A stretch of DNA of 64,000 bases. Source: Acidobacteriota bacterium (GTDB lineage: Bacteria; Acidobacteriota; UBA890; WLXD01). Made by a program: the position numbers and the translations under genes. The notes beneath the pieces were generated by a model. That model ran no database searches. It worked only from the letters and a program-made list of their open reading frames with translations, and was not told where the DNA came from. Positions 1 to 64,000 of this stretch are shown here, piece by piece. The DNA is taken from NCBI GenBank assembly GCA_965248695.1, contig CBDFKD010000002.1, positions 4,992,001 through 5,056,000 on the forward strand, written 5' to 3'. Every line of letters begins with the position of its first letter. Positions within the stretch are counted from its first letter, which is position 1.

Positions 1-234
1 GAACAGGTTGACGACCGTCTTGCCGCGCAGCGCCGGCACCTTCTTGATGGGACGTTCGGAGATCGCCCGAAAATGCTGGGCCGTGTCCAGCACGAGTCGA
101 ATCTGCTCGGCGTCGAGTGGCTCGATCCCGACCAGACTCTTCGGGAAGGACAAGGACTCGACCTGAGGCTCGGCGCCCGTGGTTTCGCCCTCGGGAAGTG
201 TCTCGGTCGTCGGTTCCATCGTCGTTGCTCCCAT
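1..234 (-). CDS. pyrB: aspartate carbamoyltransferase catalytic subunit, 5' part (runs off window)
   Basis: Manual translation MGATTMEP...[20 protein letters not shown]...[19 protein letters not shown] matches the ATCase N-terminus; ATG lies 1 nt after the pyrR stop. Confidence 0.9.
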
Positions 235-235
235 C

Positions 236-928
<693 letters not shown>

Positions 929-952
929 CTATACGACTCCGACATGTCTACA

Positions 953-986
953 CCCTTGATGGCCTCACGGGGCCAATCTTAAAAGG
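953..986 (-). promoter_or_regulatory. PyrR-binding RNA stem-loop
   Basis: Minus strand CCTTTTAAGATTGGCCCCGTGAGGCCATCAAGGG resembles the UUUAA...CCNGNGAGG...AAGG PyrR binding loop; it precedes the terminator. Confidence 0.85.
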
Positions 987-1082
987 TCGATGCCGCCAGC
1001 CTACTCAGCCGCCGGGCAGGCGTCAACTCGCCGGGCGACCGTGATTTGCTGCCCCGCCGGACCCCATGCTAGCCTGCGCTCG

Positions 1083-1892
1083 ATGTTCGACCGGCGGCTC
1101 GTACTGGAGTCAATTCGCACCCTCTCGCGTCGCTATTTCGTGATGCAGTACCGCTGTCCGGACATCGCCGCCGCGTCGCTGCCGGGTCACTTCGTGATAA
1201 TATCGGCGAGCGATGCGATCGACCCCCTCCTACGGCGGCCAATGGCGATCTATCGCGTCGTTCGCGAGGCGGGGACGGCGGTGGGGTTCACGCTGCTAGT
1301 CGAGCGCACCGGCCGCGGCACGACCCTGATGGCGAGCGCCCGACCTGGCGACGTGGCAAGCGTGCTTGGCCCGCTCGGGCGCCCCTTCCAGCTGCCGTCG
1401 GCCGCGGAGCTCGACGATCACGAGGACCTTCTGGTAATGGGTGGCGTTGGAGCGGCCCCGTTTCCGCTGCTGGCCGAGGTCCTCGTCCGCCTCGGAGCGC
1501 GGGTACGGGCATTCGTCGGCGGGCGCACGCGCGACGACCTGCTCTGTGAGGACGACTTCGAGCAGCTCGGGGTACCGGTTGATGTTGCGACCGACGATGG
1601 GTCTGCTGGCCACCACGGCTTCGTCACGAGCACACTCGAGGCGCATCTGCGAAGCGCCGGTGGCACGCCGCGCATCTACTCGTGCGGCCCCACGCCGATG
1701 ATGCAGGCGGTCGACGAGGTCGCCGTGCGTCATCGCTGCGATCATCAGGTGAGCCTCGAGGCGCCGATGGCCTGCGGGATCGGCGTATGCCTGTCGTGCG
1801 TCGTTCCGGTCCAGGTCGGTGACAGCTGGCGGTACCAACGCATCTGTCGCGAGGGCCCGGTGTTCGATGCGGCTCGGCTGGGGTGGCGATGA
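1083..1892 (+). CDS. pyrK: dihydroorotate dehydrogenase electron transfer subunit
   Basis: LLRRP, GGVGAAP, TDDGS, CGPTPM, MACGIGVCLSC...ICREGPVF 2Fe-2S motif; ATG 1083 chosen because it lies 7 nt after TAGCCT. Confidence 0.93.
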   Translation: MFDRRLVLESIRTLSRRYFVMQYRCPDIAAASLPGHFVIISASDAIDPLLRRPMAIYRVVREAGTAVGFTLLVERTGRGTTLMASARPGDVASVLGPLGRPFQLPSAAELDDHEDLLVMGGVGAAPFPLLAEVLVRLGARVRAFVGGRTRDDLLCEDDFEQLGVPVDVATDDGSAGHHGFVTSTLEAHLRSAGGTPRIYSCGPTPMMQAVDEVAVRHRCDHQVSLEAPMACGIGVCLSCVVPVQVGDSWRYQRICREGPVFDAARLGWR

Positions 1893-2827
1893 GCGATTCG
1901 CAAGCAGACGTCGATCTGCGGGTGTCGTTGGGTGGCGTCGAGCTCAAGAACCCCATGCTGCTGGCTTCGGGAACGGTCGGGTACGGCGAGGAGATGGCCG
2001 AGCTCATCGACCTCGACCAGCTCGGCGGCATCGTGGTCAAGGGCCTGTCGCTCGAGCCGGAACGCGGCAACGCACCACAGCGAATCGCCGAGGTCCCGGG
2101 GGGGATGCTCAACTCGATCGGTCTGCAGAACGTCGGGGCCGATGCCTTCGTGCGCGACAAGCTGCCATTCCTGGCGCAGTTCGATCTGCAGGTGATCGCC
2201 AACGTCTGGGGTAGAACGGTGGACGAGTACGTCGGTGTCGCCGCCCGTCTGGACGCTGCCGACGGTGTCCACGCGCTCGAGCTCAACGTCTCGTGTCCGA
2301 ACATCAAGGAAGGCGGAATCAGCTTCGGCACCGACCCGGTGCAGATCCATGCGGTCACCGCGGCGGTCCGTGCGGTTACCGACAAACCCCTCTGGGTGAA
2401 GCTCGCGCCCGGGGTGACAGACATCGGCATCATGGCTCGCGCCGCCGAGGAGGCGGGCGCTGATGCCCTCGCGGTGGCCAATACCATCCGGGGGATGGCC
2501 ATCGACGCAGGACGCCGTAGGCCGCTCCTGGCCACGATTTACGGTGGGCTTTCCGGTCCTGCCCTGTTTCCGATCGCCTTGTATTTGCTTTACGAAGTAT
2601 CTCTTATCTCGTCGTTGCCTTTGATAGGCATCGGTGGCGTATCTGAGCTAGATCATGTGCTCCAGTATTTGATCGTGGGCGCGACGGCAGTTCAGATCGG
2701 CACAGCGAACTTTTACGACCCGACGGCATCGCAGCGTTTGGTCAACGAGCTGGCGAGATGGTGTGGCGATGAAGGGATTCAGTCGATACGCGAAGTCATC
2801 GGAACGCTTCAAGTGGGTGAGCCGTGA
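1889..2827 (+). CDS. pyrD: dihydroorotate dehydrogenase (class 1B) catalytic subunit
   Basis: KNPMLLASGT, MLNSIGLQN, ELNVSCPN, VKLAP, GGLSGP; ATGA overlap with pyrK. Confidence 0.95.
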   Translation: MSDSQADVDLRVSLGGVELKNPMLLASGTVGYGEEMAELIDLDQLGGIVVKGLSLEPERGNAPQRIAEVPGGMLNSIGLQNVGADAFVRDKLPFLAQFDLQVIANVWGRTVDEYVGVAARLDAADGVHALELNVSCPNIKEGGISFGTDPVQIHAVTAAVRAVTDKPLWVKLAPGVTDIGIMARAAEEAGADALAVANTIRGMAIDAGRRRPLLATIYGGLSGPALFPIALYLLYEVSLISSLPLIGIGGVSELDHVLQYLIVGATAVQIGTANFYDPTASQRLVNELARWCGDEGIQSIREVIGTLQVGEP

Positions 2828-3230
2828 GACGACATTGGCCGCTTCGCGGCACCTGCTGGTGGCGGTCGCCGGCGTCGCCTTAACGGTGGCCGCCAGCGGC
2901 TGCGCGACGCAGCTCCGTCCCGCAGCGCGGCCCGGATGGCACTCGTCCGAGATGGTCGCATCGTGGTACGGACAGAAGTACCATGGCCGCCAGACAGCGA
3001 GCGGCGCCGTGTTCGACATGTACAAGATGACCGCAGCGCACAAGACCCTGCCGTTCGGGACGCGCCTGCGGGTGACCCATCCCCGCAACCGGCGCTCCGT
3101 CGTCGTAGAGGTCAACGACCGCGGTCCCTTCATCAAGGGACGTGACCTGGATCTGTCCATGGGAGCCGCACAGGCATTGGCGATGGTCGACGAGGGGGTC
3201 GCCCGGGTGCAGATTGAGCGAATGAATTGA
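2817..3230 (+). CDS. rlpA: septal ring lytic transglycosylase RlpA-family lipoprotein
   Basis: Lipobox ASGC; ASWYG, TASG, TAAHKTLPFGT, VNDRGPF, LDLS (DPBB domain). GTG start inferred. Confidence 0.9.
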   Translation: MSRETTLAASRHLLVAVAGVALTVAASGCATQLRPAARPGWHSSEMVASWYGQKYHGRQTASGAVFDMYKMTAAHKTLPFGTRLRVTHPRNRRSVVVEVNDRGPFIKGRDLDLSMGAAQALAMVDEGVARVQIERMN

Positions 3231-3934
3231 GTCGGCCGCGACTTGTCGTCGCGATGGATGTCCCTGACGCTGAGCGCGCCCTCGCAGTTGCCGAAAGCCT
3301 GCGCGGGTGCGCCGACGTCCTGAAGGTCGGCCTCGAGTTGTTTACCGCCCAAGGGCCTGGGCTGGTCCGCGAGCTGATGTCGATGGGTTGGGGAATCTTC
3401 CTCGACCTGAAGGTGCACGACATTCCGGCCACCGCAGCCGGCGCCGTACGAGCCGCCGTCGATCTCGAGGTGGAGCTGCTCACGCTGCACACCAGCGGCG
3501 GCCGCAAAATGCTGGAAGCAGCGGTGCAGGCGCGTGGCGCATATCGGCTGCCGCGGTTGCTCGGCGTGACGGTGCTGACCAGCCTCTCCGCCGCCGATTT
3601 GCCGGCCATCGGTCTCCTCGATGATCCGGCTTTGCTGGTCGAACGACGATGCCGGCTGGCCCACGATTGCGGCTGCGACGGTGTGGTAGCCTCGGTCCGA
3701 GAGGCTCCTTCGATTCGCGCGCGGTGGGGGCCGGAGTTCCTCGTCGTCACCCCCGGCATTCGCCCCGCCGGCGCCGATGTACACGATCAGGCCCGCGTCG
3801 CCACGCCGGCCGCCGCGGTGGCCGCCGGAGCTGACTACCTGGTCGTTGGACGCCCGGTGCTGCAAGCGGAGGACCCGGCAGCGGCGGCGACCGCGATTCG
3901 CGCCTCGATGGAGTCAGACCAGGGTGCAGACTGA
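3227..3934 (+). CDS. pyrF: orotidine-5'-phosphate decarboxylase
   Basis: KVGLEL, DLKVHDIPAT, VTVLTS, TPGIRP, DQARV, VVGRP. Confidence 0.96.
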   Translation: MSRPRLVVAMDVPDAERALAVAESLRGCADVLKVGLELFTAQGPGLVRELMSMGWGIFLDLKVHDIPATAAGAVRAAVDLEVELLTLHTSGGRKMLEAAVQARGAYRLPRLLGVTVLTSLSAADLPAIGLLDDPALLVERRCRLAHDCGCDGVVASVREAPSIRARWGPEFLVVTPGIRPAGADVHDQARVATPAAAVAAGADYLVVGRPVLQAEDPAAAATAIRASMESDQGAD

Positions 3935-4697
3935 TCGCAGCGTGGACGAATCGGCGACCGAACGCGACGGCTATTCGCTGACGTCCCTCGAGCAGCGCAT
4001 CGGCTACGACTTCGACGATCGTGCGCTCCTCGTTCGGGCGCTTACGCATCGCTCGTTTGCGAACGAGCAGGGCGCCGGGGCAGACGACAACGAGGTTCTC
4101 GAGTTCCTCGGCGACGCGGTGCTGGGGCTGATTGTCAGCGACCTCCTTTGCCGTCGATATCCGTCGATGAATGAAGGGCAAATGTCGAAGCTGAAGTCTT
4201 TCCTGGTCTCGGCAGAGACGCTCGCCACCCTCGCAGAGGAGCTCGGCCTGGGGCAGTTCGTCATCCTGGGCCGTGGCGAGGAGAAGACCGCCGGCCGCAC
4301 CAAGAACTCGATCCTGGCGAATTCTCTCGAGGCCTTGATCGCCGCGCTGTACGTCGATGGCGGGCTCGAGCGCGCCACCGAGTTCGTCCTGATGCGCGTC
4401 GAACCGCTCATCGGGCCGGTCGCCGATCAGCTCCCGCCGACCCGTGACTTCAAGTCGGCGCTGCAGGAATACCTGCAGGCCTCCGGCCTACCCTTGCCGC
4501 TGTACGAGGTTGTCGACGAGGTGGGTCCCGATCACCAGAAGACGTTCCTCGTTCAGGTCAGCGCGGGCGAGGACCAAAGTGCCGTCGGCAAGGGAAGCAC
4601 CAAGAAACGCGCCGAGCAGGTTGCGGCGAAGATGCTGCTAGAGCCCCTGCTGGAGCGCCCTGAGGCCCCCGAGGAACGTCTCCCGGCAGGCGATTAG
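3924..4697 (+). CDS. rnc: ribonuclease III
   Basis: ALTHRS, NEVLEFLGDAVL signature and C-terminal dsRBD (DFKSALQE...KKRAEQ). Start uncertain (GTG 3924 or 3942). Confidence 0.95.
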   Translation: MQTDRSVDESATERDGYSLTSLEQRIGYDFDDRALLVRALTHRSFANEQGAGADDNEVLEFLGDAVLGLIVSDLLCRRYPSMNEGQMSKLKSFLVSAETLATLAEELGLGQFVILGRGEEKTAGRTKNSILANSLEALIAALYVDGGLERATEFVLMRVEPLIGPVADQLPPTRDFKSALQEYLQASGLPLPLYEVVDEVGPDHQKTFLVQVSAGEDQSAVGKGSTKKRAEQVAAKMLLEPLLERPEAPEERLPAGD

Positions 4698-5791
4698 CAC
4701 GTCGGGGCCGGCACTGGCGGACGCGCGATCCAACCGCCGCCGAGCAGAAGATCACCGTCGTAAAACGCCACGCCCTGTCCCGGGGTGACCGCCGACTGCG
4801 GCTCGTCGAAGGTGACCTGAAAGCGGTCTCCGGGCAGCGGAGTGACGATGGCCGCAGCCTCGCGATGTCGATGACGGATGCGTGCCCGAATCCGCAAGGG
4901 TGTGGCCGGGGCGTCGATGGCGAGCCAGTTGCAGTGCGTCGCCAGCAAGGTCGTGGTTTCCAGCCCGGCGCGTGGCCCGACCGTCACGCTGGCAGCGTCG
5001 GCGTCGATGCCGAGCACGTAGAGCTTGTCGCTGCCGGAAATGCCCAGGCCCTTGCGCTGGCCGATGGTGAACCGGTGGATACCGTTCGCCCGCCCGAGCC
5101 GCGTCCCGGCGACGTCGCGTATGGCGATCGCTTGCTCCGAGGCAGCGGGTCGGTGTCGCTCGACGAAGGCGTTCTTGTCGCCGTCGGGGATGAAGCACAG
5201 CTCGTAGCTCTCCGGCTTGTCGGCGACGCACAGCTCGAGACGACGTGCCTGGTCGCGTACCTGATCCTTGTCGAGATCGCCGATCGGGAAGCGCACGTGG
5301 CGAAGCTGCGCCGCAGGGACGTCGAACAGGAAATACGACTGGTCTTTGTCCGCATCGACGCCCTTGCGCAGCTGCGGCCGGCCGTCGTGCTGACCGAGCC
5401 GCGCGTAGTGACCGGTCGCCAGCGAGTCGGCTCCTAGGCTGCGAGCCAGTCGCTGCAACAGTCCGAACTTGACGCTGCGATTGCAGCGGATGCACGGGCT
5501 CGGCGTATCGCCAGCAGCATAGGTGTCGAGAAACGGCTCGACGATCTGCGCCTGGAACGCTGCCGTATGGTCGAAGACGTAGTGCGGGAAGTCGAGGTGC
5601 GCCGCCACGGCGCGCGCGTCGGCGACATCAGCGGGAGAACAGCAGCGTCCGAGTCCGCGGGCGCCGTTGGACTCGCCGTAGTCCCAGAGCTGCAGTGTGA
5701 TCCCGACGACCTCGTGTCCCTCCTGGCACAGGATCGCGGCGGCCGCACTCGAGTCCACCCCGCCGCTCATCGCAACCGCGACCCGGCCCAT
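4694..5791 (-). CDS. mnmA: tRNA 2-thiouridine(34) synthase
   Basis: AMSGGVDSS, PCIRCN, ATGHYAR, KDQSYFL, FTIGQRKGLG, PGQ motifs. Confidence 0.96.
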   Translation of the reverse strand: MGRVAVAMSGGVDSSAAAAILCQEGHEVVGITLQLWDYGESNGARGLGRCCSPADVADARAVAAHLDFPHYVFDHTAAFQAQIVEPFLDTYAAGDTPSPCIRCNRSVKFGLLQRLARSLGADSLATGHYARLGQHDGRPQLRKGVDADKDQSYFLFDVPAAQLRHVRFPIGDLDKDQVRDQARRLELCVADKPESYELCFIPDGDKNAFVERHRPAASEQAIAIRDVAGTRLGRANGIHRFTIGQRKGLGISGSDKLYVLGIDADAASVTVGPRAGLETTTLLATHCNWLAIDAPATPLRIRARIRHRHREAAAIVTPLPGDRFQVTFDEPQSAVTPGQGVAFYDGDLLLGGGWIARPPVPAPTC

Positions 5792-5792
5792 T

Positions 5793-6950
5793 TCAGCTCT
5801 CCACGCCCGCGCGTCCGCCGTCGGTCGCCGCCTCGACACATCCGACGATGCGTGACGCCAGCCCGGCTATCTGCTCGCGATCCGTGCCGTATCCAAGCGA
5901 CAGCCTCAGCGCACCACTCTGATAACGGCGTGGCACGCCGAGCGACTCGAGCACCGGTGACGCATGCGCCACTCCGCTGGCGCAGGCTGATCCGGCAGAT
6001 GCTGCGATGCCCTCCAGGTCCAGGCAAGCCACCAGTAGGTCTCCCGGGCACTCCGCAAAGCACAGATGGATCGTGTTGGGCAGGCGTGCGGCGGTGGGCA
6101 CCGTCACGCGCACGTCGTTGGCCGACTCGACGATCTCGTCGCTGAGCTCGCTCGCTAGGCCCCCCACGCGCTCGGCCTCGCCGCCGTGACGCGCGCGGAC
6201 GCGGGCGCAGGCGGCACCGAAGCCGGCGATGAGGCCGGTGGGCTCCGTGCCGGCGCGCCAACCTCGCTGCTGGCCGCCGCCCCGCAGCAACGGCGTGGGA
6301 TCGAGTGGCCGACGCAGGACCAGTGCACCGATGCCTGGCGGCCCGCCGATCTTGTGGCCCGAGAGGCTGACCATATCGACTTCATCGAGCAGATCGTCGA
6401 GGTCCAGCCAGGCTGCCGCCTGTACGGCATCGCAATGCATGTGAACTCCACGACGGCGGGCGATAGCGGCAATCTCGCGTATCGGCTGGATGGTTCCGGT
6501 CTCGTTGTTCGCTGCCATGATCGAGATCAGCATCGTATCGTCGCGCAGCGCCGCTTCCACCGCCGCCGGGTCAACGCGCCCCTCGGGGTCGACCGGCACC
6601 TGAGTCGTCTCGACCCCGAACGCCTCGAGCGCTGCCGACGGCTCCTGCACCGCCGGATGCTCGATCGCCGAGATCACCAGGTGCCCTCCCGGCGGCCATC
6701 CGAGCAAGCCGGTGACCGCCAGATTGTCGGCCTCGGTGCCGCCGCTGGTGAACACCACGTCGAGCCCACCGCACAGATCCAGAACTTGCCGCCGGGCGAT
6801 CTCCACCGCGGCTCGGGCGCGCTGACCGTCGCGGTGAATGCTCGACGGGTTGGCAGCCGTATCGGCGAGCCAGGGATCCATCGCCGCACGGACCTCGGCA
6901 GCTAGCGGCGCTGTGGCGTTGTAGTCGAGGTAGATGCGAGGACCGTGCAT
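5793..6950 (-). CDS. cysteine desulfurase (IscS/NifS family)
   Basis: YLDYNAT, ANPSS, FTSGGTEAD, SGHKIGGP (PLP Lys), SAGSACAS (catalytic Cys); adjacent to mnmA. Confidence 0.93.
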   Translation of the reverse strand: MHGPRIYLDYNATAPLAAEVRAAMDPWLADTAANPSSIHRDGQRARAAVEIARRQVLDLCGGLDVVFTSGGTEADNLAVTGLLGWPPGGHLVISAIEHPAVQEPSAALEAFGVETTQVPVDPEGRVDPAAVEAALRDDTMLISIMAANNETGTIQPIREIAAIARRRGVHMHCDAVQAAAWLDLDDLLDEVDMVSLSGHKIGGPPGIGALVLRRPLDPTPLLRGGGQQRGWRAGTEPTGLIAGFGAACARVRARHGGEAERVGGLASELSDEIVESANDVRVTVPTAARLPNTIHLCFAECPGDLLVACLDLEGIAASAGSACASGVAHASPVLESLGVPRRYQSGALRLSLGYGTDREQIAGLASRIVGCVEAATDGGRAGVES

Positions 6951-7086
6951 CGTGTGAGGATGCCACGGCTTCTCGAAGGGCAAAAGACAGGGCCGCGTCA
7001 GCGTCCGGGGGCATGGTAGCCTCATTGGCCGACGTTTCTTGGAATCCTCCCAGGTCCCGCGGTTCGCCCGCGCGAGGTTCGAGCCC

Positions 7087-8253
7087 ATGTCCGAGTTCGA
7101 AGAGCTCGATTTCTATGCCATTGACGAGCTTCTGTCCGACGAGCAGAGGCTCGCGCGCGATACGGTTCGGCAGTTCGTGTCCGACCGTTGCCTGCCGATC
7201 ATCGAGGAGCATCAGGCGAAGGGCACGTTTCCGACCGAGCTCATCGAGCCCATCGCAGAGCTCGACCTGCTCGGAGCGAACCTGCCGGAGGAATACGGCT
7301 GCGCCGGACTGGAGAGCAGCACGTACGGGCTCATCATGCAGGAGCTCGAGCGTGGCGACTCCGGTATTCGCTCGTTCGTATCGGTGCAGGGCGCCCTGTG
7401 CATGTACCCGATCTTCGAGTTCGGATCCGAGGAGCAGCGGCGCCGTTGGCTTCCGGAGATGGCGAAGGCGAAGGTGATCGGCTGCTTCGGTCTGACCGAG
7501 CCCGACGCCGGCTCCGACCCCGGCGCCATGCGCACGCGCGCGGTTCGCGACGGCGACGACTGGCTCCTCAACGGCGTCAAGATGTGGATCACGAACGGGA
7601 CCATGGCTCATATCGCCATCGTCTGGGCAGCGACCGATGACGGCATCCGCGGGTTCATCGTGCCCACAGACACGCCCGGGTTTCAGGCGCTGCACGTAAC
7701 CGGCAAGTACTCGCTGCGAGCTTCCGACACTGCCGAGCTCGTCCTCGAGGACGTGCGCGTGCCGGCCGACGCTCTCCTACCCGGCACCGGCGGCCTCAAG
7801 TCGCCGCTCATGTGTCTGAATCAGGCTCGCTATGGGATCGCATGGGGCGGCGTCGGCGCGGCGCTGGCATGCTTTGACGAGGCTCTTCGCTACGCCGGCA
7901 ACCGGATCGTCTTCGACACGCCGATCGCATCGAAGCAGCTCATCCAGGGGCTGCTCGCCGATATGGCGTCGGAGATCACCAAGGCCCAGCTGATGTGCTG
8001 GCGCCTGGGACAGCTCAAGGACGCCGGCAAGGTCAAGCCGTGGCAGATATCGATGGCGAAGCGCAACAACGTGCGTATGGCGCTGGAGACCGCCCGCAGG
8101 TGTCGCGAGATCCTGGGCGGCAACGGCATCCTCGACGAGTATCAGGTGTTCCGTCATTTGGTGAACTTGGAGACCGTCTACACCTACGAAGGCACCCATC
8201 AGGTGCACACTCTGATCATCGGCCAGGCGCTCACCGGGCTGTCGGCGTTTTGA
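7087..8253 (+). CDS. acyl-CoA dehydrogenase, glutaryl-CoA dehydrogenase-like
   Basis: ELERGDSG, FGLTEPDAGSDP, KMWITNG, LGGNGI, YTYEGTH. Confidence 0.9.
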   Translation: MSEFEELDFYAIDELLSDEQRLARDTVRQFVSDRCLPIIEEHQAKGTFPTELIEPIAELDLLGANLPEEYGCAGLESSTYGLIMQELERGDSGIRSFVSVQGALCMYPIFEFGSEEQRRRWLPEMAKAKVIGCFGLTEPDAGSDPGAMRTRAVRDGDDWLLNGVKMWITNGTMAHIAIVWAATDDGIRGFIVPTDTPGFQALHVTGKYSLRASDTAELVLEDVRVPADALLPGTGGLKSPLMCLNQARYGIAWGGVGAALACFDEALRYAGNRIVFDTPIASKQLIQGLLADMASEITKAQLMCWRLGQLKDAGKVKPWQISMAKRNNVRMALETARRCREILGGNGILDEYQVFRHLVNLETVYTYEGTHQVHTLIIGQALTGLSAF

Positions 8254-8348
8254 GCCCTGTCCTCGATCCTCGGGTGCTCTCGGGCATCGTTGACCGGCTT
8301 GCGACGGCGTTGCTACAGTCATGGTGCCGGTGCTGCCGCCGTGCCGCG

Positions 8349-8421
8349 GCGGGTATAGCTCAGTTGGTAGAGCGTCGGCTTCCCAAGCCGAAGGCCACGG
8401 GTTCGAGCCCCGTTACCCGCT
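8349..8421 (+). tRNA. tRNA-Gly(CCC)
   Basis: GCGGGTA/TACCCGC acceptor stem, TAGCTCAGTTGGTAGAGC D arm, TCGGC-TTCCCAA-GCCGA anticodon arm, GGTTCGAGCCC T arm; CCA not encoded. Confidence 0.96.
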
Positions 8422-8485
8422 CTTGACGTTTTCCAGCAGCGTCTCCAGGTAGCGATCCGTGCTGCCGCATACAACCGAGGACACC

Positions 8486-8827
8486 ATGTCGGACAACGCG
8501 AGCAGCGCGCGTTCCTATCTGGGGCCAGGCTGTGTTTTCGAAGGCGATATCCGCGGTAGCGGGTCGCTCGAATGCCACGGCACAGTTACCGGCACAGTGA
8601 CCTTGGACGGCGAGGTCGTGATCGGTGAGCGTGGGCGCGCCAAGGCCACGCTGTGCGGCGAACGGATCGTCATCGATGGCTTTCTGGACGGCGACGCCAG
8701 CGGCATGCAGAAGGTCGAGGTGGGGGCGACCGGTCAGGTGACCGGCGACATCCGAGCGCCTTCCGTCGCCTTTGCCGAGGGGGCGGTGTTCGAAGGCAAC
8801 GTCGAGATGCGGGTCACAAAGGAATGA
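8486..8827 (+). CDS. bactofilin (polymer-forming cytoskeletal protein)
   Basis: SYLGPG..FEGDI..G.V.G.V repeats ending AEGAVFEGNVEM. Confidence 0.88.
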   Translation: MSDNASSARSYLGPGCVFEGDIRGSGSLECHGTVTGTVTLDGEVVIGERGRAKATLCGERIVIDGFLDGDASGMQKVEVGATGQVTGDIRAPSVAFAEGAVFEGNVEMRVTKE

Positions 8828-9948
8828 AGGTCGGCGTCGTCAGGGAGATCAAGCCACAGGAGCATCGGGTCGGCTTGGTGCCGGCCGGCGTTCGGCTGAT
8901 CGTCAACGCCGGTGCGGAGGTGCTGGTCGAAGCCGGGGCCGGCCTCGGGAGCGGGCTTCCCGACGATCACTACGAGGAGGCCGGAGCGCGCTTGATCGAC
9001 AGCGCCGCCGACGTCTGGGCGGCGGCCGATCTGATCGTCAAGGTCAAGGAGCCGGTGGCGGAGGAGTTCGGCTATTTGCGGCCGAACCTGACGCTCTACA
9101 CATACCTTCACCTGGCGCCGTTACCGGAGCTGACCGAGGCGCTGCTCGAAAACCAGGTGACCGGGATCGCCTACGAGACCGTCGAGTTGGCCGACGGCTC
9201 GTTGCCGCTGTTGGTGCCGATGAGCGAGATCGCCGGTCGGATGTCGGTGCAGGTCGGAGCCCACTTTCTAGAGAGGGCTCAGGGCGGCCGTGGTGTGCTG
9301 CTAGGCGGAGTGCCGGGCGTGAACCCGGCCGACGTGGTGGTGATAGGCGGCGGCATCGTCGGCCGCAACGCGGCGCGCGTGGCCTATGGAATGGGGGCCC
9401 ACGTCACCGTTCTGGATACCAACCCGCGGACGCTGCAGTACATCGACGACGTGTTCGGCGGCCATGTGAACACCATCATGTCGCATGCGACAACGGTCGA
9501 GGCGTGGTGCCTACGAGCCGATCTGCTGGTCGGAGCGGTGTTGATTACCGGCGCGGCGGCACCCAACGTGGTCCCGGCCGAGGTGGTGTCGAAGATGAAG
9601 GACGGGGCCGTCATCGTTGACGTGGCGGTGGACCAGGGTGGCTGTATCGAAACGACACGCGCTACGACGCACCGCGATCCGACGTTCCTGGTTGACGGCG
9701 TGGTCCATTACGGGGTTACCAACATGCCGGGGGCGGTACCGCGTACCTCGACATTCGGGCTTACCAACGTCACGGCGCCCTACCTGGCGCATCTGGTCGC
9801 CCTGGGCGTCGAGGACGCCCTGCGTTGCGATCCGGTCCTGGCGCTTGGCGTAAACACCTATCGGGGGCACGTTACCTGCGCCCCCGTCGCCGCGTCTCAG
9901 GGACGCCAACACACGCCGTTGGACGAGCTTCTGCGGGATGAGCTCTGA
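8824..9948 (+). CDS. ald: alanine dehydrogenase
   Basis: MKVGVVREIKPQEHRVGL, KVKEP, YLHLA, PMSEIAG, DVAVDQGG, NMPGAVPRTST. Confidence 0.96.
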   Translation: MKVGVVREIKPQEHRVGLVPAGVRLIVNAGAEVLVEAGAGLGSGLPDDHYEEAGARLIDSAADVWAAADLIVKVKEPVAEEFGYLRPNLTLYTYLHLAPLPELTEALLENQVTGIAYETVELADGSLPLLVPMSEIAGRMSVQVGAHFLERAQGGRGVLLGGVPGVNPADVVVIGGGIVGRNAARVAYGMGAHVTVLDTNPRTLQYIDDVFGGHVNTIMSHATTVEAWCLRADLLVGAVLITGAAAPNVVPAEVVSKMKDGAVIVDVAVDQGGCIETTRATTHRDPTFLVDGVVHYGVTNMPGAVPRTSTFGLTNVTAPYLAHLVALGVEDALRCDPVLALGVNTYRGHVTCAPVAASQGRQHTPLDELLRDEL

Positions 9949-10744
9949 GCATCGCGCCCGCGCCACCCATCTTCGGGTGCTCCTCGACGCGGATCTTCCC
10001 GGTGCCGCCAACATGGCCGTCGATGCGGCCCTGCTGGAGGGTTCCGGAGCGCACGAATACAGCATGCGCTGGTACGGCTGGGCCCGTCCGACCGTATCGA
10101 TTGGCTACGCGCAACCGTGGCGGGAGGGCTTCGATCCGCAGCGCGCCAGACGGCTGGGCGTCGATCTTGTCCGCCGCCGCACCGGCGGCCGCGCCGTGCT
10201 CCACGCCGGCGAGCTCACCTACACCCTCACAGGCCCGACCGGGTCGGGTCCCTTCGCTGGCGGAGTGCTGCCGACCTATCAGGTCATCGCCGACGGTATG
10301 GTGGTCGGACTCCGGCGGCTTGGTGCCGAGGTCGAGCTGGTACGGGCGCGCGGTAGACGCCAGCGAGATCAGCCAGGCGCCTGTTTTGCCGCCAGAGCTC
10401 TGCACGAGGTCATCGGTGACGGGCGCAAGCTGCTGGGGAGCGCCCAGCGTCGTCAGGCGGGTCGAGTGCTGCAGCACGGCTCGCTGCCGCTCCTGCCGCC
10501 CGATCCAGCCTTGTGGAGCGTGCTCGGAGGCACCGGCGCGGGCGCCGCGCGCGAGTCGGTGGGGCTGTACGAGCTGCTACCGGGGCGACCGAGTCGGCGG
10601 GTGATCGCCATGACGCTGGCGCGCGCGGTCGCCCAGACTCTCGGTCTGGCGGCGCGTGTCGCGCGCCTGAGCCACGCCGAGCGGGTTGCCGTAGCGCGTC
10701 ACCAAGAGCTGTACGCCGACCGGAGCTACACGCTGCGACGCTGA
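9938..10744 (+). CDS. lipoate-protein ligase / octanoyltransferase family (LipM/LplA-like)
   Basis: NMAVD, VRRRTGGRAVLH, CF, KLLGSAQ, LQHGS. Confidence 0.88.
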   Translation: MSSEHRARATHLRVLLDADLPGAANMAVDAALLEGSGAHEYSMRWYGWARPTVSIGYAQPWREGFDPQRARRLGVDLVRRRTGGRAVLHAGELTYTLTGPTGSGPFAGGVLPTYQVIADGMVVGLRRLGAEVELVRARGRRQRDQPGACFAARALHEVIGDGRKLLGSAQRRQAGRVLQHGSLPLLPPDPALWSVLGGTGAGAARESVGLYELLPGRPSRRVIAMTLARAVAQTLGLAARVARLSHAERVAVARHQELYADRSYTLRR

Positions 10745-10929
10745 TCGGCGGCCGTGCTGAGGCCAACGGCGCCGTGCTATTCTGACCCTCGAGGGGTTGC
10801 GAGGGCGCGTAACCTGAAGGGCACGTGGGTTTGTAGACGCGGGCTGGGGATGGTTCGGACGCCACAGCCCGTCCGGGTCCTTGTCACGGTCCCGTGGCCC
10901 GGCGGTCACCTCCGAGCGCGCATTATCGA

Positions 10930-11946
10930 ATGAGCGATATCACCCGGCGCCAAGCTCGTCAGCAGGGGTTCACGCTCCGCCGCGCGGTTGCTTTCGCCGT
11001 TGTCGTGCACTTGTTGCTCGGCGGTCTGGTTACCTGGTGGCCGTGGCTCCTGTTCCCGACGCCGGCCTCTGCGGAGACTCAGCCGCCGCCACTGCAGTTC
11101 ACGTTCGTCGACACGCCTGAGACCGAGCCGCCGCCGGAGCCGCCGGACACGGCGACGATGTCGGATATCGACCGCGCCGCGGCGGATAACTCGCCGCGCG
11201 ACGACCAGCCACTACCGTTCGCCGAGGGCAACACGCCCGCCCAGGTCATCCGGCCCGCCGCGGTGCCCATCGAGACACCGGCGGCGGAGGCGCAGCCGCC
11301 GGCTCCGGAGACGCCGCCGGCGCGGCCGGCCGAGCGCCCGGCCGCCACCGAGCCGGTCGCTGACACGCCAGAGGTGGTACCGGAGGAATCCGACGTCGAC
11401 GCTGCCGAGCCCGAGGATCGGCCGGTCGAGGAGGCCACCGAAGCCGTCGAGGAGGTCGCCGAGACGGTGACCATCCCGCCGCGCCAGCCGAGCTTGCGAA
11501 GCCAGCTGACGCGAATGGAGTCGTTCGTCGACCCGCAGATTTTCGCCAACGCCGACGGCGGTGTCGACGAATCGGAAGGGCTGGCTCAATTCGACACGCG
11601 TGGCTACGATCTCGGAGCCTACCTGAATCAAGTTCTCCGGCGTATCGAGGGACACTGGCGGGGCAACATGCCGCCGCTGATCCGAACCGGGATCGGCGGC
11701 GCCACCTTCGTGGCGCTAACGATTCACCGGCAGACTGGCGCCAACGGCGACGAGGTGGCGATGATCGTCATCGAGCGTACGTGGCCCTCGGGGCAGCCGG
11801 CCTACGACGCTGGAGCCCGGTTCGCGCTGGAGCTGTCGGATCCGCTGCCGCCGATTCCGGACTACTATCCGTACGAAGACATCAAGGGTCGCCTCGGGTT
11901 CATCTACAACATGGGAGCGGCCGACGTGGCCTTTCCCGAACAGTAA
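10930..11946 (+). CDS. TonB/TolA-like energy transducer
   Basis: N-terminal TM helix with His (AVVVHLLL), long Pro/Glu-rich linker, TonB_C-like C-terminus; followed by exbB/exbD. Confidence 0.75.
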   Translation: MSDITRRQARQQGFTLRRAVAFAVVVHLLLGGLVTWWPWLLFPTPASAETQPPPLQFTFVDTPETEPPPEPPDTATMSDIDRAAADNSPRDDQPLPFAEGNTPAQVIRPAAVPIETPAAEAQPPAPETPPARPAERPAATEPVADTPEVVPEESDVDAAEPEDRPVEEATEAVEEVAETVTIPPRQPSLRSQLTRMESFVDPQIFANADGGVDESEGLAQFDTRGYDLGAYLNQVLRRIEGHWRGNMPPLIRTGIGGATFVALTIHRQTGANGDEVAMIVIERTWPSGQPAYDAGARFALELSDPLPPIPDYYPYEDIKGRLGFIYNMGAADVAFPEQ

Positions 11947-11977
11947 CGTCTGCCACCAGACCGGAGTCGATTCACGC

Positions 11978-12622
11978 ATGATCGAGGTGTTGCGAAGCGG
12001 GGGACCGGTGATGATCCCGCTGGGGATTTGCTCGGTGCTCGCGGTCGCCATCATGGCCGAGCGGTTCTGGAATCTCCGGGACTCGAAGGTGCTGCCGCCG
12101 GCCGAGGTGGCGCACATTCACGCCCTCATCGATCGCGGCGAGTTCGTTCGTGCCGAGGAGTACGCCGCCAGTCGCCCGGGCCCGTTGAACAACATCCTCT
12201 TGCCGGCCCTGCAATCACGCGCCGAGTCGAGGGAGTTCATCCGCGAGTTGGTGCGTGACGCCGGACGCCAGGAGGTTCCGGAGCTCGAGCGCTATCTGGG
12301 GATTCTGGGAACGGTTGCCAGCATCACGCCGTTGCTCGGATTGCTGGGCACCGTGCTCGGCATGATCCAGGTGTTCTCGGTCATCTCGCTGCAGGGCGTG
12401 GGGCAGGCAAACGCCCTCTCAGGCGGGATCTCCGAAGCGATGATCACGACAGCCACCGGGTTGGCGATCGCTATCCCGACGCTTGCCGGCTACAACTACT
12501 ACGTTGGCAAGGCCGAGGGCATGGTGCTCGAGATGGAACGTCTGGTGCTGGCGATGATCAAGCTGATTGTCGAGCGTCGGGCGCTGGCGCCGAGTGCCGC
12601 TGGGCCGAGTGATCCGTCGTGA
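11978..12622 (+). CDS. MotA/TolQ/ExbB proton channel protein
   Basis: PLLGLLGTVLGMI, GISEAMITTATGLAIAIP. Confidence 0.92.
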   Translation: MIEVLRSGGPVMIPLGICSVLAVAIMAERFWNLRDSKVLPPAEVAHIHALIDRGEFVRAEEYAASRPGPLNNILLPALQSRAESREFIRELVRDAGRQEVPELERYLGILGTVASITPLLGLLGTVLGMIQVFSVISLQGVGQANALSGGISEAMITTATGLAIAIPTLAGYNYYVGKAEGMVLEMERLVLAMIKLIVERRALAPSAAGPSDPS

Positions 12623-12672
12623 TCTGTTGCGCCTCCGCGCCTGCTCCGACCCGCCACGTGAGGCGATAGCGG

Positions 12673-13077
12673 ATGTTGACCGAGACGCGGAACCGGCAGC
12701 GGCGCGCCAGCGTCGACATGTCGCCGTTGATCGATGTCGTGTTCCTGCTGCTGATCTTCTTCGCCGTGACCACGACATTTCTGGAACAGTCGGGCATGGA
12801 CCTGGAGCTGCCTGAGTCCAGCACCGCGGCGCCCACCGAGCAGTCCGCGATCGTCGTCGAGATATCCGTTGACGGCGAGATTCGTCTAGACGGTGAGGTG
12901 CTGACCGCTGAGGCCCTCGAGCAGAGAGTAGCGGCGCTCAACGCCGAGGATCGCGCCAAGATCACCGTCCGCGCCGACCGCACCATCGAGCTCGGAACGG
13001 CAGTGCGGGTGATCGACGCGCTGCGCAAAGGCGGCGCGGAGGGAATCTCGTTGCCCATGGTGCCTCTGGATCAGTGA
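12673..13077 (+). CDS. ExbD/TolR biopolymer transport protein
   Basis: MSPLIDVVFLLLIFF, LELP, VRAD. Confidence 0.92.
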   Translation: MLTETRNRQRRASVDMSPLIDVVFLLLIFFAVTTTFLEQSGMDLELPESSTAAPTEQSAIVVEISVDGEIRLDGEVLTAEALEQRVAALNAEDRAKITVRADRTIELGTAVRVIDALRKGGAEGISLPMVPLDQ

Positions 13078-14114
13078 GCCGCGCAGACGAGCGCGGCGAG
13101 CGCGTGGCGCCGTTGCTCGTGGTGGTCGGTCCAACAGCCGCCGGGAAATCGACGACCGCCGAGTGGCTCGCCGAGAAACTGGCGGGCGAGCTCGTTTCTG
13201 CCGACGCGTTGCAGGTATACCGAGGGCTCGACATCGGCACCGCCAAGCCGACGGCAGCGGCCCGGGCACGATGCGCCTACCACTGCCTCGACTATCTGGA
13301 CCCGGCACAACGGTGCTCGGCGGGAGCCTACGCGGCAACGGCGTGGCAAGCCATCGATCAGATCCGGGCCCGCGGCCGACTGCCGATCCTGGTCGGCGGT
13401 AGCGGCTTCTACGTGCAGGCCGTCGTCGAGGGGCTCGACGAGGCCCCGGCCAGCGACCCCACCTGGCGCCGGGTCCTCGGCCGGCTGCGCGATCGCCGAG
13501 GCATCGAGCGCCTGCACCGGGACCTGGCGCGCCTCGACCCGGCCTCGGCGGCCCGCATCGGGAGCCGCGACGCGCAGCGGGTTCTTCGTGCCCTCGAAGT
13601 GGTCCTCCGCACCGGCAAGCGGATGACCGACACGGCAGAGAAGGGTAGTGGCCAGCGGTTGGGCACAGCCGAGGCGGTGTGGCTCGGAGTGACGTGGCCG
13701 CGCGAGGTGCTTTACGAGCGCATCGCTCGTAGGGTTGACGAGATGCTCGCCAGCGGATGGATCCAGGAGGTCGAGGGGCTGCTGGCGGCCGGAGTGCCAC
13801 CTGATGCACACGGGCTGCAGGCGATTGGCTATCGACAGCTGGCGAGCGTTTGCAGCGGGCGGCTCGACCTCGATGGGGCACGCGACGAGATCGTGCGCGC
13901 CACCCGACGCTACGCCAAGCGGCAGCTGGCATGGTTCCGGCGCTGGCCGCAGATCCGGTGGCTGGAGCATCGAAGCGGTGAGGACCCGGGCGGCGAGGTC
14001 GAACGTGAGCGTGTCGAGTGCCTGGCACGGGAGCTTCTGGCCGACGCCGCCAACGGTGCTCATAGAAGCGATGTTGCCGCGTCGCAACCCGGGAGTCACA
14101 ATGGACAACGATGA
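13074..14114 (+). CDS. miaA: tRNA dimethylallyltransferase
   Basis: GPTAAGKS, SADALQVYRGLDIGTAKP, VGGSGFY, AIGY, TRRYAKRQ. Confidence 0.96.
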   Translation: MSRADERGERVAPLLVVVGPTAAGKSTTAEWLAEKLAGELVSADALQVYRGLDIGTAKPTAAARARCAYHCLDYLDPAQRCSAGAYAATAWQAIDQIRARGRLPILVGGSGFYVQAVVEGLDEAPASDPTWRRVLGRLRDRRGIERLHRDLARLDPASAARIGSRDAQRVLRALEVVLRTGKRMTDTAEKGSGQRLGTAEAVWLGVTWPREVLYERIARRVDEMLASGWIQEVEGLLAAGVPPDAHGLQAIGYRQLASVCSGRLDLDGARDEIVRATRRYAKRQLAWFRRWPQIRWLEHRSGEDPGGEVERERVECLARELLADAANGAHRSDVAASQPGSHNGQR

Positions 14115-15439
14115 ACGGACATAGCCTTCATGTAGCGGCCGCACTGTGTGCGGCGGTCATGTTGAGCGGCTGCGCCTCGACCACAGCGGCGCCCGCGACG
14201 CGGCCGGTGGCAGTCAGCCCGCTCGACCCTGCGCGCGTACCACCGGCGCCAGCGACCGCCTCCGCAGCTCTGGCTGCGGCGTGGGACGAGGTTCGCGACG
14301 TGGCATCAGCTGATGCCTCTGGCCCCATCACGCTGCAGGAGGAGGCGACTCCGATCGGCAGGACCGTGGCCGGGTTCGCGGCTCTGCGGCGCGGAGATCT
14401 GCCGGCAGCGCGCGATGCGTTCGGGCTGGCGCTCGGGGAGCAACCGATGCCCGAGGCGGCCTACGGAATGGGTCTGGTGGCAGTGCTGCAGCGGCGTCCC
14501 GATGTCGCGCGTGGCTGGTTCGAGACCGCGCTCCAGGCGGACCCTGATCTGACCCGGGCGGTGCTCGAGCTTCGCCAGCTCAGCCTCGACGACGTCGGGC
14601 CATTGCTCATGCGCGCCGAACTGGCGGCCAACGCCGGCGATGCCGCAGCCGCAGAAGCGGCGTATCAGGAGGCCATTGCTGCGGCTCCCGAGATTCAAGG
14701 CCCGTACCTGCGGATCTCCACTCTGCGCCAGCAACAGGGCGATGCGGCGGGCGCAATCAGGATCCTCGACGCCGGTCGTCGGCGCACCGGCGACGGCGCG
14801 CTGATCCTGAAGAGGCTCGGGATGCTGTATCGCAGCACGCAGCGCTACGCCGAGTCGAACGACGTGTTCCAGCGGCTTGCAGACGCGCGTCCGGACGATG
14901 CGCGCGTCGCCGAGTTGGCCCGCGAAGCCCGCGATCTGTACGAGCGCGATTCGCTGCCGGCCGAGTATCGCGAGCTGGCTGACAAGGCGGTGATCACGCG
15001 CGAGGATCTGGCGGCTCTGTTCGCCATCAATCTGGAGGTGCTGGAGGAGCGGATCGGCGATCGACGGGGTGTGATCGTTGGCGACCTCGGCGACCGCTGG
15101 TCGACCCCCTTCGTGCATCGCACGGTGTCGTGGGGCGTTCTCGACGTATACCAGAACAACGATTTTTTCCCGCAGATGCAGGTACGCCGGAGCATGCTGG
15201 TGGAGGCCTGCTACCGAGTGCTGGAGCTAGTCGGTGCTGCTGCCGATGCGCCGAGCGCGCGGCTCGATGATCCGCCGCCCGGGCATCTCCTGTACCGTCC
15301 GGTGCAGGCGGTGGTCGGGCTCGGTATTCTGTCGGCTGACGGAGATGGGTCGTTTGACCTACTGGCGCTGGTCTCGGGCACAGAAGCGCTGGCGGCGGTC
15401 GAACGGTTGACCGCGCTAGTACGCCGGAGCGGCGACTGA
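14111..15439 (+). CDS. TPR-repeat lipoprotein with C-terminal SLH-like region
   Basis: Lipobox LSGC, TPR-like helices, ITREDLAAL and FFPQMQVRRS SLH-like segments. Confidence 0.65.
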   Translation: MNGHSLHVAAALCAAVMLSGCASTTAAPATRPVAVSPLDPARVPPAPATASAALAAAWDEVRDVASADASGPITLQEEATPIGRTVAGFAALRRGDLPAARDAFGLALGEQPMPEAAYGMGLVAVLQRRPDVARGWFETALQADPDLTRAVLELRQLSLDDVGPLLMRAELAANAGDAAAAEAAYQEAIAAAPEIQGPYLRISTLRQQQGDAAGAIRILDAGRRRTGDGALILKRLGMLYRSTQRYAESNDVFQRLADARPDDARVAELAREARDLYERDSLPAEYRELADKAVITREDLAALFAINLEVLEERIGDRRGVIVGDLGDRWSTPFVHRTVSWGVLDVYQNNDFFPQMQVRRSMLVEACYRVLELVGAAADAPSARLDDPPPGHLLYRPVQAVVGLGILSADGDGSFDLLALVSGTEALAAVERLTALVRRSGD

Positions 15440-15530
15440 GGCCGCATTCCGGCACCCAGCGGCTACGGGACGGCTGTTTGCGCCCGTTCGTGACGGCGAC
15501 TACGATCGGCCTGGCAGGAGGGACGAACGT

Positions 15531-15995
15531 GTGACTGGCTCCCCAGACGAAATCTCCGCGGACGGAACTGCCGACGACGAGGCGGAACAGATCGTCGTGG
15601 CCGAGGAAGAGCCTCGTACGGAACCGGTGTCGATGCCGCGGGCCCTGCTCGGTTGCGTACTGGCCTGGGCCTTGCCAGGGGTCGGACACGCGGTCCTCGG
15701 TCGCTGGGGACGCGGGCTCCTTTTCGGCACGGTGGTCATCACGCTGTTGCTGGGCGGTATCGCGCTGGAGGGCAAGGTGTACAAGCCGATCTCCGGCGAA
15801 CCGCTCACCTACCTGGCGGCACTCGGTGCCGCAGGCGTCGGAGTCCCGTTCGCGCTGGCGCACGCTTTCGGCTGGGCAGACGGCAATCTCGAGGGCGCCT
15901 TCTTCGAATACGGCAATACGTTCACTCTCGTAGCCGGTCTACTCAACTTGCTCGTCGTGCTCGACGCGTTCGATGTCGCGATCGGTCGGCGATAG
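15531..15995 (+). CDS. membrane protein (DUF6677-like)
   Basis: LAWALPGVGH...EYGNTFTLVAGLLNLLVVLDAFD pattern; start may be ATG ~15633. Confidence 0.65.
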   Translation: MTGSPDEISADGTADDEAEQIVVAEEEPRTEPVSMPRALLGCVLAWALPGVGHAVLGRWGRGLLFGTVVITLLLGGIALEGKVYKPISGEPLTYLAALGAAGVGVPFALAHAFGWADGNLEGAFFEYGNTFTLVAGLLNLLVVLDAFDVAIGRR

Positions 15996-16166
15996 TTGAT
16001 CCACTTCCTGTTCCTCGTCGCGTTTTGCCTCGCCGTCGGTGTGGTGCTCGGCGCCATGTTGCGGCACGATCCGCGCGATGCCGCGGTGCTGGCAGGCTGG
16101 ATCACCGCCGGGATGGTAGGTGTTGCCTACGTGATCTCGTGGCTGATGTTCTTCCTGCCTGTCTGA
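15996..16166 (+). CDS. small two-TM membrane protein (56 aa), below the ORF-track cutoff
   Basis: TTG directly after the previous stop; MIHFLFLVAFCLAVGVVLGAMLRHDPRDAAVLAGWITAGMVGVAYVISWLMFFLPV; fills the operon gap. Confidence 0.6.
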   Translation: MIHFLFLVAFCLAVGVVLGAMLRHDPRDAAVLAGWITAGMVGVAYVISWLMFFLPV

Positions 16167-16194
16167 CCGCCCGGCCATCTGTTACAGGCCACCA

Positions 16195-16584
16195 GTGATC
16201 GGCCCGGCGCGCTGGCTGCCCGCAATCGCAGTAGCAAGCGGGATCTTCTGGTTCTCGCATCAGCCCGCGAGCGATCTTCCAGGTACCGGTTTTGACAAGA
16301 TCCAGCACGCGATCGCGTATGGGGTGCTTGCGGCGACGCTCTGGTTCGGACAGGCGGGCCGTCTCCTGGCGCTACAGGGAGCCCTCAAACGAGGCGTGAC
16401 CACCGTTGTTGTTGCTGCGCTATACGGTCTCTCGGACGAGCTCCATCAGAGCTTCATTGCCGGCCGCGATCCCTCGCTGATGGACTGGGTTGCCGATGTG
16501 GTGGGAGCCCTCCTAGTAGTGGGTATGCTGGTCGGAGCGGCGTTTGCCGACCTCCGGGGGGTATGGGAGAATCGCCATCGGTGA
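16195..16584 (+). CDS. VanZ family protein
   Basis: DKIQHAIAYG, YGLSDELHQSFIAGR, DWVAD. Confidence 0.88.
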   Translation: MIGPARWLPAIAVASGIFWFSHQPASDLPGTGFDKIQHAIAYGVLAATLWFGQAGRLLALQGALKRGVTTVVVAALYGLSDELHQSFIAGRDPSLMDWVADVVGALLVVGMLVGAAFADLRGVWENRHR

Positions 16585-16725
16585 CGGGCCGCGGCCGTAC
16601 CTCGGCGCCCGCCATCAGCCGCACCGCCGTCCAACGCCGGATGGGGTTTGGCGGCCGCCCGCTAGCATCGGAATCAGACGGGTTCGCAGCGGGCGCATTC
16701 TCGGTTTGCAACGAAGGAGAGCTCG

Positions 16726-17907
16726 ATGAGCCGCGACCTATGGATCCTGGAGGGCGCGCGTACCCCCATGCGGCGTTTCCTTGGCGACTTCGGTCGCACC
16801 TCCGCCATCGACCTGTGCAGCGTGGCTACGCGGGCGGCGGTGGAGCGCTCCGGTGTGTCTCCGGAGGATATTGGCCACGTTGTGGTGGGCAACGCCATGC
16901 AGACATCGACCGACGCGCTCTACGGCGCGCGCCACGTGGCTCTGAAAGCGGGTCTTCCCGAGCAGACGCCCGCCCTGACGGTGAATCGCCTGTGCGGGTC
17001 CGGCATCCAGTCGATCATCTCGATCTCCCAGCTGCTACTTACCGAGGAGATCGAGTGTGGCGTCGCCGCCGGTATGGAAAACATGACCACGGCGCCGCAC
17101 GTCGTCTATGGCGCCCGAGGAGGCTTCCGGCTACGCAGCGCCGAGCTGAAGGACTCCTTGCTGGAGTCCCTCATGGATCCTCATTGCGGCTGCACGATGT
17201 CGATGACCTCGGACAACCTGGCGCGCAAATATGGCATTACTCGCGAGCAGCAGGACGAGTTCGCTCTGCAGAGTCAGGAGAAGGCGCATGCGGCACAGCA
17301 GGCGGGCCGCCTGGCCGAGGAGATCGTGGCGGTCGAGATCAAGAAGCGCGGCAAGGCGATATCGATCGACGTCGACGATCACCTGCGCCCCGAGACCACC
17401 CTCGAAGGCTTGGCGTCCCTGCCGACGGCGTTCGGGGAGGATTCGTCGGTGAGTGCGGGCAACGCCAGTGGCATGGTTGACGGTGCGGCGGCGATGGTGG
17501 TGGCGCAGGCTGGGTGGGCTCGCGACCACGGTCACGACGGTCTGGGGCGCATCGTCTCATGGGCCACGGTTGGCGTGGATCCGAGCATCATGGGGATCGG
17601 ACCGGTTCCAGCAACCCAGATGGCTCTGGAACGAGCCGGCTGGCAGCTCGCCGACGTCGACGTGGTCGAGGTCAACGAGGCGTTTGCGGGCCAGTACCTT
17701 GCCGTGGAGCAGGAGCTCGGCCTGGACCGCAGCAAGGTCAACGTGAACGGCGGCGCCATCGCCCTGGGCCATCCGCTCGGCGCCACCGGCACGCGCATCA
17801 CTTACAGCGCGTTGCGGGAGTTTCGTCGGCGCGGCGGCGGCAAGGCGGTTGCCACCGCCTGTATCGGTGGTGGGCAAGGCATCGCCATCTGCATCCAGGT
17901 CGACTAG
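16726..17907 (+). CDS. acetyl-CoA C-acyltransferase (thiolase)
   Basis: NRLCGSG, NEAFA, GGAIALGHPLGATG, CIGGGQG; AAGGAG RBS. Confidence 0.95.
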   Translation: MSRDLWILEGARTPMRRFLGDFGRTSAIDLCSVATRAAVERSGVSPEDIGHVVVGNAMQTSTDALYGARHVALKAGLPEQTPALTVNRLCGSGIQSIISISQLLLTEEIECGVAAGMENMTTAPHVVYGARGGFRLRSAELKDSLLESLMDPHCGCTMSMTSDNLARKYGITREQQDEFALQSQEKAHAAQQAGRLAEEIVAVEIKKRGKAISIDVDDHLRPETTLEGLASLPTAFGEDSSVSAGNASGMVDGAAAMVVAQAGWARDHGHDGLGRIVSWATVGVDPSIMGIGPVPATQMALERAGWQLADVDVVEVNEAFAGQYLAVEQELGLDRSKVNVNGGAIALGHPLGATGTRITYSALREFRRRGGGKAVATACIGGGQGIAICIQVD

Positions 17908-17931
17908 CGGGCCGTACGGGGGGTGTGAGAA

Positions 17932-18786
17932 ATGCCAATCGAGAAAGTCGGCGTGGTCGGATGCGGTCTCATGGGCAGCGGTATCGCGCAGGTATGCGCG
18001 CAAGCGGGCTACGAGACCGTCGTTCGCGAAGTCAACGACCAGCTCCTTGACCAGGGACTGGGGCGGATCCGAGCGTTCCTCGACAAGGGCGTGGAGCGCG
18101 GCAAGGCTACGCAGGAGGATGTTGATGGGGTCCTGGGGCGGCTCACCGGAACCACCGCTCTGGAGGATCTGGCGGACTGCGACCTGATAATCGAGGCGGT
18201 TACCGAGGACATCGAGGTCAAGCGCGAGACCTACACGGTGCTCGACGCGGCCTGCAAAGCTTCCGCCATCTTCGCCAGCAACACGTCTTCGTTGAGCATC
18301 ACCGAGATGGCGGTGATTACCGAGCGCCCGGATCGATTCATCGGCATGCACTTCTTCAATCCCGTGCCGCTGATGCAGCTTGTCGAGGTGGTGCACACGC
18401 TGCTGACCGACGCTTCGGTGGTCGAAGCGGGCCGCGCCTTTGGCGAGTCGATCGGCAAGACGCCGGTGGTAGCCAAGGATCGTACCGGCTTCATCGTGAA
18501 CCGCCTGCTGGTGCCCTACATGCTCGAGGCGATCCGTGTGCTCGATGAAGGGCTGGCGTCGGCCGAGGACATCGACAACGCCATGAAGCTCGGCTGTGGC
18601 TACCCGATGGGCCCGTTCACGTTGCTCGACTTCGTCGGCCTGGACACGACGTACTACATCGCCAACATCATGTACGACGAGTTTCGCGCCCCGCACTTCG
18701 CCCCACCACCGTTGCTCAAGCGGATGGTTCTGGCCGGGCAGTACGGTCGCAAGAGCGGGCGCGGCTTCTACGACTACGGCGGATAG
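17932..18786 (+). CDS. 3-hydroxybutyryl-CoA dehydrogenase
   Basis: GCGLMGSGIA, SNTSS, GMHFFNP, GFIVNRLL, PMGP. Confidence 0.95.
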   Translation: MPIEKVGVVGCGLMGSGIAQVCAQAGYETVVREVNDQLLDQGLGRIRAFLDKGVERGKATQEDVDGVLGRLTGTTALEDLADCDLIIEAVTEDIEVKRETYTVLDAACKASAIFASNTSSLSITEMAVITERPDRFIGMHFFNPVPLMQLVEVVHTLLTDASVVEAGRAFGESIGKTPVVAKDRTGFIVNRLLVPYMLEAIRVLDEGLASAEDIDNAMKLGCGYPMGPFTLLDFVGLDTTYYIANIMYDEFRAPHFAPPPLLKRMVLAGQYGRKSGRGFYDYGG

Positions 18787-18988
18787 TCTCGCGGGGGTTT
18801 GTAACCCCTTTTGAGCCAGTAGTTACGGGGACTAGCTCTCGCTCCGGGTGCTCAAAACGCACCCTATACGCACCCTGATGTTCACGCTGGGTGCGCGCCG
18901 CGATCCGCACCGCCACTTGGAAGCCGCTCTGCGGCTCCCACGAGTTCCCACAGCACTACGACTACGGCCTCAAATCCAAGCGTTCAAC

Positions 18989-19013
18989 TGTCCACCGAAA
19001 CGGGGTAACTCCA
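18989..19013 (+). mobile_element. orphan IS3-family right terminal inverted repeat
   Basis: TGTCCACCGAAACGGGGTAACTCCA; its reverse complement matches the IS3 left end at 57004-57028 at 21/25 positions. Confidence 0.7.
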
Positions 19014-19016
19014 CCG

Positions 19017-19343
19017 GTGCTCACCGGCTGCTACAACAAGAGGGTGATCCGGCTCGCCCCACAGGAGACCGAAGGATCTGGCCTCAACCGGGTGGTCGGG
19101 GTCACCACACTCGAGAACGAGCGCGTCTCCTTCGCACGATCTGGTGAGGTTCGCGGGGAGACGGTTTACGGCACGGTCGAGACACGGTCCGACGGTGAAA
19201 CCGAGCTCACGCCCTACGAGATTCCACTGTCCGAGGTGGGGCGCCTTTGGCTCGAAGAGCGGAAGCTCGCAGTGGCACGTCTGCTGACCGGCCTAGCTGT
19301 AGTGCTCGGGGCAGTACTCGCGGTCTTCAACGACCCGGAATAG
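19017..19343 (+). pseudogene. 5'-truncated putative lipoprotein
   Basis: Frame starts VLTGC (lipobox) right after the IS3 end with no hydrophobic leader; C-terminal TM segment. Confidence 0.45.
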
Positions 19344-19480
19344 TAGCGTCGCTGCCCCCCTCGGCATCGACCCTCACCTGCACGAAGAACAGCTCGTTAC
19401 GCTCACTGCTAACAGCGTTCGGTTGGCTACGGCTGACGCGATAGACGAGACCCTCGCCAGCGGAGGGAATCCCGGCAAGG

Positions 19481-20446
19481 CTAGCTCTTGCGGCTTTCTT
19501 GAGACCAGCTCTCGAGCAGCTCGACGCGGCGCCGAAGGTCGCGCGTCAGATCGCCGATCGATGTGATGTCGGTCAGGGTCATCGGCAGCGAGAATGCTAT
19601 CTCGTCAGTCCTCGGGTCCATCAGCTCGAGCACACCCGAGAGTGCGTGGCGTCCAGTTCCAGCCAGCACAGCATCTTGACGGGTGTAGTTCGAGTTTACG
19701 GCCTCGAGACGGTTCTCGCGCGTGTTCACATCGCCTGGACGGTTCTCGAATGAGGCCCCGGCGGCGCCGCCGTAGTCGGCGACACGTACCACCACGATGT
19801 AGTCGGCGATCTGCCGTGCGCGTACCAGGCCGAAGGCGGGCGAGGCGCGCAACGCCTGTGCAACCTGTTCCTGGACCACGGCCAGGTCATTCTGGACCCG
19901 CATCGGCGCCGACTCTATCGAGGCGTTCTGCTCGGTGACCGACGTGTCCATCGCACCGACGAAGACGCGCGGCGCGTTGATGCGCTCCTCGAGGTCGTTT
20001 GGCGGTTCGGCTACTTCCCTGAGCTGCAGGATCTCCTTGCTCATGTCGCGACCTGCCTGATGGGCGAGGATCGTTTGCTCCCAGCAGGTCTCGTAGTCGC
20101 CGATGCCGAAGGAGGCGATACCGGCCATGAAGTAGATGTCAGGCACTCCGGGTTGGCGAGCATCCGCCGCGAGAAAGGCATCCAGAGCGTCCTCTTCGTC
20201 ACCCATCTGGCCGTGTGCGATGCCCTTCAGGTAGTACGCCGTCCACAACGTGTTGTCGGCCTTCAGAACATCTGTGAGCACGTCGAGCGCGTACTCTGGC
20301 TCCCCCTGGTTGATGTACTCCTGGGCCCGTTTGAGTTCCTGCTGAAGCTCGCGCTCGTCGGCGTCCTGATATGCCCCAGCGGGCATGACTACGACCAGCG
20401 CCAACAGCAGGGAACAGAGCAGGGTGGGATCGCAGCGGCTACGCAT
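19481..20446 (-). CDS. secreted TPR-repeat protein
   Basis: Signal peptide LLCSLLLALVVVMPAGA; TPR motifs (AYYLKGIAH, IYFMAGIAS). Confidence 0.75.
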   Translation of the reverse strand: MRSRCDPTLLCSLLLALVVVMPAGAYQDADERELQQELKRAQEYINQGEPEYALDVLTDVLKADNTLWTAYYLKGIAHGQMGDEEDALDAFLAADARQPGVPDIYFMAGIASFGIGDYETCWEQTILAHQAGRDMSKEILQLREVAEPPNDLEERINAPRVFVGAMDTSVTEQNASIESAPMRVQNDLAVVQEQVAQALRASPAFGLVRARQIADYIVVVRVADYGGAAGASFENRPGDVNTRENRLEAVNSNYTRQDAVLAGTGRHALSGVLELMDPRTDEIAFSLPMTLTDITSIGDLTRDLRRRVELLESWSQESRKS

Positions 20447-20893
20447 CGTCCAACACTCTGCTCCAGGCCTTGGAAGAGGAGGCAAGTAGAGTCCGGCGAT
20501 CAAATTCGCCAGCGACGACTGACCACGCAGCCTCTCACGACGTTTCCTTGAACATCAACGGCGTGACCCGTTCAGGCATTGCCACGGCCACTGCCCGGGC
20601 GGGCCGAGTGAGAGATGCCCAGCTGGTCATACCGAGCGTGAACAGCGGTCCGTCGTGTATACAGCGTGGCTACGCTACTTGGACTAGCGTCCTTTTCGCG
20701 AAAGAATGTCGCTCGAGGGAACGAACCAGCTAGCGAAGGCAAGCAATGGAAGAGCGATCGGGACCGCCACTCGAGATCGACAGCGAACCGTCCCCTTGGG
20801 TATGGCTGCTCATCTCGGCACTGGCTATCGGCTTTCGGCTGGCCGTGGACTGGCTAACGAGGTGATATCAAGATGCGCTGCCGTCAGCCGTCG

Positions 20894-21020
20894 CTAGTCA
20901 GCGCCTAGTTCCGTCAGTGCCTGATACGTGGTGATTCTCATGCGGTAGCGCGTGTCGTCGCTCCACGGCGATCCCAGCAGTTGCGTCATCAGGATCGCGA
21001 TCAGGTCCTCCTCGGGATGC
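20894..21020 (-). pseudogene. C-terminal fragment of a beta-lactamase-family serine hydrolase
   Basis: HPEEDLIAILMTQL...TYQALT resembles that family's C-terminus; the rest of the gene is absent. Confidence 0.5.
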
Positions 21021-21235
21021 GACCAACCGCAGGCCCTCCACGAACGCCAAAGTAGATAGCAAGAGCAGCGACAACGAGAGCGTGATCTTCGTGCAATCCC
21101 CATAGACGAATGGCGCGATTCTTCGATCGATCGCCCATGCGTCGGTACAGGCCAACCAAAACAACGGAGCTGCCATGTACTTTCGTCTCGGTTGACCCAT
21201 CAACAAGATGGCGAGCGCCCAGGCCGCTCGCAAGG

Positions 21236-22516
21236 CTACAGGCCCCGTCGCATGTAGCGGCTGATGGCGTCGATGGCGCGCTCGATATCCACTTCCGTGT
21301 TGTAGAAGTGCGGCGAGAAGCGGATTCCACCCCGGTCCGACCCACCGCGAGACGCGGCAACGATGCCGTCCTCCTCGAGCGCTCCGAGAACTCGTCTGGC
21401 ATCGAGATTCCCGGGGCGGAAGGTGACTACCGCTGCACGCAATCGCGGATCTGCCGGGGTCCACATGTGAACGCCGTCGATCGCGTTCAGGCCTTCGATG
21501 AGCTGGCTGGCCAATCCTCGGCTCCGTGCCTCGATCTCGTTTTGACCGATCGATTGGAGGAACTCGATCTGCGTGCCGAAGGCCTGCAGCGCGGGGGTGT
21601 CGCGCTGACCCATGCCCTCGTGCGTGCGCGACAAGCCCGACCGTCCCGAGTAGGCGCTGTAGCTCGAGGGCCAGAAACGATCTTGGACCCGCGCGTTGAC
21701 GTACAGCACTCCGGTCTCCTTCGGGCCGCACGGCCATTTATGAGCGCTGCCCGAATAGAAATCCGGCTGGATATCGGACAAGTCCACGTCCAGCAGGCCG
21801 AACGACTGGGCGCCGTCGATCAATGAAATGACGCCGCGTTCTCTGGCCAGGGCACAGAGCTCTTTGGCGGGAAAGAGATCTCCCGCGGTGTTGCTCTGGT
21901 GCATGAAGGTCAGGACGCGCGTTTTCGCCGTGATGGCACGCTCGAACGCCGAGATGTAGTACTCGAATCCGGGGTGCGGATTGACTTGCTCCACTTCCCG
22001 TACGGTGTAGCCGAAACGTTCCGCCTTGCCCTTCCACGCCTCGTTGTTGCTGGGGTGGTTGTCCGAGAAGATCAGGACCTCGTCGCCCGGCCCCAGGTCG
22101 AGCCCGTTCGACACCCAGTTGTTCGCCTCGCTCGTGTTTCTCGTAATGAGGATCTCTTCGGGCGTGACGCGCAGGAATCCGGCGAGCAGCTCGCGCGTAC
22201 GTTCCTTGCCCGCACCGATCTCGCTGCGATAGCTGGGAAACGGGGCACGATCCAGTTGTTCGGTGTGCTTGACGACCGACTCCATTACCAGGGCTGGGGC
22301 AGGGCACAGGTTCGCCGCATTCAGGACCGATACATCGGGTGGCATCAGGAATTGTGACCGAACGTCATCCCAGGCGACCGCGCCCGGGCGAAGAGATCGG
22401 GCCGAGAGCAGCGGAGGTTGAAACCCCGCGAAGCCCGGGTGTCCGAGCAGCGCGGCCGAGCCGCCGGCGGCGAAGAGGCGTGCGAAGTCACGACGGTTCA
22501 AGGGCATGCGGCGCAT
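21236..22516 (-). CDS. Tat-exported aminotransferase class V PLP enzyme (isopenicillin N epimerase/C-S lyase-like)
   Basis: NRRDF twin-arginine leader; LNAANLCP, DGAQSFG, SAHKWPCGP (PLP Lys), IRFSPHFYN. Confidence 0.85.
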   Translation of the reverse strand: MRRMPLNRRDFARLFAAGGSAALLGHPGFAGFQPPLLSARSLRPGAVAWDDVRSQFLMPPDVSVLNAANLCPAPALVMESVVKHTEQLDRAPFPSYRSEIGAGKERTRELLAGFLRVTPEEILITRNTSEANNWVSNGLDLGPGDEVLIFSDNHPSNNEAWKGKAERFGYTVREVEQVNPHPGFEYYISAFERAITAKTRVLTFMHQSNTAGDLFPAKELCALARERGVISLIDGAQSFGLLDVDLSDIQPDFYSGSAHKWPCGPKETGVLYVNARVQDRFWPSSYSAYSGRSGLSRTHEGMGQRDTPALQAFGTQIEFLQSIGQNEIEARSRGLASQLIEGLNAIDGVHMWTPADPRLRAAVVTFRPGNLDARRVLGALEEDGIVAASRGGSDRGGIRFSPHFYNTEVDIERAIDAISRYMRRGL

Positions 22517-22723
22517 GGGATCCTCCTGGGTCTGCACGGTGATGGAGCCAAACTACTGTTCGTGAGAGCGACCGGCAATACGTTGAGGTTCAGCTCGTCG
22601 CCGCAAGTCTCGCCAGCATGCGATTTGCACCGCCCCGGGACGGACCAGTGCGGTTGGCAGTCCGATCTGATACACACCGGCCAGGGGAGCACCCGAGCAC
22701 CTCCGAACGAGAGAGGCACAGCG

Positions 22724-24520
22724 ATGAAGGCACGGACCCTGCTGATTCTCGTCTTGCTGCTGACGCTTGCGCCCAGGGGGCACGCGCAAGAGGTCATCGC
22801 ACCGCCGGCCGTCGCCACTCGCGCAGTGGCGATGAACCCCATCAACCCGTCCGCAGCGGGTACGACGATCACCCTCACCGGCAAGGACCTCACGATCGAC
22901 GAGGTCGTCGCGGTGGCGCGCCACGGCGCGAAGGTGGAGTACGCTCCCGCGGCTCGGCAGCGCGCTCTCGACGCCTACAACCTCCTGCTCGAGGGCACAC
23001 GCCAGAACGTGCCCATCTATTTCTTCAATCGCGGCGCGGGTTCGGGGCGCGAGATCGCCATCTTCGAAGGGGATGCGCTCCTGCCCGAGAATGAGCAGAT
23101 GCTCCGAGACCGCCAGCTCGCAAGCTTCCGCCGCGGTGCTCGCTCGGGCGTCGGCCCGGTGGTCAGGGACGAGGAAATCGTGCGGGCGATGATGGTCGTT
23201 CGCGCCAACACCATGGTCTACGAGGCGGCCACGCCCGCGCTCACCCAGATGCTCATCGACCTGATCAACGAGAGGGTCACTCCTGTCGTCTGGTCGCGTG
23301 GCTCGCCGGGCGAGGGTGACCTGCCGATGATGTCCAACGTCGCCGGGACGATGGTTGGCGCCGGCGACGCGTACTGGAATGGGGTACGGATGACGGCGGC
23401 GGAGGCCCTGCAAAGGGCCGGTCTGGACGAGCTCGAGCCCTTTGCCGGTGACTCTGCGGCACTAGTGAGCTCGAACGCGTACTCGGCCGGCCAGGCCGCG
23501 CTGTTGCTCCACGAGGCCAGACGCATGCTCGACTGGTCGGACGTGACCTTCACGACAAGCATGCTCGGTCTCAATTCGAGCATCACACCGCTGACCGCCG
23601 TACCACAGAACGCCCGCCCTTTCCCGTACCAGAACATGCAGGCGCGGCGCCTGCTGAACCTCATACGCGGTAGCTACCTCTTCGACTACGAGGTAGACGG
23701 CGGCCGGATCATCCAGGACCCGCTCAGTTTTCGCGACTACAGTCAGCGCAACGGCGCGCTATGGGAGGCCTACGACCGGCTCAAGCGTAACGTCCTGATC
23801 CAGATCAACTCGTCCGACCACAACCCGGCTGTCGTGCCCGGCGCCAAGCCGAGCGACTCCTGGGAGCTCGATACCCCCTGGTTGAAGCGGTACTACATCG
23901 AGCCCGGCCCGTACTCGGAACAAGGCGGCTACATCGTCTCGAACGCGAACTTCGTGGCCCAACCCATGGCCAACGACCTGCAGGCCTTCTCGATGGCCGT
24001 TGCCGAAAGTCTGGCGGGTTCGGTGCAGCGTGTCATGCGCTTCCCGGACACGTTCTTCAGCGTTATCAGGCCGGCCGATGTTCTCTCCGCGGAGGTGCGC
24101 GCCAAGGCGCCCTCGGGGGGCAATGGCTGGGCGACCTCGGACCTCATGGCCGAGCTCCACACTCTGACGAACCCGTTACCGGCGCAGGGGCTTGCCCTCG
24201 TCCGCAACGTCGAGGACATGGAGTCGTATACGCGCCAACGCGTTGGGCGAGCTCGGCAGGCCGTAGACATCGCGCTTCGGATCATCGCGCAGGAGATGCT
24301 CTCAGCGAGCTACTGGGTCGAGGTCCGCAGAGCGCAGAACCCGGCCCGTTCGTTCGGTCGAGTGGCGGAGGATGCGCTGGCCGGCCTTCGCACTGTCCTG
24401 CCGTGGCAGGCGGATGAGCGGCCATCGATACCGGTAGGAGAGATCGTCTATGCGTTCATGCTGAGCAATCCGGCGGCTAATTACATCGGTGCTGAGGAGG
24501 GAAGCAGCGTTCCCCGCTGA
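22724..24520 (+). CDS. aromatic amino acid (HAL/PAL-fold) lyase-like protein with signal peptide, lacking the canonical ASG motif
   Basis: LTGKDLTIDEVVAVAR, VRAMMVVRAN, RGSPGEGDL, QDPLSFR, NSSDHNP, SNANF, VEDM. Confidence 0.8.
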   Translation: MKARTLLILVLLLTLAPRGHAQEVIAPPAVATRAVAMNPINPSAAGTTITLTGKDLTIDEVVAVARHGAKVEYAPAARQRALDAYNLLLEGTRQNVPIYFFNRGAGSGREIAIFEGDALLPENEQMLRDRQLASFRRGARSGVGPVVRDEEIVRAMMVVRANTMVYEAATPALTQMLIDLINERVTPVVWSRGSPGEGDLPMMSNVAGTMVGAGDAYWNGVRMTAAEALQRAGLDELEPFAGDSAALVSSNAYSAGQAALLLHEARRMLDWSDVTFTTSMLGLNSSITPLTAVPQNARPFPYQNMQARRLLNLIRGSYLFDYEVDGGRIIQDPLSFRDYSQRNGALWEAYDRLKRNVLIQINSSDHNPAVVPGAKPSDSWELDTPWLKRYYIEPGPYSEQGGYIVSNANFVAQPMANDLQAFSMAVAESLAGSVQRVMRFPDTFFSVIRPADVLSAEVRAKAPSGGNGWATSDLMAELHTLTNPLPAQGLALVRNVEDMESYTRQRVGRARQAVDIALRIIAQEMLSASYWVEVRRAQNPARSFGRVAEDALAGLRTVLPWQADERPSIPVGEIVYAFMLSNPAANYIGAEEGSSVPR

Positions 24521-24578
24521 CCGCAGCCCTGGGGGCGGCGATCGAGGGGCCGCGCGCGATGAGCGGTGGAGGTCGAGG

Positions 24579-26333
24579 ATGCAGAGAGTCACAGTGATGG
24601 CAGCTGCTGCGCTGCTGCTCGTGTCGTTCCTGGGCACGGCGGCCGCTCCTCAGGTCTCGAGCCCGGTCGTTGCCGAGGTGATCTATCGCAACGGCAAGAT
24701 CTTCAAGGGTCTCGACGAGAGCTTCGCAGATGCGGTCGCGGTTCGCGACGGCAGGATCGTCGCGGTGGGAGCCGACGAGTCGGTGCTCACGCACCGGGGC
24801 GAAGCGACACGGTTTGTCGATCTCGAAGGCCGCACGATGCTGCCGGGGTTCTTCGACAACCATATTCATCTCGGGCGCGACGGCCCACCGCTGATGGAGT
24901 GGAAGGGCGGTCTGATCGCCGAGGTGCCCGACTGGATCCGCGCCGCCACCGAAGTCACGAGCCTGCAGGACGCCTTGCGCGACAAGGCGGCTGCAACACC
25001 GCAGGGGGAGTGGATTCTAGGGGCTCTGAGCCGTGAGGTCTGGCCGAACCAGAGCCTGCCGACGCGGTGGGACCTGGACGAAGGCGCGTTCGACCACCCG
25101 GTGCTGCTGACCCGGGGCCCGCACACCACGATTCTCAATTCCCGTGCCCTGACCCTGGCGGGAATCAGCAACTCGACGCACTCCGCCGGCGGCGGCGAGA
25201 TCGGCAAAGACGCCGCCGGTGAGCCCGACGGCCGGCTCTACGACGCCGCGCGGCGCCTGGTTGCGGAGGTGGCGCCCTCGAGTGGTGCCGGTGTCATCGA
25301 TGAGCGTCAGGCGATCGAGAACATGCGGCGCAGCCTGCTCCAGCATGCCAGCGGAGGCGTGACGAGCGTAAACATCGCGTCGGTGCGGCCGGGCGAGCTG
25401 CGCACGATCCAGACCCTCTACGAGCGTCATGGCGAAGAGCTTCCGCGAGCCACGGTTCAGCTACGTCTGCGGCCCGGCTATGATGCCTATGACGATCTCG
25501 ACGTGGCGGTTCGCGAGTCCGTCCGGGAGCTGGAATCGATCGGGTTCGTCACCGGCTTCGGCGACGATCGCCTCCGGCTCGGTGCCATCAAGATGAGCAT
25601 TGACGGTGGCTTGAGCGCGCCGGCGTTCTGGTCGCTCGCACCCTATGAGAACCGGCCGGAGTTCCAGGGCGTCGTGCGCATTCCAGCTGCTGCCTTCTAC
25701 CCGGTGGCCCGGCGGGCTCACGAGCTGGGTTGGCAGCTCGGAATCCATACCATCGGCGACGGCGCCGCCGAGATGGTGGTGTCACAGCTGGAGCAGATCC
25801 TCACCGAACTGCCGCGCGAGAATCATCGCCACTACCTGCACCACGTGTCGGTGAAGCCGCCGCAGGAGACCATCGAAACGATGGCGCGCCTCGGCATCGG
25901 CGTTGCCAGCCAGCCGAGCTTCACCGTCGGTCTCGGAGCATTCGCCGTCGAGGCACTGGGCGGGAACCGCGAGGCGACGATGAACCCGACACGATCGCTG
26001 CTCGACGCCGGCATATGGGTGAGCTGGGGCTCGGACGGCGCCCCCTACGGTCCACGCGTCAGCCTGTGGACCGGGATCACGCGGAAGGGTTGGGACGATC
26101 GGGTGTACGGTGCGGCAGAGGCGGTTACGCGCTCGGAGGCCGTCCATCTGCATACGTGGGCACCGGCCTACCAGACCTTCTCGGAGGACGTGAAGGGGAC
26201 CATCGAGGTTGGCAAGCTGGCAGACTTCGTGGTGTTGGGAGCGGACCTGTTCACCATCGACGTGGATCGCATCCGCTACGTCACGATATTGCGGACGATC
26301 GTCGGGGGACGCGAGATCTACACGCGACACTAG
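24579..26333 (+). CDS. secreted amidohydrolase (YtcJ/Amidohydro_3 type)
   Basis: DLEGRTMLPGFFDNHIH, IHTIGD, WGSDG, KGTIEVGKLADFVVL, TIVGG. Confidence 0.88.
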   Translation: MQRVTVMAAAALLLVSFLGTAAAPQVSSPVVAEVIYRNGKIFKGLDESFADAVAVRDGRIVAVGADESVLTHRGEATRFVDLEGRTMLPGFFDNHIHLGRDGPPLMEWKGGLIAEVPDWIRAATEVTSLQDALRDKAAATPQGEWILGALSREVWPNQSLPTRWDLDEGAFDHPVLLTRGPHTTILNSRALTLAGISNSTHSAGGGEIGKDAAGEPDGRLYDAARRLVAEVAPSSGAGVIDERQAIENMRRSLLQHASGGVTSVNIASVRPGELRTIQTLYERHGEELPRATVQLRLRPGYDAYDDLDVAVRESVRELESIGFVTGFGDDRLRLGAIKMSIDGGLSAPAFWSLAPYENRPEFQGVVRIPAAAFYPVARRAHELGWQLGIHTIGDGAAEMVVSQLEQILTELPRENHRHYLHHVSVKPPQETIETMARLGIGVASQPSFTVGLGAFAVEALGGNREATMNPTRSLLDAGIWVSWGSDGAPYGPRVSLWTGITRKGWDDRVYGAAEAVTRSEAVHLHTWAPAYQTFSEDVKGTIEVGKLADFVVLGADLFTIDVDRIRYVTILRTIVGGREIYTRH

Positions 26334-26342
26334 CGTGAATTG

Positions 26343-26963
26343 CTAGCGCGCGATTTCTGCCAGGGCGGGGACCAGATCTCCGTAGCCGGTAAAGCGACGC
26401 TCATACTCGAGGCCCAGAAAGTCTGCCGCTTCGCGCGCCAGCTCGTCCAACTGCGGATCATCCGTCTGGGCGATGTACAGCGCCGTTGTGTAGTTGCCGA
26501 AATACATCTCCAACAATTCCGGATGCCGGTCGAGCCCCAGTGGGCGTTTCAAGAACGCATCGAAGTTACGTGCGAAGAAATCCGTGATGAAGAATGTCGT
26601 CAGGTAGGCACCGTCTGCTTCTTCGAAGGCTTGATTGCCGATGTAGAACGAAAAGCAATGCGGCCCTTCGATGCGTGACACGCCGTGCTTTTCGCATACC
26701 TTGTCCAGCTCGCCGCAGGTGCCGCAATCGGCGTAGCCGACGAATACATGCTCATAGCCGTCAGCACGCGCCTTGTGGATTGCGGCGTCCATGGCCGGGG
26801 CTATTTTTTCCGGATGAAAGTGGTAGTCGGCGGGCAGGCACTTCAGGTCGACGTAGTCGAAACCCAGCTGCTCGTTTACCGCCAGGACTTCACGGGCAAT
26901 CATGCCGCAGGCGATGACGCGGATCTTTCGCTTCTGTGCTGTGCCCGCAGGGTGCGTGATCAT
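26343..26963 (-). CDS. DUF1638-domain protein
   Basis: IACGMIARE, LPADYH, YADCGT, GPHC, FFITDF, LGLDRHPEL...YFGNY. Confidence 0.8.
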   Translation of the reverse strand: MITHPAGTAQKRKIRVIACGMIAREVLAVNEQLGFDYVDLKCLPADYHFHPEKIAPAMDAAIHKARADGYEHVFVGYADCGTCGELDKVCEKHGVSRIEGPHCFSFYIGNQAFEEADGAYLTTFFITDFFARNFDAFLKRPLGLDRHPELLEMYFGNYTTALYIAQTDDPQLDELAREAADFLGLEYERRFTGYGDLVPALAEIAR

Positions 26964-27077
26964 GGCTCAAGCTTACAGGCAGCGATTGCTGCGGCACGAG
27001 CCGCGACAGCTCGTCGAACGCGGGTTTTCGCTGTTCCCTGGCGTTTCGCCCGAGGCACGCACCCGATCCCGGTCAGG

Positions 27078-28292
27078 CTACTTCACCGCCATGATTTGAA
27101 TTTGCACGACCCCACGACCAAGCGGCTGTTCGCCGACCACGGTCCAAGCCGGATAATCCCCCGTGAAGACCTCGCGGTACGCATCAACCATCGCAGGGTA
27201 ATCCCGCGTGTCACTCAGAAGAACCCATGCATCAACGACGTGCCGCCACTCGAAGCCGGCTGCTTTCAACCCACGACCCAGCCTGGCCAGCACCTCCCGC
27301 GTCTGCGCGTTCGCGTCGCCTCTGGTCGCGTCGGTCACGCCCTGGATTCCGCTGCTGAACAAGCGATTGCCAACAACGACCATGGGGCTCGCTGAGGGTG
27401 CGACGTCAGCATTCGGAATGCTGATAATCGTTTTCGGAGCCTCGACGGAGATAGTGGTGATCTCATCAAGGATGGTGCCCATGATGCCGGCCCTGAGGGT
27501 CGCCCGCGCCGGAGGGTCTTTAGGGAAGAAAGCGCGATAGGCCTCGTCCATCTCGTTCGCCAGCGCCTGATCCTGTACATAGACACGCGAGAAGACGACG
27601 TCGGCATGTGACATTCCAGCCGTCGACAACGCCTCCCCGATATCAGTCAGGGTTTGGGTCACATCCTTTCGCATGTCGCCACGTATGTACTGGCCCCCTC
27701 GCTTGTTGCTGGCGACGAGTCCCGAAATCCACAGCGTGTCGCCTGACTTGATTGCCCACGGGTAGGGCAGATTTGACTTCCCCCATTCCGCGGGTTGGAC
27801 GATTGTGCGCTCAGCTCCCTTGCGCAGTGCGATGATCGTGATCTCCACTAGGGCTGCGGATGGTGCCAATAGGTCGCCGGCCATGGTGGTCCGGACCGGG
27901 AGATCCAAATCGTCGCCTCGCGCGGTCTTGTGGGTGGTCTTGGGCCAGCCTGGATAGGCCTTGTACTCCTCGTTCATGGCCCTGAAGTCACCCTTGCTCC
28001 GCAGGTACACGTAACTCGAAACCGCCTGTTCAAGGCTGGTGTCTGCGTCGTGCAGGATCGCGGAGATGTTGTCGAGAGCCCGCCGAGTCTGGGTCTTGAT
28101 GTCGCCGAACCTACCGTCAGGTTCGCGTCCGAACTGTCCGGAGACGTACACGTAGTCGCCGGCGACCACTGCCGCACTTGCCGGCATATCGCGGTCCCCG
28201 CCGGTCATCTTGATGACCCGTTTGCCGCCCTGGCCCAGAGTCGCCACCTGAATCGCTCCGACTAGCAGAATGACGCCACCGATCGCGCGCAC
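27078..28292 (-). CDS. triple-domain RidA/YjgF family protein with N-terminal signal
   Basis: Three repeats (VYVSGQ...PVRTT; LWISG...PPARAT; LFSSG...PAWTV). Confidence 0.82.
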   Translation of the reverse strand: MRAIGGVILLVGAIQVATLGQGGKRVIKMTGGDRDMPASAAVVAGDYVYVSGQFGREPDGRFGDIKTQTRRALDNISAILHDADTSLEQAVSSYVYLRSKGDFRAMNEEYKAYPGWPKTTHKTARGDDLDLPVRTTMAGDLLAPSAALVEITIIALRKGAERTIVQPAEWGKSNLPYPWAIKSGDTLWISGLVASNKRGGQYIRGDMRKDVTQTLTDIGEALSTAGMSHADVVFSRVYVQDQALANEMDEAYRAFFPKDPPARATLRAGIMGTILDEITTISVEAPKTIISIPNADVAPSASPMVVVGNRLFSSGIQGVTDATRGDANAQTREVLARLGRGLKAAGFEWRHVVDAWVLLSDTRDYPAMVDAYREVFTGDYPAWTVVGEQPLGRGVVQIQIMAVK

Positions 28293-28300
28293 GAGCCGCT

Positions 28301-29143
28301 TCAGCTCGTCGGCTTGGTGAACTTCAACAGGTAGCGATCGGTGTCGTGGCGGCCATCATAGGTGCCCTCGTCGAAGCCCGAAGTGCTACGGTCGTCAGCC
28401 GGGTTTGCCAGCATGTCGGAGCGCCCCGAGAGCTCGAAGCCCCCGGCGGTGAACTCGTCGATTACGGTTTGCTCGTTGAGGCGATGCGTCTCCGAGTCCC
28501 ATCCGGGCCTGTTGCTGGCTGCCTCGACGATGCCCACCACTCCGCCTGGCTTCAGGGCTCGGAGCATCTCGGTCACCGCCTCGGGGCGAGAGGGGCCAGG
28601 GACGGTCGCGAGGTCGTGGTAGCTGCGCACCGCGACCATGACGTCGACGCTCCCCGATTTCATATCCGCAAGCTTGTCGAGTAGCTCGACGTTGCTCAGC
28701 CCATGGCCCTGGATACGCTGCTGCAAGCCCTCTCTCGTGGAGTAGTCGGTGTCCAGACCGAAGAAACCCAGGACACTCAGCACGTGCCCGTCCGCGCCCA
28801 TCAGGCGTGACATCAAGTGAGTGTTGTAGCCCTCGGCAGGCCACAGATCCGCAACCGTCATGCCTGGCTGCATGCCCAGCCACTCGTAGACATCGATTGC
28901 TTTGCGGCCAACATCCTCGGTGCGCTCGGCATCGGGGCGCGTCGGGTCATCGAGGACAGAGCGATCCAGCAGCGTCACGGCCGAATCTTGTGGCAAGGCC
29001 GAGGCAGTCTCGTCCGGGGCTAGTGGCTGGGTTTCCGGGCTACAGGCGATCATCGTTACCGCCACTCCCACGAGCAACGAGAGCAAGTGCGTATCTCCGA
29101 CGACGGCGTGATTGGTACGCTTGAACCGATTCGCCTGTCTCAC
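28301..29143 (-). CDS. class I SAM-dependent methyltransferase, predicted lipoprotein
   Basis: MIAC lipobox; PGMTVADLWPAEGY, YHD, LKPGGVVGI, LANPADD, TDRYLLKF. Confidence 0.8.
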   Translation of the reverse strand: MRQANRFKRTNHAVVGDTHLLSLLVGVAVTMIACSPETQPLAPDETASALPQDSAVTLLDRSVLDDPTRPDAERTEDVGRKAIDVYEWLGMQPGMTVADLWPAEGYNTHLMSRLMGADGHVLSVLGFFGLDTDYSTREGLQQRIQGHGLSNVELLDKLADMKSGSVDVMVAVRSYHDLATVPGPSRPEAVTEMLRALKPGGVVGIVEAASNRPGWDSETHRLNEQTVIDEFTAGGFELSGRSDMLANPADDRSTSGFDEGTYDGRHDTDRYLLKFTKPTS

Positions 29144-29241
29144 CGTTGATCTCCTTTCACCGGGGCAAAAGACCTGTATCCCGTGGGCTAGGGGGCTGCC
29201 GATTCACTCGACAAGAGCGTCAACGAACTCACGACTCCCGG

Positions 29242-29520
29242 CTAGTGGCCTGTAACAGGGAATTCGATAGTGCCGTGGTGGCGAGATGGGGTCGAATGCA
29301 AGGCGCTCCGACGAGTCGATGTTGGTGCATCTTGGAGGAGGAGCAACGCCGCAGGCGGCCCGATCTCGCCGCCATCCTGCGGACAGATGGGCAGTTGCGG
29401 GCGATATCGGCGTTGCGACTCGTCGACGATGCCCGACGGCATCGCCATCCTCGCCGCGCCTCGATCTCGCCCGCAAATCCCATCTGCGGCACTATCGAAT
29501 TCCCTGTTACAGACCACTAG
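29242..29520. mobile_element. MITE-like element (279 bp) with 34-bp terminal inverted repeats
   Basis: CTAGTGGCCTGTAACAGGGAATTCGATAGTGCCG ... CGGCACTATCGAATTCCCTGTTACAGACCACTAG (1 mismatch); two long internal hairpins; no credible CDS. Confidence 0.85.
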
Positions 29521-30440
29521 AAATCTCTCGCATGGACCAAACGGGTATCCATATCCGCTGGCGCGTCCAGGCCGAAGGCTCGCGCGACCGTTGCTGCCGT
29601 GACGGTAACGGCCAGCGAGCCGAGCTTACCGCGCGCGATTCCATCACCCCAGAGAATCCAAGGGACCCTGTTGTTCGAACTGCCCCTACGATCGTGAGAT
29701 CGGCCCTCGCCGCCGTGATCGGCGGTAACGATGACGATAGAGGGACCCGGTAGCGCCCCACTCTCTAGCACGGCAATCAGGCCGCCGAGCAACGCGTCCA
29801 CTCCGCGCAGCGCCAGCGTCTGTTTCTGATGCCCCCACCCGAACTCGTGTCCTGCTCGATCGACGTCCGGCAAGTGCACGAGCATCAGGTTCGGCTGTTC
29901 TTGTATCAGGTACTCGCGCGCCTCTCGGGCAACGATCGCGGCCGGGACATCCCGGACCTCCATTCGATCGATCGCCGGCGACAAGGCGATGTGCAGCAGC
30001 TTGGTCTTGCCGGCGAAGAATGCTGTCTTCAGCCCGGCCTCGTGGGCGACGTCGAAGACCGTTGCCGCCTCGACCAACCCCCGATCCGCCTCGTAGGCGT
30101 TCCACGTTACTCGGTGGATCGGAGGCTCGACGCCCGTCACGATCGAGGTGATCGCCGGCAGTGTAACGCTCGGCTGCACCGTTCGAGCGTCGAGCGTTGC
30201 AGCGCCCTCGCTGATCAGCCGGCTGAGCGTGGGCGCATGTTCCTTGGAGATCAGGTCGGACCGCAACCCATCCAGAATCACGATGATGACGTGACCGTCG
30301 GACCCGATCGGCGCCAGCTGGTAGGGACGCCCTGGCCGCTCGTTCACCGTGGAGCAGGCCACGAGCGTGGCGACGATCGGTGTCGCTGCGGCGAGGCTGA
30401 CGAGGAACCTGAATCGCCGCCGGGAAAAGGCAGGCGTCAT
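29517..30440 (-). CDS. alkaline phosphatase / nucleotide pyrophosphatase family lipoprotein
   Basis: ILDGLR, PSVTLP (Thr nucleophile), DRAGH, TADHGG. Confidence 0.85.
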   Translation of the reverse strand: MTPAFSRRRFRFLVSLAAATPIVATLVACSTVNERPGRPYQLAPIGSDGHVIIVILDGLRSDLISKEHAPTLSRLISEGAATLDARTVQPSVTLPAITSIVTGVEPPIHRVTWNAYEADRGLVEAATVFDVAHEAGLKTAFFAGKTKLLHIALSPAIDRMEVRDVPAAIVAREAREYLIQEQPNLMLVHLPDVDRAGHEFGWGHQKQTLALRGVDALLGGLIAVLESGALPGPSIVIVTADHGGEGRSHDRRGSSNNRVPWILWGDGIARGKLGSLAVTVTAATVARAFGLDAPADMDTRLVHARDF

Positions 30441-30480
30441 GTGCCTCTTCTGATAGACGGCTCGGGGTGGCCCAGTCGAC

Positions 30481-30560
30481 TGCCGGGTTCCATTGCGTTT
30501 CCGAGAAGGGGAGCGAACATAGACATACGAAGCCTACCGCGCGATCGTGGGAGGCTCCAA
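30481..30560 (-). repeat. island repeat copy (promoter plus MEPG start)
   Basis: Minus strand TTGGAG-N18-TAGGCT, then GCAATGGAACCCGGCA about 50 nt downstream. Confidence 0.65.
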
Positions 30561-30596
30561 GGGAGCGACAGAGGAGACCCGCATCGGGCGCGCTTG

Positions 30597-31526
30597 CTAG
30601 AAGATTACGGAGCCTTGGCCACGCTCGTCGATCATCTTCTGGATATGCGCTACGAGCAGCTCTCGTCGTTCCAGGAGCGCGCCCATCTGTTCCGAAACGA
30701 GGTAAGCGTCGATCGCCGCGCGGATCTGGTCGTCGGTCACCTGCTGTAGCAGCTCCCACATGCGCGGACTGCACCAGACGATCTCATCGCCGTAGCGCAG
30801 GTCCTTGTGCACCTGGAATGCGCGTGAGTGATCGATCATCCAAAGTGCCCATTCAGTGTCGATAAGGTAGTTGCCGCGGTTCCGGTCGTCGTTGAAGATC
30901 AAGCTGTCGAATATGCGCATCGCCTGGATCTGGCGCTGCCAGTCGGCCGTCACGGGTGGAGGTCCCGCCGCTCCTTGGCCGGCCTCGCCGAGCGTGCGCT
31001 CTATCCAGAGCTGCACGCTTCCATCGATGCCGTTGACCCTGCGGCACACGGTGGGCGGTACGTTGTCGAGCTCGAACAAGCGCGCCATCTGATAGGCGGC
31101 GCACTGGCCCTTGTAGCTATCGTAGTAGCGGCTGAAGCTGCGGCCGTTCATGCGGCGGGCCCGCGAGACTCTGTCGATCTCGTGAAACGCGCCGTGCGCT
31201 CGAACACCGTCACGCTCGAGTACCAGGCGCTTGATCCCAGTGACGCCGATACCGACGTTCTCCGATGACACGACAAGGGCCGTACGCAGGAACTCCGTCG
31301 CCTCGTCGTAGGTCCGAAAGGGTAGCGGCGTACCATTCGGCCCCGGCCACGGGCGGGCAATCTCTGCATCGTCCTGAGATCGATGCACCCAGGCGAGCGT
31401 GCTCGTAGTGAGCGCCGGCGATAGCACCAGAGCCACGGCGGTGGCCGCGAGCAGAACACTCCGGGCCGCCTTCACGCGGCGCGCGGTCGGATGGGTTCTC
31501 TCTTGAGCGCTGATGCCGGGCTCCAC
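30597..31526 (-). CDS. secreted PI3/PI4-kinase-fold (HipA/CtkA-like) protein
   Basis: AAY...L...VPPTV.R, GSVQLW, FDSLIFNDDRNRGN, IDHSRAF; signal-like LLAATAVALVLSPAL. Start uncertain (GTG 31526 or 31475). Confidence 0.65.
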   Translation of the reverse strand: MEPGISAQERTHPTARRVKAARSVLLAATAVALVLSPALTTSTLAWVHRSQDDAEIARPWPGPNGTPLPFRTYDEATEFLRTALVVSSENVGIGVTGIKRLVLERDGVRAHGAFHEIDRVSRARRMNGRSFSRYYDSYKGQCAAYQMARLFELDNVPPTVCRRVNGIDGSVQLWIERTLGEAGQGAAGPPPVTADWQRQIQAMRIFDSLIFNDDRNRGNYLIDTEWALWMIDHSRAFQVHKDLRYGDEIVWCSPRMWELLQQVTDDQIRAAIDAYLVSEQMGALLERRELLVAHIQKMIDERGQGSVIF

Positions 31527-31594
31527 GGCGCTATCACAGAGGGGTGGGCGAAGCGCCTGAAGCCTATCGCCAGAGCCGGCGAGATCCAACGGAG
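31514..31594 (-). repeat. island repeat copy (promoter plus VEPG start)
   Basis: TTGGAT(31589-31584)-CTCGCCGGCTCTGGCGA-TAGGCT(31566-31561); GCCGTGGAGCCCGGCA at 31529-31514. Confidence 0.85.
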
Positions 31595-31638
31595 ACGGCA
31601 GGGTAGACACGACCGGCCTTCGCCGGGGAATACCTGCC

Positions 31639-31872
31639 CTACTTGTGCTTCTCGCGTCGCTCCCCATAGCGCGCGCCGCTCAACGAGGCGGAGAGGGTGT
31701 GGTTGCCTTCGTGACACGCATACTCATAGAGGGCCTCGTCGAATCGCGTGAACGGAACCCCGCCTCCCCGCGGGGCCACCTTGGTCCAGTGCCCCTGGAG
31801 ATCCGGGTGGCCGTGCACCGTCCTCGGCAGTTGCCACTCTCCGCGGTCGGGAGCAGCGTTTTGCGCCGCCAC
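31639..31872 (-). pseudogene. internally deleted remnant of a secreted hypothetical protein
   Basis: N-terminal PRTVHGHPDLQGHWT joined almost directly to C-terminal LYEYACHEGN; these motifs are normally far apart. Confidence 0.55.
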
Positions 31873-31898
31873 GGTCGATCACAGCGTCGCGCCGGAAA

Positions 31899-33455
31899 CT
31901 AGTGAATGAGCAAGAGCTCTTGTTGCGGCGGAGACAAGCGCGCTACTCCACTTGCAGTCGCAATCGCCTGCTCATGGTTCCAGAACACCAAGTACTGGTC
32001 TTCGCCTTCGTCCGCAGGTGACGGCAGATAGAAGAAGTACTCGAGAACGAAGTGGTGGTTGGGCGAGAGCGGTACGTCGAAAACCCAATCCTCGCCATAG
32101 GAGCCCATTCTGGGGCCCAAGCCGGTATCGAACCGCATCTCACGCGCTCCTTTCCCCACCCCGTGAAGGTCGAAGGTAACCCGCGTACTCTCGGGGTCGA
32201 AGTTCTCAGGATAGACGTGAGAACCGCTGTCCCAGCACCCGGCCTCCATATATTGATACTGGCCGAGAATCGGCTTCAGGAAGCACAGGCTCTCGAAGAG
32301 GTTCGGCTGAACCATGGGCAACTGGGGATCTCTGACAATGATGCCGGCGTCGGCAAGCTTCTGCTGGTAGCCCTTCATTATTTCGCGGGGGGTAAGGCCC
32401 GCCCGGACGGTCTCCGACAGGATCTCGGCGATCGTCAGATGTTCCGCCCAGAGCTTCTCGATGTCGGCCGGCGGTGCGCTCTCTCCGTCACGCAACACGT
32501 AGGCGAAGAGTCCCTGGCTCGGTGCTGCAAGAATGTCGCCTCCTTGAACCACGCTGTCTTCCCAGCTTTCGCTCCCTCCCCGTTGCGATGGTTGGGTGCG
32601 CATTCTGCGAAAGATAGTCATGCCCAAATCGCGAGTCTTGGTTGCGCCCGGCACGATGTCGGCCAGAGCGCGCCTCAGGCGTTCGAGCTCTTCCGCGCGC
32701 ATCTTCGTGAGCAGCTCGACTTCGCTCGGCACCGGGCTGATGTTGTAGTCCATGATCAGGTATTCGGACGACACCAGCCTGTCGGCGTACTCCTCACCGA
32801 GCTCCTCAGCTAGCAGGAGGTAGTCCGCGTGCGAAATCCCATCATCTGTTCTGGTGGAGGTCGCCCACGGAGCGAGCTGGTCTCGGTAATTGACCGCGAT
32901 GCGCTCCGGGTCGCGCGCTTCAACGAAGGCTCCGAGGCCCTTGAATCGGTGGTCATACTCCGTCATCGGGCTCGACAAGGGTTCGCCATAGACAACCGGT
33001 TCGCCGACGATGTCGTAGGCTCCGAGCGCTTCCATCGGATCCGAGTAGTCGCTGCGGCTCTTCGCCAGTTCAGTCGACCAGTCCGAAAACACGACACGCT
33101 GTGAAGCTCGCCAGCGACGCCCGATAATCGCCCGCTCGATCCGATCACCACCACGGTCCGTGAAGACGAAGACACCGGAGGTGCTGCCTAGCTCTTCCGC
33201 CCCGAACGGATCGGGGATGGCGGCGCGCATCACATGGACCCACATGTCGATGCCACGGTTCCGCATGATCTTCGGCACGATGAGGTCGAACTTGTCCCGA
33301 CGAATCTGGTTGTTCTCCTCGCCGTAGCGTGAGGAACCTACGGGCTCGTCTTGAGCCACGGCCGCGGCAGCAAACAACGTTGCCAGACCGAATAGCAGCA
33401 ACAGGCTCAGGGCGCTGGCGCAAATCGTCCGGGAACCTGTCGAAGTGCTCTGCAT
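31899..33455 (-). CDS. secreted M24/Xaa-Pro aminopeptidase-like protein
   Basis: Signal peptide; RRDKFDLIVPKIMR..GIDMW, RDPERIAVN, DGISH, HGVG, HEQA. Confidence 0.6.
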   Translation of the reverse strand: MQSTSTGSRTICASALSLLLLFGLATLFAAAAVAQDEPVGSSRYGEENNQIRRDKFDLIVPKIMRNRGIDMWVHVMRAAIPDPFGAEELGSTSGVFVFTDRGGDRIERAIIGRRWRASQRVVFSDWSTELAKSRSDYSDPMEALGAYDIVGEPVVYGEPLSSPMTEYDHRFKGLGAFVEARDPERIAVNYRDQLAPWATSTRTDDGISHADYLLLAEELGEEYADRLVSSEYLIMDYNISPVPSEVELLTKMRAEELERLRRALADIVPGATKTRDLGMTIFRRMRTQPSQRGGSESWEDSVVQGGDILAAPSQGLFAYVLRDGESAPPADIEKLWAEHLTIAEILSETVRAGLTPREIMKGYQQKLADAGIIVRDPQLPMVQPNLFESLCFLKPILGQYQYMEAGCWDSGSHVYPENFDPESTRVTFDLHGVGKGAREMRFDTGLGPRMGSYGEDWVFDVPLSPNHHFVLEYFFYLPSPADEGEDQYLVFWNHEQAIATASGVARLSPPQQELLLIH

Positions 33456-33530
33456 GTGCGTCAGACCTGCCTCGGTTGTCGTAGAAGTGCCCGTAGCCTG
33501 CTATGGGTCACTGGTTTCTCGCAAGCGCCG

Positions 33531-33617
33531 GCGACTTCGTCAGAACAGGCGATAACCAATGGAGAGATCGGCAAGAGTACAAGCGGCATCGGCGAGAGGT
33601 GACCGTCGTAGGCTCAG
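33531..33617 (-). repeat. degenerate island repeat copy including tRNA-Glu-like core
   Basis: TCGTCAGAACAGGCGATAACCAATGGAG (22/28 to the 54322 copy), then GGCATCGGCGA...GTCGTAGGCTCAG aligning with GGCAACGGCGA...GTGGTAGCCCCAA. Confidence 0.6.
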
Positions 33618-33628
33618 ATCCGCGGGGA

Positions 33629-35557
33629 CTAGCCGTGGCGCATCTGCAAGAGCTCGCCGACGGCGCGGTGAGCCTGATCGATGGCGATCTCGGTCATGGC
33701 CCGTGCGCCGGTGTCGGAGTTGGCGATGGCGATCCGGCCACGAGGATGCCGGGCGGTGACCCAAGGGGCACGCTCGGGCGGCACCTCATCGGGCCTCCAC
33801 GCGATCTGACCCGTCTTCGGATCGAGGCCTTTAGCATAGCCGTGCGGCCAGCGGTTCACCGTGATGGCCTCGATGTCGCGCGCCGGGTCGAAGCCTCCGG
33901 CGGACAGTATCCGGCCGAGCTGGTCCCTGATCTTTCGCTCGAAGGTCGCGAACGTCGTCGCCAGCAGACCATGGCGCGCGGCCTTCCACTGCTCAGCCAC
34001 GGACCGCCCGCGGGCCTCCGGTACGAGGGGAACGCGCCACATGCGCACGACGATGGGCTCCTCGGGCGTACCAGCGTGTCGGTAGTTGCCGATGCTGATG
34101 GGTGGCGGCACATTCACGTTCTCGAAATAACTCCCCGGGCAGCGCACCCTGCTCACACCGAGCCTGGCGAAGGCGGTCCAGTTGCGGATCAGGACGTTGG
34201 TGTAGACAAGGGGCGACTTGAGTGCGTTCGATAGCGCCTGTTTTTGAGTATCCGGCAGCTCCTCGCAGATCAAAGGGATCACGGCGTTGTAACAGGCGAG
34301 CACGCAACGACCGGCGCGAACGCGCCGGGCGTGGCCGTCGCGGACGTAGGTGACCTCGACCTCCTTGGCGGTTCGCCGATCGCCACGGTGAGCTACCCGC
34401 ACCGCTGTGCTCTCCAGACGCACGCGGACAGCCGAGCCTTCCCGATCGAGCTTGCCGTAGTCGAACGGAGCGTCGACGATGTCCTCCATCGTGCTGCCGG
34501 GAGCGACCTCTGGGATCAGCGACCGGACGATCAGACGCGCGATCGACGCGTTGCCATCCGGAAACTGGAAGAAAGCACGCTCCTCGCGGTTATCATCGGC
34601 ACCATCATCGTCGTCGCCGAGCCCCAGCCCGGTGGTCCCAGGCCAGCGGCCGGCGCCGAGCCAGGCGGGGACGCCATCGAGGCCGATAGTCCAACCGCCG
34701 GAGGTCTCGAGGAAGGAGATTGCCTCGCGACCTATCTTGGCCACCTTCAAGAGAAAGTCTTCGTAGCTCGTGTTGCGAAGAAACTCGACCTTTTCCTCCA
34801 AGCTGAGGTGTGCCAGGTAATCGATGTTCGGCTCGTGGAGTCTTACAAGGTCATCACGTGCCGTTTCGGACAGGGGCGCGCGCGCCAGGAACTCGCGCCA
34901 AGAGGGCTCGCCTTCGCCTACCAGCAGCCGATCGGTGCCGAACGTTTCGCGGTCGAAGAAAACCGATCTGCGCAGGCCAAGTGAGCTGTACAGATCGCTA
35001 TCGACGAATTCGGAGTAACGGCTTACGTCGATGCCAATCCCGCGGATCAGGCGCTGGGCTCCTTCACCGTACTCGTTCAGGTTGGAGATAAAAATCGTGC
35101 CGCCATGTGACAGGAACATCCGACCGTCGAGCCGGAACTCGTTGCGCTTGGCATGACCGCCGAAGTCGTCGTGGTTGTCGAGAATCAGGATGCGGGCGTC
35201 GGGAACCGCTTCCTGGTAGAACCACGCCGCTGCGAGGCCGCTGAGGCCACCGCCAACCACGACCAGATCGTAGAGCTCACCCGTCTCCTCCGCGTTGTCC
35301 CAGCGCACGCCTTCGACAAGCTGGTGGGCAACCTCGTAGGAGCCGTCGTGGCTGCCGCGCATGCCGGTACGGATGGGTGGGTACGCGTCGGCGAGGGTCT
35401 GTGAGACCCCTCCCGGAGCCTCAGGGCTCGCCAAGGCGTTCGTCTGCGCCCACGGGAACGTGAGACTGCCGCTTAGCGCAACGCTGACACCGGAGACGAA
35501 GTCGCGACGGTTAATCTCCCGGTGCATCCCGAGATCACGATCATCACTGCTGGACAT
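33629..35557 (-). CDS. Tat-exported FAD oxidoreductase, spermidine dehydrogenase (SpdH)-like, copy 1
   Basis: DRDLGM...RRDF leader, YPP..GMRGSH, GGGLSGL, DNHDDFGGHAKRNE, FPDGNA, ITVNRWPHGY, IANSD. Confidence 0.85.
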   Translation of the reverse strand: MSSSDDRDLGMHREINRRDFVSGVSVALSGSLTFPWAQTNALASPEAPGGVSQTLADAYPPIRTGMRGSHDGSYEVAHQLVEGVRWDNAEETGELYDLVVVGGGLSGLAAAWFYQEAVPDARILILDNHDDFGGHAKRNEFRLDGRMFLSHGGTIFISNLNEYGEGAQRLIRGIGIDVSRYSEFVDSDLYSSLGLRRSVFFDRETFGTDRLLVGEGEPSWREFLARAPLSETARDDLVRLHEPNIDYLAHLSLEEKVEFLRNTSYEDFLLKVAKIGREAISFLETSGGWTIGLDGVPAWLGAGRWPGTTGLGLGDDDDGADDNREERAFFQFPDGNASIARLIVRSLIPEVAPGSTMEDIVDAPFDYGKLDREGSAVRVRLESTAVRVAHRGDRRTAKEVEVTYVRDGHARRVRAGRCVLACYNAVIPLICEELPDTQKQALSNALKSPLVYTNVLIRNWTAFARLGVSRVRCPGSYFENVNVPPPISIGNYRHAGTPEEPIVVRMWRVPLVPEARGRSVAEQWKAARHGLLATTFATFERKIRDQLGRILSAGGFDPARDIEAITVNRWPHGYAKGLDPKTGQIAWRPDEVPPERAPWVTARHPRGRIAIANSDTGARAMTEIAIDQAHRAVGELLQMRHG

Positions 35558-35768
35558 GGGTCCTCCGGATTCTCTGACGCCGTTGCTGCGCGGACCGTCG
35601 GTTCTCGAGTCCCTAGCGATTCCTCTCGTGTCCAAACTCTACCGTTCCGGAGCCTAACGCCCAGTTGGGCTGAGTGCCACGATCGTAGGAGGTGCGCTCG
35701 TTGGCGGGGGTTCCTTGAGTGGAAGCGGCCATGACGGCAACGTCGTGATCGCGATAGGCTCCGACGCC

Positions 35769-36548
35769 ATGATCGCCATACGAACCGATATGGACTTCAC
35801 CGACAAGCGAGTTCTAGTAACGGGTAGCAGTCGGGGTATCGGGTTTGCGGTTGCCAGAGCCTTTGTCGACGCCGGCGCCCGCGTCGCCATCAATGGCAGA
35901 ACAACGCACTCCGTGAGCGCCGCCATGGAGAGACTGGACGAGGGTGCGCGCCTGGCCGCAGCGCCCGGCGATATCGGAACCGTTCCGGGCTGCGAGTCGG
36001 TAGTGAGCACTGCGAACGACACCTTCGGCGGCCTCGATGTTCTGGTGAACAGCGCCGGTATCGTGTCGGCCAAACCCATCGAGGACAGCGACGAGGGAAT
36101 GTGGGACGCTCAACTCGACGTGAACCTGAAGGGCACCTTCTTCTGCTGCCGCGCGGCATTGTTCGCACTACGCGAGTCCAGCGGCAACATCGTCAACATG
36201 GCCTCGGATGCCGGGCTGATGGGGTTTGCAGGGGTCGCCGTGTACTGCGCATCGAAAGCAGGGGTCGTCAACATGACCCGCGCCATGGCGTTGGAGGTCG
36301 CGCCAGACGTACGCGTCAACTGTGTCTGTCCGGGCTATGTCGATACCGACATGATCCGCCGAGACAACATCGACAAGAAGGATGATCCGGCCGCAGCCGA
36401 GCAGAGGATGATCGACTACGCGCCGATGAAGCGCATCGCAACGCCCGCCGAGATCAGCCAGGCGGTTCTCTATCTGGCTTCATCCGAAGCGCGTTTCGTC
36501 ACGGGTGCGGCGCTAGCGATTGATGGCGGCGTGACCGCTGGCCGTTGA
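35769..36548 (+). CDS. SDR family oxidoreductase
   Basis: TGSSRGIG, NSAG, YCASK, CPGYVDT. Confidence 0.92.
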   Translation: MIAIRTDMDFTDKRVLVTGSSRGIGFAVARAFVDAGARVAINGRTTHSVSAAMERLDEGARLAAAPGDIGTVPGCESVVSTANDTFGGLDVLVNSAGIVSAKPIEDSDEGMWDAQLDVNLKGTFFCCRAALFALRESSGNIVNMASDAGLMGFAGVAVYCASKAGVVNMTRAMALEVAPDVRVNCVCPGYVDTDMIRRDNIDKKDDPAAAEQRMIDYAPMKRIATPAEISQAVLYLASSEARFVTGAALAIDGGVTAGR

Positions 36549-36578
36549 GCTCCGGTCTGGCTCGCCGAAGAGTGTTTC

Positions 36579-37988
36579 TCAGGAGTACCCGATCAAAACG
36601 GCCACGGCCAATGCGATCGAGCCCACGATCCAGATCTTCACCATGAAGGGCAGGATGAATCGCAGCCAGCGGTCGTACGGGATCGCTGCCATGGCCAGGG
36701 CTCCCACCAGGACAGCCTGGGTGGGAACCAGGATGTTGCTGAACCCGTCGCCGAACTGGAAGGCCAGTACCGACACCTGCCGGCTGACGCCCGCGAGGTC
36801 GGCCAAAGGAGCCATGATCGGCATGGTGACGTAGGCCTGACCGGTTCCCGAGGGGATGAAGAAGTTGGCGATGCTCTGAACGAAGAACATTCCGATGGCG
36901 GAGAAGGCTCCTGGAAGCTCTCTCACGGGAAGGCTGATGCCGTAAACCAAGGTGTCCACGATGCCGCCCTCGTTGAGGATCACCGAGATGCCCCGGGCCA
37001 CGCCGATCAGCAGGGCAACGCTCGTGAAGCTCGCTGCGCCGGCGCCGAACTCCACCGCAGTGCGATCGGGCCTCATGCGGGCGATGATGGCAATGATCAC
37101 GGTGAGCGCGACGAAGACCGCCTGCATCTCGATCAGAAACCACTGCCGCTGGCTCAGCCCGTAGACAAGCACGATCTGCGAGATGGCAACGGCGGCCAGG
37201 ACCAACTTGTGTGTCGGGGTCATCGGGAGATGATCGGCGCCGGCGTCTCCGTCTACGCCACTGGTAGTCGACGCCCCAACGGGCGCGCTCACGTCGGCCA
37301 CCAGGCTCGCCGCTGGATCCCGCTTCACCTTCTTGGCATAGGACCAGACGTGGTGGATGCCGATCGGCAGGAAGACGACCATGAGCACAACGCGGTACCA
37401 AAGCCCCGATGCGGGTTGGAGCCCGGCGATGTCCTGGGCGAGAAGTGTGGTGAAGGGGTTGATGAGGGCAGCGCCGAAGCCGACGCCATACCCGATCATG
37501 ATGATCCCCACGGCCGTGACCCTGTCGTATCCGAGGGCGAGAGCGAGCGTGATGAGGACGGGGACAAAGGGGAAATACTCTTCGCCGAATCCGATGGTGC
37601 TCGAACCGAGGGCGAACAAGGTGGTTCCGCCGGCTACCAACCAGAAGGGTCGATCCCCCCATCGGCGGAGGAGAGCTCCTATGACGGCATCCACCGCCCC
37701 CGTGGCGCGTAGAACGGCGACCGCTCCCCCGATGATGAGGAGCAAGAAGATGATCTGGTGCGCGCCGGTCAGCCCCTTGGGAACGGCGGTCAGGCTGGCC
37801 AGTGGCGACAACGCCGGAGCATCGACGGTGAACTCGAAGCTACCGGGAACGACCTGGAGTCGCCCAGCCGCATTCTCCACTCGTTCGAACGACCCGGCGG
37901 GAAGGACGTAGGAGAGGATCTGGCCCAGGATCACCATCGCGAACAGGATGACCAGCGTGTGTGGGACCTTGAGCTTGCTTTTCGTCAC
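36579..37988 (-). CDS. YfcC/TIGR00366-family transporter (basic amino acid / C4-dicarboxylate)
   Basis: VPHTLVILF, INPFT..LAQ, FIPSGTGQA..TMPIMAPL, AFQFGDG; multiple TM helices. Confidence 0.88.
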   Translation of the reverse strand: MTKSKLKVPHTLVILFAMVILGQILSYVLPAGSFERVENAAGRLQVVPGSFEFTVDAPALSPLASLTAVPKGLTGAHQIIFLLLIIGGAVAVLRATGAVDAVIGALLRRWGDRPFWLVAGGTTLFALGSSTIGFGEEYFPFVPVLITLALALGYDRVTAVGIIMIGYGVGFGAALINPFTTLLAQDIAGLQPASGLWYRVVLMVVFLPIGIHHVWSYAKKVKRDPAASLVADVSAPVGASTTSGVDGDAGADHLPMTPTHKLVLAAVAISQIVLVYGLSQRQWFLIEMQAVFVALTVIIAIIARMRPDRTAVEFGAGAASFTSVALLIGVARGISVILNEGGIVDTLVYGISLPVRELPGAFSAIGMFFVQSIANFFIPSGTGQAYVTMPIMAPLADLAGVSRQVSVLAFQFGDGFSNILVPTQAVLVGALAMAAIPYDRWLRFILPFMVKIWIVGSIALAVAVLIGYS

Positions 37989-38209
37989 GATGGGTGCCTT
38001 CTGCTCACGACCTCGGCATCGAAGAATAAACAACTCGGCCAGCAAGCGCGGCTTTTCTCACCCCGATGCAGCGGGCCGAGTACACTGACGCCGCGCTCGA
38101 TGCGGTGAACCGGACGATACCGTCTCGCGAAGCCACCGGAGATCGCGGCACTGTTCGCCCCCGGTCGGGACGCCAGAGTCGCCGCCAACCAAGAAGGGGA
38201 ATCGCTCGC

Positions 38210-38971
38210 ATGAGATTGGACGGCATGGTGGGCCTGATCACCGGTGGCACCGCGGGAATCGGCACCGCCACCGCGGTGCGCTTCGCGCGCGAAGGAGCAT
38301 CGGTGGTACTGACGGGGCGCAACTCGGAGCGCGGCGAGGCGGTGGCGCAGTCGATCGCCGACGCCGGCGGCGAGGCAATGTTCATCCGCTCCGACGTGCG
38401 CCTTGCCGAGGATTGCCGGCAGGCCGTAGAGCAGACGCTGGAGCGCTTTGGCCGCATCGACATCCTGTTCAACAACGCCGGGGTGTTTCATCCGAAGACC
38501 GTTCCGGATTGTACCGAGGAGGAGTGGGACGAGACGATCGACTCCAGCCTGAAAGGGGCCTTTCTGATGTCGAAGTACACCATTCCGTCGATGATCGAGA
38601 ACGGTGGCGGCTCGATCATCCACACCAGCTCCGGCTGGGGCATCCTCGGCGGCGACAAGGCGGCGGCCTACTGTGCGGCGAAGGGAGGCCTGATCGTCAT
38701 GGCCAAGGCGATGGCGATCGACCACGGCCCCGACGGCATTCGCGTCAACTGCGTGTGCCCTGGCGACGTCGATACTCCGATGCTCCCCGACGACGCCGCC
38801 AAGCGTGGCCAGTCGTGGGAGGAGTATCTCGCCGGCTGCTCGGAACGGCCGCTGGGCCGCATCGGCACCGCTGACGAGATAGCGGACGCGGTGGTCTTCC
38901 TCGCTTCCGACCAAGCTTCGTTCGTCACCGGCGAGTCTCTGGTCGTAGACGGCGGTGGCGTCGCCGGCTGA
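38210..38971 (+). CDS. SDR family oxidoreductase
   Basis: TGGTAGIG, NNAG, YCAAKG, CPGDVDTPM. Confidence 0.92.
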   Translation: MRLDGMVGLITGGTAGIGTATAVRFAREGASVVLTGRNSERGEAVAQSIADAGGEAMFIRSDVRLAEDCRQAVEQTLERFGRIDILFNNAGVFHPKTVPDCTEEEWDETIDSSLKGAFLMSKYTIPSMIENGGGSIIHTSSGWGILGGDKAAAYCAAKGGLIVMAKAMAIDHGPDGIRVNCVCPGDVDTPMLPDDAAKRGQSWEEYLAGCSERPLGRIGTADEIADAVVFLASDQASFVTGESLVVDGGGVAG

Positions 38972-38991
38972 AGCGCCCCAAGGGCCAAGAT

Positions 38992-39435
38992 TCATCGCAT
39001 CGACCTGGAGCCACCGGTTCGCTCTTCAATCGCGGCCCGCTCTTCCGGCGTAATCGGTCGATCCGGTTCCGATGCAATGCGCTCGTGAAGCGCACGGAAT
39101 TGCTCGACCAATTCCGGACTGTCCATGAAGTAGACGACCTTCAGAGGCTCGTCATTGTCCGGGTTCGCGATGCGGTGAAATGTGCTCTGCGGCACGAGGA
39201 TCACGTCACCAGGTTCAATGGTCTCGGTCTGGTCGCCCAGCGTCGCGGTGCCCCGACCTGACACGACATAGAACAGCTCATCGCCCTGGTCGTGAGCGTG
39301 GAGATTCGTCGTGTAGCCTCGCTGGAATGTTTGTTCAACCAGCATCGGGCTCAACGTTCCGGTCTCCGGCGATGCCTTGACGACAATGCCGTTCAGCAGC
39401 GGTTCACCCTCTCCCGACTTGAGAACGAGTCCCAT
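38992..39435 (-). CDS. cupin domain protein
   Basis: HAHDQGDELFYVVSGRG...PGD...P...H; GAGGGAGG RBS. Confidence 0.85.
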   Translation of the reverse strand: MGLVLKSGEGEPLLNGIVVKASPETGTLSPMLVEQTFQRGYTTNLHAHDQGDELFYVVSGRGTATLGDQTETIEPGDVILVPQSTFHRIANPDNDEPLKVVYFMDSPELVEQFRALHERIASEPDRPITPEERAAIEERTGGSRSMR

Positions 39436-39577
39436 CGTTCCTCCCTCAGTCCGCGTCGCTGACATCGGATCCATCTCGCGCAGAAGCGACAATAGGCTGG
39501 AGATCGTCTGATCTCCCTGACCGACTATCACGAATCGGCGAGCACTGGCAGTGTGACGATGATCGCCCGTGCGGCCT

Positions 39578-41614
39578 CTAGCCGTCGTCGCCGCTGTGAC
39601 GTTCGAACCAGGCCATAGCGTGGAGCACCTTCGCGATCAGCTGGCTGGGACGCGCGGAGATGTTGTGGGAGGCCCCCGGGATCTGCACCAGCGCGGTCTC
39701 GATACGCCGCAGCTTCAGCGCGTGGTAGAGCTGCTTGGACTCCGACAGCGGCGTGCGCAGGTCGGCCGTGCCCACCATCACCATCGTCGGAGTCGTTATG
39801 TTGGCCACCAGCGACAGCGGCGAGAACTGCCAGTACCCCATGGGGTTTTCCCATGGGGCGCCCGGATAGCGGTAGTGCATGTAGCCGTCGTAGTTGTCGG
39901 CCACCAGGGTCTTGCTGATCCAGTTCACCACAGGTTTGGTGACCACCGCGGCACGGAACCGGTCGGTCTTGCCGACGATCCAGGCGGTCATGATGCCGCC
40001 GGCGCTGCCGCCGGTGACGTAGAGGCGGTCCTCGTCGATGTAACCGCGCGCGACCACGTCGTCGACCACCGACATGAGGTCGTCGTAGTCGTTGCCCGGG
40101 TAGTCGTGATACAGCAGGTTGCCGAACTCCTCGCCGTAGCTCGTGCTGCCGCGTGGGTTCGAATACACCACCACGTAGCCGGCGCTGGCGTAGAGCTGGA
40201 TCTCGGCGGAGAAGCGGTCGCCGTAGTTGGAGATCGGGCCGCCGTGAATCTCCAGTAGCAACGGGTAACGGTGCGCCGGGTCGAAACCGGGCGGGTGGAC
40301 GATCCAGGACTGGATGCGGCGGCCGTCGTGGGAGGACTCCGTCCAGATCGGCTCGGCCGGGGCGATGCTGCGCTGGCTCTTCAGGTCGGCGTTGAGCGCC
40401 GTAAGCAAACGGGGTTCGCCGGCGGGCTCCACCAGCATGACTTCGCTGGGGTCGTCAGAGGTCGAGTGGGTGAAGGCCACGGTGCCGTCGCGCGCTACGG
40501 AGAAATTGCCGCCTCCGTACGGCCGCCCTACCGACGACGTGCCACCGAGCCCCTCGGCGACCGATTCGAAGCGGCCTTCCGGCGTCGTGAACCCCAGCTT
40601 CGTGATCCCTTCGTCGTCGTAGGCGAAGAAGACCCCGCTGCCGTCTGCAGCCCACACCGGCCCATTGACGGAGCGGTCTAGCTCCTCGAGCACGGCGCGA
40701 GGCCTGGAGCCGTCGGCGCCCATGAGGTGCAGGTCGCTGGTCTGGTACGTCTGGATGCGATCGTCGAAGCCGACGTAGGCGACGAGTGAGCCGTTAGGCG
40801 CCGGCGCCGGGCTGCCGTCGGGGCCTCGGCGGTCGGTGAGCTCGGTGATGGCGCCGGTCGCCAGCGACACCGTGTAGATCTCGCTTTCTCGCCGCTCGTA
40901 CTCCCAGTCGCGGCTCCGGTTTCCGGTGAAGAGCAACGAGCTGCCGTCGGCTGTCCACACAGGCCCCTGGTGATGGAAGTCGTCAGTGGTGAGCTGGCGC
41001 GCGGAGCCGCCGTCGGCCGGGATCACGAACACATGGTTGAAGCCTGGCTCGATGAAGCCCCGGCCGTCGGCCTCGTGACGCACCCGTGTCTCCACGCGCG
41101 GCGGATCCGCCCACTCCGCCCCGGCCGGCCGGGGTGGCATCGAGGTTAGCTTCGGCGGCGTGGCGGGTATCAGCATCGAGAACGCGATCTGGCTGCCGTC
41201 CGGCGACCACGCGATGCTGCGCGGCGACCGCTCGAGCTGCGTGAGCCGCGCCGATTGCCCAGTGGCCACCCAGTAAAGGTAGATCTCGGTGCCGTCCTCG
41301 CCCCCGGCCACGTAGGCGATCCGTGACCCGTCCGGGGACCAGCGCGGAGACGACTGTGTGCCCTCGCCGCCTACGAGCGGCCGATTGTCAGTGCCGTCGC
41401 TGCGCACCATCCAGATCCGCCCCTCGCGACGGTCGCGCATGATGCTCATGCCGTTGCGCACGTAAGCCACCCAGTCGCCTTCGGGCGATATCTGCACGTC
41501 GGAGGCATACTCGATCTCGAACACGTCGAGAGCGGAGAACGGCTGCTGCTGGGCAACGACGAGCAACGCCGGCAACAGCGAAAGCGAGCCGGCCAACGCC
41601 AGGTACCTGATCAT
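39578..41614 (-). CDS. secreted S9-family peptidase
   Basis: Signal peptide, WSPDG propeller repeats, IHGGP, NPRGS, GGSAGG, DLRTP, ASH triad. Confidence 0.93.
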   Translation of the reverse strand: MIRYLALAGSLSLLPALLVVAQQQPFSALDVFEIEYASDVQISPEGDWVAYVRNGMSIMRDRREGRIWMVRSDGTDNRPLVGGEGTQSSPRWSPDGSRIAYVAGGEDGTEIYLYWVATGQSARLTQLERSPRSIAWSPDGSQIAFSMLIPATPPKLTSMPPRPAGAEWADPPRVETRVRHEADGRGFIEPGFNHVFVIPADGGSARQLTTDDFHHQGPVWTADGSSLLFTGNRSRDWEYERRESEIYTVSLATGAITELTDRRGPDGSPAPAPNGSLVAYVGFDDRIQTYQTSDLHLMGADGSRPRAVLEELDRSVNGPVWAADGSGVFFAYDDEGITKLGFTTPEGRFESVAEGLGGTSSVGRPYGGGNFSVARDGTVAFTHSTSDDPSEVMLVEPAGEPRLLTALNADLKSQRSIAPAEPIWTESSHDGRRIQSWIVHPPGFDPAHRYPLLLEIHGGPISNYGDRFSAEIQLYASAGYVVVYSNPRGSTSYGEEFGNLLYHDYPGNDYDDLMSVVDDVVARGYIDEDRLYVTGGSAGGIMTAWIVGKTDRFRAAVVTKPVVNWISKTLVADNYDGYMHYRYPGAPWENPMGYWQFSPLSLVANITTPTMVMVGTADLRTPLSESKQLYHALKLRRIETALVQIPGASHNISARPSQLIAKVLHAMAWFERHSGDDG

Positions 41615-41625
41615 GGGCTGATCCC

Positions 41626-42231
41626 TCAGAGCAGTTCGACGACGATCTCGGTCGGTCCACCTGGCGCATTGATCGCCCAGCCTGGACCGTCGAGGTCGTA
41701 GGGGCAAGATGAGACGGCGCAGATGAGGTCCATGCGCGCCTTGAGCACTACGTAGCCGCCGGGCTCGACCACGGGCGCGGCCGGCGTATGGAACAGGAAC
41801 CCGTCTTCCACGGTCGTGTTGGTAAAGAAATTCACCGCGAAAGGGGTCACGGCGATCTCGTGGCCCATTTCACGCATTGCCATCTCGAGGTTCTCGGCGC
41901 AGCTCCGGTGATGACCCTCGACGCCGAATTGTTTGTAACGAATCGCGTCGCATGGGGCGATGATCAGATCGTGGATGCCCTCGGCTCCGTCTTCGACAAA
42001 ATCGAGCATCGGCCGCCGGAAGCGACTGAGGAAGGTGTCGCCGACTCGTGGGTGCAACGCGCGTGTCGGCATCCAGGTGTGGGCGGGAGACAGCCACTCG
42101 CCGACATCGTCCGCGCGGAAGGCAAAGAGGTCGGCGGACTGTTGGCCCTTGGGAGTGATGATGCGGAACAGCTGCCCCTCGGCGACCCGAAACGCACGGC
42201 CGTCGCCGGCCGGAACAACCAATGTCTCCAT
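41626..42231 (-). CDS. urea carboxylase-associated family protein (DUF1989)
   Basis: GQQSADL, HDLIIAPC, HRSCAENL, VNFF, SSCP. Confidence 0.85.
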   Translation of the reverse strand: METLVVPAGDGRAFRVAEGQLFRIITPKGQQSADLFAFRADDVGEWLSPAHTWMPTRALHPRVGDTFLSRFRRPMLDFVEDGAEGIHDLIIAPCDAIRYKQFGVEGHHRSCAENLEMAMREMGHEIAVTPFAVNFFTNTTVEDGFLFHTPAAPVVEPGGYVVLKARMDLICAVSSCPYDLDGPGWAINAPGGPTEIVVELL

Positions 42232-42285
42232 CTACGGGTCCGTCGGCACGAGTCGCTGCAGCTCCTCGAACCAGTTGGTGATGGC

Positions 42286-43482
42286 TCAGAAGGTGTCATT
42301 CTTGAGTCTGAACGTATCGGCCAAATCCGGGCTGTGATCGTCACCCACGACACGATGGGCCACGTAGTCGCCCATCATGATGCCGTGCTTGTAGCCGTGG
42401 CCTGAGCCGCCGCCGACGATCCAGACGTTGTCCATCTCCGGGTGGCGGTCGACGATGAAGTGGTCGTCGACGCTGTTTTCCAACTGGCACACCCGCGACT
42501 CGAGCACCGGCTGATCCGCCAGAGCCGGGAAAGCATGCACGACGAATTGGCGCGCCTGCGCGATCTCCTCGGCGGTCACGATCCGCTCGTCGGTGTCCGG
42601 ATCGAACGGGATGCTGTCCAAATAGGGTCGCACCTTCCAGCCGCGCCCCTCGATGCCCGGGAAGCCGTAAGCGCCCTGCATCTCCCACGTCGGACAGTTG
42701 GGGTAGATGAACCGGTTGTCGTCCATCGGTACGCCGTACCAGAAGGTGCTGCCGCGAGGAGTCTGGAGCTTGTTCTTCATCACCGAGGGAAACACTTTCG
42801 GCAGCCACGGGCCGCACGCGAAGACGAACGTATCGGCCGATACCGGCTCGCCGGTCGACAGCTCGATCTCCAGTAGCTTGCCTCCGGCGTGCCGACCGGG
42901 CTTGGCCCTGGCGGTGACCACCGTGCCGCCGGCGCGCTCGAAAGCTCCCGCGACGACGAAACAGGCTCGCCGCGCCATGAGGACACCGGTGCTGGGTACG
43001 TGGAACCCGAATTCGAACTCCTGGTGGTTGAACTGAGGATAGCGCCGAGCCAGCTCGTCGTGAGGCACGACCTCGTTGTCGATCCCGTGTCGATCGAGCA
43101 CCTCCTTGCTAGCCCGCAGATGCTCGGACCATTGGCGCGCCAGCGTCAGCTGACCCGTACGGTAGAAGAGTGGCCGTCCACCCCACTCCCTCTGGCGCGC
43201 GTCCCACCGGTCGAACGCTTGCACGACCCATCGGGTGTAGATCTCGCGCTCGCCGTATTGGGTACGGATCTGCCGACTCTCTCCGCCGGAGGCCGCCCGT
43301 GCGTTGCCGGCGCCGTAGGCGTCGATGAGCGTGACCCGGTGTCCCATTTCTCGCAGATAAAGGGCTGTCCAGCCGCCGAACGCTCCCGCCCCGATGACCG
43401 CTACGTCCGCCGTCGAGACGGCCGCCGGTCCGGACGTCTGAACCGCGTTGGTCGCTGCCCGCGGTTGCTCGTTGCCGCCCAA
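42286..43482 (-). CDS. FAD-dependent oxidoreductase, sarcosine oxidase/DAO family
   Basis: VIGAGAFG, SGGESR, ACGPWL, GGGSGHGYKHG; start uncertain, leader appears truncated. Confidence 0.82.
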   Translation of the reverse strand: MGGNEQPRAATNAVQTSGPAAVSTADVAVIGAGAFGGWTALYLREMGHRVTLIDAYGAGNARAASGGESRQIRTQYGEREIYTRWVVQAFDRWDARQREWGGRPLFYRTGQLTLARQWSEHLRASKEVLDRHGIDNEVVPHDELARRYPQFNHQEFEFGFHVPSTGVLMARRACFVVAGAFERAGGTVVTARAKPGRHAGGKLLEIELSTGEPVSADTFVFACGPWLPKVFPSVMKNKLQTPRGSTFWYGVPMDDNRFIYPNCPTWEMQGAYGFPGIEGRGWKVRPYLDSIPFDPDTDERIVTAEEIAQARQFVVHAFPALADQPVLESRVCQLENSVDDHFIVDRHPEMDNVWIVGGGSGHGYKHGIMMGDYVAHRVVGDDHSPDLADTFRLKNDTF

Positions 43483-43484
43483 CG

Positions 43485-44585
43485 TCAGCGCGCCTGCACG
43501 TTCAGCGGCCGGAAAGGTACGTATCTCACCAGGCGCTGCCGGTTGATTTCCCCCGCGTAGATGTTGCCGGCGAAGTCCACGCCAAGGAACTCGAGCCCCG
43601 GCCCGATGTCTGCGTCGTGTTGGGGAACGAAGTGCAGGACCCAAGCCTGCTCCTCTTTCAGGTCGCCGATCCGGATCCCCTTCTCCCACCCGAAGTTGCT
43701 CCGCCAGGTGTCCGGAGGGCCGGTTCTTGGCGTGCCCGAAAGGCCGTCGGCGGCGTAGAGGATATCGTTGCGGTCAATGAAGAGCCCGCTCGGCTTGCCG
43801 TATTGGGTCCAGATGTAGAGGGGCTTGCCGACTGGGTCGAAGACCTGGATCCGGCTGTTGCCGCGGTCGGCGACGTAGACGCGACCGCGGGAGTCGAGCT
43901 TGACGTCGTGGGGGTCGCTGAACCGACCCGGCTCCCTGCTCTCCGAACCGACGCCACCGCCCACTTCGAGAAGGAAGGTGCCGTCACGCGAGAACTTGAC
44001 GAGCCGGTTGTTTCCGCCCCGGTGCCCATCAGTGACCCAGATGTCCCCGTTTCTGGCGATCGCGACGCCGGACGGCCCGTTGAAATGGTGCGGACCGTTT
44101 CCCCAGACCCCGGCTTCGCCGAGCCGCATCACAACCCCTCCTCGCTGGTCGAGCTTCACGACCTGATGACCCAGCCCGAGGCTCTCACCAAGCTTCGCCC
44201 GGGCATCCCCGTGTGAGCCGCCCTCGGTCACCCAGAGAAAGCCCTCGTGATCCAGGTAGAAGCCGTGAGGGAAGCCGAAGATCCCTGCGCCGAAGCTCTC
44301 CACCAGGTTGCCGTCGAGGTCGAACTTGAGGATCGGATCCAAGTCGCTCCCGGCGCACTGATTCCCGCCACACCGGTCGAGCATCCACAGGTGCTGGCCG
44401 TCGGGGTCGGGGAAGGCTCCGCTCATGATCCCCAGCGTTCTTCCTTCGGGGAGTTTCTCCCAATCGAGCGTGACGCGGTACGGATTGATCGTGGAAGTTT
44501 GGGCGTACAGCCACCCGCCCAGCGTCACTGCCAACGCGCTCGAGACGGCCGCAACCGCCGCGCCTATCCGACGGGCATGCCGCAT
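43485..44585 (-). CDS. secreted NHL-repeat (PAL-like beta-propeller) protein
   Basis: FGFPHG, FNGPSGVA, FSDPHDV, YVADRGNSRIQVF. Confidence 0.85.
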   Translation of the reverse strand: MRHARRIGAAVAAVSSALAVTLGGWLYAQTSTINPYRVTLDWEKLPEGRTLGIMSGAFPDPDGQHLWMLDRCGGNQCAGSDLDPILKFDLDGNLVESFGAGIFGFPHGFYLDHEGFLWVTEGGSHGDARAKLGESLGLGHQVVKLDQRGGVVMRLGEAGVWGNGPHHFNGPSGVAIARNGDIWVTDGHRGGNNRLVKFSRDGTFLLEVGGGVGSESREPGRFSDPHDVKLDSRGRVYVADRGNSRIQVFDPVGKPLYIWTQYGKPSGLFIDRNDILYAADGLSGTPRTGPPDTWRSNFGWEKGIRIGDLKEEQAWVLHFVPQHDADIGPGLEFLGVDFAGNIYAGEINRQRLVRYVPFRPLNVQAR

Positions 44586-44604
44586 GCGATCGGGCCTGTT
44601 TTGG

Positions 44605-44679
44605 TGCCGGGTTCCATGGCCTTATCAAGGAGGCATAGGTGACCGGCTGAGCCTAGCGATGGAGCAAGCGAGGGTCCAG
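44605..44679 (-). repeat. island repeat copy (promoter plus MEPG start)
   Basis: CTGGAC-N18-TAGGCT, then GCCATGGAACCCGGCA at 44620-44605. Confidence 0.7.
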
Positions 44680-44690
44680 GGTTCGGTTGC

Positions 44691-45866
44691 TCAGCCGGCA
44701 TCCACGGGTCTCCAGACCTGTTCCGCGATGCGGGCAAAGTTGCCTCCCATGATCGCCAGTATTGCGCTGTCGCCATAGCCGATATCAAGTAGTCGTTCGG
44801 TGATCTGGGGGATGGCATCGGGCTGAACGACCTGAGCGAACGGATCTGGGCCCGCCGAAGCGGGGTACTGGCGGGCGGGCCAGTACTTGGGGTCTGCCGG
44901 TGCATCGTCAGTTACCGGTGCATCGTCAGTTATCTGAACCGGTACGCTGTCGAGGCCGATGCCTACATGCTCGGGGCCAACCAGCTGAACCATGTATTCG
45001 ATATGGTCAACGAGGCGACTGACGGTACCGTCCTGCGGCCCGAGATACAGACTCACACCATTTATTGCGATTACGCCGCCCGTGGCAGCGCATGCCTCGA
45101 TGAGGTCGTCGGTGATGTTGCGCTCGTGATCCTGGAGGTTGCGGGCGTTCGAATGCGAGAAGATGACCGGCGAATCGGAGGCATCCATCGCCTCGAGGGC
45201 AGTTCGGTAGCCAGTGTGTGAACAGTCGACCAGCATTCCGACCCGATTCATTTCACGAATGACTGAGCGGCCGAACAGCGTCAGGCCGGTGTCGTCGTCG
45301 TGGCAACCGCCACCTGCCAGGTTGTTGAGATTGTAGGCGATGAGCATTTGGCGCACTCCGAGCCGGTAATAGAAGTCGACCATACCGACGTCACCGTTCA
45401 GGGCGCCCATACCCTCCAGGTCGAAACTGACCGCCAACTTGTTGTCGCGCCTGGCCTTCTGCACATCCTGAAAGGTCTCGACCTGAACGAAACGGTCGCT
45501 GTGCTTGCGAATCCAGTGCCGGTATTGCGACACCGCCTGGATAGCCAGTGTCCACGGGGTGGCGTCATAGCCGATGTTTACCGAGAGGAAGTCCGCGCCG
45601 GCGGCACTCCACAGCGCCAGCCACTGGAGATCTTCGGCCTTGTTGAAGCCCCAGCCGGCGTGATCGTCCCAAACCAGGGCTGAAGCGTGCAGGGCCGCCG
45701 CACGTTCCGAGACGCCCCAAGCTTGTACTTCGTCGATCAAAGCAGCGTGCGCATCGGCTGCCGCGGGTGGCGAGTGTGACCGGGCGACAAGAGCGGAAAG
45801 CGGCGTTCCTGCCAGAAACACGGGGCCGAGGAAACTGCCCAGAAACCGACGTCTTTGGATGCTCAT
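44691..45866 (-). CDS. Tat-exported membrane dipeptidase (M19)
   Basis: QRRRFL leader, MNRVGMLVDCSH, FSHSN, RNITDD, HVGIGLD. Confidence 0.88.
   Translation of the reverse strand: MSIQRRRFLGSFLGPVFLAGTPLSALVARSHSPPAAADAHAALIDEVQAWGVSERAAALHASALVWDDHAGWGFNKAEDLQWLALWSAAGADFLSVNIGYDATPWTLAIQAVSQYRHWIRKHSDRFVQVETFQDVQKARRDNKLAVSFDLEGMGALNGDVGMVDFYYRLGVRQMLIAYNLNNLAGGGCHDDDTGLTLFGRSVIREMNRVGMLVDCSHTGYRTALEAMDASDSPVIFSHSNARNLQDHERNITDDLIEACAATGGVIAINGVSLYLGPQDGTVSRLVDHIEYMVQLVGPEHVGIGLDSVPVQITDDAPVTDDAPADPKYWPARQYPASAGPDPFAQVVQPDAIPQITERLLDIGYGDSAILAIMGGNFARIAEQVWRPVDAG
44897..44932. repeat. perfect 18-bp tandem duplication inside the dipeptidase
   Basis: CCGGTGCATCGTCAGTTA x2, giving (I/V)TDDAP twice in frame. 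Confidence 0.9.
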
Positions 45867-46187
45867 TCAGACCACTACCCCTATCAATCAACCCGACAAG
45901 CCAGGTAGTCGATATCCTGCAACCTCCGCGCCGCCCGATGGTCCGGACCAATCCGACGAGCAGACCCGAGCCAGGCTCGTTGTCGGATCAGGGTACCTGA
46001 GACCTCCTCGGCGCGCGGCAAAAGCCCCTGATTGCGTCGCAAGCGGCATGAGATACGACGCTGAAGGAAGGAGATCGGGGACGAGTGCACGGCGCCCGGG
46101 CATCAGATAGGCTCTGGAGCCTTCCGCGCTAGGCTCCCCACGCCATACTTGCGCGCCGCCGATGTCTTCCAACTCCTCCGCGCCGAG

Positions 46188-47764
46188 ATGAACCTCCGCG
46201 ACCGCGACACTAATCCGGTACAGCCGACGGGCTTGGATTACTCACGAAAGCCAATAGAGGACTACGTCGACCTGATCGATGCGGCGGTCGTCTATGAGGT
46301 GGCGACGAGGACCCCGCTCGAGCTCGCCGGTAACCTGTCGGCGCGACTCGGCAACCGGATCCTGCTGAAGCGCGAGGACCTACAGCCGATCTTCTCGTTC
46401 AAGCTCCGCGGTGCATACAACAAGATCGCATCGCTCTCGCAGCAGGCGCTGGGCGCTGGGGTCATATGCAGCTCGGCCGGTAACCACGCGCAGGGCGTGG
46501 CACTCGCCGCGCGGCGGAAAGGCACGCGGGCGGTAATCGTCATGCCGGTCACGACACCGAGCATCAAGATCGATGCCGTCAGGGGGCTGGGAGGCGAGGT
46601 GATTTTGCATGGCGACACCTACGACGACGCCTACGGCAGGGCACGGGAGCTCGAGAAGATCGACGGTCTGACGTTCTCCATCCATTCGACGATCCCGCGG
46701 TTATCGCCGGCCAGGGCACCATCGGCAAGGAGATCCTCGAGCAGGCGGACGAAGCCGTGAGCGCCGTCTTTGTTCCCATCGGCGGTGGTGGGCTCATCTC
46801 GGGAATCGCAGCCTATATCAAGGCGAAACGGCCAGAAATCCGCATGATCGGCGTCGAGCCGGAGGATTCGGCGGCGATGGGAGACTCGGTCGCCGCCGGT
46901 GAGCGCGTCACCCTGGAGCATGTCGGCAGCTTTGCCGACGGCGTCGCCGTCAAGCAGGTGGGCGAGGAGACCTTTCGACTCTGCCGGGAGCTGGTCGACG
47001 ATTTCGTCACCGTCGATACGGATCAGATCTGTGCCGCCATTCGCGACATATTCGAGGACACGCGCTCGGTCGTAGAGCCTGCCGGAGCGCTGGCGACCGC
47101 CGGCGCGAAGCAATATCTCGCCGAACACGCAGCGCGGGACGAGACGGTCGTGGTGATCAACTGCGGCGCCAACGTCAACTTCGACCGGCTAGGCCACATC
47201 GCCGAGCGCGCCGCCGTCGGTGACCAGCAGGAGATGTTGCTGGCCGTCGAGATCCCGGAGAAGCGCGGCAGCTTCAAAGCATTCTCCGAAGCCGTCGGCC
47301 GGCGCGGCGTTACCGAATTCAACTACCGCTACAGCGACCCGAAGATCGCGCACATCTTCGTCGGCATCGAACTGCGTCGTGGACCGCGGGAACGAGCGGA
47401 GCTGATCGAGACGCTGCGGGGGCTCGGGTATCCGCTCGTCGACCTGAGCGATGACGAGTTGGCGAAGCTCCACATCAGGCACATGGTCGGCGGCAGGGCA
47501 GCGAACCTCGAGAACGAACGGCTGTTCCGCTTCGAGTTTCCGGAACGTCCCGGTGCCCTACTTGACTTCCTGACCGCGATCGGCGCGAACTGGAACGTTA
47601 GCCTCTTCCACTACGGGAACCACGGCTCCGACCACGGTCGGGTCCTCGCCGGCATCCAGGTGCCCAAAGAGGACTCGGACAAACTCGAGGCACACTTCAC
47701 CGAGCTGGGCTATCCGTACTGGGAGGAGAGCGACAATCCGGCCTACGCGATGTTCCTGGCTTGA
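46188..47764 (+). pseudogene. ilvA: biosynthetic threonine dehydratase split by a 1-nt deletion (or sequencing error)
   Basis: [24 protein letters not shown] in frame 1; [14 protein letters not shown] onward and two ACT-like domains in frame 2; shift near 46676. Confidence 0.88.
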
Positions 47765-47848
47765 TGGCAAACTCGTGCTTTCACATCGGGGGCGACGTCA
47801 GGTCTCGGCGCGCGCGTGTGTCGAAAACCAGCCAAGGAAGATCGAACG

Positions 47849-49459
47849 ATGAGAAGTCTCGCTGCCGTCACCCTTGCGGGTGTTTTGTTGTCGGCCTGCG
47901 CCACCAGCCGGGGTGCCGACAATCGATCCGTGGTCGCGGCGCCGGGCACTAGCGGCACGCCCGAGTTTCTCCAGCCGATCGATCTGATTCGGTCCGCTCT
48001 CGGACCCTTCTCCTGGACGATCAGCACCAGCAAGCCACGAGCCCAGGAATACTTCGACCAGGGGATGCAGCTCCGGTATGCCTACAATGTGACGGAGGCA
48101 GCTCGCTCGATGGCCGAGGCGAGGCGCCTGGATCCCCAGTGCGCGATGTGCTTCTGGGGCGAGGCCTTCGCCCTGGGCTCGTTTCTCAACGGCGGCATGA
48201 GCGTCGATCGATCACTGCGGGCGCACGCGGCGATCGAGGAAGCAGTCGCTCTTTCAAGCAGCGCGACAGCCGTCGAGCGCGACCTGATTCTGGCGGCGCG
48301 AGATCGCTACCCCGCGAACTACGACCCTGAACAACGGCGCCCAGTCGACGAATCGTTCGCCGAGGAAATGGCGAAGGTGTACGAGAAGTACCCGGACCAT
48401 CAGGAGGTAGCCGTCGTATATGCGGTGGCTCTGTTCCTGCTCGAGGAGAGACTCGGTCACCGAGATGTCGAGGACCCCGATCTGATTCGACTTCACGGAG
48501 TGCTGACCGGCGTCCTGGAGGACAACATCGAGCATCCCGGCGCATGCCACCTCTACGTACACGCAACGGAGTCGAGCCAGCACCCGGAGTTGGCGCTCGA
48601 GTGTGCCGAACATCTCGGTCGGGCGGTGAAGGTCGCCAGCCACGTCCAGCACATGCCCTCGCATACCTGGAACGAGGTCGGTCTGTGGGGGCGGTCGGTC
48701 CAGGCCAACACTGCGGCCTGGCACTCGGACCAGAAAGCGGCGAAGAAACTCGGCTTCTCCTACGGGAGGACACACAACCTGCACATGCTGCTGTTCGCCG
48801 CCTCGATGGACGGACAGGGCGCGATCGCGACGCAGGCGGGCAAGGATTTCGCGAAAGTCGGTGGCAACACGATGCATCAGGTGTTGACCCTTCTGCGCTT
48901 CGGTCGTTTCGACGAGATCCTCCAAGTCAAGAAGCGCCCCTCGACTGAGATCGCTGGCGGCTTCTGGGAGTTCGCCCAAGGCTATGCCGAGCTACGGACC
49001 GGCGACGCAGCGGCTGCGGGCGAGCATCTGGCGCGGGTTCAGGACCTGGCGGAGCATTCCGAGGCAATGCTCCGGTTCCACGAAGGCAAACAGCTGATGG
49101 GCCTCGCAGCGGCGATCCTCGAAGGTGAGATCCTCCGCGCCCAGGGCGACCTCCAAGCCGCGATCGACGCGTTCGAGCGCGCTGCCGCCTTCGACGACCA
49201 GCAGCGCTACGACGAGCCCGAGCCGATCCCGTTCGCAGCCCGCCACTGGCTTGGCGCGGCACTCCTCGAGGCCGGGCGCCCGGCCGAAGCGGAGGACGTG
49301 TACCGAACCGAGCTCGCGGACCATCCGCACAACGTGTGGTCGCTCCACGGTCTGAGAGTCGCATTGGAGGCCCAAGGCAAGGCCGACCCAGAGGTGGAGC
49401 GAGACTTCGCCCAGAGCACTGCCAGAAGTGACACCTGGATCACTGCCTCCAGGTTCTAG
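47849..49459 (+). CDS. TPR-repeat lipoprotein
   Basis: LSAC lipobox; AQEYFDQG, HPGACHLYVH, HVQHMPSH, YDEP, NVWSLHG. Confidence 0.78.
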   Translation: MRSLAAVTLAGVLLSACATSRGADNRSVVAAPGTSGTPEFLQPIDLIRSALGPFSWTISTSKPRAQEYFDQGMQLRYAYNVTEAARSMAEARRLDPQCAMCFWGEAFALGSFLNGGMSVDRSLRAHAAIEEAVALSSSATAVERDLILAARDRYPANYDPEQRRPVDESFAEEMAKVYEKYPDHQEVAVVYAVALFLLEERLGHRDVEDPDLIRLHGVLTGVLEDNIEHPGACHLYVHATESSQHPELALECAEHLGRAVKVASHVQHMPSHTWNEVGLWGRSVQANTAAWHSDQKAAKKLGFSYGRTHNLHMLLFAASMDGQGAIATQAGKDFAKVGGNTMHQVLTLLRFGRFDEILQVKKRPSTEIAGGFWEFAQGYAELRTGDAAAAGEHLARVQDLAEHSEAMLRFHEGKQLMGLAAAILEGEILRAQGDLQAAIDAFERAAAFDDQQRYDEPEPIPFAARHWLGAALLEAGRPAEAEDVYRTELADHPHNVWSLHGLRVALEAQGKADPEVERDFAQSTARSDTWITASRF

Positions 49460-49504
49460 CGCGAACCAGCGGACCTCAACTCTTCCCCAAACCCGCGGAC
49501 CGGA

Positions 49505-49921
49505 TCAGATCCAACGCTTGCTTTCGGTCCGCTTCGAATACCAGATCATGAACGCTGCCACTACCGACGACATTAGAGTCCCGACCCAGACCTCGATTGG
49601 AACGTCGGCTGCGCCGAGGAAGGGGAACATCTGCACAACGACGCCAAGTAGCGACGCGATGAACAGGTAGTACGCAGCCGACTTCCTGAGCAGAAGCAGG
49701 AGGCAGCCAAGCGCGCCGCCGAAGACGCCGAGCGCAAAAGCTCCGGTAGCCCATACGGGCCGGCTTTCGATGATCGCCCGGTACGACTCGGACGTGGAAG
49801 CGAGCACGTCCGCATCCATCTGCGAGAAGAAGTTCATGATGCCCAACACATTCCAGATCAGCGCCACAGCGCCGATCGCCCAGAAACTCCACGGAACACT
49901 TCCAGCCGACTTGTCGCTCAT
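49505..49921 (-). CDS. 4-TM membrane protein
   Basis: PWSFWAIGAVALIWNVLG...PVWATGAFA...GCLLLLLRK. Confidence 0.75.
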   Translation of the reverse strand: MSDKSAGSVPWSFWAIGAVALIWNVLGIMNFFSQMDADVLASTSESYRAIIESRPVWATGAFALGVFGGALGCLLLLLRKSAAYYLFIASLLGVVVQMFPFLGAADVPIEVWVGTLMSSVVAAFMIWYSKRTESKRWI

Positions 49922-49930
49922 CGCATCCCC

Positions 49931-50004
49931 CGAGTCCCTGCTGTCTATCGCCCGGTAACGGGCGAGCGCCGCAAGCGTATCGTCAGCGCCGCCGAGTTCC
50001 AACG
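49931..50004 (-). repeat. island repeat copy (promoter)
   Basis: TTGGAA(50002-49997)-CTCGGCGGCGCTGACGA-TACGCT(49979-49974); its flank also aligns with the 31514 copy. Confidence 0.85.
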
Positions 50005-50168
50005 AGTCATTGCCAACTCACAAGCGCTCACGTATTTTGCCGCAGTCGCTCGGCTAGTGCCCGGCTGCTGCCTCGATCTGGCAGCGCGATGGCGTGGCGG
50101 CAGATCGTGGGCTGGTACCTACACGAGGACATGGAGCGGCTTCGACCTGTTGGCGCCATGGCCAGCGC

Positions 50169-50855
50169 CTAATCGGATGCGATCAAGCTCATCGCGAGGC
50201 CGCCGTTCGCGTCTGCCCGCACCTGCACCTCGCGCTGGAGGATGCGGTCACCCGCAACTCCCCACGCTGTTAGCAGGTACGACTGCTTCGGGATGTCCTC
50301 GACGCGAAAGCTCCCCTGATCATTAGCGATCGCCGCATATGGGTGCGAGACCACGAGGATGAGCGCCATCATCCCCGGGTGCATGTCGCAGCTGACGCTA
50401 TAGGGGCCGTTCTGCTCGAACCGGTGCTCGATCTCGTCGTCTTGCCTCAGGTCAACGTTGATGACCACGGCCTGTGTCTGCGCCTGTGTCACGCGCACGT
50501 TGTGCTCGGTGTCGTCGCCGTTGCCGAACCGCACCTGCTGACCTCTCGCGGCGATCGCCATCCGCGGAGCGAAGGTGCGGCCGAACTGCTCGATCGCGAT
50601 CGCCGTTGCCGGTGCCTCGCGTTCCGGTGCAACCGACGCTGCCTCTGCGAGAGGCTCCAACGACACGACCGCCGGGCCGAGCCCATCGGGGAGCGTCGCG
50701 AGCAGCGTTGCCGCCGCCGCGTCGGGATCAGCCGAGCTGTCGGGCTCGGGAGCGGCCGATCGCGAGCCGCCGGGAGCACACGACACCAGCACGAGCGTGA
50801 TGACCGTCGACCCCACCATCGGTCGCCGTTCCCGGGGGGCACGTCGCGAGTTCAT
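50169..50855 (-). CDS. cupredoxin-like lipoprotein
   Basis: LVSC lipobox; F.N.D..EHNV and CDMHPGM type-1 copper-like ligands. Confidence 0.7.
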   Translation of the reverse strand: MNSRRAPRERRPMVGSTVITLVLVSCAPGGSRSAAPEPDSSADPDAAAATLLATLPDGLGPAVVSLEPLAEAASVAPEREAPATAIAIEQFGRTFAPRMAIAARGQQVRFGNGDDTEHNVRVTQAQTQAVVINVDLRQDDEIEHRFEQNGPYSVSCDMHPGMMALILVVSHPYAAIANDQGSFRVEDIPKQSYLLTAWGVAGDRILQREVQVRADANGGLAMSLIASD

Positions 50856-50862
50856 GCCGCGA

Positions 50863-50980
50863 AGTCTAACGAACTGTCGGTCCTCCAGTCAGCGGGCACG
50901 GCGGTGATGAAGCTACCGAGCTCCGATGCTAGTAGCCCCAATGGCGAAGATGTTGAACACCACGCAGAGTTCGTGGCGCG
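50863..50980 (-). repeat. island repeat copy with tRNA-Glu 3' core
   Basis: GTAGCCCCAATGG at 50932-50944 (12/13 to the tRNA end), then CGAAGATGTTGAAC similar to the 54390 copy; TAGACT -10 at 50868-50863. Confidence 0.8.
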
Positions 50981-51043
50981 GCTCGCGAAGGCGGGGTAGG
51001 CGCTACTGACGTTCGCGCGACCCCAGGCGTTGCATGTTGCGGT

Positions 51044-51628
51044 TCAGCGAGCCGGTCGCAACATCGGCACGAACGGTGGTGACGTTCCCACTTGGACCTC
51101 GCCGAGCACCTCGAAGCCGTGGCGCTGATAGAGGGAGACGTTTCTCGGGTTCGTCGATTCCAGATATGCCGGCGTCTGATCATGGTCGCATTGCTGCGCG
51201 GCATACTTCATGAGCGCGCCCCCGATCCCCTTTCCCCGATACGCCGGGTCAACCCCGATGAGCGGCAGATACCAGTGCGGCTCGGCAGGGTGGTATCCAG
51301 CCAGCTGCTCGAACACTGCGTAGAGGTCGGTGCGGACCGACTCCGAGACGGTACTCTCAATGACCTCGCCCAGAGCTTCCTCATCAGGGTGCACATCGGG
51401 CGGCAGCCAGAGGGCGGTGCCGGCGCATTCCCCGGTGCAGTGGGCACTACCGTGGGCGAAGGAGCTGCCGGCAAACGCACGCGCGAACCGAGGCATGTTC
51501 GTCAGATACTGATGCGGATCCGGATAGCACCATCTCGCCACCGGATCGGCGACGAACGCCAGTACGATCGCATCGATTGCCGGACTCTCGTCGGCCTGAG
51601 TCGTCGTTCTGATCTCAGGGATCTCCAT
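51044..51628 (-). CDS. GNAT family N-acetyltransferase
   Basis: AFVADP, HWYLPLIGVDP..RGKGIG, AYLESTNPRN..LYQRHGF. Confidence 0.9.
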   Translation of the reverse strand: MEIPEIRTTTQADESPAIDAIVLAFVADPVARWCYPDPHQYLTNMPRFARAFAGSSFAHGSAHCTGECAGTALWLPPDVHPDEEALGEVIESTVSESVRTDLYAVFEQLAGYHPAEPHWYLPLIGVDPAYRGKGIGGALMKYAAQQCDHDQTPAYLESTNPRNVSLYQRHGFEVLGEVQVGTSPPFVPMLRPAR

Positions 51629-51769
51629 GGCTTCCTCCGGAGGCTGATCTGGTTCCCGTGTCCGCGATCGCGCGGATCGCGCTCCAGCTTGTCTAGTGGT
51701 CTCTCGCACTGACTGGCGCGAACAACGCAGCCGTGAAAGACCTACGAAGCAGGACGATGGGCGCCCAGA

Positions 51770-51870
51770 AGCGTATCGTCAGCGCCGGCGAGATCCAACG
51801 CCAGGTGTAGAGAGGCTATCGGGCGGCAGTTGAATTGAGGTAGTAGGCCCAATCACCCCGAGTTGGAACC
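51770..51870 (-). repeat. island repeat copy with promoter and tRNA-Glu-like core
   Basis: TTGGAT-CTCGCCGGCGCTGACGA-TACGCT (51798-51770) and GTAGGCCCAA at 51843. Confidence 0.85.
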
Positions 51871-52202
51871 GGATCTAGGAAGAGCTCCGAGGGCTGGATC
51901 GGCTACTTGCCTGATTCGGAGGGCTGAGCGCGTTACGGGGCCGTTGGCACGAGCCGCTTCACCTCCTCGAACCGGGTGGTGACGAGCGTCACGCAATGGC
52001 TACTGGCCCGCATCTGCGCGCGGCTTTCGCACTCCTTCAGTTCCTAATACTCGAAGGACTTGCCGAGGAGTCGCGGGCCTGACTTCTACTGTCCAGGCAT
52101 AGACGGGCCGAGCCACACGAACCGGTACTCCCACGAGCAGCGAGAGCAGCTACGTATCTCCGACGACGGTGTGCTGGGTCCGCTTGAACCGATTCGCTTG
52201 TC

Positions 52203-54203
52203 TTACCGTATCTCGCTCGTACTGGAGGCTCTTCGCCGGGCGCGGCTTCGAACAAGCAGCTGCTCCCGCACCGCTCGATGTGCCTCGTCGATAGCCGAGT
52301 CGGTGTGTGTCGAGGCAGCGGCATCGGAGTTGGCGATGGAAATCCGACCGAATCGCCGGCTCCCGACTACGCACGGCCGATCGTCGGGTGTGAACAGCGC
52401 CCACTCGATGGGATCGTCCAGGGTGTTGTAGCTGTATGCATAGCCGTGCGGCCAGCGATTCACCGTGATCGCTTCGATGTCGCGAGCCGGGTCGAAGCCC
52501 CCACCCTCCAGCATTCGACCGAGCTGGTCGCGGATGTTGCGCTCGAATGTCTCGAAGCTCGTGGCCAACAGATTCTCTCGCCCGATGCGGTGCTGCTGCT
52601 TCTTCGGGTGTCCAGGAGCGCAGGGCGTTCTGGACATGTGCAGAATCATCGGGTCCTCGGGTGACCTGGAGGGTTGGTACTCACCGAACTGCACGGAGCG
52701 GCCAAGGCTGACCCCGCTGTGGTACATCCCCGGCGCGGTCACCCGTGAGACTCCGAGGTTCTTGAAGGCCTTCCAATCTCGGGTAAGGACGTTGGTGGAG
52801 ACGAGCGGCATCTTGACACCATACTTGAGCGCCACCTTCTGCTCGTCGGACATCTCTGGGCACAGGTGTGGGATGACCCCGTTCCAGCAGCCCATCACAC
52901 AGTGACGCGCCCGTACCTTCTCGGCCTTGCCAGCGCGTAGATAGGTAATCTCGACTTCGCGGGCCACATCGGGATCGCCCAGGTGCCGGACGGAGACGCC
53001 CATGCTGTTGAGGCGAATCCTGGCGTCGGAACCCTCGCGGTCTAGGCGGTCGTACCTGAGTCGCGACGTCATCGAGTCGTCCAGCGAGGTGCCGGGAAGC
53101 GCGTCGGGAATCATGGCGCGAACCAGCAACCGTGCCAGCGTCGCGTTGCCGTCTGGAAAGTGGATGTCCGGTCGATCGTCCCACTCGTTCTCGCGACCGT
53201 GTTGCCCGCCGCCGATGTGGGCAAGGGGGCCCACCAGGGGAAGGGTCTCGAGGTTCATCCCCTGGAAGCCGGGATAGCCCTGGGCCCATGCGTAGAGTGC
53301 CGGATGGGCGTCGATGCCAACGCAGAAGCTACCCTTCGGGCGGTCATCGAAGAACGGGATCACATCCGAGTGAACCTTGGCCAGATCGAGCAGAAAGTCC
53401 CGGTAGCTGATGCGTGCCAGGCGCTCCTTCTTGTCCGCATCCGACAGTCCGGGCATGGTGTCCGGGTTCGCATCGTCGTCGTAGAGCCGCGCGATGTCCC
53501 TCTGCGCCTCCGGAGACATCGGGGTCTTTGCGAGCCACTCGGCCCATGCACCCGATTGCCCGCCGCGTCCCATCACCAGCCGATCCTCGCCGAACACCTC
53601 CTTGCTGAAGAACGTGGCGTTGCCCAGGCCCAGCGATCCGTAGAACCTCCTACCCGCGGCGCTGGTGGCATAGGCGCTGTCGATGTCGATGCCGACCGCA
53701 GCGAGAAGCGTCCTGCAGACGGCGCTGTAGTGGCCCACAGACTCGAGGTACGACGTACCGCCGGGCAGCATCAGCGTACGGCCTCGATAGGTCATCTCGT
53801 TGCGCTTGGCATGGCCGCCAAAGTCGTCGTGATTGTCGAGGACAAGGACACGCGCACCGCGGCCAGCCGAGGTCAGGAAGAAATAGGCTGCCGAAAGCCC
53901 GCTCAGCCCCCCACCGACCACCACGCAATCGTAGCGCTCACCGGTATCGGCGGCATCGGTCCAAGAGTTGCCGTCGCGAAGCGCATGGCCGGCCTCGAAG
54001 GAACCGGGGTGGCTGCCGCGCATTCCGGTCAGGGCCGGGGGGTAGTAGTCCTGCGCGAGTGGCGCATAGGGCTTGCCCTCGCGTGCCGACGACCAGCCCG
54101 GTGCGATGAGCGCCCCCCCGATCGCAACCCCCACGCCGTTAACGAAGTCGCGCCGGGTGATATCACGGTGCATCCCTAGATCACGATCCTCACTTGTGGG
54201 CAT
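52203..54203 (-). CDS. Tat-exported FAD oxidoreductase, SpdH-like, copy 2
   Basis: Same motifs as copy 1 (DRDLGM, TRRDF, DNHDDFGGHAKRNE, FPDGNA, TVNRWPHGYAY). Confidence 0.87.
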   Translation of the reverse strand: MPTSEDRDLGMHRDITRRDFVNGVGVAIGGALIAPGWSSAREGKPYAPLAQDYYPPALTGMRGSHPGSFEAGHALRDGNSWTDAADTGERYDCVVVGGGLSGLSAAYFFLTSAGRGARVLVLDNHDDFGGHAKRNEMTYRGRTLMLPGGTSYLESVGHYSAVCRTLLAAVGIDIDSAYATSAAGRRFYGSLGLGNATFFSKEVFGEDRLVMGRGGQSGAWAEWLAKTPMSPEAQRDIARLYDDDANPDTMPGLSDADKKERLARISYRDFLLDLAKVHSDVIPFFDDRPKGSFCVGIDAHPALYAWAQGYPGFQGMNLETLPLVGPLAHIGGGQHGRENEWDDRPDIHFPDGNATLARLLVRAMIPDALPGTSLDDSMTSRLRYDRLDREGSDARIRLNSMGVSVRHLGDPDVAREVEITYLRAGKAEKVRARHCVMGCWNGVIPHLCPEMSDEQKVALKYGVKMPLVSTNVLTRDWKAFKNLGVSRVTAPGMYHSGVSLGRSVQFGEYQPSRSPEDPMILHMSRTPCAPGHPKKQQHRIGRENLLATSFETFERNIRDQLGRMLEGGGFDPARDIEAITVNRWPHGYAYSYNTLDDPIEWALFTPDDRPCVVGSRRFGRISIANSDAAASTHTDSAIDEAHRAVREQLLVRSRARRRASSTSEIR

Positions 54204-54315
54204 AGCCTAGCCGCTCCAGGTTCTCAAACGCGGGAAGCGTGCGAAACGTCGACTCGTTACCAGGCTCGACCGAAGTGCAAATCGCATCCAGACTCTGACG
54301 TCGGCGAGCAAGGGA

Positions 54316-54417
54316 AGCGTATCGTCAGAGCTTGCGAGATCCAACGGAGGGAGTAGGAAGAGGCTGCGGGCAACGGCGAAACGGAGGTGGTAGCCCCAAC
54401 GGCCAGGATGTTGAACC
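54316..54417 (-). repeat. best-preserved island repeat copy (promoter plus tRNA-Glu 3' end)
   Basis: TTGGAT-N17-TACGCT (54344-54316); CAACGGCGAAACGGAGGTGGTAGCCCCAACGG versus CAACGGCGAAATAGAGGGAGTAGCCCCAACGG at tRNA-Glu. Confidence 0.9.
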
Positions 54418-54439
54418 ACATATCCAGTACGTAGCGCGC

Positions 54440-54512
54440 CCCACCCGCTTGTCGAGGATCTCGGTCAGGATGTCGCGATAATCGATCGTGATCTCTAGAT
54501 CCCTGCACCGTC
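54440..54512 (-). pseudogene. C-terminal fragment of a DUF1501-like protein
   Basis: RDLEITIDYRDILTEILDKRVG resembles the DUF1501 C-terminus. Confidence 0.45.
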
Positions 54513-54608
54513 CGCATGAAAGGCTGTACCGGCCAGCGAGGCGCGTCATCTCGACCCGTCGCGGCCGTCAAGCGGAGCGGCCTGCCTGTCCATTGTAGGC
54601 TGTGTCTG

Positions 54609-55037
54609 ATGCAGATCCACCGGGAGACGCTGGAGCGCGAGACCGCGCCCGATACCGACATTCATGACCTCACCGACGAGGTGCGGGCCGTCATCGAGCG
54701 CTCGCGTGTGAAGCAAGGCCAAGTGCTCGTCTTCACGCCAGGCTCGACCGCCGGCGTCACCGTCATCGAGTACGAGAGCGGCGCCGTGGCCGATCTAAGG
54801 CGGGCGATCGACCGGCTGGCGCCCACCGGCGAGCCCTACGATCACGACGCCCGCTGGGGCGACGGCAACGGTTACTCGCACGTGCGCGCCGCGCTGCTCG
54901 GCCCCTCGATCACCGCGCCGATCGTCGACGGTAGGGCGGTTCTAGGCACCTGGCAGCAGATAATTCTGTGCGATTTTGACAACCGGCCGCGAACCCGGAA
55001 AATCGTCGTGCAGGTGATGGGCGTCGTGGTTCCGTAG
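54609..55037 (+). CDS. YjbQ family protein (secondary thiamine-phosphate synthase)
   Basis: GSTAG, NGYSHVRAALLGPS, LGTWQQI...DFD. Confidence 0.9.
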   Translation: MQIHRETLERETAPDTDIHDLTDEVRAVIERSRVKQGQVLVFTPGSTAGVTVIEYESGAVADLRRAIDRLAPTGEPYDHDARWGDGNGYSHVRAALLGPSITAPIVDGRAVLGTWQQIILCDFDNRPRTRKIVVQVMGVVVP

Positions 55038-55245
55038 CCTTGCCGGCCGCTTAGTCAACCCCCTCTCTCACCACCCGCCCGCAAAGCTAAAGCTAACGAA
55101 CGAGCTGGGCGGGCGGAGGTAGTCGATTCAGCAGGGTAGGTGTAATTGCGCGGCAGTCCGTTGTTCGGGATGACGCCGGATGGCATCACCTAAGCCGCTG
55201 TGTTCCATGCCTTGTCATTGGTTGCCCGGGTAATCTCCAGGAATT

Positions 55246-55641
55246 TCAGCTTTCGGCATCGTCCGGGAGAGCGTATCCACCCGATTCGTCGTTAACTTCG
55301 TCGCCAACCAGCGGCGGGTTGAAAATAGCAATGGCGCGCACTTCGGTATCCAGGTTGTAGCGGTGACGCTCATGTTTGTCGAAAGCATAGAAGACTCCCG
55401 GCTCCAGTCTATAAACGTCCCCGGTCTCGATGATCTCGACAGTGCCGGTTCCCTCGAGAACGTAAACGGCCTCGATGTGGTTCTTGTGCTCGACCTCGAG
55501 GTCGATGCCTGCCGAGCCGACGGCCTCGGTTACGGTGAAGCCCAAGTTGTCGGACGCGACCGCCAGGCGGGCGCTCACGAAACCATCCGCTTCGACGAAA
55601 TTCGGCGTCCCCTTCAATTGTGCAAATGTACGAAGAATCAT
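55246..55641 (-). CDS. ectC: ectoine synthase-like protein (solitary EctC)
   Basis: SARL....DNLGF, HKNHIEAVY...G.G, PG..Y.FDKHERH, FNPPL.G.E...SGGY. Confidence 0.8.
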   Translation of the reverse strand: MILRTFAQLKGTPNFVEADGFVSARLAVASDNLGFTVTEAVGSAGIDLEVEHKNHIEAVYVLEGTGTVEIIETGDVYRLEPGVFYAFDKHERHRYNLDTEVRAIAIFNPPLVGDEVNDESGGYALPDDAES

Positions 55642-55837
55642 CCTGAGGTTCCCTTTGCTGGTTTGATATTCGTAGCTGGCACTATCGCTGGCGAAGTCTT
55701 CCGGCAGCACGTTGATCGAGACATCACGATCGAGAGTGGAACTCCGGGGGCTGCATCGGCTGCTTGCATGATTCGGTGAGGCCGGCTGAGCGCGCTACTT
55801 GTCTGTCGGCGCGAGCCGGTTCAGCTCGTCGAAGAAG

Positions 55838-56965
55838 TTAGTTCGTGAGAACCAATCCTCGGCCGACGAGCTTTATGGGATCGGCTCCGGGCTTCGGAAC
55901 GAACTTGCTCAACCATCCGCCGTCCCAGCTGGCGACATAGACGTTGCCGTCCTGGTCCACGTCCATCTGGTGTGGACGCCCGAGGCCACCAGGAAAGCCG
56001 CCCCGCGTCCCGCCGAACGCACCCCAGTGGTACTGGAGGACCCCGTCCAGGTTGTACCTGAGGATCCGGTTCACTGCCGCAGAAATCACCCAGACCGCGT
56101 CATTCTCGTCGATGAAGATTCCGACGGGATCGGTGACGTCGGGCCACTCCTCGATGAACTCGCCGTCTTCCGTAAAGACTTGGATGCGGTTATTGGTCCG
56201 GTCGCCGACGTAGATGCGGTGATCGCGGTCCACGGCAACGCCGTGGATGAGGTCGAACTGTCCGGGGCCGCTCCCGACCGAGCCGAACTCCGACACGAGC
56301 TCGCCGGCCGCGTTGTACCTGGCGATACGACCGTTCTGGTAACCGTCCCCGAGCAGAAAGTCGCCGTCCGGGAGGAAGGTCATCACCGAGGCCTGGCCGA
56401 AGTCGAGCGGTCCCGGGTTCTTGTTCGCCCGTGCCTTCTCCCCGCTCTGGCGCGGGTTGGGGTCGAGGAGCCGCATCACGATCTGTTTGCCGTCGTTGGT
56501 GAACTTGATGACCTGCTCGTGGATGTCCCTGGTTCCTCCGCCGCGCTCGACGAGCCAGATGTGGCGCTCCGGGTCGTAGGGGCTGATGTAGACCTGGTGG
56601 GGAGTGTTGAGCATGGTGTCCCACTGGGTCCAACGCTCGACGATGTCCCCGTTCCCATCGACGACCACCATGTAGTTGGAGCTGTTCGGCCGCTCTTCGC
56701 CTTCGGCGTTCCGGTCGCCCCACACTGCAACGATAATCCGGTTCGGATTGTCAGCCGCCACACCAGAGACCTGACCCCAGGTCCACTCCTCGTCGTGGTC
56801 TGGCGCCGGCTTCCACCAGCCTGCCACCGGATCGTATCCTCCGGTACGGTCGTCCCCGCCCTTGATGACCGCCTCCGGTGCGGCCTGGTCCTCACCAGCG
56901 CAGGCTGGGAGTAGCGCCAGCCCAACGGCGAGGAAGAGGGCCACGTCCATGCGCTTTAGTTTCAT
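55838..56965 (-). CDS. NHL-repeat lipoprotein
   Basis: LPAC lipobox; DGYQNGRI, GPGQFDLIHGVA, DRTNNRIQVF, PHQMDVD. Confidence 0.85.
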   Translation of the reverse strand: MKLKRMDVALFLAVGLALLPACAGEDQAAPEAVIKGGDDRTGGYDPVAGWWKPAPDHDEEWTWGQVSGVAADNPNRIIVAVWGDRNAEGEERPNSSNYMVVVDGNGDIVERWTQWDTMLNTPHQVYISPYDPERHIWLVERGGGTRDIHEQVIKFTNDGKQIVMRLLDPNPRQSGEKARANKNPGPLDFGQASVMTFLPDGDFLLGDGYQNGRIARYNAAGELVSEFGSVGSGPGQFDLIHGVAVDRDHRIYVGDRTNNRIQVFTEDGEFIEEWPDVTDPVGIFIDENDAVWVISAAVNRILRYNLDGVLQYHWGAFGGTRGGFPGGLGRPHQMDVDQDGNVYVASWDGGWLSKFVPKPGADPIKLVGRGLVLTN

Positions 56966-57003
56966 CGTCAAATCCACTCCCGAAAAGGCTTTCATAGACG
57001 CCG

Positions 57004-57990
57004 TGGAGTTGACCCGCTTCCGTGGACACCTTATGGCTAACGCCAAAGGAGTCTGCGATGCGAAGAACACGACCGCCTTATCCGCCGGAGTTTCGCCGGC
57101 AGATCGTCGAGCTAGCGCGGGCAGGACGCAGCGTGCAGGAGCTCGCCGAGGAGTTCGAGCCCTCGTACTGGACGATCCGTACATGGATCAAGCAGGCGGA
57201 TCGAGATGACGGGCTTAGCGCGGCTGGCCTGAGTAGCCAGGACAAGGAAGAACTACGGCGGCTACGCCGGGAAAACCGCCAGTTGAAGACGGAGCGGGAG
57301 ATCCTGGCAAAAGCCGCGGCCTGGTTCGCTCGGGAGACCGGCGCAGTACCCAAGAAGTCTTCGGGTTCGTGAGAGCTCACCAGGCCTGCTATCCGATCGC
57401 CACGATGTGCCGAGTGCTGGAGGTCTCCACCAGCGGCTACTACGCGTGGCGACAACGCCCTAGCAGTATGCGAGCACGACAGGATGCACAGCTGCGTGAG
57501 CAGATCGAGACGATCCATCGACTTAGCCGTGCGACCTATGGCGTGCCTCGGGTACACGCGGAACTGGCCGCCGACGGCGTTCGGGTGGGGCGCAAACGCG
57601 TGGCACGGCTGATGAGCCAGGCGGGGCTGGAGGGTGTCAGCCGCCGCCGTCGGCTGCGCACGACGCGCCGCGGTACTGACGCGCAGCCGGTGCCCGATCT
57701 GGTGAAACGTGACTTCGCGGTCGGTGCACCCGATCGCCTGTGGGTTGCCGACATCACGTACGTCTCTACGTGGTCGGGGTTCTTGTACCTGGCGGTGGTG
57801 ATGGATGCCTTCAGCCGGCGGGTGGTGGGCTGGTCGATGGCCAACCACCTGCGTACCGAACTGGTGCTTGAGGCGCTCAACATGGCGATCTGGCAACGCC
57901 GACCTGAGAGCGTGATCCACCACTCTGATCAGGGCACGCAATACACCTCGATCGCCTTCGGCCACCGCTGCAAGCAGCTCGGTGTACGTC
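57004..57990 (+). mobile_element. IS3-family element, 3'-truncated
   Basis: IRL TGGAGTTGACCCGCTTCCGTGGACA; orfA and orfB; orfB is cut after HHSDQG..Y by the next IS. Confidence 0.9.
57058..57372 (+). CDS. IS3 transposase OrfA
   Basis: YPPEFRRQIV HTH, ELRRLRRENRQLKTEREILAKAAAWFA. Confidence 0.9.
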   Translation: MRRTRPPYPPEFRRQIVELARAGRSVQELAEEFEPSYWTIRTWIKQADRDDGLSAAGLSSQDKEELRRLRRENRQLKTEREILAKAAAWFARETGAVPKKSSGS

Positions 57991-57998
57991 TGACCTGA
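57369..57998 (+). pseudogene. IS3 transposase OrfB, truncated before the catalytic Glu
   Basis: WVADITY, DAFSRRVVGW, HHSDQG; ends at the second IS. Confidence 0.88.
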
Positions 57999-58056
57999 CC
58001 CCCGAAAACGGATCCGGATGTAATCTCACGATCTGGGTCAAGAACGGGAGGTCAGA

Positions 58057-58335
58057 ATGCCGAGTAAGAGGCACAGCGCCGAGCAGATCGTACGCAAGCT
58101 CCGGGAGGCTGAGGTGGAGCTGGCTCGAGGGGCGACGGTCAAGGATGCCTGCCGCAAGCTAGCAATCACCGAGCACACCTACTACCGGTGGCGGCGAGAG
58201 TACGGCGGACTGAAGCTCAACCAGGCCAGAAAGCTCAAGCAACTGGAGAAGGAGAATGCCCGGCTCAAGAGGCTGGTGGCGGAAAAGGAACTCGACCTGT
58301 CGATCCTGAAGGAAGTGGCGGAGGGAAACTTCTGA
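58057..58335 (+). CDS. IS3 transposase OrfA
   Basis: EQIVRKLRE, TYYRWRREYGG, LEKENARLKRLVA, EGNF. Confidence 0.92.
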   Translation: MPSKRHSAEQIVRKLREAEVELARGATVKDACRKLAITEHTYYRWRREYGGLKLNQARKLKQLEKENARLKRLVAEKELDLSILKEVAEGNF

Positions 58336-59216
58336 GCCCAGCTCGGCGGCGAGAGGCGGTGGCACATGTACGGGGGCGGCTGGGCGTCTCGGAGAGGCGG
58401 GCGTGTCGGGTACTGAAACAACCACGCACGACACACCGGTACGTGCCAAGAGAGCCGCAACAGGAGCAGATTTTGACGGAGCGGATCGTGGATTTAGCCC
58501 GACAGTACGGGCGCTACGGATATCGGAGGGTGACAGCGTTGCTGCGCATGGAGGGCTGGTCCGTGAACCACAAACGAGTGCAGCGTATCTGGCGGCGCGA
58601 AGGGCTGAAAGTACCGAGAAAACAGCCCAAACGAGCACGGCTGTGGCTGAGCGATGGCTCCTGCATCCGGCTGCGCCCACAGCACCGGGATCATGTCTGG
58701 GCGTATGACTTCCTGCACCACCGGACGCACGACGGTCGGGCTATGAGGCTGCTGACGATCGTCGATGAGTACACACGAGAAAGCCTGGCGATCCATGTAG
58801 CACGGAAGCTCAACTCTGAGGACGTGCTGGAGCAGCTCGGGAGGTTGTTCGTACACCGGGGCATACCTGAGCACATCCGGTCGGATAACGGACCAGAGTT
58901 CACCGCCGAGGCGGTTCGCGACTGGCTGGGCCGGTTGGGCGTGGGGACGCTGTTCATCGAGCCGGGCTCGCCGTGGGAGAACGGTTACGTGGAGAGCTTC
59001 AACGGCAAGCTACGCGACGAGCTGCTGGATGGAGAGATCTTCTACACGCTCAAGGAGGCAAAGGTTCTGATCGAGAGATGGCGTCAGCACTACAACCGCA
59101 TGCGACCGCACAGCTCGCTGAGCTATCGGCCGCCCGCACCCGAAGCGACGTTGTTGAAGCCGGCTGCGCTCCGCTTCGCCGGCCTCAACAACCTCTTGTC
59201 AGCACCGAGTTACTGA
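58332..59216 (+). CDS. IS3 transposase OrfB (-1 frameshift product)
   Basis: YGYRR, WAYDF, DEYTRE, SDNGPEF, PGSPWENGYVESFNG, YN..RPHSSL. Confidence 0.92.
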   Translation: MSPARRREAVAHVRGRLGVSERRACRVLKQPRTTHRYVPREPQQEQILTERIVDLARQYGRYGYRRVTALLRMEGWSVNHKRVQRIWRREGLKVPRKQPKRARLWLSDGSCIRLRPQHRDHVWAYDFLHHRTHDGRAMRLLTIVDEYTRESLAIHVARKLNSEDVLEQLGRLFVHRGIPEHIRSDNGPEFTAEAVRDWLGRLGVGTLFIEPGSPWENGYVESFNGKLRDELLDGEIFYTLKEAKVLIERWRQHYNRMRPHSSLSYRPPAPEATLLKPAALRFAGLNNLLSAPSY

Positions 59217-59562
59217 GATAAGACATGGTACTAACCGCGGGGTCAGGTCAAGGGCGGGACGGGAGACGCGGACACGCGCACACTTCGGGAGCGACAGGGC
59301 TAGCCGGGACATTCGTTCTCTCTTGGCTTTGTGCCAGGGCTAGCCCACATCCTTGGCGGACGACCGAGGTCACCTGGTTAGCAGCTCTAGGGGCGCTTGA
59401 CCAAGAAAGCTTCGGTGCGGCGGATAGCCGCAAAGTAGCCGATCCTCAGAACACCCGTCGGAGGGCGCATAGTGTAGTTGATTGCCGGGCGGGGGATGAG
59501 CGAGCGAAGGGCGGTTTCGGCATACCCAGTGGGGTCGAGGATCTTGTCGCAGCTGTGTCGAG

Positions 59563-59697
59563 TTCCGGGTTCGATGGCACTGCCGGGCGGAGGTGGAAAT
59601 GCGCCCGAGATCCATCGCCAGCGGAGGCGAGATCCAGCCGGTGGGGCAGGGGATGCACCGGAGGACAACGGCGAAATAGAGGGAGTAGCCCCAACGG
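59563..59697 (-). repeat. tRNA-proximal copy of the island repeat
   Basis: tRNA-Glu 3' end, trailer, degenerate promoter CTGGAT-N17-TGGATC, and GCCATCGAACCCGGAA. Confidence 0.8.
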
Positions 59698-59759
59698 GAT
59701 TTGAACCCGTGCCGCCGGCTTGAAAGGCCGGTGTCCTAACCTGGCTAGACGATGGGGCC
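59686..59759 (-). tRNA. tRNA-Glu(TTC)
   Basis: GGCCCCA/TGGGGCT acceptor, CCGGC-CTTTCAA-GCCGG anticodon arm, GGTTCAAATCC T arm; CCA not encoded. Confidence 0.95.
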
Positions 59760-59805
59760 ACCCTGGAAAACCGCTGTGGCGAGGCCGGGTCACTAGGTAG
59801 AAGTG

Positions 59806-59878
59806 TGGGCCGTCAGGGGATCGAACCCTGGACACCCGGCTTAAAAGGCCGGTGCTCTGCCAACTGAGCTAACGGCCC
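59806..59878 (-). tRNA. tRNA-Lys(TTT)
   Basis: GGGCCGT/ACGGCCC acceptor, TAGCTCAGTTGGCAGAGC, CCGGC-CTTTTAA-GCCGG, GGTTCGATCCC. Confidence 0.95.
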
Positions 59879-59917
59879 GGACGGAGTATAAACCGGGTCG
59901 TAGGGTGGCATGCTCGT

Positions 59918-61513
59918 CTATTGCACGATCACGATTGCGTCGTTCGACGCAATCGCATCGCCGCAGCTGTTGCGGGCGATGATCCGAACGTAGTACGTGC
60001 CCGGACCGACCCCCGTCGCCATGAAACTGGTGTTCGGGCTGCTGAGATCTCGACCTGGAATGAGGTCGGATGCGCCGTCTCCTGACCCCGCCTGCAAGAT
60101 GTAGGTGGTGGGCGCGTTGGCACCGCCCTGGCTGCTCCATGTCAGGGTCACGGTTGTTCCGCTGACGCCGGAGGAAACTGTCACCGCGCTCGGCGGGCCG
60201 GTACACGATCCTCCTGCTGGCCCTCCGACATCCAATTCCACCTCATTCGATGGGCCGCTCGTGTCCACGAGATTGGTGGCATGAACACGTAGGAAGTAGG
60301 TTCGACTCCCGACGTTGTGGGTGACCAAGCTCGTCACATTGCCGACTCTCGAGATGACGATGTCACTGCCACCGGACGACGATCCGACGTGCAAAATGTA
60401 CTCGGTTGGAGCGCCACCCGAGCCCGGTGGGCTCCATGAGATCGTTACGGTCGAGCCGTCTGCGGACGCCGTCAGATTCGACGGAGCGCCTGGAGCGCTT
60501 TCTTCACCGCCACCGGTACCGTTCCCCGATCGGTAGTTCGCCACGATCCCGGCAGTCTCCTCGATGACGCGAGCGTTGTTAGAGATGCCTCCAACGCCTA
60601 TCGGGCCCGCCTCCGGCCCGCTGTAGGAAATGTTCGGATTCGAGAAGACAAGGAGCTCCAAGCACACCCGACGGAACCGGTCCACGCACTGGTCCACATA
60701 CGACATGACCGTTTGCCACGACTTGTTTGCCGACGGCCCGATGTGGACATGCCCGTGTCCGTCGCTGGAGTAGGCGCTGCCCTGCACGTACGGGTCGTGC
60801 CCCGGTCCCCATGTTGTGGCCGATCTCGTGAGCGAACGTATAGTTGGACACGCAAAAGAATGACGTCACGCTGAACGCCCATTCCGGGAACCCTGGCGAG
60901 ACCCAAGCGACCCCGCAGAAGTCGATTCCGTAGGTGAGCATGGCGACGAGGTCTGCCGCGTACCGTTCCCTGAGGGCGCCGACCGACTCCGACTTCCTGA
61001 GCCATGACAAGTCGTTGCTCATGGAGGACGATTCCGTGTAGGCGATCTCCTGCGTGTTGGCCAGGGTCAACCGAGCTCCTGAGCCACTGTTGCTGAAGGC
61101 GCCGTTCGTCTGCGCAACCCCCAGAAACGCCAGATTCTGAATGGCTGTCGTCCCACCGGCGCGCTGGCGCGCCTGCGGCGTGTACAGCACGAGGATCCTG
61201 ATGTCGCCGGCGCCATCCTTGGTCGTGGGGGTCGAGGTCTTTGTCTCCGGCTTCGCTGTGTCGCTCGGACGAGCGGGGAGGTGCTCCGGCGGAAGCAGCG
61301 CGCGGTCAATCTCCAGAACCCGATGGGTGCCGGCCCGTCCGGGTCTGACGCTGAAGGCCCGTTGACCGTCGCTGATCTCTGCTGTCAGCACTCCTTGGTG
61401 AACGACGAGGATGGCCTCCTGGTACGGTCGCCCTGGCTGGCAGAAACGAGCAGCAGCGCGAGCGTGATGGTCGGCACCGTTGTAGGGGACCGAAGTAGAT
61501 TGCCCAGGTCCAT
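59918..61513 (-). pseudogene. reprolysin-like (M12) zinc metallopeptidase with two FN3 domains, disrupted
   Basis: ADLV, CGVAW, HEIGHNMG, then a frameshift in the C run at 60800-60803 before HD..TVMSY; FN3 repeats APGAPSNL and GPPSAV; leader is out of frame near 61440. Confidence 0.75.
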
Positions 61514-61578
61514 GACGCTCCCTGAGGCCAGGTAGTTGACAACTGAAGCGTAGCGCCGGAGCAGTTCAGATCCAACGG
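61501..61578 (-). repeat. island repeat copy located upstream of the tRNA pair
   Basis: TTGGAT(61575-61570)-N17-TACGCT(61552-61547); GTCATGGACCTGGGCA at the conserved distance. Confidence 0.8.
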
Positions 61579-61702
61579 CAGGAGCGAGGCGAGAGCGCAG
61601 TGCGGACTGCGGAAGATGCGCCGGTGAACGTCGGCGTTTGCAACCAGTGTTCTACCCTGGGCGCCCGAACAGTGGATCAGGTCGCGGCGAAAGGAGACAT
61701 TC

Positions 61703-62738
61703 ATGGAGTATCGAGCCCTCGGCAGGACTGGCTTGCAGGTTTCCTGTATCGCCTTCGGAACCGACAACTTCCTCGACCCGACGCCGGAGGACGAGTCTCG
61801 GCGCATGCTCGACCGGGCGCTTGATGCGGGGGTGAACTTTCTGGACACGGGCGACGTGTACGCCGGCGGCGAAGCCGAGAAGATGATCGGCCGTGCGCTC
61901 AAGGACAGCGGCCCGGCGGCATGAGGTATTGCTGTCGACGAAGGTCGACCACTGCATGAGCATTCCGGGCCAATCGCTCGACGAGCACAGCCCGACGTCT
62001 GAGCCGAACCGACACGGTCTCTCGAAGTACAACGTCATCCGCGCCTGCGAGAACTCGCTGCGCAGCTTCCAGACCGACACCATCGACGTTTACTACGCTC
62101 ATAGGCACTCTCCCGAGATCCCACTCGACGAGACTCTTTCGGCGCTCGACTACCTGGTGCGCTCCGGCAAGGTCCGCTATGTCGGCACCTCGACGCATCC
62201 GGCGTGGGTGCTAATGGAGACGCTGGCGATCGCCAAGGAGCTCGGATACCAGCGAATCGTCACCGAGCAGCCGCCCTACAACCTGCTGGATCGGCGCATC
62301 GAGAACGAATTGATCCCGATGGCGCAGAAGCACGGCATCGGACTGATTACCTGGGCGCCGATGGGAATGGGAGTGCTGGCTGGCCGCTACGACGACGCCG
62401 ACGATCTACCTCAGGACTCTCGCGCCGTCTACAGGGGCGGCTTCTACCGCGACCGCGTCACGCCACGCGGCGTGGAGGTGGGGAAGCGCTTCGGTGCTAT
62501 CGCACGCGATCTGGGTTTGACATCGGCACAGCTGGCGCTTCTGTGGACCAAGGACCAGCTCGGGGTGACTGCGCCGCTGATGGGACCGCGAACGATGCAG
62601 CATCTCGAGGACGCCCTGCCGGTGGCCGACATGACGCTCGACGACGAGACGCGCGCCGCCTGTGACGCCCTCGTGCCTCCGGGCTCCGCCGTGGCGGACT
62701 TCCACAACACGTCGGGTTGGATGCGGATGTCGGTCTGA
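61703..62738 (+). pseudogene. aldo/keto reductase with a 1-nt frameshift (or sequencing error)
   Basis: MEYRALGRTGL, FLDTGDVY..G.AE; continues LSTK, SLR..QTD.ID, EQPPYNLL, WAPMG; extra C at ~61913. Confidence 0.85.
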
Positions 62739-62896
62739 GGCCCGTAGACGCCAGCGTGCTCCTCGGTTACCCCACATGACCGCTCCTGACTAAGAAATGT
62801 GCAGGATGCTTTCTTCTTGCTTTAAGGTATCTAAAAGAAGTAATTAATCACTTATAGAACTCAATTCTGACTTCTAATAACTACTCCGTGAAGTGA

Positions 62897-63400
62897 ATGA
62901 GCAAGTCGAGTTCCAAGAAGTCCAGGGGCCGTCAGGTCGACGTGAGCCAGGGAGAAGAAAGCCCGATCATTCTCGTGGCCGACGACGACCCGATGATCCG
63001 CCTCACCGCGCGGACGACCCTGGAGAAGTGGGGCATGCGGGTAGCGGAGGCCGACGACGGGCCGGCCGCGCTCGCCGCACTTGACGATCACTACCCGTGG
63101 CTCGTGCTCCTCGATGTGATGATGCCCGGTATGGATGGTTTCGAGGTCTGCCGTCGGTTGCGGGAGTCCGAGGATCACTCACGCATTCCGGTCATGATGC
63201 TGACAGGGCTGGATGATACCGAGTCGATCCGGCGTGCCTATGACGCAGGCGCCACCGATTTCTTCACCAAGCCGGTGAATTGGATGATTCTCGCGGAGCG
63301 GGTGCGGTACATGCTGCGCGCCGCGTATGACAGCGGCCGTCTGGAACTGTGGATCCGGCCCGAGTCCTGTGGAAATAAAGATGGCGTAACCTCCGAGTAG
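62897..63400 (+). CDS. response regulator receiver protein, C-terminus replaced by IS256 sequence
   Basis: ILVADDD, LLDVMMPGMDG, LTG, DFFTKP; the last ~12 codons lie inside the IS256 end. Confidence 0.85.
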   Translation: MSKSSSKKSRGRQVDVSQGEESPIILVADDDPMIRLTARTTLEKWGMRVAEADDGPAALAALDDHYPWLVLLDVMMPGMDGFEVCRRLRESEDHSRIPVMMLTGLDDTESIRRAYDAGATDFFTKPVNWMILAERVRYMLRAAYDSGRLELWIRPESCGNKDGVTSE

Positions 63401-64000
63401 GAAAAACACAAAGCCGCCACGAGCGGCAGGAGGCTACGCCGTGAAGCAGGTTAGCACGGAGGGAACCGGGCTCGTCGAGTTCCGGCAGGACGTACAGGCG
63501 CTGTTGCGCACCAGGATCCGCGAGGCGATCCAGATGACGCTTGACGAGGAGCTCACCGAGGCGCTGGGTTGCGACCGATACGAGCGCAACGGGCAGCGGC
63601 GAGGCTACCGCAACGGCAGCCAAAGGCGTCGGGTGACGACAGCCCAAGGGCTCCAGGAGCTGGACATACCGCGGGGGCGCATCGTGGGGCAAGACGGCAG
63701 CACCCGAGAGTTCCGCAGCGCGATCCTGCCACGGTACGCACGGCGAGCCCGGCAGGTGGACGAGGCGATCCTGGGAGCATACCTGGCGGGAGCCAACACC
63801 CGGCGGATCCGCAAGGCGCTCTCTCCGCTGCTGGGCAAGGCGCACCTGACCAAGAGCACGATCTCCAGGGTGGTGGGGCGCCTGAAGGCGTACTTCGAGC
63901 GCTGGAGACAGCGAGATGTGTCAGGCGAGCGGTACTGGATCCTGTATTTGGACGGGTTCCATCTGAAGGTCAGGCTGGCGAGGCGGGTCGTGTCGGCGCC
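63362..64000 (+). mobile_element. IS256-family element (partial)
   Basis: Putative left end GAGTCCTGTGGAAATAAAGATGGCG followed by a transposase. Confidence 0.8.
63441..64000 (+). CDS. IS256-family transposase, 5' part
   Basis: Manual translation: ELTEALG..RYER...RRGYRNG...PRGR, LPRYARR, YLAGANTRRI, KSTISR, ILYLDG; AGGAGG RBS. Confidence 0.9.
   Translation, partial: MKQVSTEGTGLVEFRQDVQALLRTRIREAIQMTLDEELTEALGCDRYERNGQRRGYRNGSQRRRVTTAQGLQELDIPRGRIVGQDGSTREFRSAILPRYARRARQVDEAILGAYLAGANTRRIRKALSPLLGKAHLTKSTISRVVGRLKAYFERWRQRDVSGERYWILYLDGFHLKVRLARRVVSA

Follow-up and report, generated by a model that had tools for sequence, protein, structure and literature searches.

The tRNA-Glu locus and the genes beside it

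The window, i.e., the whole stretch of 64,000 nucleotides analysed here, contains an intact tRNA-Glu(ttc) gene (59685-59759, minus strand; 66.9 bits to RF00005) which stands at one boundary of a gene island and has tRNA-Lys(ttt) (59805-59878, minus strand) as its upstream partner. The 3' end of tRNA-Glu at 59685, written GTAGCCCCAACGG on the plus strand, is referred to below as the core. Its 13-mer occurs exactly at 59685 and 54390 and with 12 of 13 matches at 50932, on one strand throughout, and when up to two mismatches are allowed there are six matches against 1.48 expected. A preliminary description of this DNA had reported a recurrent repeat of core, trailer and promoter-like box, and had read it as the joint between gene cassettes stacked at tRNA-Glu; as an observation on the sequence the repeat is largely real, while its interpretation as a cassette system is only partly supported. 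The cores at 59685, 54390, 51843 and 50932 were confirmed as co-oriented copies, and the spacings between them give units of 5295, 2547 and 911 nt. The 54390 copy aligns with the tRNA flank over 35 nt at 86% and over 99 nt at 71% (E 1.7e-7, whole genome), and the 51843 copy with the 54390 unit at 72% over 105 nt (E 6e-11). The copy proposed at 33608 is weak, coming from one pairwise match (80 nt at 67.5%, E 7e-4), and lies in a stretch of weak core, trailer and box-like sequence (33537-33616, minus strand) between an SpdH paralogue (33629-35635) and a 518-aa gene.

Abutting tRNA-Glu is the 5' end of a kinase-family pseudogene (59253-59684, minus strand), which comprises a trailer, a degenerate box at 59614-59636 (13 bits) and, at 59563-59578, a degenerate kinase start with two mismatches in 16. 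An IS3-family insertion sequence follows (57991-59252, plus strand; terminal inverted repeats TGACCTGACCCC..., read by eye), of which the genome carries 42 full-length, 100% identical copies; it has been recently active and is nested in the first unit, within a truncated second IS3-type element (56999-57990, plus strand; eight genome copies). The two IS3-family transposase genes of the island lie at 57369-57998 and 58188-59216. An NHL-repeat gene (55838-57184, minus strand) has a kinase-family tail, TNFFDELNRLAPTDK (55796-55844), one frame off its stop, and is succeeded by a type-A-like arm and then a kinase fragment, …INVLPEDFASD (55686-55837, minus strand; 76% over 106 nt against 51872-51971). 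Block 'Y' (54536-55685) includes a UPF0047 gene (54516-55037, plus strand); in the congener G003 it is found elsewhere, in an order permuted relative to the NHL block. Other junctions, too, contain kinase fragments (55686-55730 in the window, 13336-13483 in G003).

The remaining units all read on the minus strand. A type-B arm with pseudo-tRNA core GGTTCAACATCCTGGCCGTTGGGGCTAC (54390-54440) leads into the trailer, box (54301-54349) and 5' untranslated region (54204-54389) of an SpdH-like FAD dehydrogenase gene (52203-54203; E 6e-132 to PDB 7d9j, 95% amino acid identity in G003). Beyond this gene lie an orphan tail fragment (51934-51982, …RFEEVKRLVPTAP*), a type-A arm with its core (51843-51925; core GGTTCCAACTCGGGGTGATTGGGCCTAC at 51843-51870), a trailer with a 36-bit box (51759-51842) and the GNAT acetyltransferase gene that this box faces (51044-51709). 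The GNAT unit, which is bounded by type-A and type-B cores, is closed by a degenerate tail end, type-B arm and core (50932-51043; 12/13), and no box comes after that core. A cupredoxin-like single-gene module (50172-50907), which carries approximately 50 nt of its own upstream sequence, is followed by a 34-bit box (49961-50005) facing a 138-aa membrane-type ORF (49476-49892).

The promoter-like box and the kinase family

Five strong boxes of 33-46 bits were found in the window, all on the minus strand (31549-31594, 49961-50005, 51759-51802, 54301-54349 and 61540-61580), and these match the sites first placed at 31561, 49974, 51770, 54316 and 61547. Scores were controlled with the reversed window, where the top score is 10 bits; the sites claimed at 44650, 30531 and 35651, as well as that at 33537, reach at most 3.9 bits and fall under this control, and the traces claimed at 45980-46060, 20571 and 19454 were not detected in the box scan. 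The distance from core to box is 71-74 nt in the three pairs having both elements.

Across the whole genome, the consensus CGTTGGATCTCG-N9-10-CGATA(C/G)GCTTCA has 38 copies at E<=0.05, 16 on the plus and 22 on the minus strand, and a tRNA-like core lies upstream of 2/38. The link to tRNA-Glu proposed for the repeat therefore holds for the cores, whose pseudo-copies in this genome (G000) were found only downstream of tRNA-Glu and all co-oriented, but not for the boxes, which are genome-wide, on both strands and in 36 of 38 cases without a core, a scatter that the preliminary description had itself named as contrary to its model.

Of the 38 boxes, ten precede intact kinase N-termini and seven precede truncated or fused MEPG starts, while the remaining 21 stand before other ORFs. 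The ten kinase genes are Ser/Thr-kinase paralogues whose protein starts MEPGTKLGPYEI, and the conserved 16-mer GCCATGGAACCCGGCA is therefore the start codon and MEPG of that family and no element of an att arm. Their products combine Pkinase with PD40 or TPR domains and have a conserved N-terminus and tail, and the nearest named records are Acidobacteriota MAGs by title. Expanded families of Ser/Thr kinase paralogues with C-terminal beta-propeller or TPR domains are typical of Acidobacteriota, and the box-led genes resemble them in this architecture; the window adds a conserved spacer with a tRNA-like core and family-end debris around other genes. A Pfam scan of 10 of the 18 non-window 'other' ORFs matched nine to families (eight distinct enzyme or membrane kinds, PQQ dehydrogenases appearing twice) and left one without a match.

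Remnants of the family are spread through the island on the minus strand. Upstream of the NHL and DAO genes, a diverged box and an exact kinase start encoding only MEPGTKTGPIACGMPVG* (44605-44680) are what is left of a kinase 5' end; a second diverged box with a kinase start (30481-30560, one mismatch) opens an ORF of 18 aa, and a phosphodiesterase gene (29517-30440) lies downstream of it. What makes the boxes at 44650 and 30531 credible is solely the 16-mer that comes after them, with 0 and 1 mismatch, respectively. A 46-bit box with a GTG-GAG-CCC-GGC start (31514-31594) is fused to a non-kinase ORF of 309-356 aa (30597-31667), and upstream of the tRNAs a 33-bit box (61540-61580) faces a split metalloprotease/fn3 gene that begins with codons similar to the kinase start. 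An orphan family tail (AITNWFEELQRLVPTDP*; 42233-42281), 86% identical to the fragment at 51934-51982, begins 4 nt past the DAO stop codon; in G003 a 951-aa kinase-PD40 gene with its own box genuinely ends at this position.

The box is a candidate sigma70-like promoter solely by its position and orientation relative to start codons; a scan with a sigma70 consensus, which was of the E. coli type, flagged none of the boxes. The copies are clearly homologous to one another, with pairwise identities of 93.8% (32 nt), 91.9% (37 nt), 85.4% (48 nt) and 72.4% (105 nt). Could the boxes instead be independent binding sites of a single regulator or sigma factor, resembling each other through selection and not through descent, with the cores as unrelated scars? 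The blocks common to non-kinase copies, mainly 12 nt and 16 nt around the -35 and -10, would suit this explanation, as would the diversity of the downstream genes and the retention of the box before the same gene in G003. However, homology between copies in the window and in congeners runs far past the box, over 99-105 nt including core and trailer and into the leader and first codons. Furthermore, the SpdH orthologues of eight more distant records (L070-L076, L092) have neither box nor tRNA in the upstream sequence examined (up to 4 kb; only 66 nt for L074), therefore the box was acquired and is not ancestral to the SpdH-like gene. We consider a purely regulatory origin of the similarity very unlikely.

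The copies also resemble putative mobile promoters, i.e., homologous upstream sequences before non-homologous genes in one genome with no known transposable vehicle, for which the survey's stated criterion is >=80% identity over >=50 nt (Nijveen, Matus-Garcia & van Passel 2012, PMC3575422). Set against that criterion, most matches here are shorter or weaker, and none of the four listed above strictly reaches it. Unlike the mobile promoters as that survey defines them, some copies share sequence as far as the start and first codons, and the motif has an identifiable parent, the kinase paralogue family.

Breakpoints, cores and integrases in congeners

Only one congener, G003, was collinear enough for comparison, and it has 8% contamination and a Lys/Glu hybrid tRNA at the locus. 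On G003:C22, trailer, box and SpdH-like gene, arranged as after core 54390, come immediately after a tRNA whose 3' half is that of tRNA-Glu; the segment is 94% identical to window 52136-54402 (approximately 94% also for the stretch 54204-54389 against the G003 tRNA flank), and homology stops at 54402, where the core has its final base. It follows that the 5.3-kb unit is an indel whose exact limits are the tRNA-Glu and 54390 cores, and that the 2547-bp 'SpdH unit', earlier described as a cassette, is native chromosomal flank. G003 shows an 'empty' site, with the tRNA joined to the distal flank, in a single genome and with a hybrid tRNA, and the far boundary in the window repeats the tRNA 3' segment directly, at 13/13 nt (54390-54402) and over 35 nt at 86%, a repeat that falls short both of the approximately 40 nt usual at such sites and of the 42-nt copy on G004:C7. 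As G003 could itself be the derived state, insertion and deletion of the 5.3-kb unit are indistinguishable. The role of tRNA-Glu as a recombination anchor is supported.

There are two families of pseudo-tRNA, with type-A and type-B arms, to which cores 51843 and 50932 belong, and both families are found again in congeners within the spacer between genes, at times adjoining tyrosine integrases. The contiguous series of tail, arm B, core, trailer, box and kinase start is present at G002:C9:~2042500, G002:C9:~2265000 and G004:C13, and the arm-A version of the full spacer is contiguous in G004:C12. Rfam holds no family that matches the recurring element, and folding of the arms gave only a short hairpin, in arm B. 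The motif TTGGGGCTA is conserved in seven of eight type-B copies, while adjacent bases are variable. Some features, e.g., this conservation, are better explained by site-specific exchange between pseudo-cores than by decay.

Classical tandem accretion, in which each core marks one past integrase-bearing island at tRNA-Glu, older islands being pushed outward and then decaying, would make the adjacency of promoters incidental. Such behaviour is described for Prochlorococcus tycheposon islands, where serial integration leaves partial tRNAs and degenerated elements scattered within, with an exact tRNA repeat of about 40 nt (bioRxiv 10.1101/2020.12.28.424599). The present locus is like those islands, as that preprint outlines them, in having a full tRNA at one edge, co-oriented partial 3'-end copies further in, an indel between tRNA and partial copy, degenerate remnants and, in congeners, integrase islands at the same tRNA. 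It departs from that outline in three respects: integrase and replication module are both absent from the window, only 13 nt are repeated exactly, and the pseudo-cores form two families in a gene-family spacer, also away from the tRNA. Intact examples of 22 kb and 64 kb do exist in congeners: on G004:C7 an integrase lies 75 nt from a 42-nt partial tRNA-Glu copy which closes a 22-kb island, and on G002:C9 one adjoins core 2042771, 64 kb from tRNA-Glu. A related element arm also follows tRNA-Glu in G002, G008 and G012, as judged by eye among the nine loci where the tRNA-Glu 3' end was found. However, type-A and type-B cores have in common arms and 4-5-nt insertions that are specific to their family, and are therefore copies of each other, not independent decays of tRNA ends; such cores also occur far from tRNA-Glu (G000 C2:5552850; G002:C9:2264962 and 2790497; G004:C13); the 0.9-2.5-kb units contain no integrase remnants by PF00589 search; and the homologous trailer and box after three successive cores are unpredicted unless every element carried them. 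Accretion as the sole process is improbable.

The preliminary description had proposed small non-autonomous cassettes, moved by a trans-acting tyrosine recombinase at tRNA-Glu-like cores and carrying their own promoter in the att arm. Several observations are in its favour. The pseudo-cores are co-oriented and, in G000, only downstream of tRNA-Glu, and the series is co-oriented in G002 and G004 too (in G003 one of two cores is upstream of the tRNA). The flanks are combinatorial, the same core being joined on its left to three kinds of sequence and on its right to three or more. At G003:C22:8283, arm B and core are joined to the approximately 100-nt integrative-element arm which follows the true tRNA-Glu in G002 (78-80% identity), and the 10-13 nt of shared identity there is too short for ordinary homologous recombination. 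In the congeners G002 and G004, tyrosine integrase genes are located 75-370 nt from cores, and the GNAT unit between type-A and type-B cores has no DNA match in the four congeners G001-G004. Against this, 36/38 boxes have no core, the SpdH unit is native, and none of the units was seen to recur unchanged at another place; type-B cores are invariably accompanied by their arm and a (degenerate) family tail, so that they form part of a gene spacer. The window was correctly described as free of integrases, since all 13 PF00589 matches in this genome fall outside it, but a cognate recombinase acting in trans finds no counterpart either, the best match to the core-adjacent congener integrases in this genome being <=33% identical. 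Contigs assembled from four runs of a single sample showed no credible excision joints; the joints listed there had sides of 20-35 nt and derived from repeats or other organisms.

The cupredoxin module, at 81-95% identity in four congeners, occupies five contexts in five genomes, and in the four congeners its borders are free of cores, which also counts against cassettes moved at cores. Gene-sized modules with sharp ends, such as this one, do move between contexts, and decay alone does not account for them. The locus is like an integron array in its co-oriented, mostly single-gene units, its recurring short separator and its gene content varying among relatives. However, it has no IntI, attI or Pc and a tRNA gene forms the array head; the separator is a direct tRNA-like repeat with a promoter-like box and not the folded inverted repeats of attC; and the units have promoter-like boxes of their own, with at least one (SpdH-like) being native chromosome. 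A new kind of self-promoting gene-cassette system is not supported, and movement of the units as cassettes is unlikely.

A proposed decayed kinase array and its possible consequences

We favour, at a probability of roughly 0.55, the reading that the repeats are the shared spacer of the kinase family, whose array has decayed beside a recombination hotspot at tRNA-Glu, leaving shells around unrelated genes. The recurring unit is the intergenic spacer of this multi-copy Ser/Thr-kinase-type family, running 5' to 3' from the C-terminal tail (NWF[D/E]ELKRLVPTDP, stop) through a 55-65-nt arm (A or B), the tRNA-Glu-3'-like core, a trailer of approximately 45 nt, the sigma70-like box (TTGGAT-N17-TA[C/G]GCT within the longer conserved motif) and a leader of approximately 30 nt to ATG GAA CCC GGC (MEPGTKLGPYEI…). 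One family gene stands directly behind the real tRNA-Glu and others carry diverged pseudo-cores. The tRNA-Glu locus is, on this reading, a recombination hotspot of the genus, where tyrosine integrases of congeners insert islands at the tRNA 3' end, and kinase bodies would have been lost through IS elements, deletions and gene replacements. The remnants are shells, with core, trailer, box and start on one side and tail, arm and core on the other, around the GNAT, SpdH-like and NHL and DAO genes, and these genes are probably transcribed from the box that was kept, as from a captured promoter.

A bolder version, which we think quite unlikely, is that kinase-family shells are standard landing frames in the genus, where core-recognising integrases or recombination at the ends swap gene-sized modules and promoterless arrivals are expressed from the promoter of the frame, i.e., a chromosome-wide cassette-like system without an integron. 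If true, it would provide a route other than integrons for shuffling and expressing single genes, in a soil phylum for which little genetics exists.

If the repeats are instead the spacer of a decayed kinase array, the locus is an ordinary tRNA-linked flexible island, with the caution that a promoter recurring beside a tRNA scar can mimic a cassette system. A large paralogue family would then seed the genome with promoter/start modules of approximately 100 nt and tail modules of approximately 70 nt, and pseudo-tRNA ends would persist as possible secondary attachment sites. Modules flanking unrelated genes would offer a concrete route to promoter capture.

Core copies and the spacer that contains them

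In this 5.89-Mb genome (G000; two contigs, G+C ~64%), of which the window covers C2:4992001-5056000, the tRNA-Lys and tRNA-Glu genes both lie on the minus strand, with a run of mostly minus-strand genes downstream of them. The 13-mer at the 3' end of tRNA-Glu, hereafter the core, recurs as an exact copy at 54390 and a one-mismatch copy at 50932, the strand being identical throughout. The 54390 copy carries on into the 22-nt trailer (35 nt, 86%) and matches the tRNA flank over 99 nt (71%, E 1.7e-7 in a whole-genome search), and the 51843 copy aligns with the 54390 unit over 105 nt (72%, E 6e-11). The recurrence put forward in the preliminary description stands at these three places, whereas the copy at 33608 is weak (67.5% over 80 nt, pairwise E 7e-4). 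When G000 was surveyed for GTTC…TTGGGGCTA-type sequences, real-looking copies turned up at five places only, i.e., tRNA-Glu, a tRNA-Glu paralogue elsewhere, and 54390, 51843 and 50932 in the window. Since tRNA-Glu has all three window cores on its downstream side and in its own orientation, the link of core to tRNA first suggested is genuine. Contigs from four sequencing runs of one sample (X1-X4) support the assembly, one (49668-52338) spanning cores 50932 and 51843 with 0 differences and another (53865-56276) crossing core 54390; no credible core-to-core joint was found in them, those listed having sides of 20-35 nt.

The pseudo-cores form two families, each marked by an insertion of 4-5 nt that the tRNA lacks. 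Type A (GGTTCCAACTCGGGGTGATTGGGGCTAC) is represented at 51843, and type B (GGTTCAACATCCTGGCCGTTGGGGCTAC) at 54390, at 50932 and, in diverged form, at C2:5552850. Among relatives, type A was found at six places in four of the 11 family genomes searched, and type B in eight of ten sequences examined. The usual context of a core begins with the end of a gene that encodes the tail NWF(D/E)ELKRLVPTDP, and continues through an arm, the core, a trailer, a promoter-like box and a leader to a kinase start. Complete spacers of this kind occur in the relatives G002 (G002:C9:~2042500 and G002:C9:~2265000) and G004 (G004:C13 and G004:C12), where the trailer after the core is homologous to that of tRNA-Glu; trailer and box follow the core in 5/8 type-B and 3/6 type-A copies. 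Classical serial accretion of islands at tRNA-Glu alone is an unlikely account of these sites, as it leaves unexplained both the shared family-specific indels and arms and the copies far from the tRNA. Above the gathering threshold, Rfam identified only the three tRNAs, and arms and cores had no match at E<=1; folded as single sequences, the arms gave a short hairpin in arm B and nothing else.

Behind the true tRNA-Glu, too, come a trailer and degenerate versions of the box and the kinase start, after which two nested IS3-family elements break in. The element at 57991-59252 has 42 full-length, 100% identical copies in G000, which suggests a very recent expansion, and sits inside a second, truncated IS3-type element (56999-57990; 8 copies).

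The ~50-nt tail with its stop codon is present at 42233-42281, 51934-51982, 26981-27029, 55796-55844 and 28284-28311. In some cases it is the genuine C-terminus of a family gene, in others an orphan directly after an unrelated gene (DAO, RidA-like); the tail apparently also ends a methyltransferase-like ORF. A protein-pattern count gave 18 sites with seven orphans, a figure confounded by likely assembly frameshifts. The threonine dehydratase gene (46149-47764) is split into two ORFs, and contigs from X1 and X2 have an extra A at 46296/46298; this frameshift, like the splits in other genes (59918-61391), may be an assembly error.

Genome-wide distribution of the box

The box has the geometry TTGGAT-N17-TA(C/G)GCT and is always oriented toward a nearby start. 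When the window was searched with a profile derived from 20 strict matches, for which a reversed-window control reaches 10 bits, five strong minus-strand copies were recovered (31549, 49961, 51759, 54301 and 61540; 33-46 bits) and the copy adjoining tRNA-Glu scored 13 bits. Other proposed boxes fared less well: those at 44650, 30531, 35651 and 33537 scored <=3.9 bits, under the control, and the traces at 45980-46060, 20571 and 19454 were not detected by the profile. The first two are still credible for one reason, that the 16-mer GCCATGGAACCCGGCA comes next (0 mismatches at 44650, one at 30531). An E. coli-type promoter and terminator scan flagged no box, with counts equal to those of shuffles, and no RNA run was listed as covering 49400-55400.

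Across G000 there are 38 copies at E<=0.05 (16 plus strand, 22 minus strand), dispersed over the chromosome with several local clusters. In ten, an intact Ser/Thr-kinase N-terminus (MEPGTKLGPYEITEQLGAGGMGEV…) that starts with ATG GAA CCC GGC follows ~20 nt on, seven others have the same start with an ORF truncated or fused to other sequence, and the remaining 21 face other ORFs. As boxes lead kinase N-termini, the 16-mer, which has 17 genome sites at <=1 mismatch (two inside the window), represents the start codon and first codons of the family. A Pfam scan of 10 of the 18 non-window 'other' ORFs found families in nine, i.e., sulfatase-TPR, cytochrome b561, PQQ dehydrogenase (twice), M42 and M24 peptidases, a Gate-domain membrane protein, aldehyde dehydrogenase and alpha/beta hydrolase, and none in the tenth. 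That the box is purely a regulon motif is very unlikely, because homology running through core, trailer, leader and first codons would then be unexplained.

A tRNA-like core lies upstream of only two of the 38 boxes. The preliminary description had tied the promoter to tRNA-Glu and had itself named scattered copies in random orientation as speaking against this; with copies on both strands and so few cores, the tie has to be given up.

Comparison with a congener

Contig C22 of the congener G003 is collinear with the window in blocks. There, the tRNA, trailer, box, 5' UTR and an orthologue of the SpdH-like FAD dehydrogenase gene (52203-54203; 95% protein identity; E 6e-132 against PDB 7d9j) are directly contiguous, followed by the orthologue of window 31899-33455. 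The 2547-bp 'SpdH unit', previously taken as a cassette, is thus native flank. DNA homology with G003 (94% over 2278 nt) ends at 54402, the final core base, and therefore the 5.3-kb segment 54403-59684 is an indel bounded by tRNA-Glu and its copy, which may be an insertion here or a deletion in G003, the G003 tRNA being itself rearranged. In G003 the content of this segment (an NHL gene and a UPF0047 block) lies ~30 kb off and its order is permuted; the junction there carries a kinase 5' fragment. Eight more distant records with SpdH orthologues have neither tRNA nor box upstream (<=4 kb examined; 66 nt for L074), from which it follows that the SpdH-like gene gained its box within the genus.

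Three further segments are extra in the window relative to G003: 49464-52135 (a 138-aa ORF, box, cupredoxin gene, type-B core, GNAT gene, box, type-A core and tail fragment), 33405-35768 (an SpdH paralogue and the weak 33608 unit) and 42281-44689 (DAO, NHL and a kinase-start remnant). In G003, the position of the orphan tail 42233-42281 is where a kinase-PD40 gene (951 aa) that has a box of its own genuinely ends; the orphan tails and starts of the window are therefore remnants of the two ends of family genes that have lost their bodies. Alignment of the 44650 remnant with either G003 kinase promoter scored only 19-24, too low to support orthology.

Several smaller differences were also observed. 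The hybrid tRNA of G003 (L032 5570-5645; G003:C22:43569-43644), called tRNA-Gly(tcc) by ARAGORN, matches tRNA-Lys in its 5' half and tRNA-Glu in its 3' half by eye, and looks like a deletion between anticodon-stem sequence common to both neighbouring tRNA genes. The order of S9 peptidase gene and 'tail fragment + DUF1989' block in window 39522-42280 is swapped in G003:C22:29376-34879, where a full kinase gene separates the two. The SpdH-like paralogues 33629-35635 and 52203-54203 share ~60% nucleotide and 46% amino acid identity; the 518-aa gene adjoins the former here and the orthologue of the latter in G003. Finally, ~250 nt at 29242-29488, absent at the G003 position, recur with 70-88% identity in several parts of G002 and G004 and are perhaps a small dispersed repeat.

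Recombinases, moving modules and the origin of the array

The absence of an integrase from the window was confirmed, none of the 13 PF00589 matches in G000 falling there. In relatives, integrase genes do lie beside cores: on G004:C7 an integrase gene lies 75 nt from a 42-nt partial tRNA-Glu copy closing a 22-kb island, on G002:C9 one that is 52% identical to it accompanies a core 64 kb downstream of tRNA-Glu, and on G004:C2 a different integrase gene lies ~370 nt from a type-A core. In G000, homologues of these three reach only 23-33% identity, none close. The flanks of the nine loci where a tRNA-Glu 3' end was found were judged by eye; in L009 (G002), L003 (G008) and L008 (G012), three genomes of the order, a related arm of ~100 nt, richer in AT and containing a CTTAGGTT-type word twice, comes after tRNA-Glu. 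About 100 nt of the same arm follow a type-B pseudo-core at G003:C22:8309-8411 (78-80% identity); the arm would appear to belong to a single integrative-element family and has no match in G000. The identity common to pseudo-core and tRNA at the G003 hybrid site is only 10-13 nt, and the site is the best hint that recombination has taken place at pseudo-cores.

Gene-sized modules with sharp ends move in the genus, as the borders of two of them indicate. The cupredoxin-like module (50172-50907), comprising the gene and ~50 nt of its own upstream sequence, is shared with G004 (95% identity), G002 (94%), G003 (83%) and G001 (81%), and its flanks differ in each of the five genomes; the DAO gene has two G000 paralogues (87.5% and 83% identity), and homology stops at the DAO stop codon, right against the orphan tail. 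No cores were found at the cupredoxin module borders in G001-G004. In G002 the module is closely followed by a partial tRNA-like 3' end.

Gene cassettes with their own promoters, moved by a trans-acting recombinase at the cores, would account for the way in which flanks are combined around the cores and for the hybrid site in G003. Such cassettes are nonetheless improbable given the core-less boxes spread genome-wide, the native SpdH unit, the absent recombinase and the fact that no unit is seen twice.

The locus combines features of two described systems: tycheposon islands, in which serial integration at a tRNA leaves partial tRNAs and degenerated elements (bioRxiv 10.1101/2020.12.28.424599), and putative mobile promoters, i.e., homologous upstream regions before unrelated genes (PMC3575422), with the difference from the latter that the promoter module here has an identifiable parent family. 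We favour, at a probability of roughly 0.55, the reading that the unit is a kinase-family spacer with a tRNA-Glu-like core, and that the window holds a decayed set of such kinase-type genes at a tRNA-Glu recombination hotspot, where the retained boxes probably serve as captured promoters for the genes that replaced the kinases.
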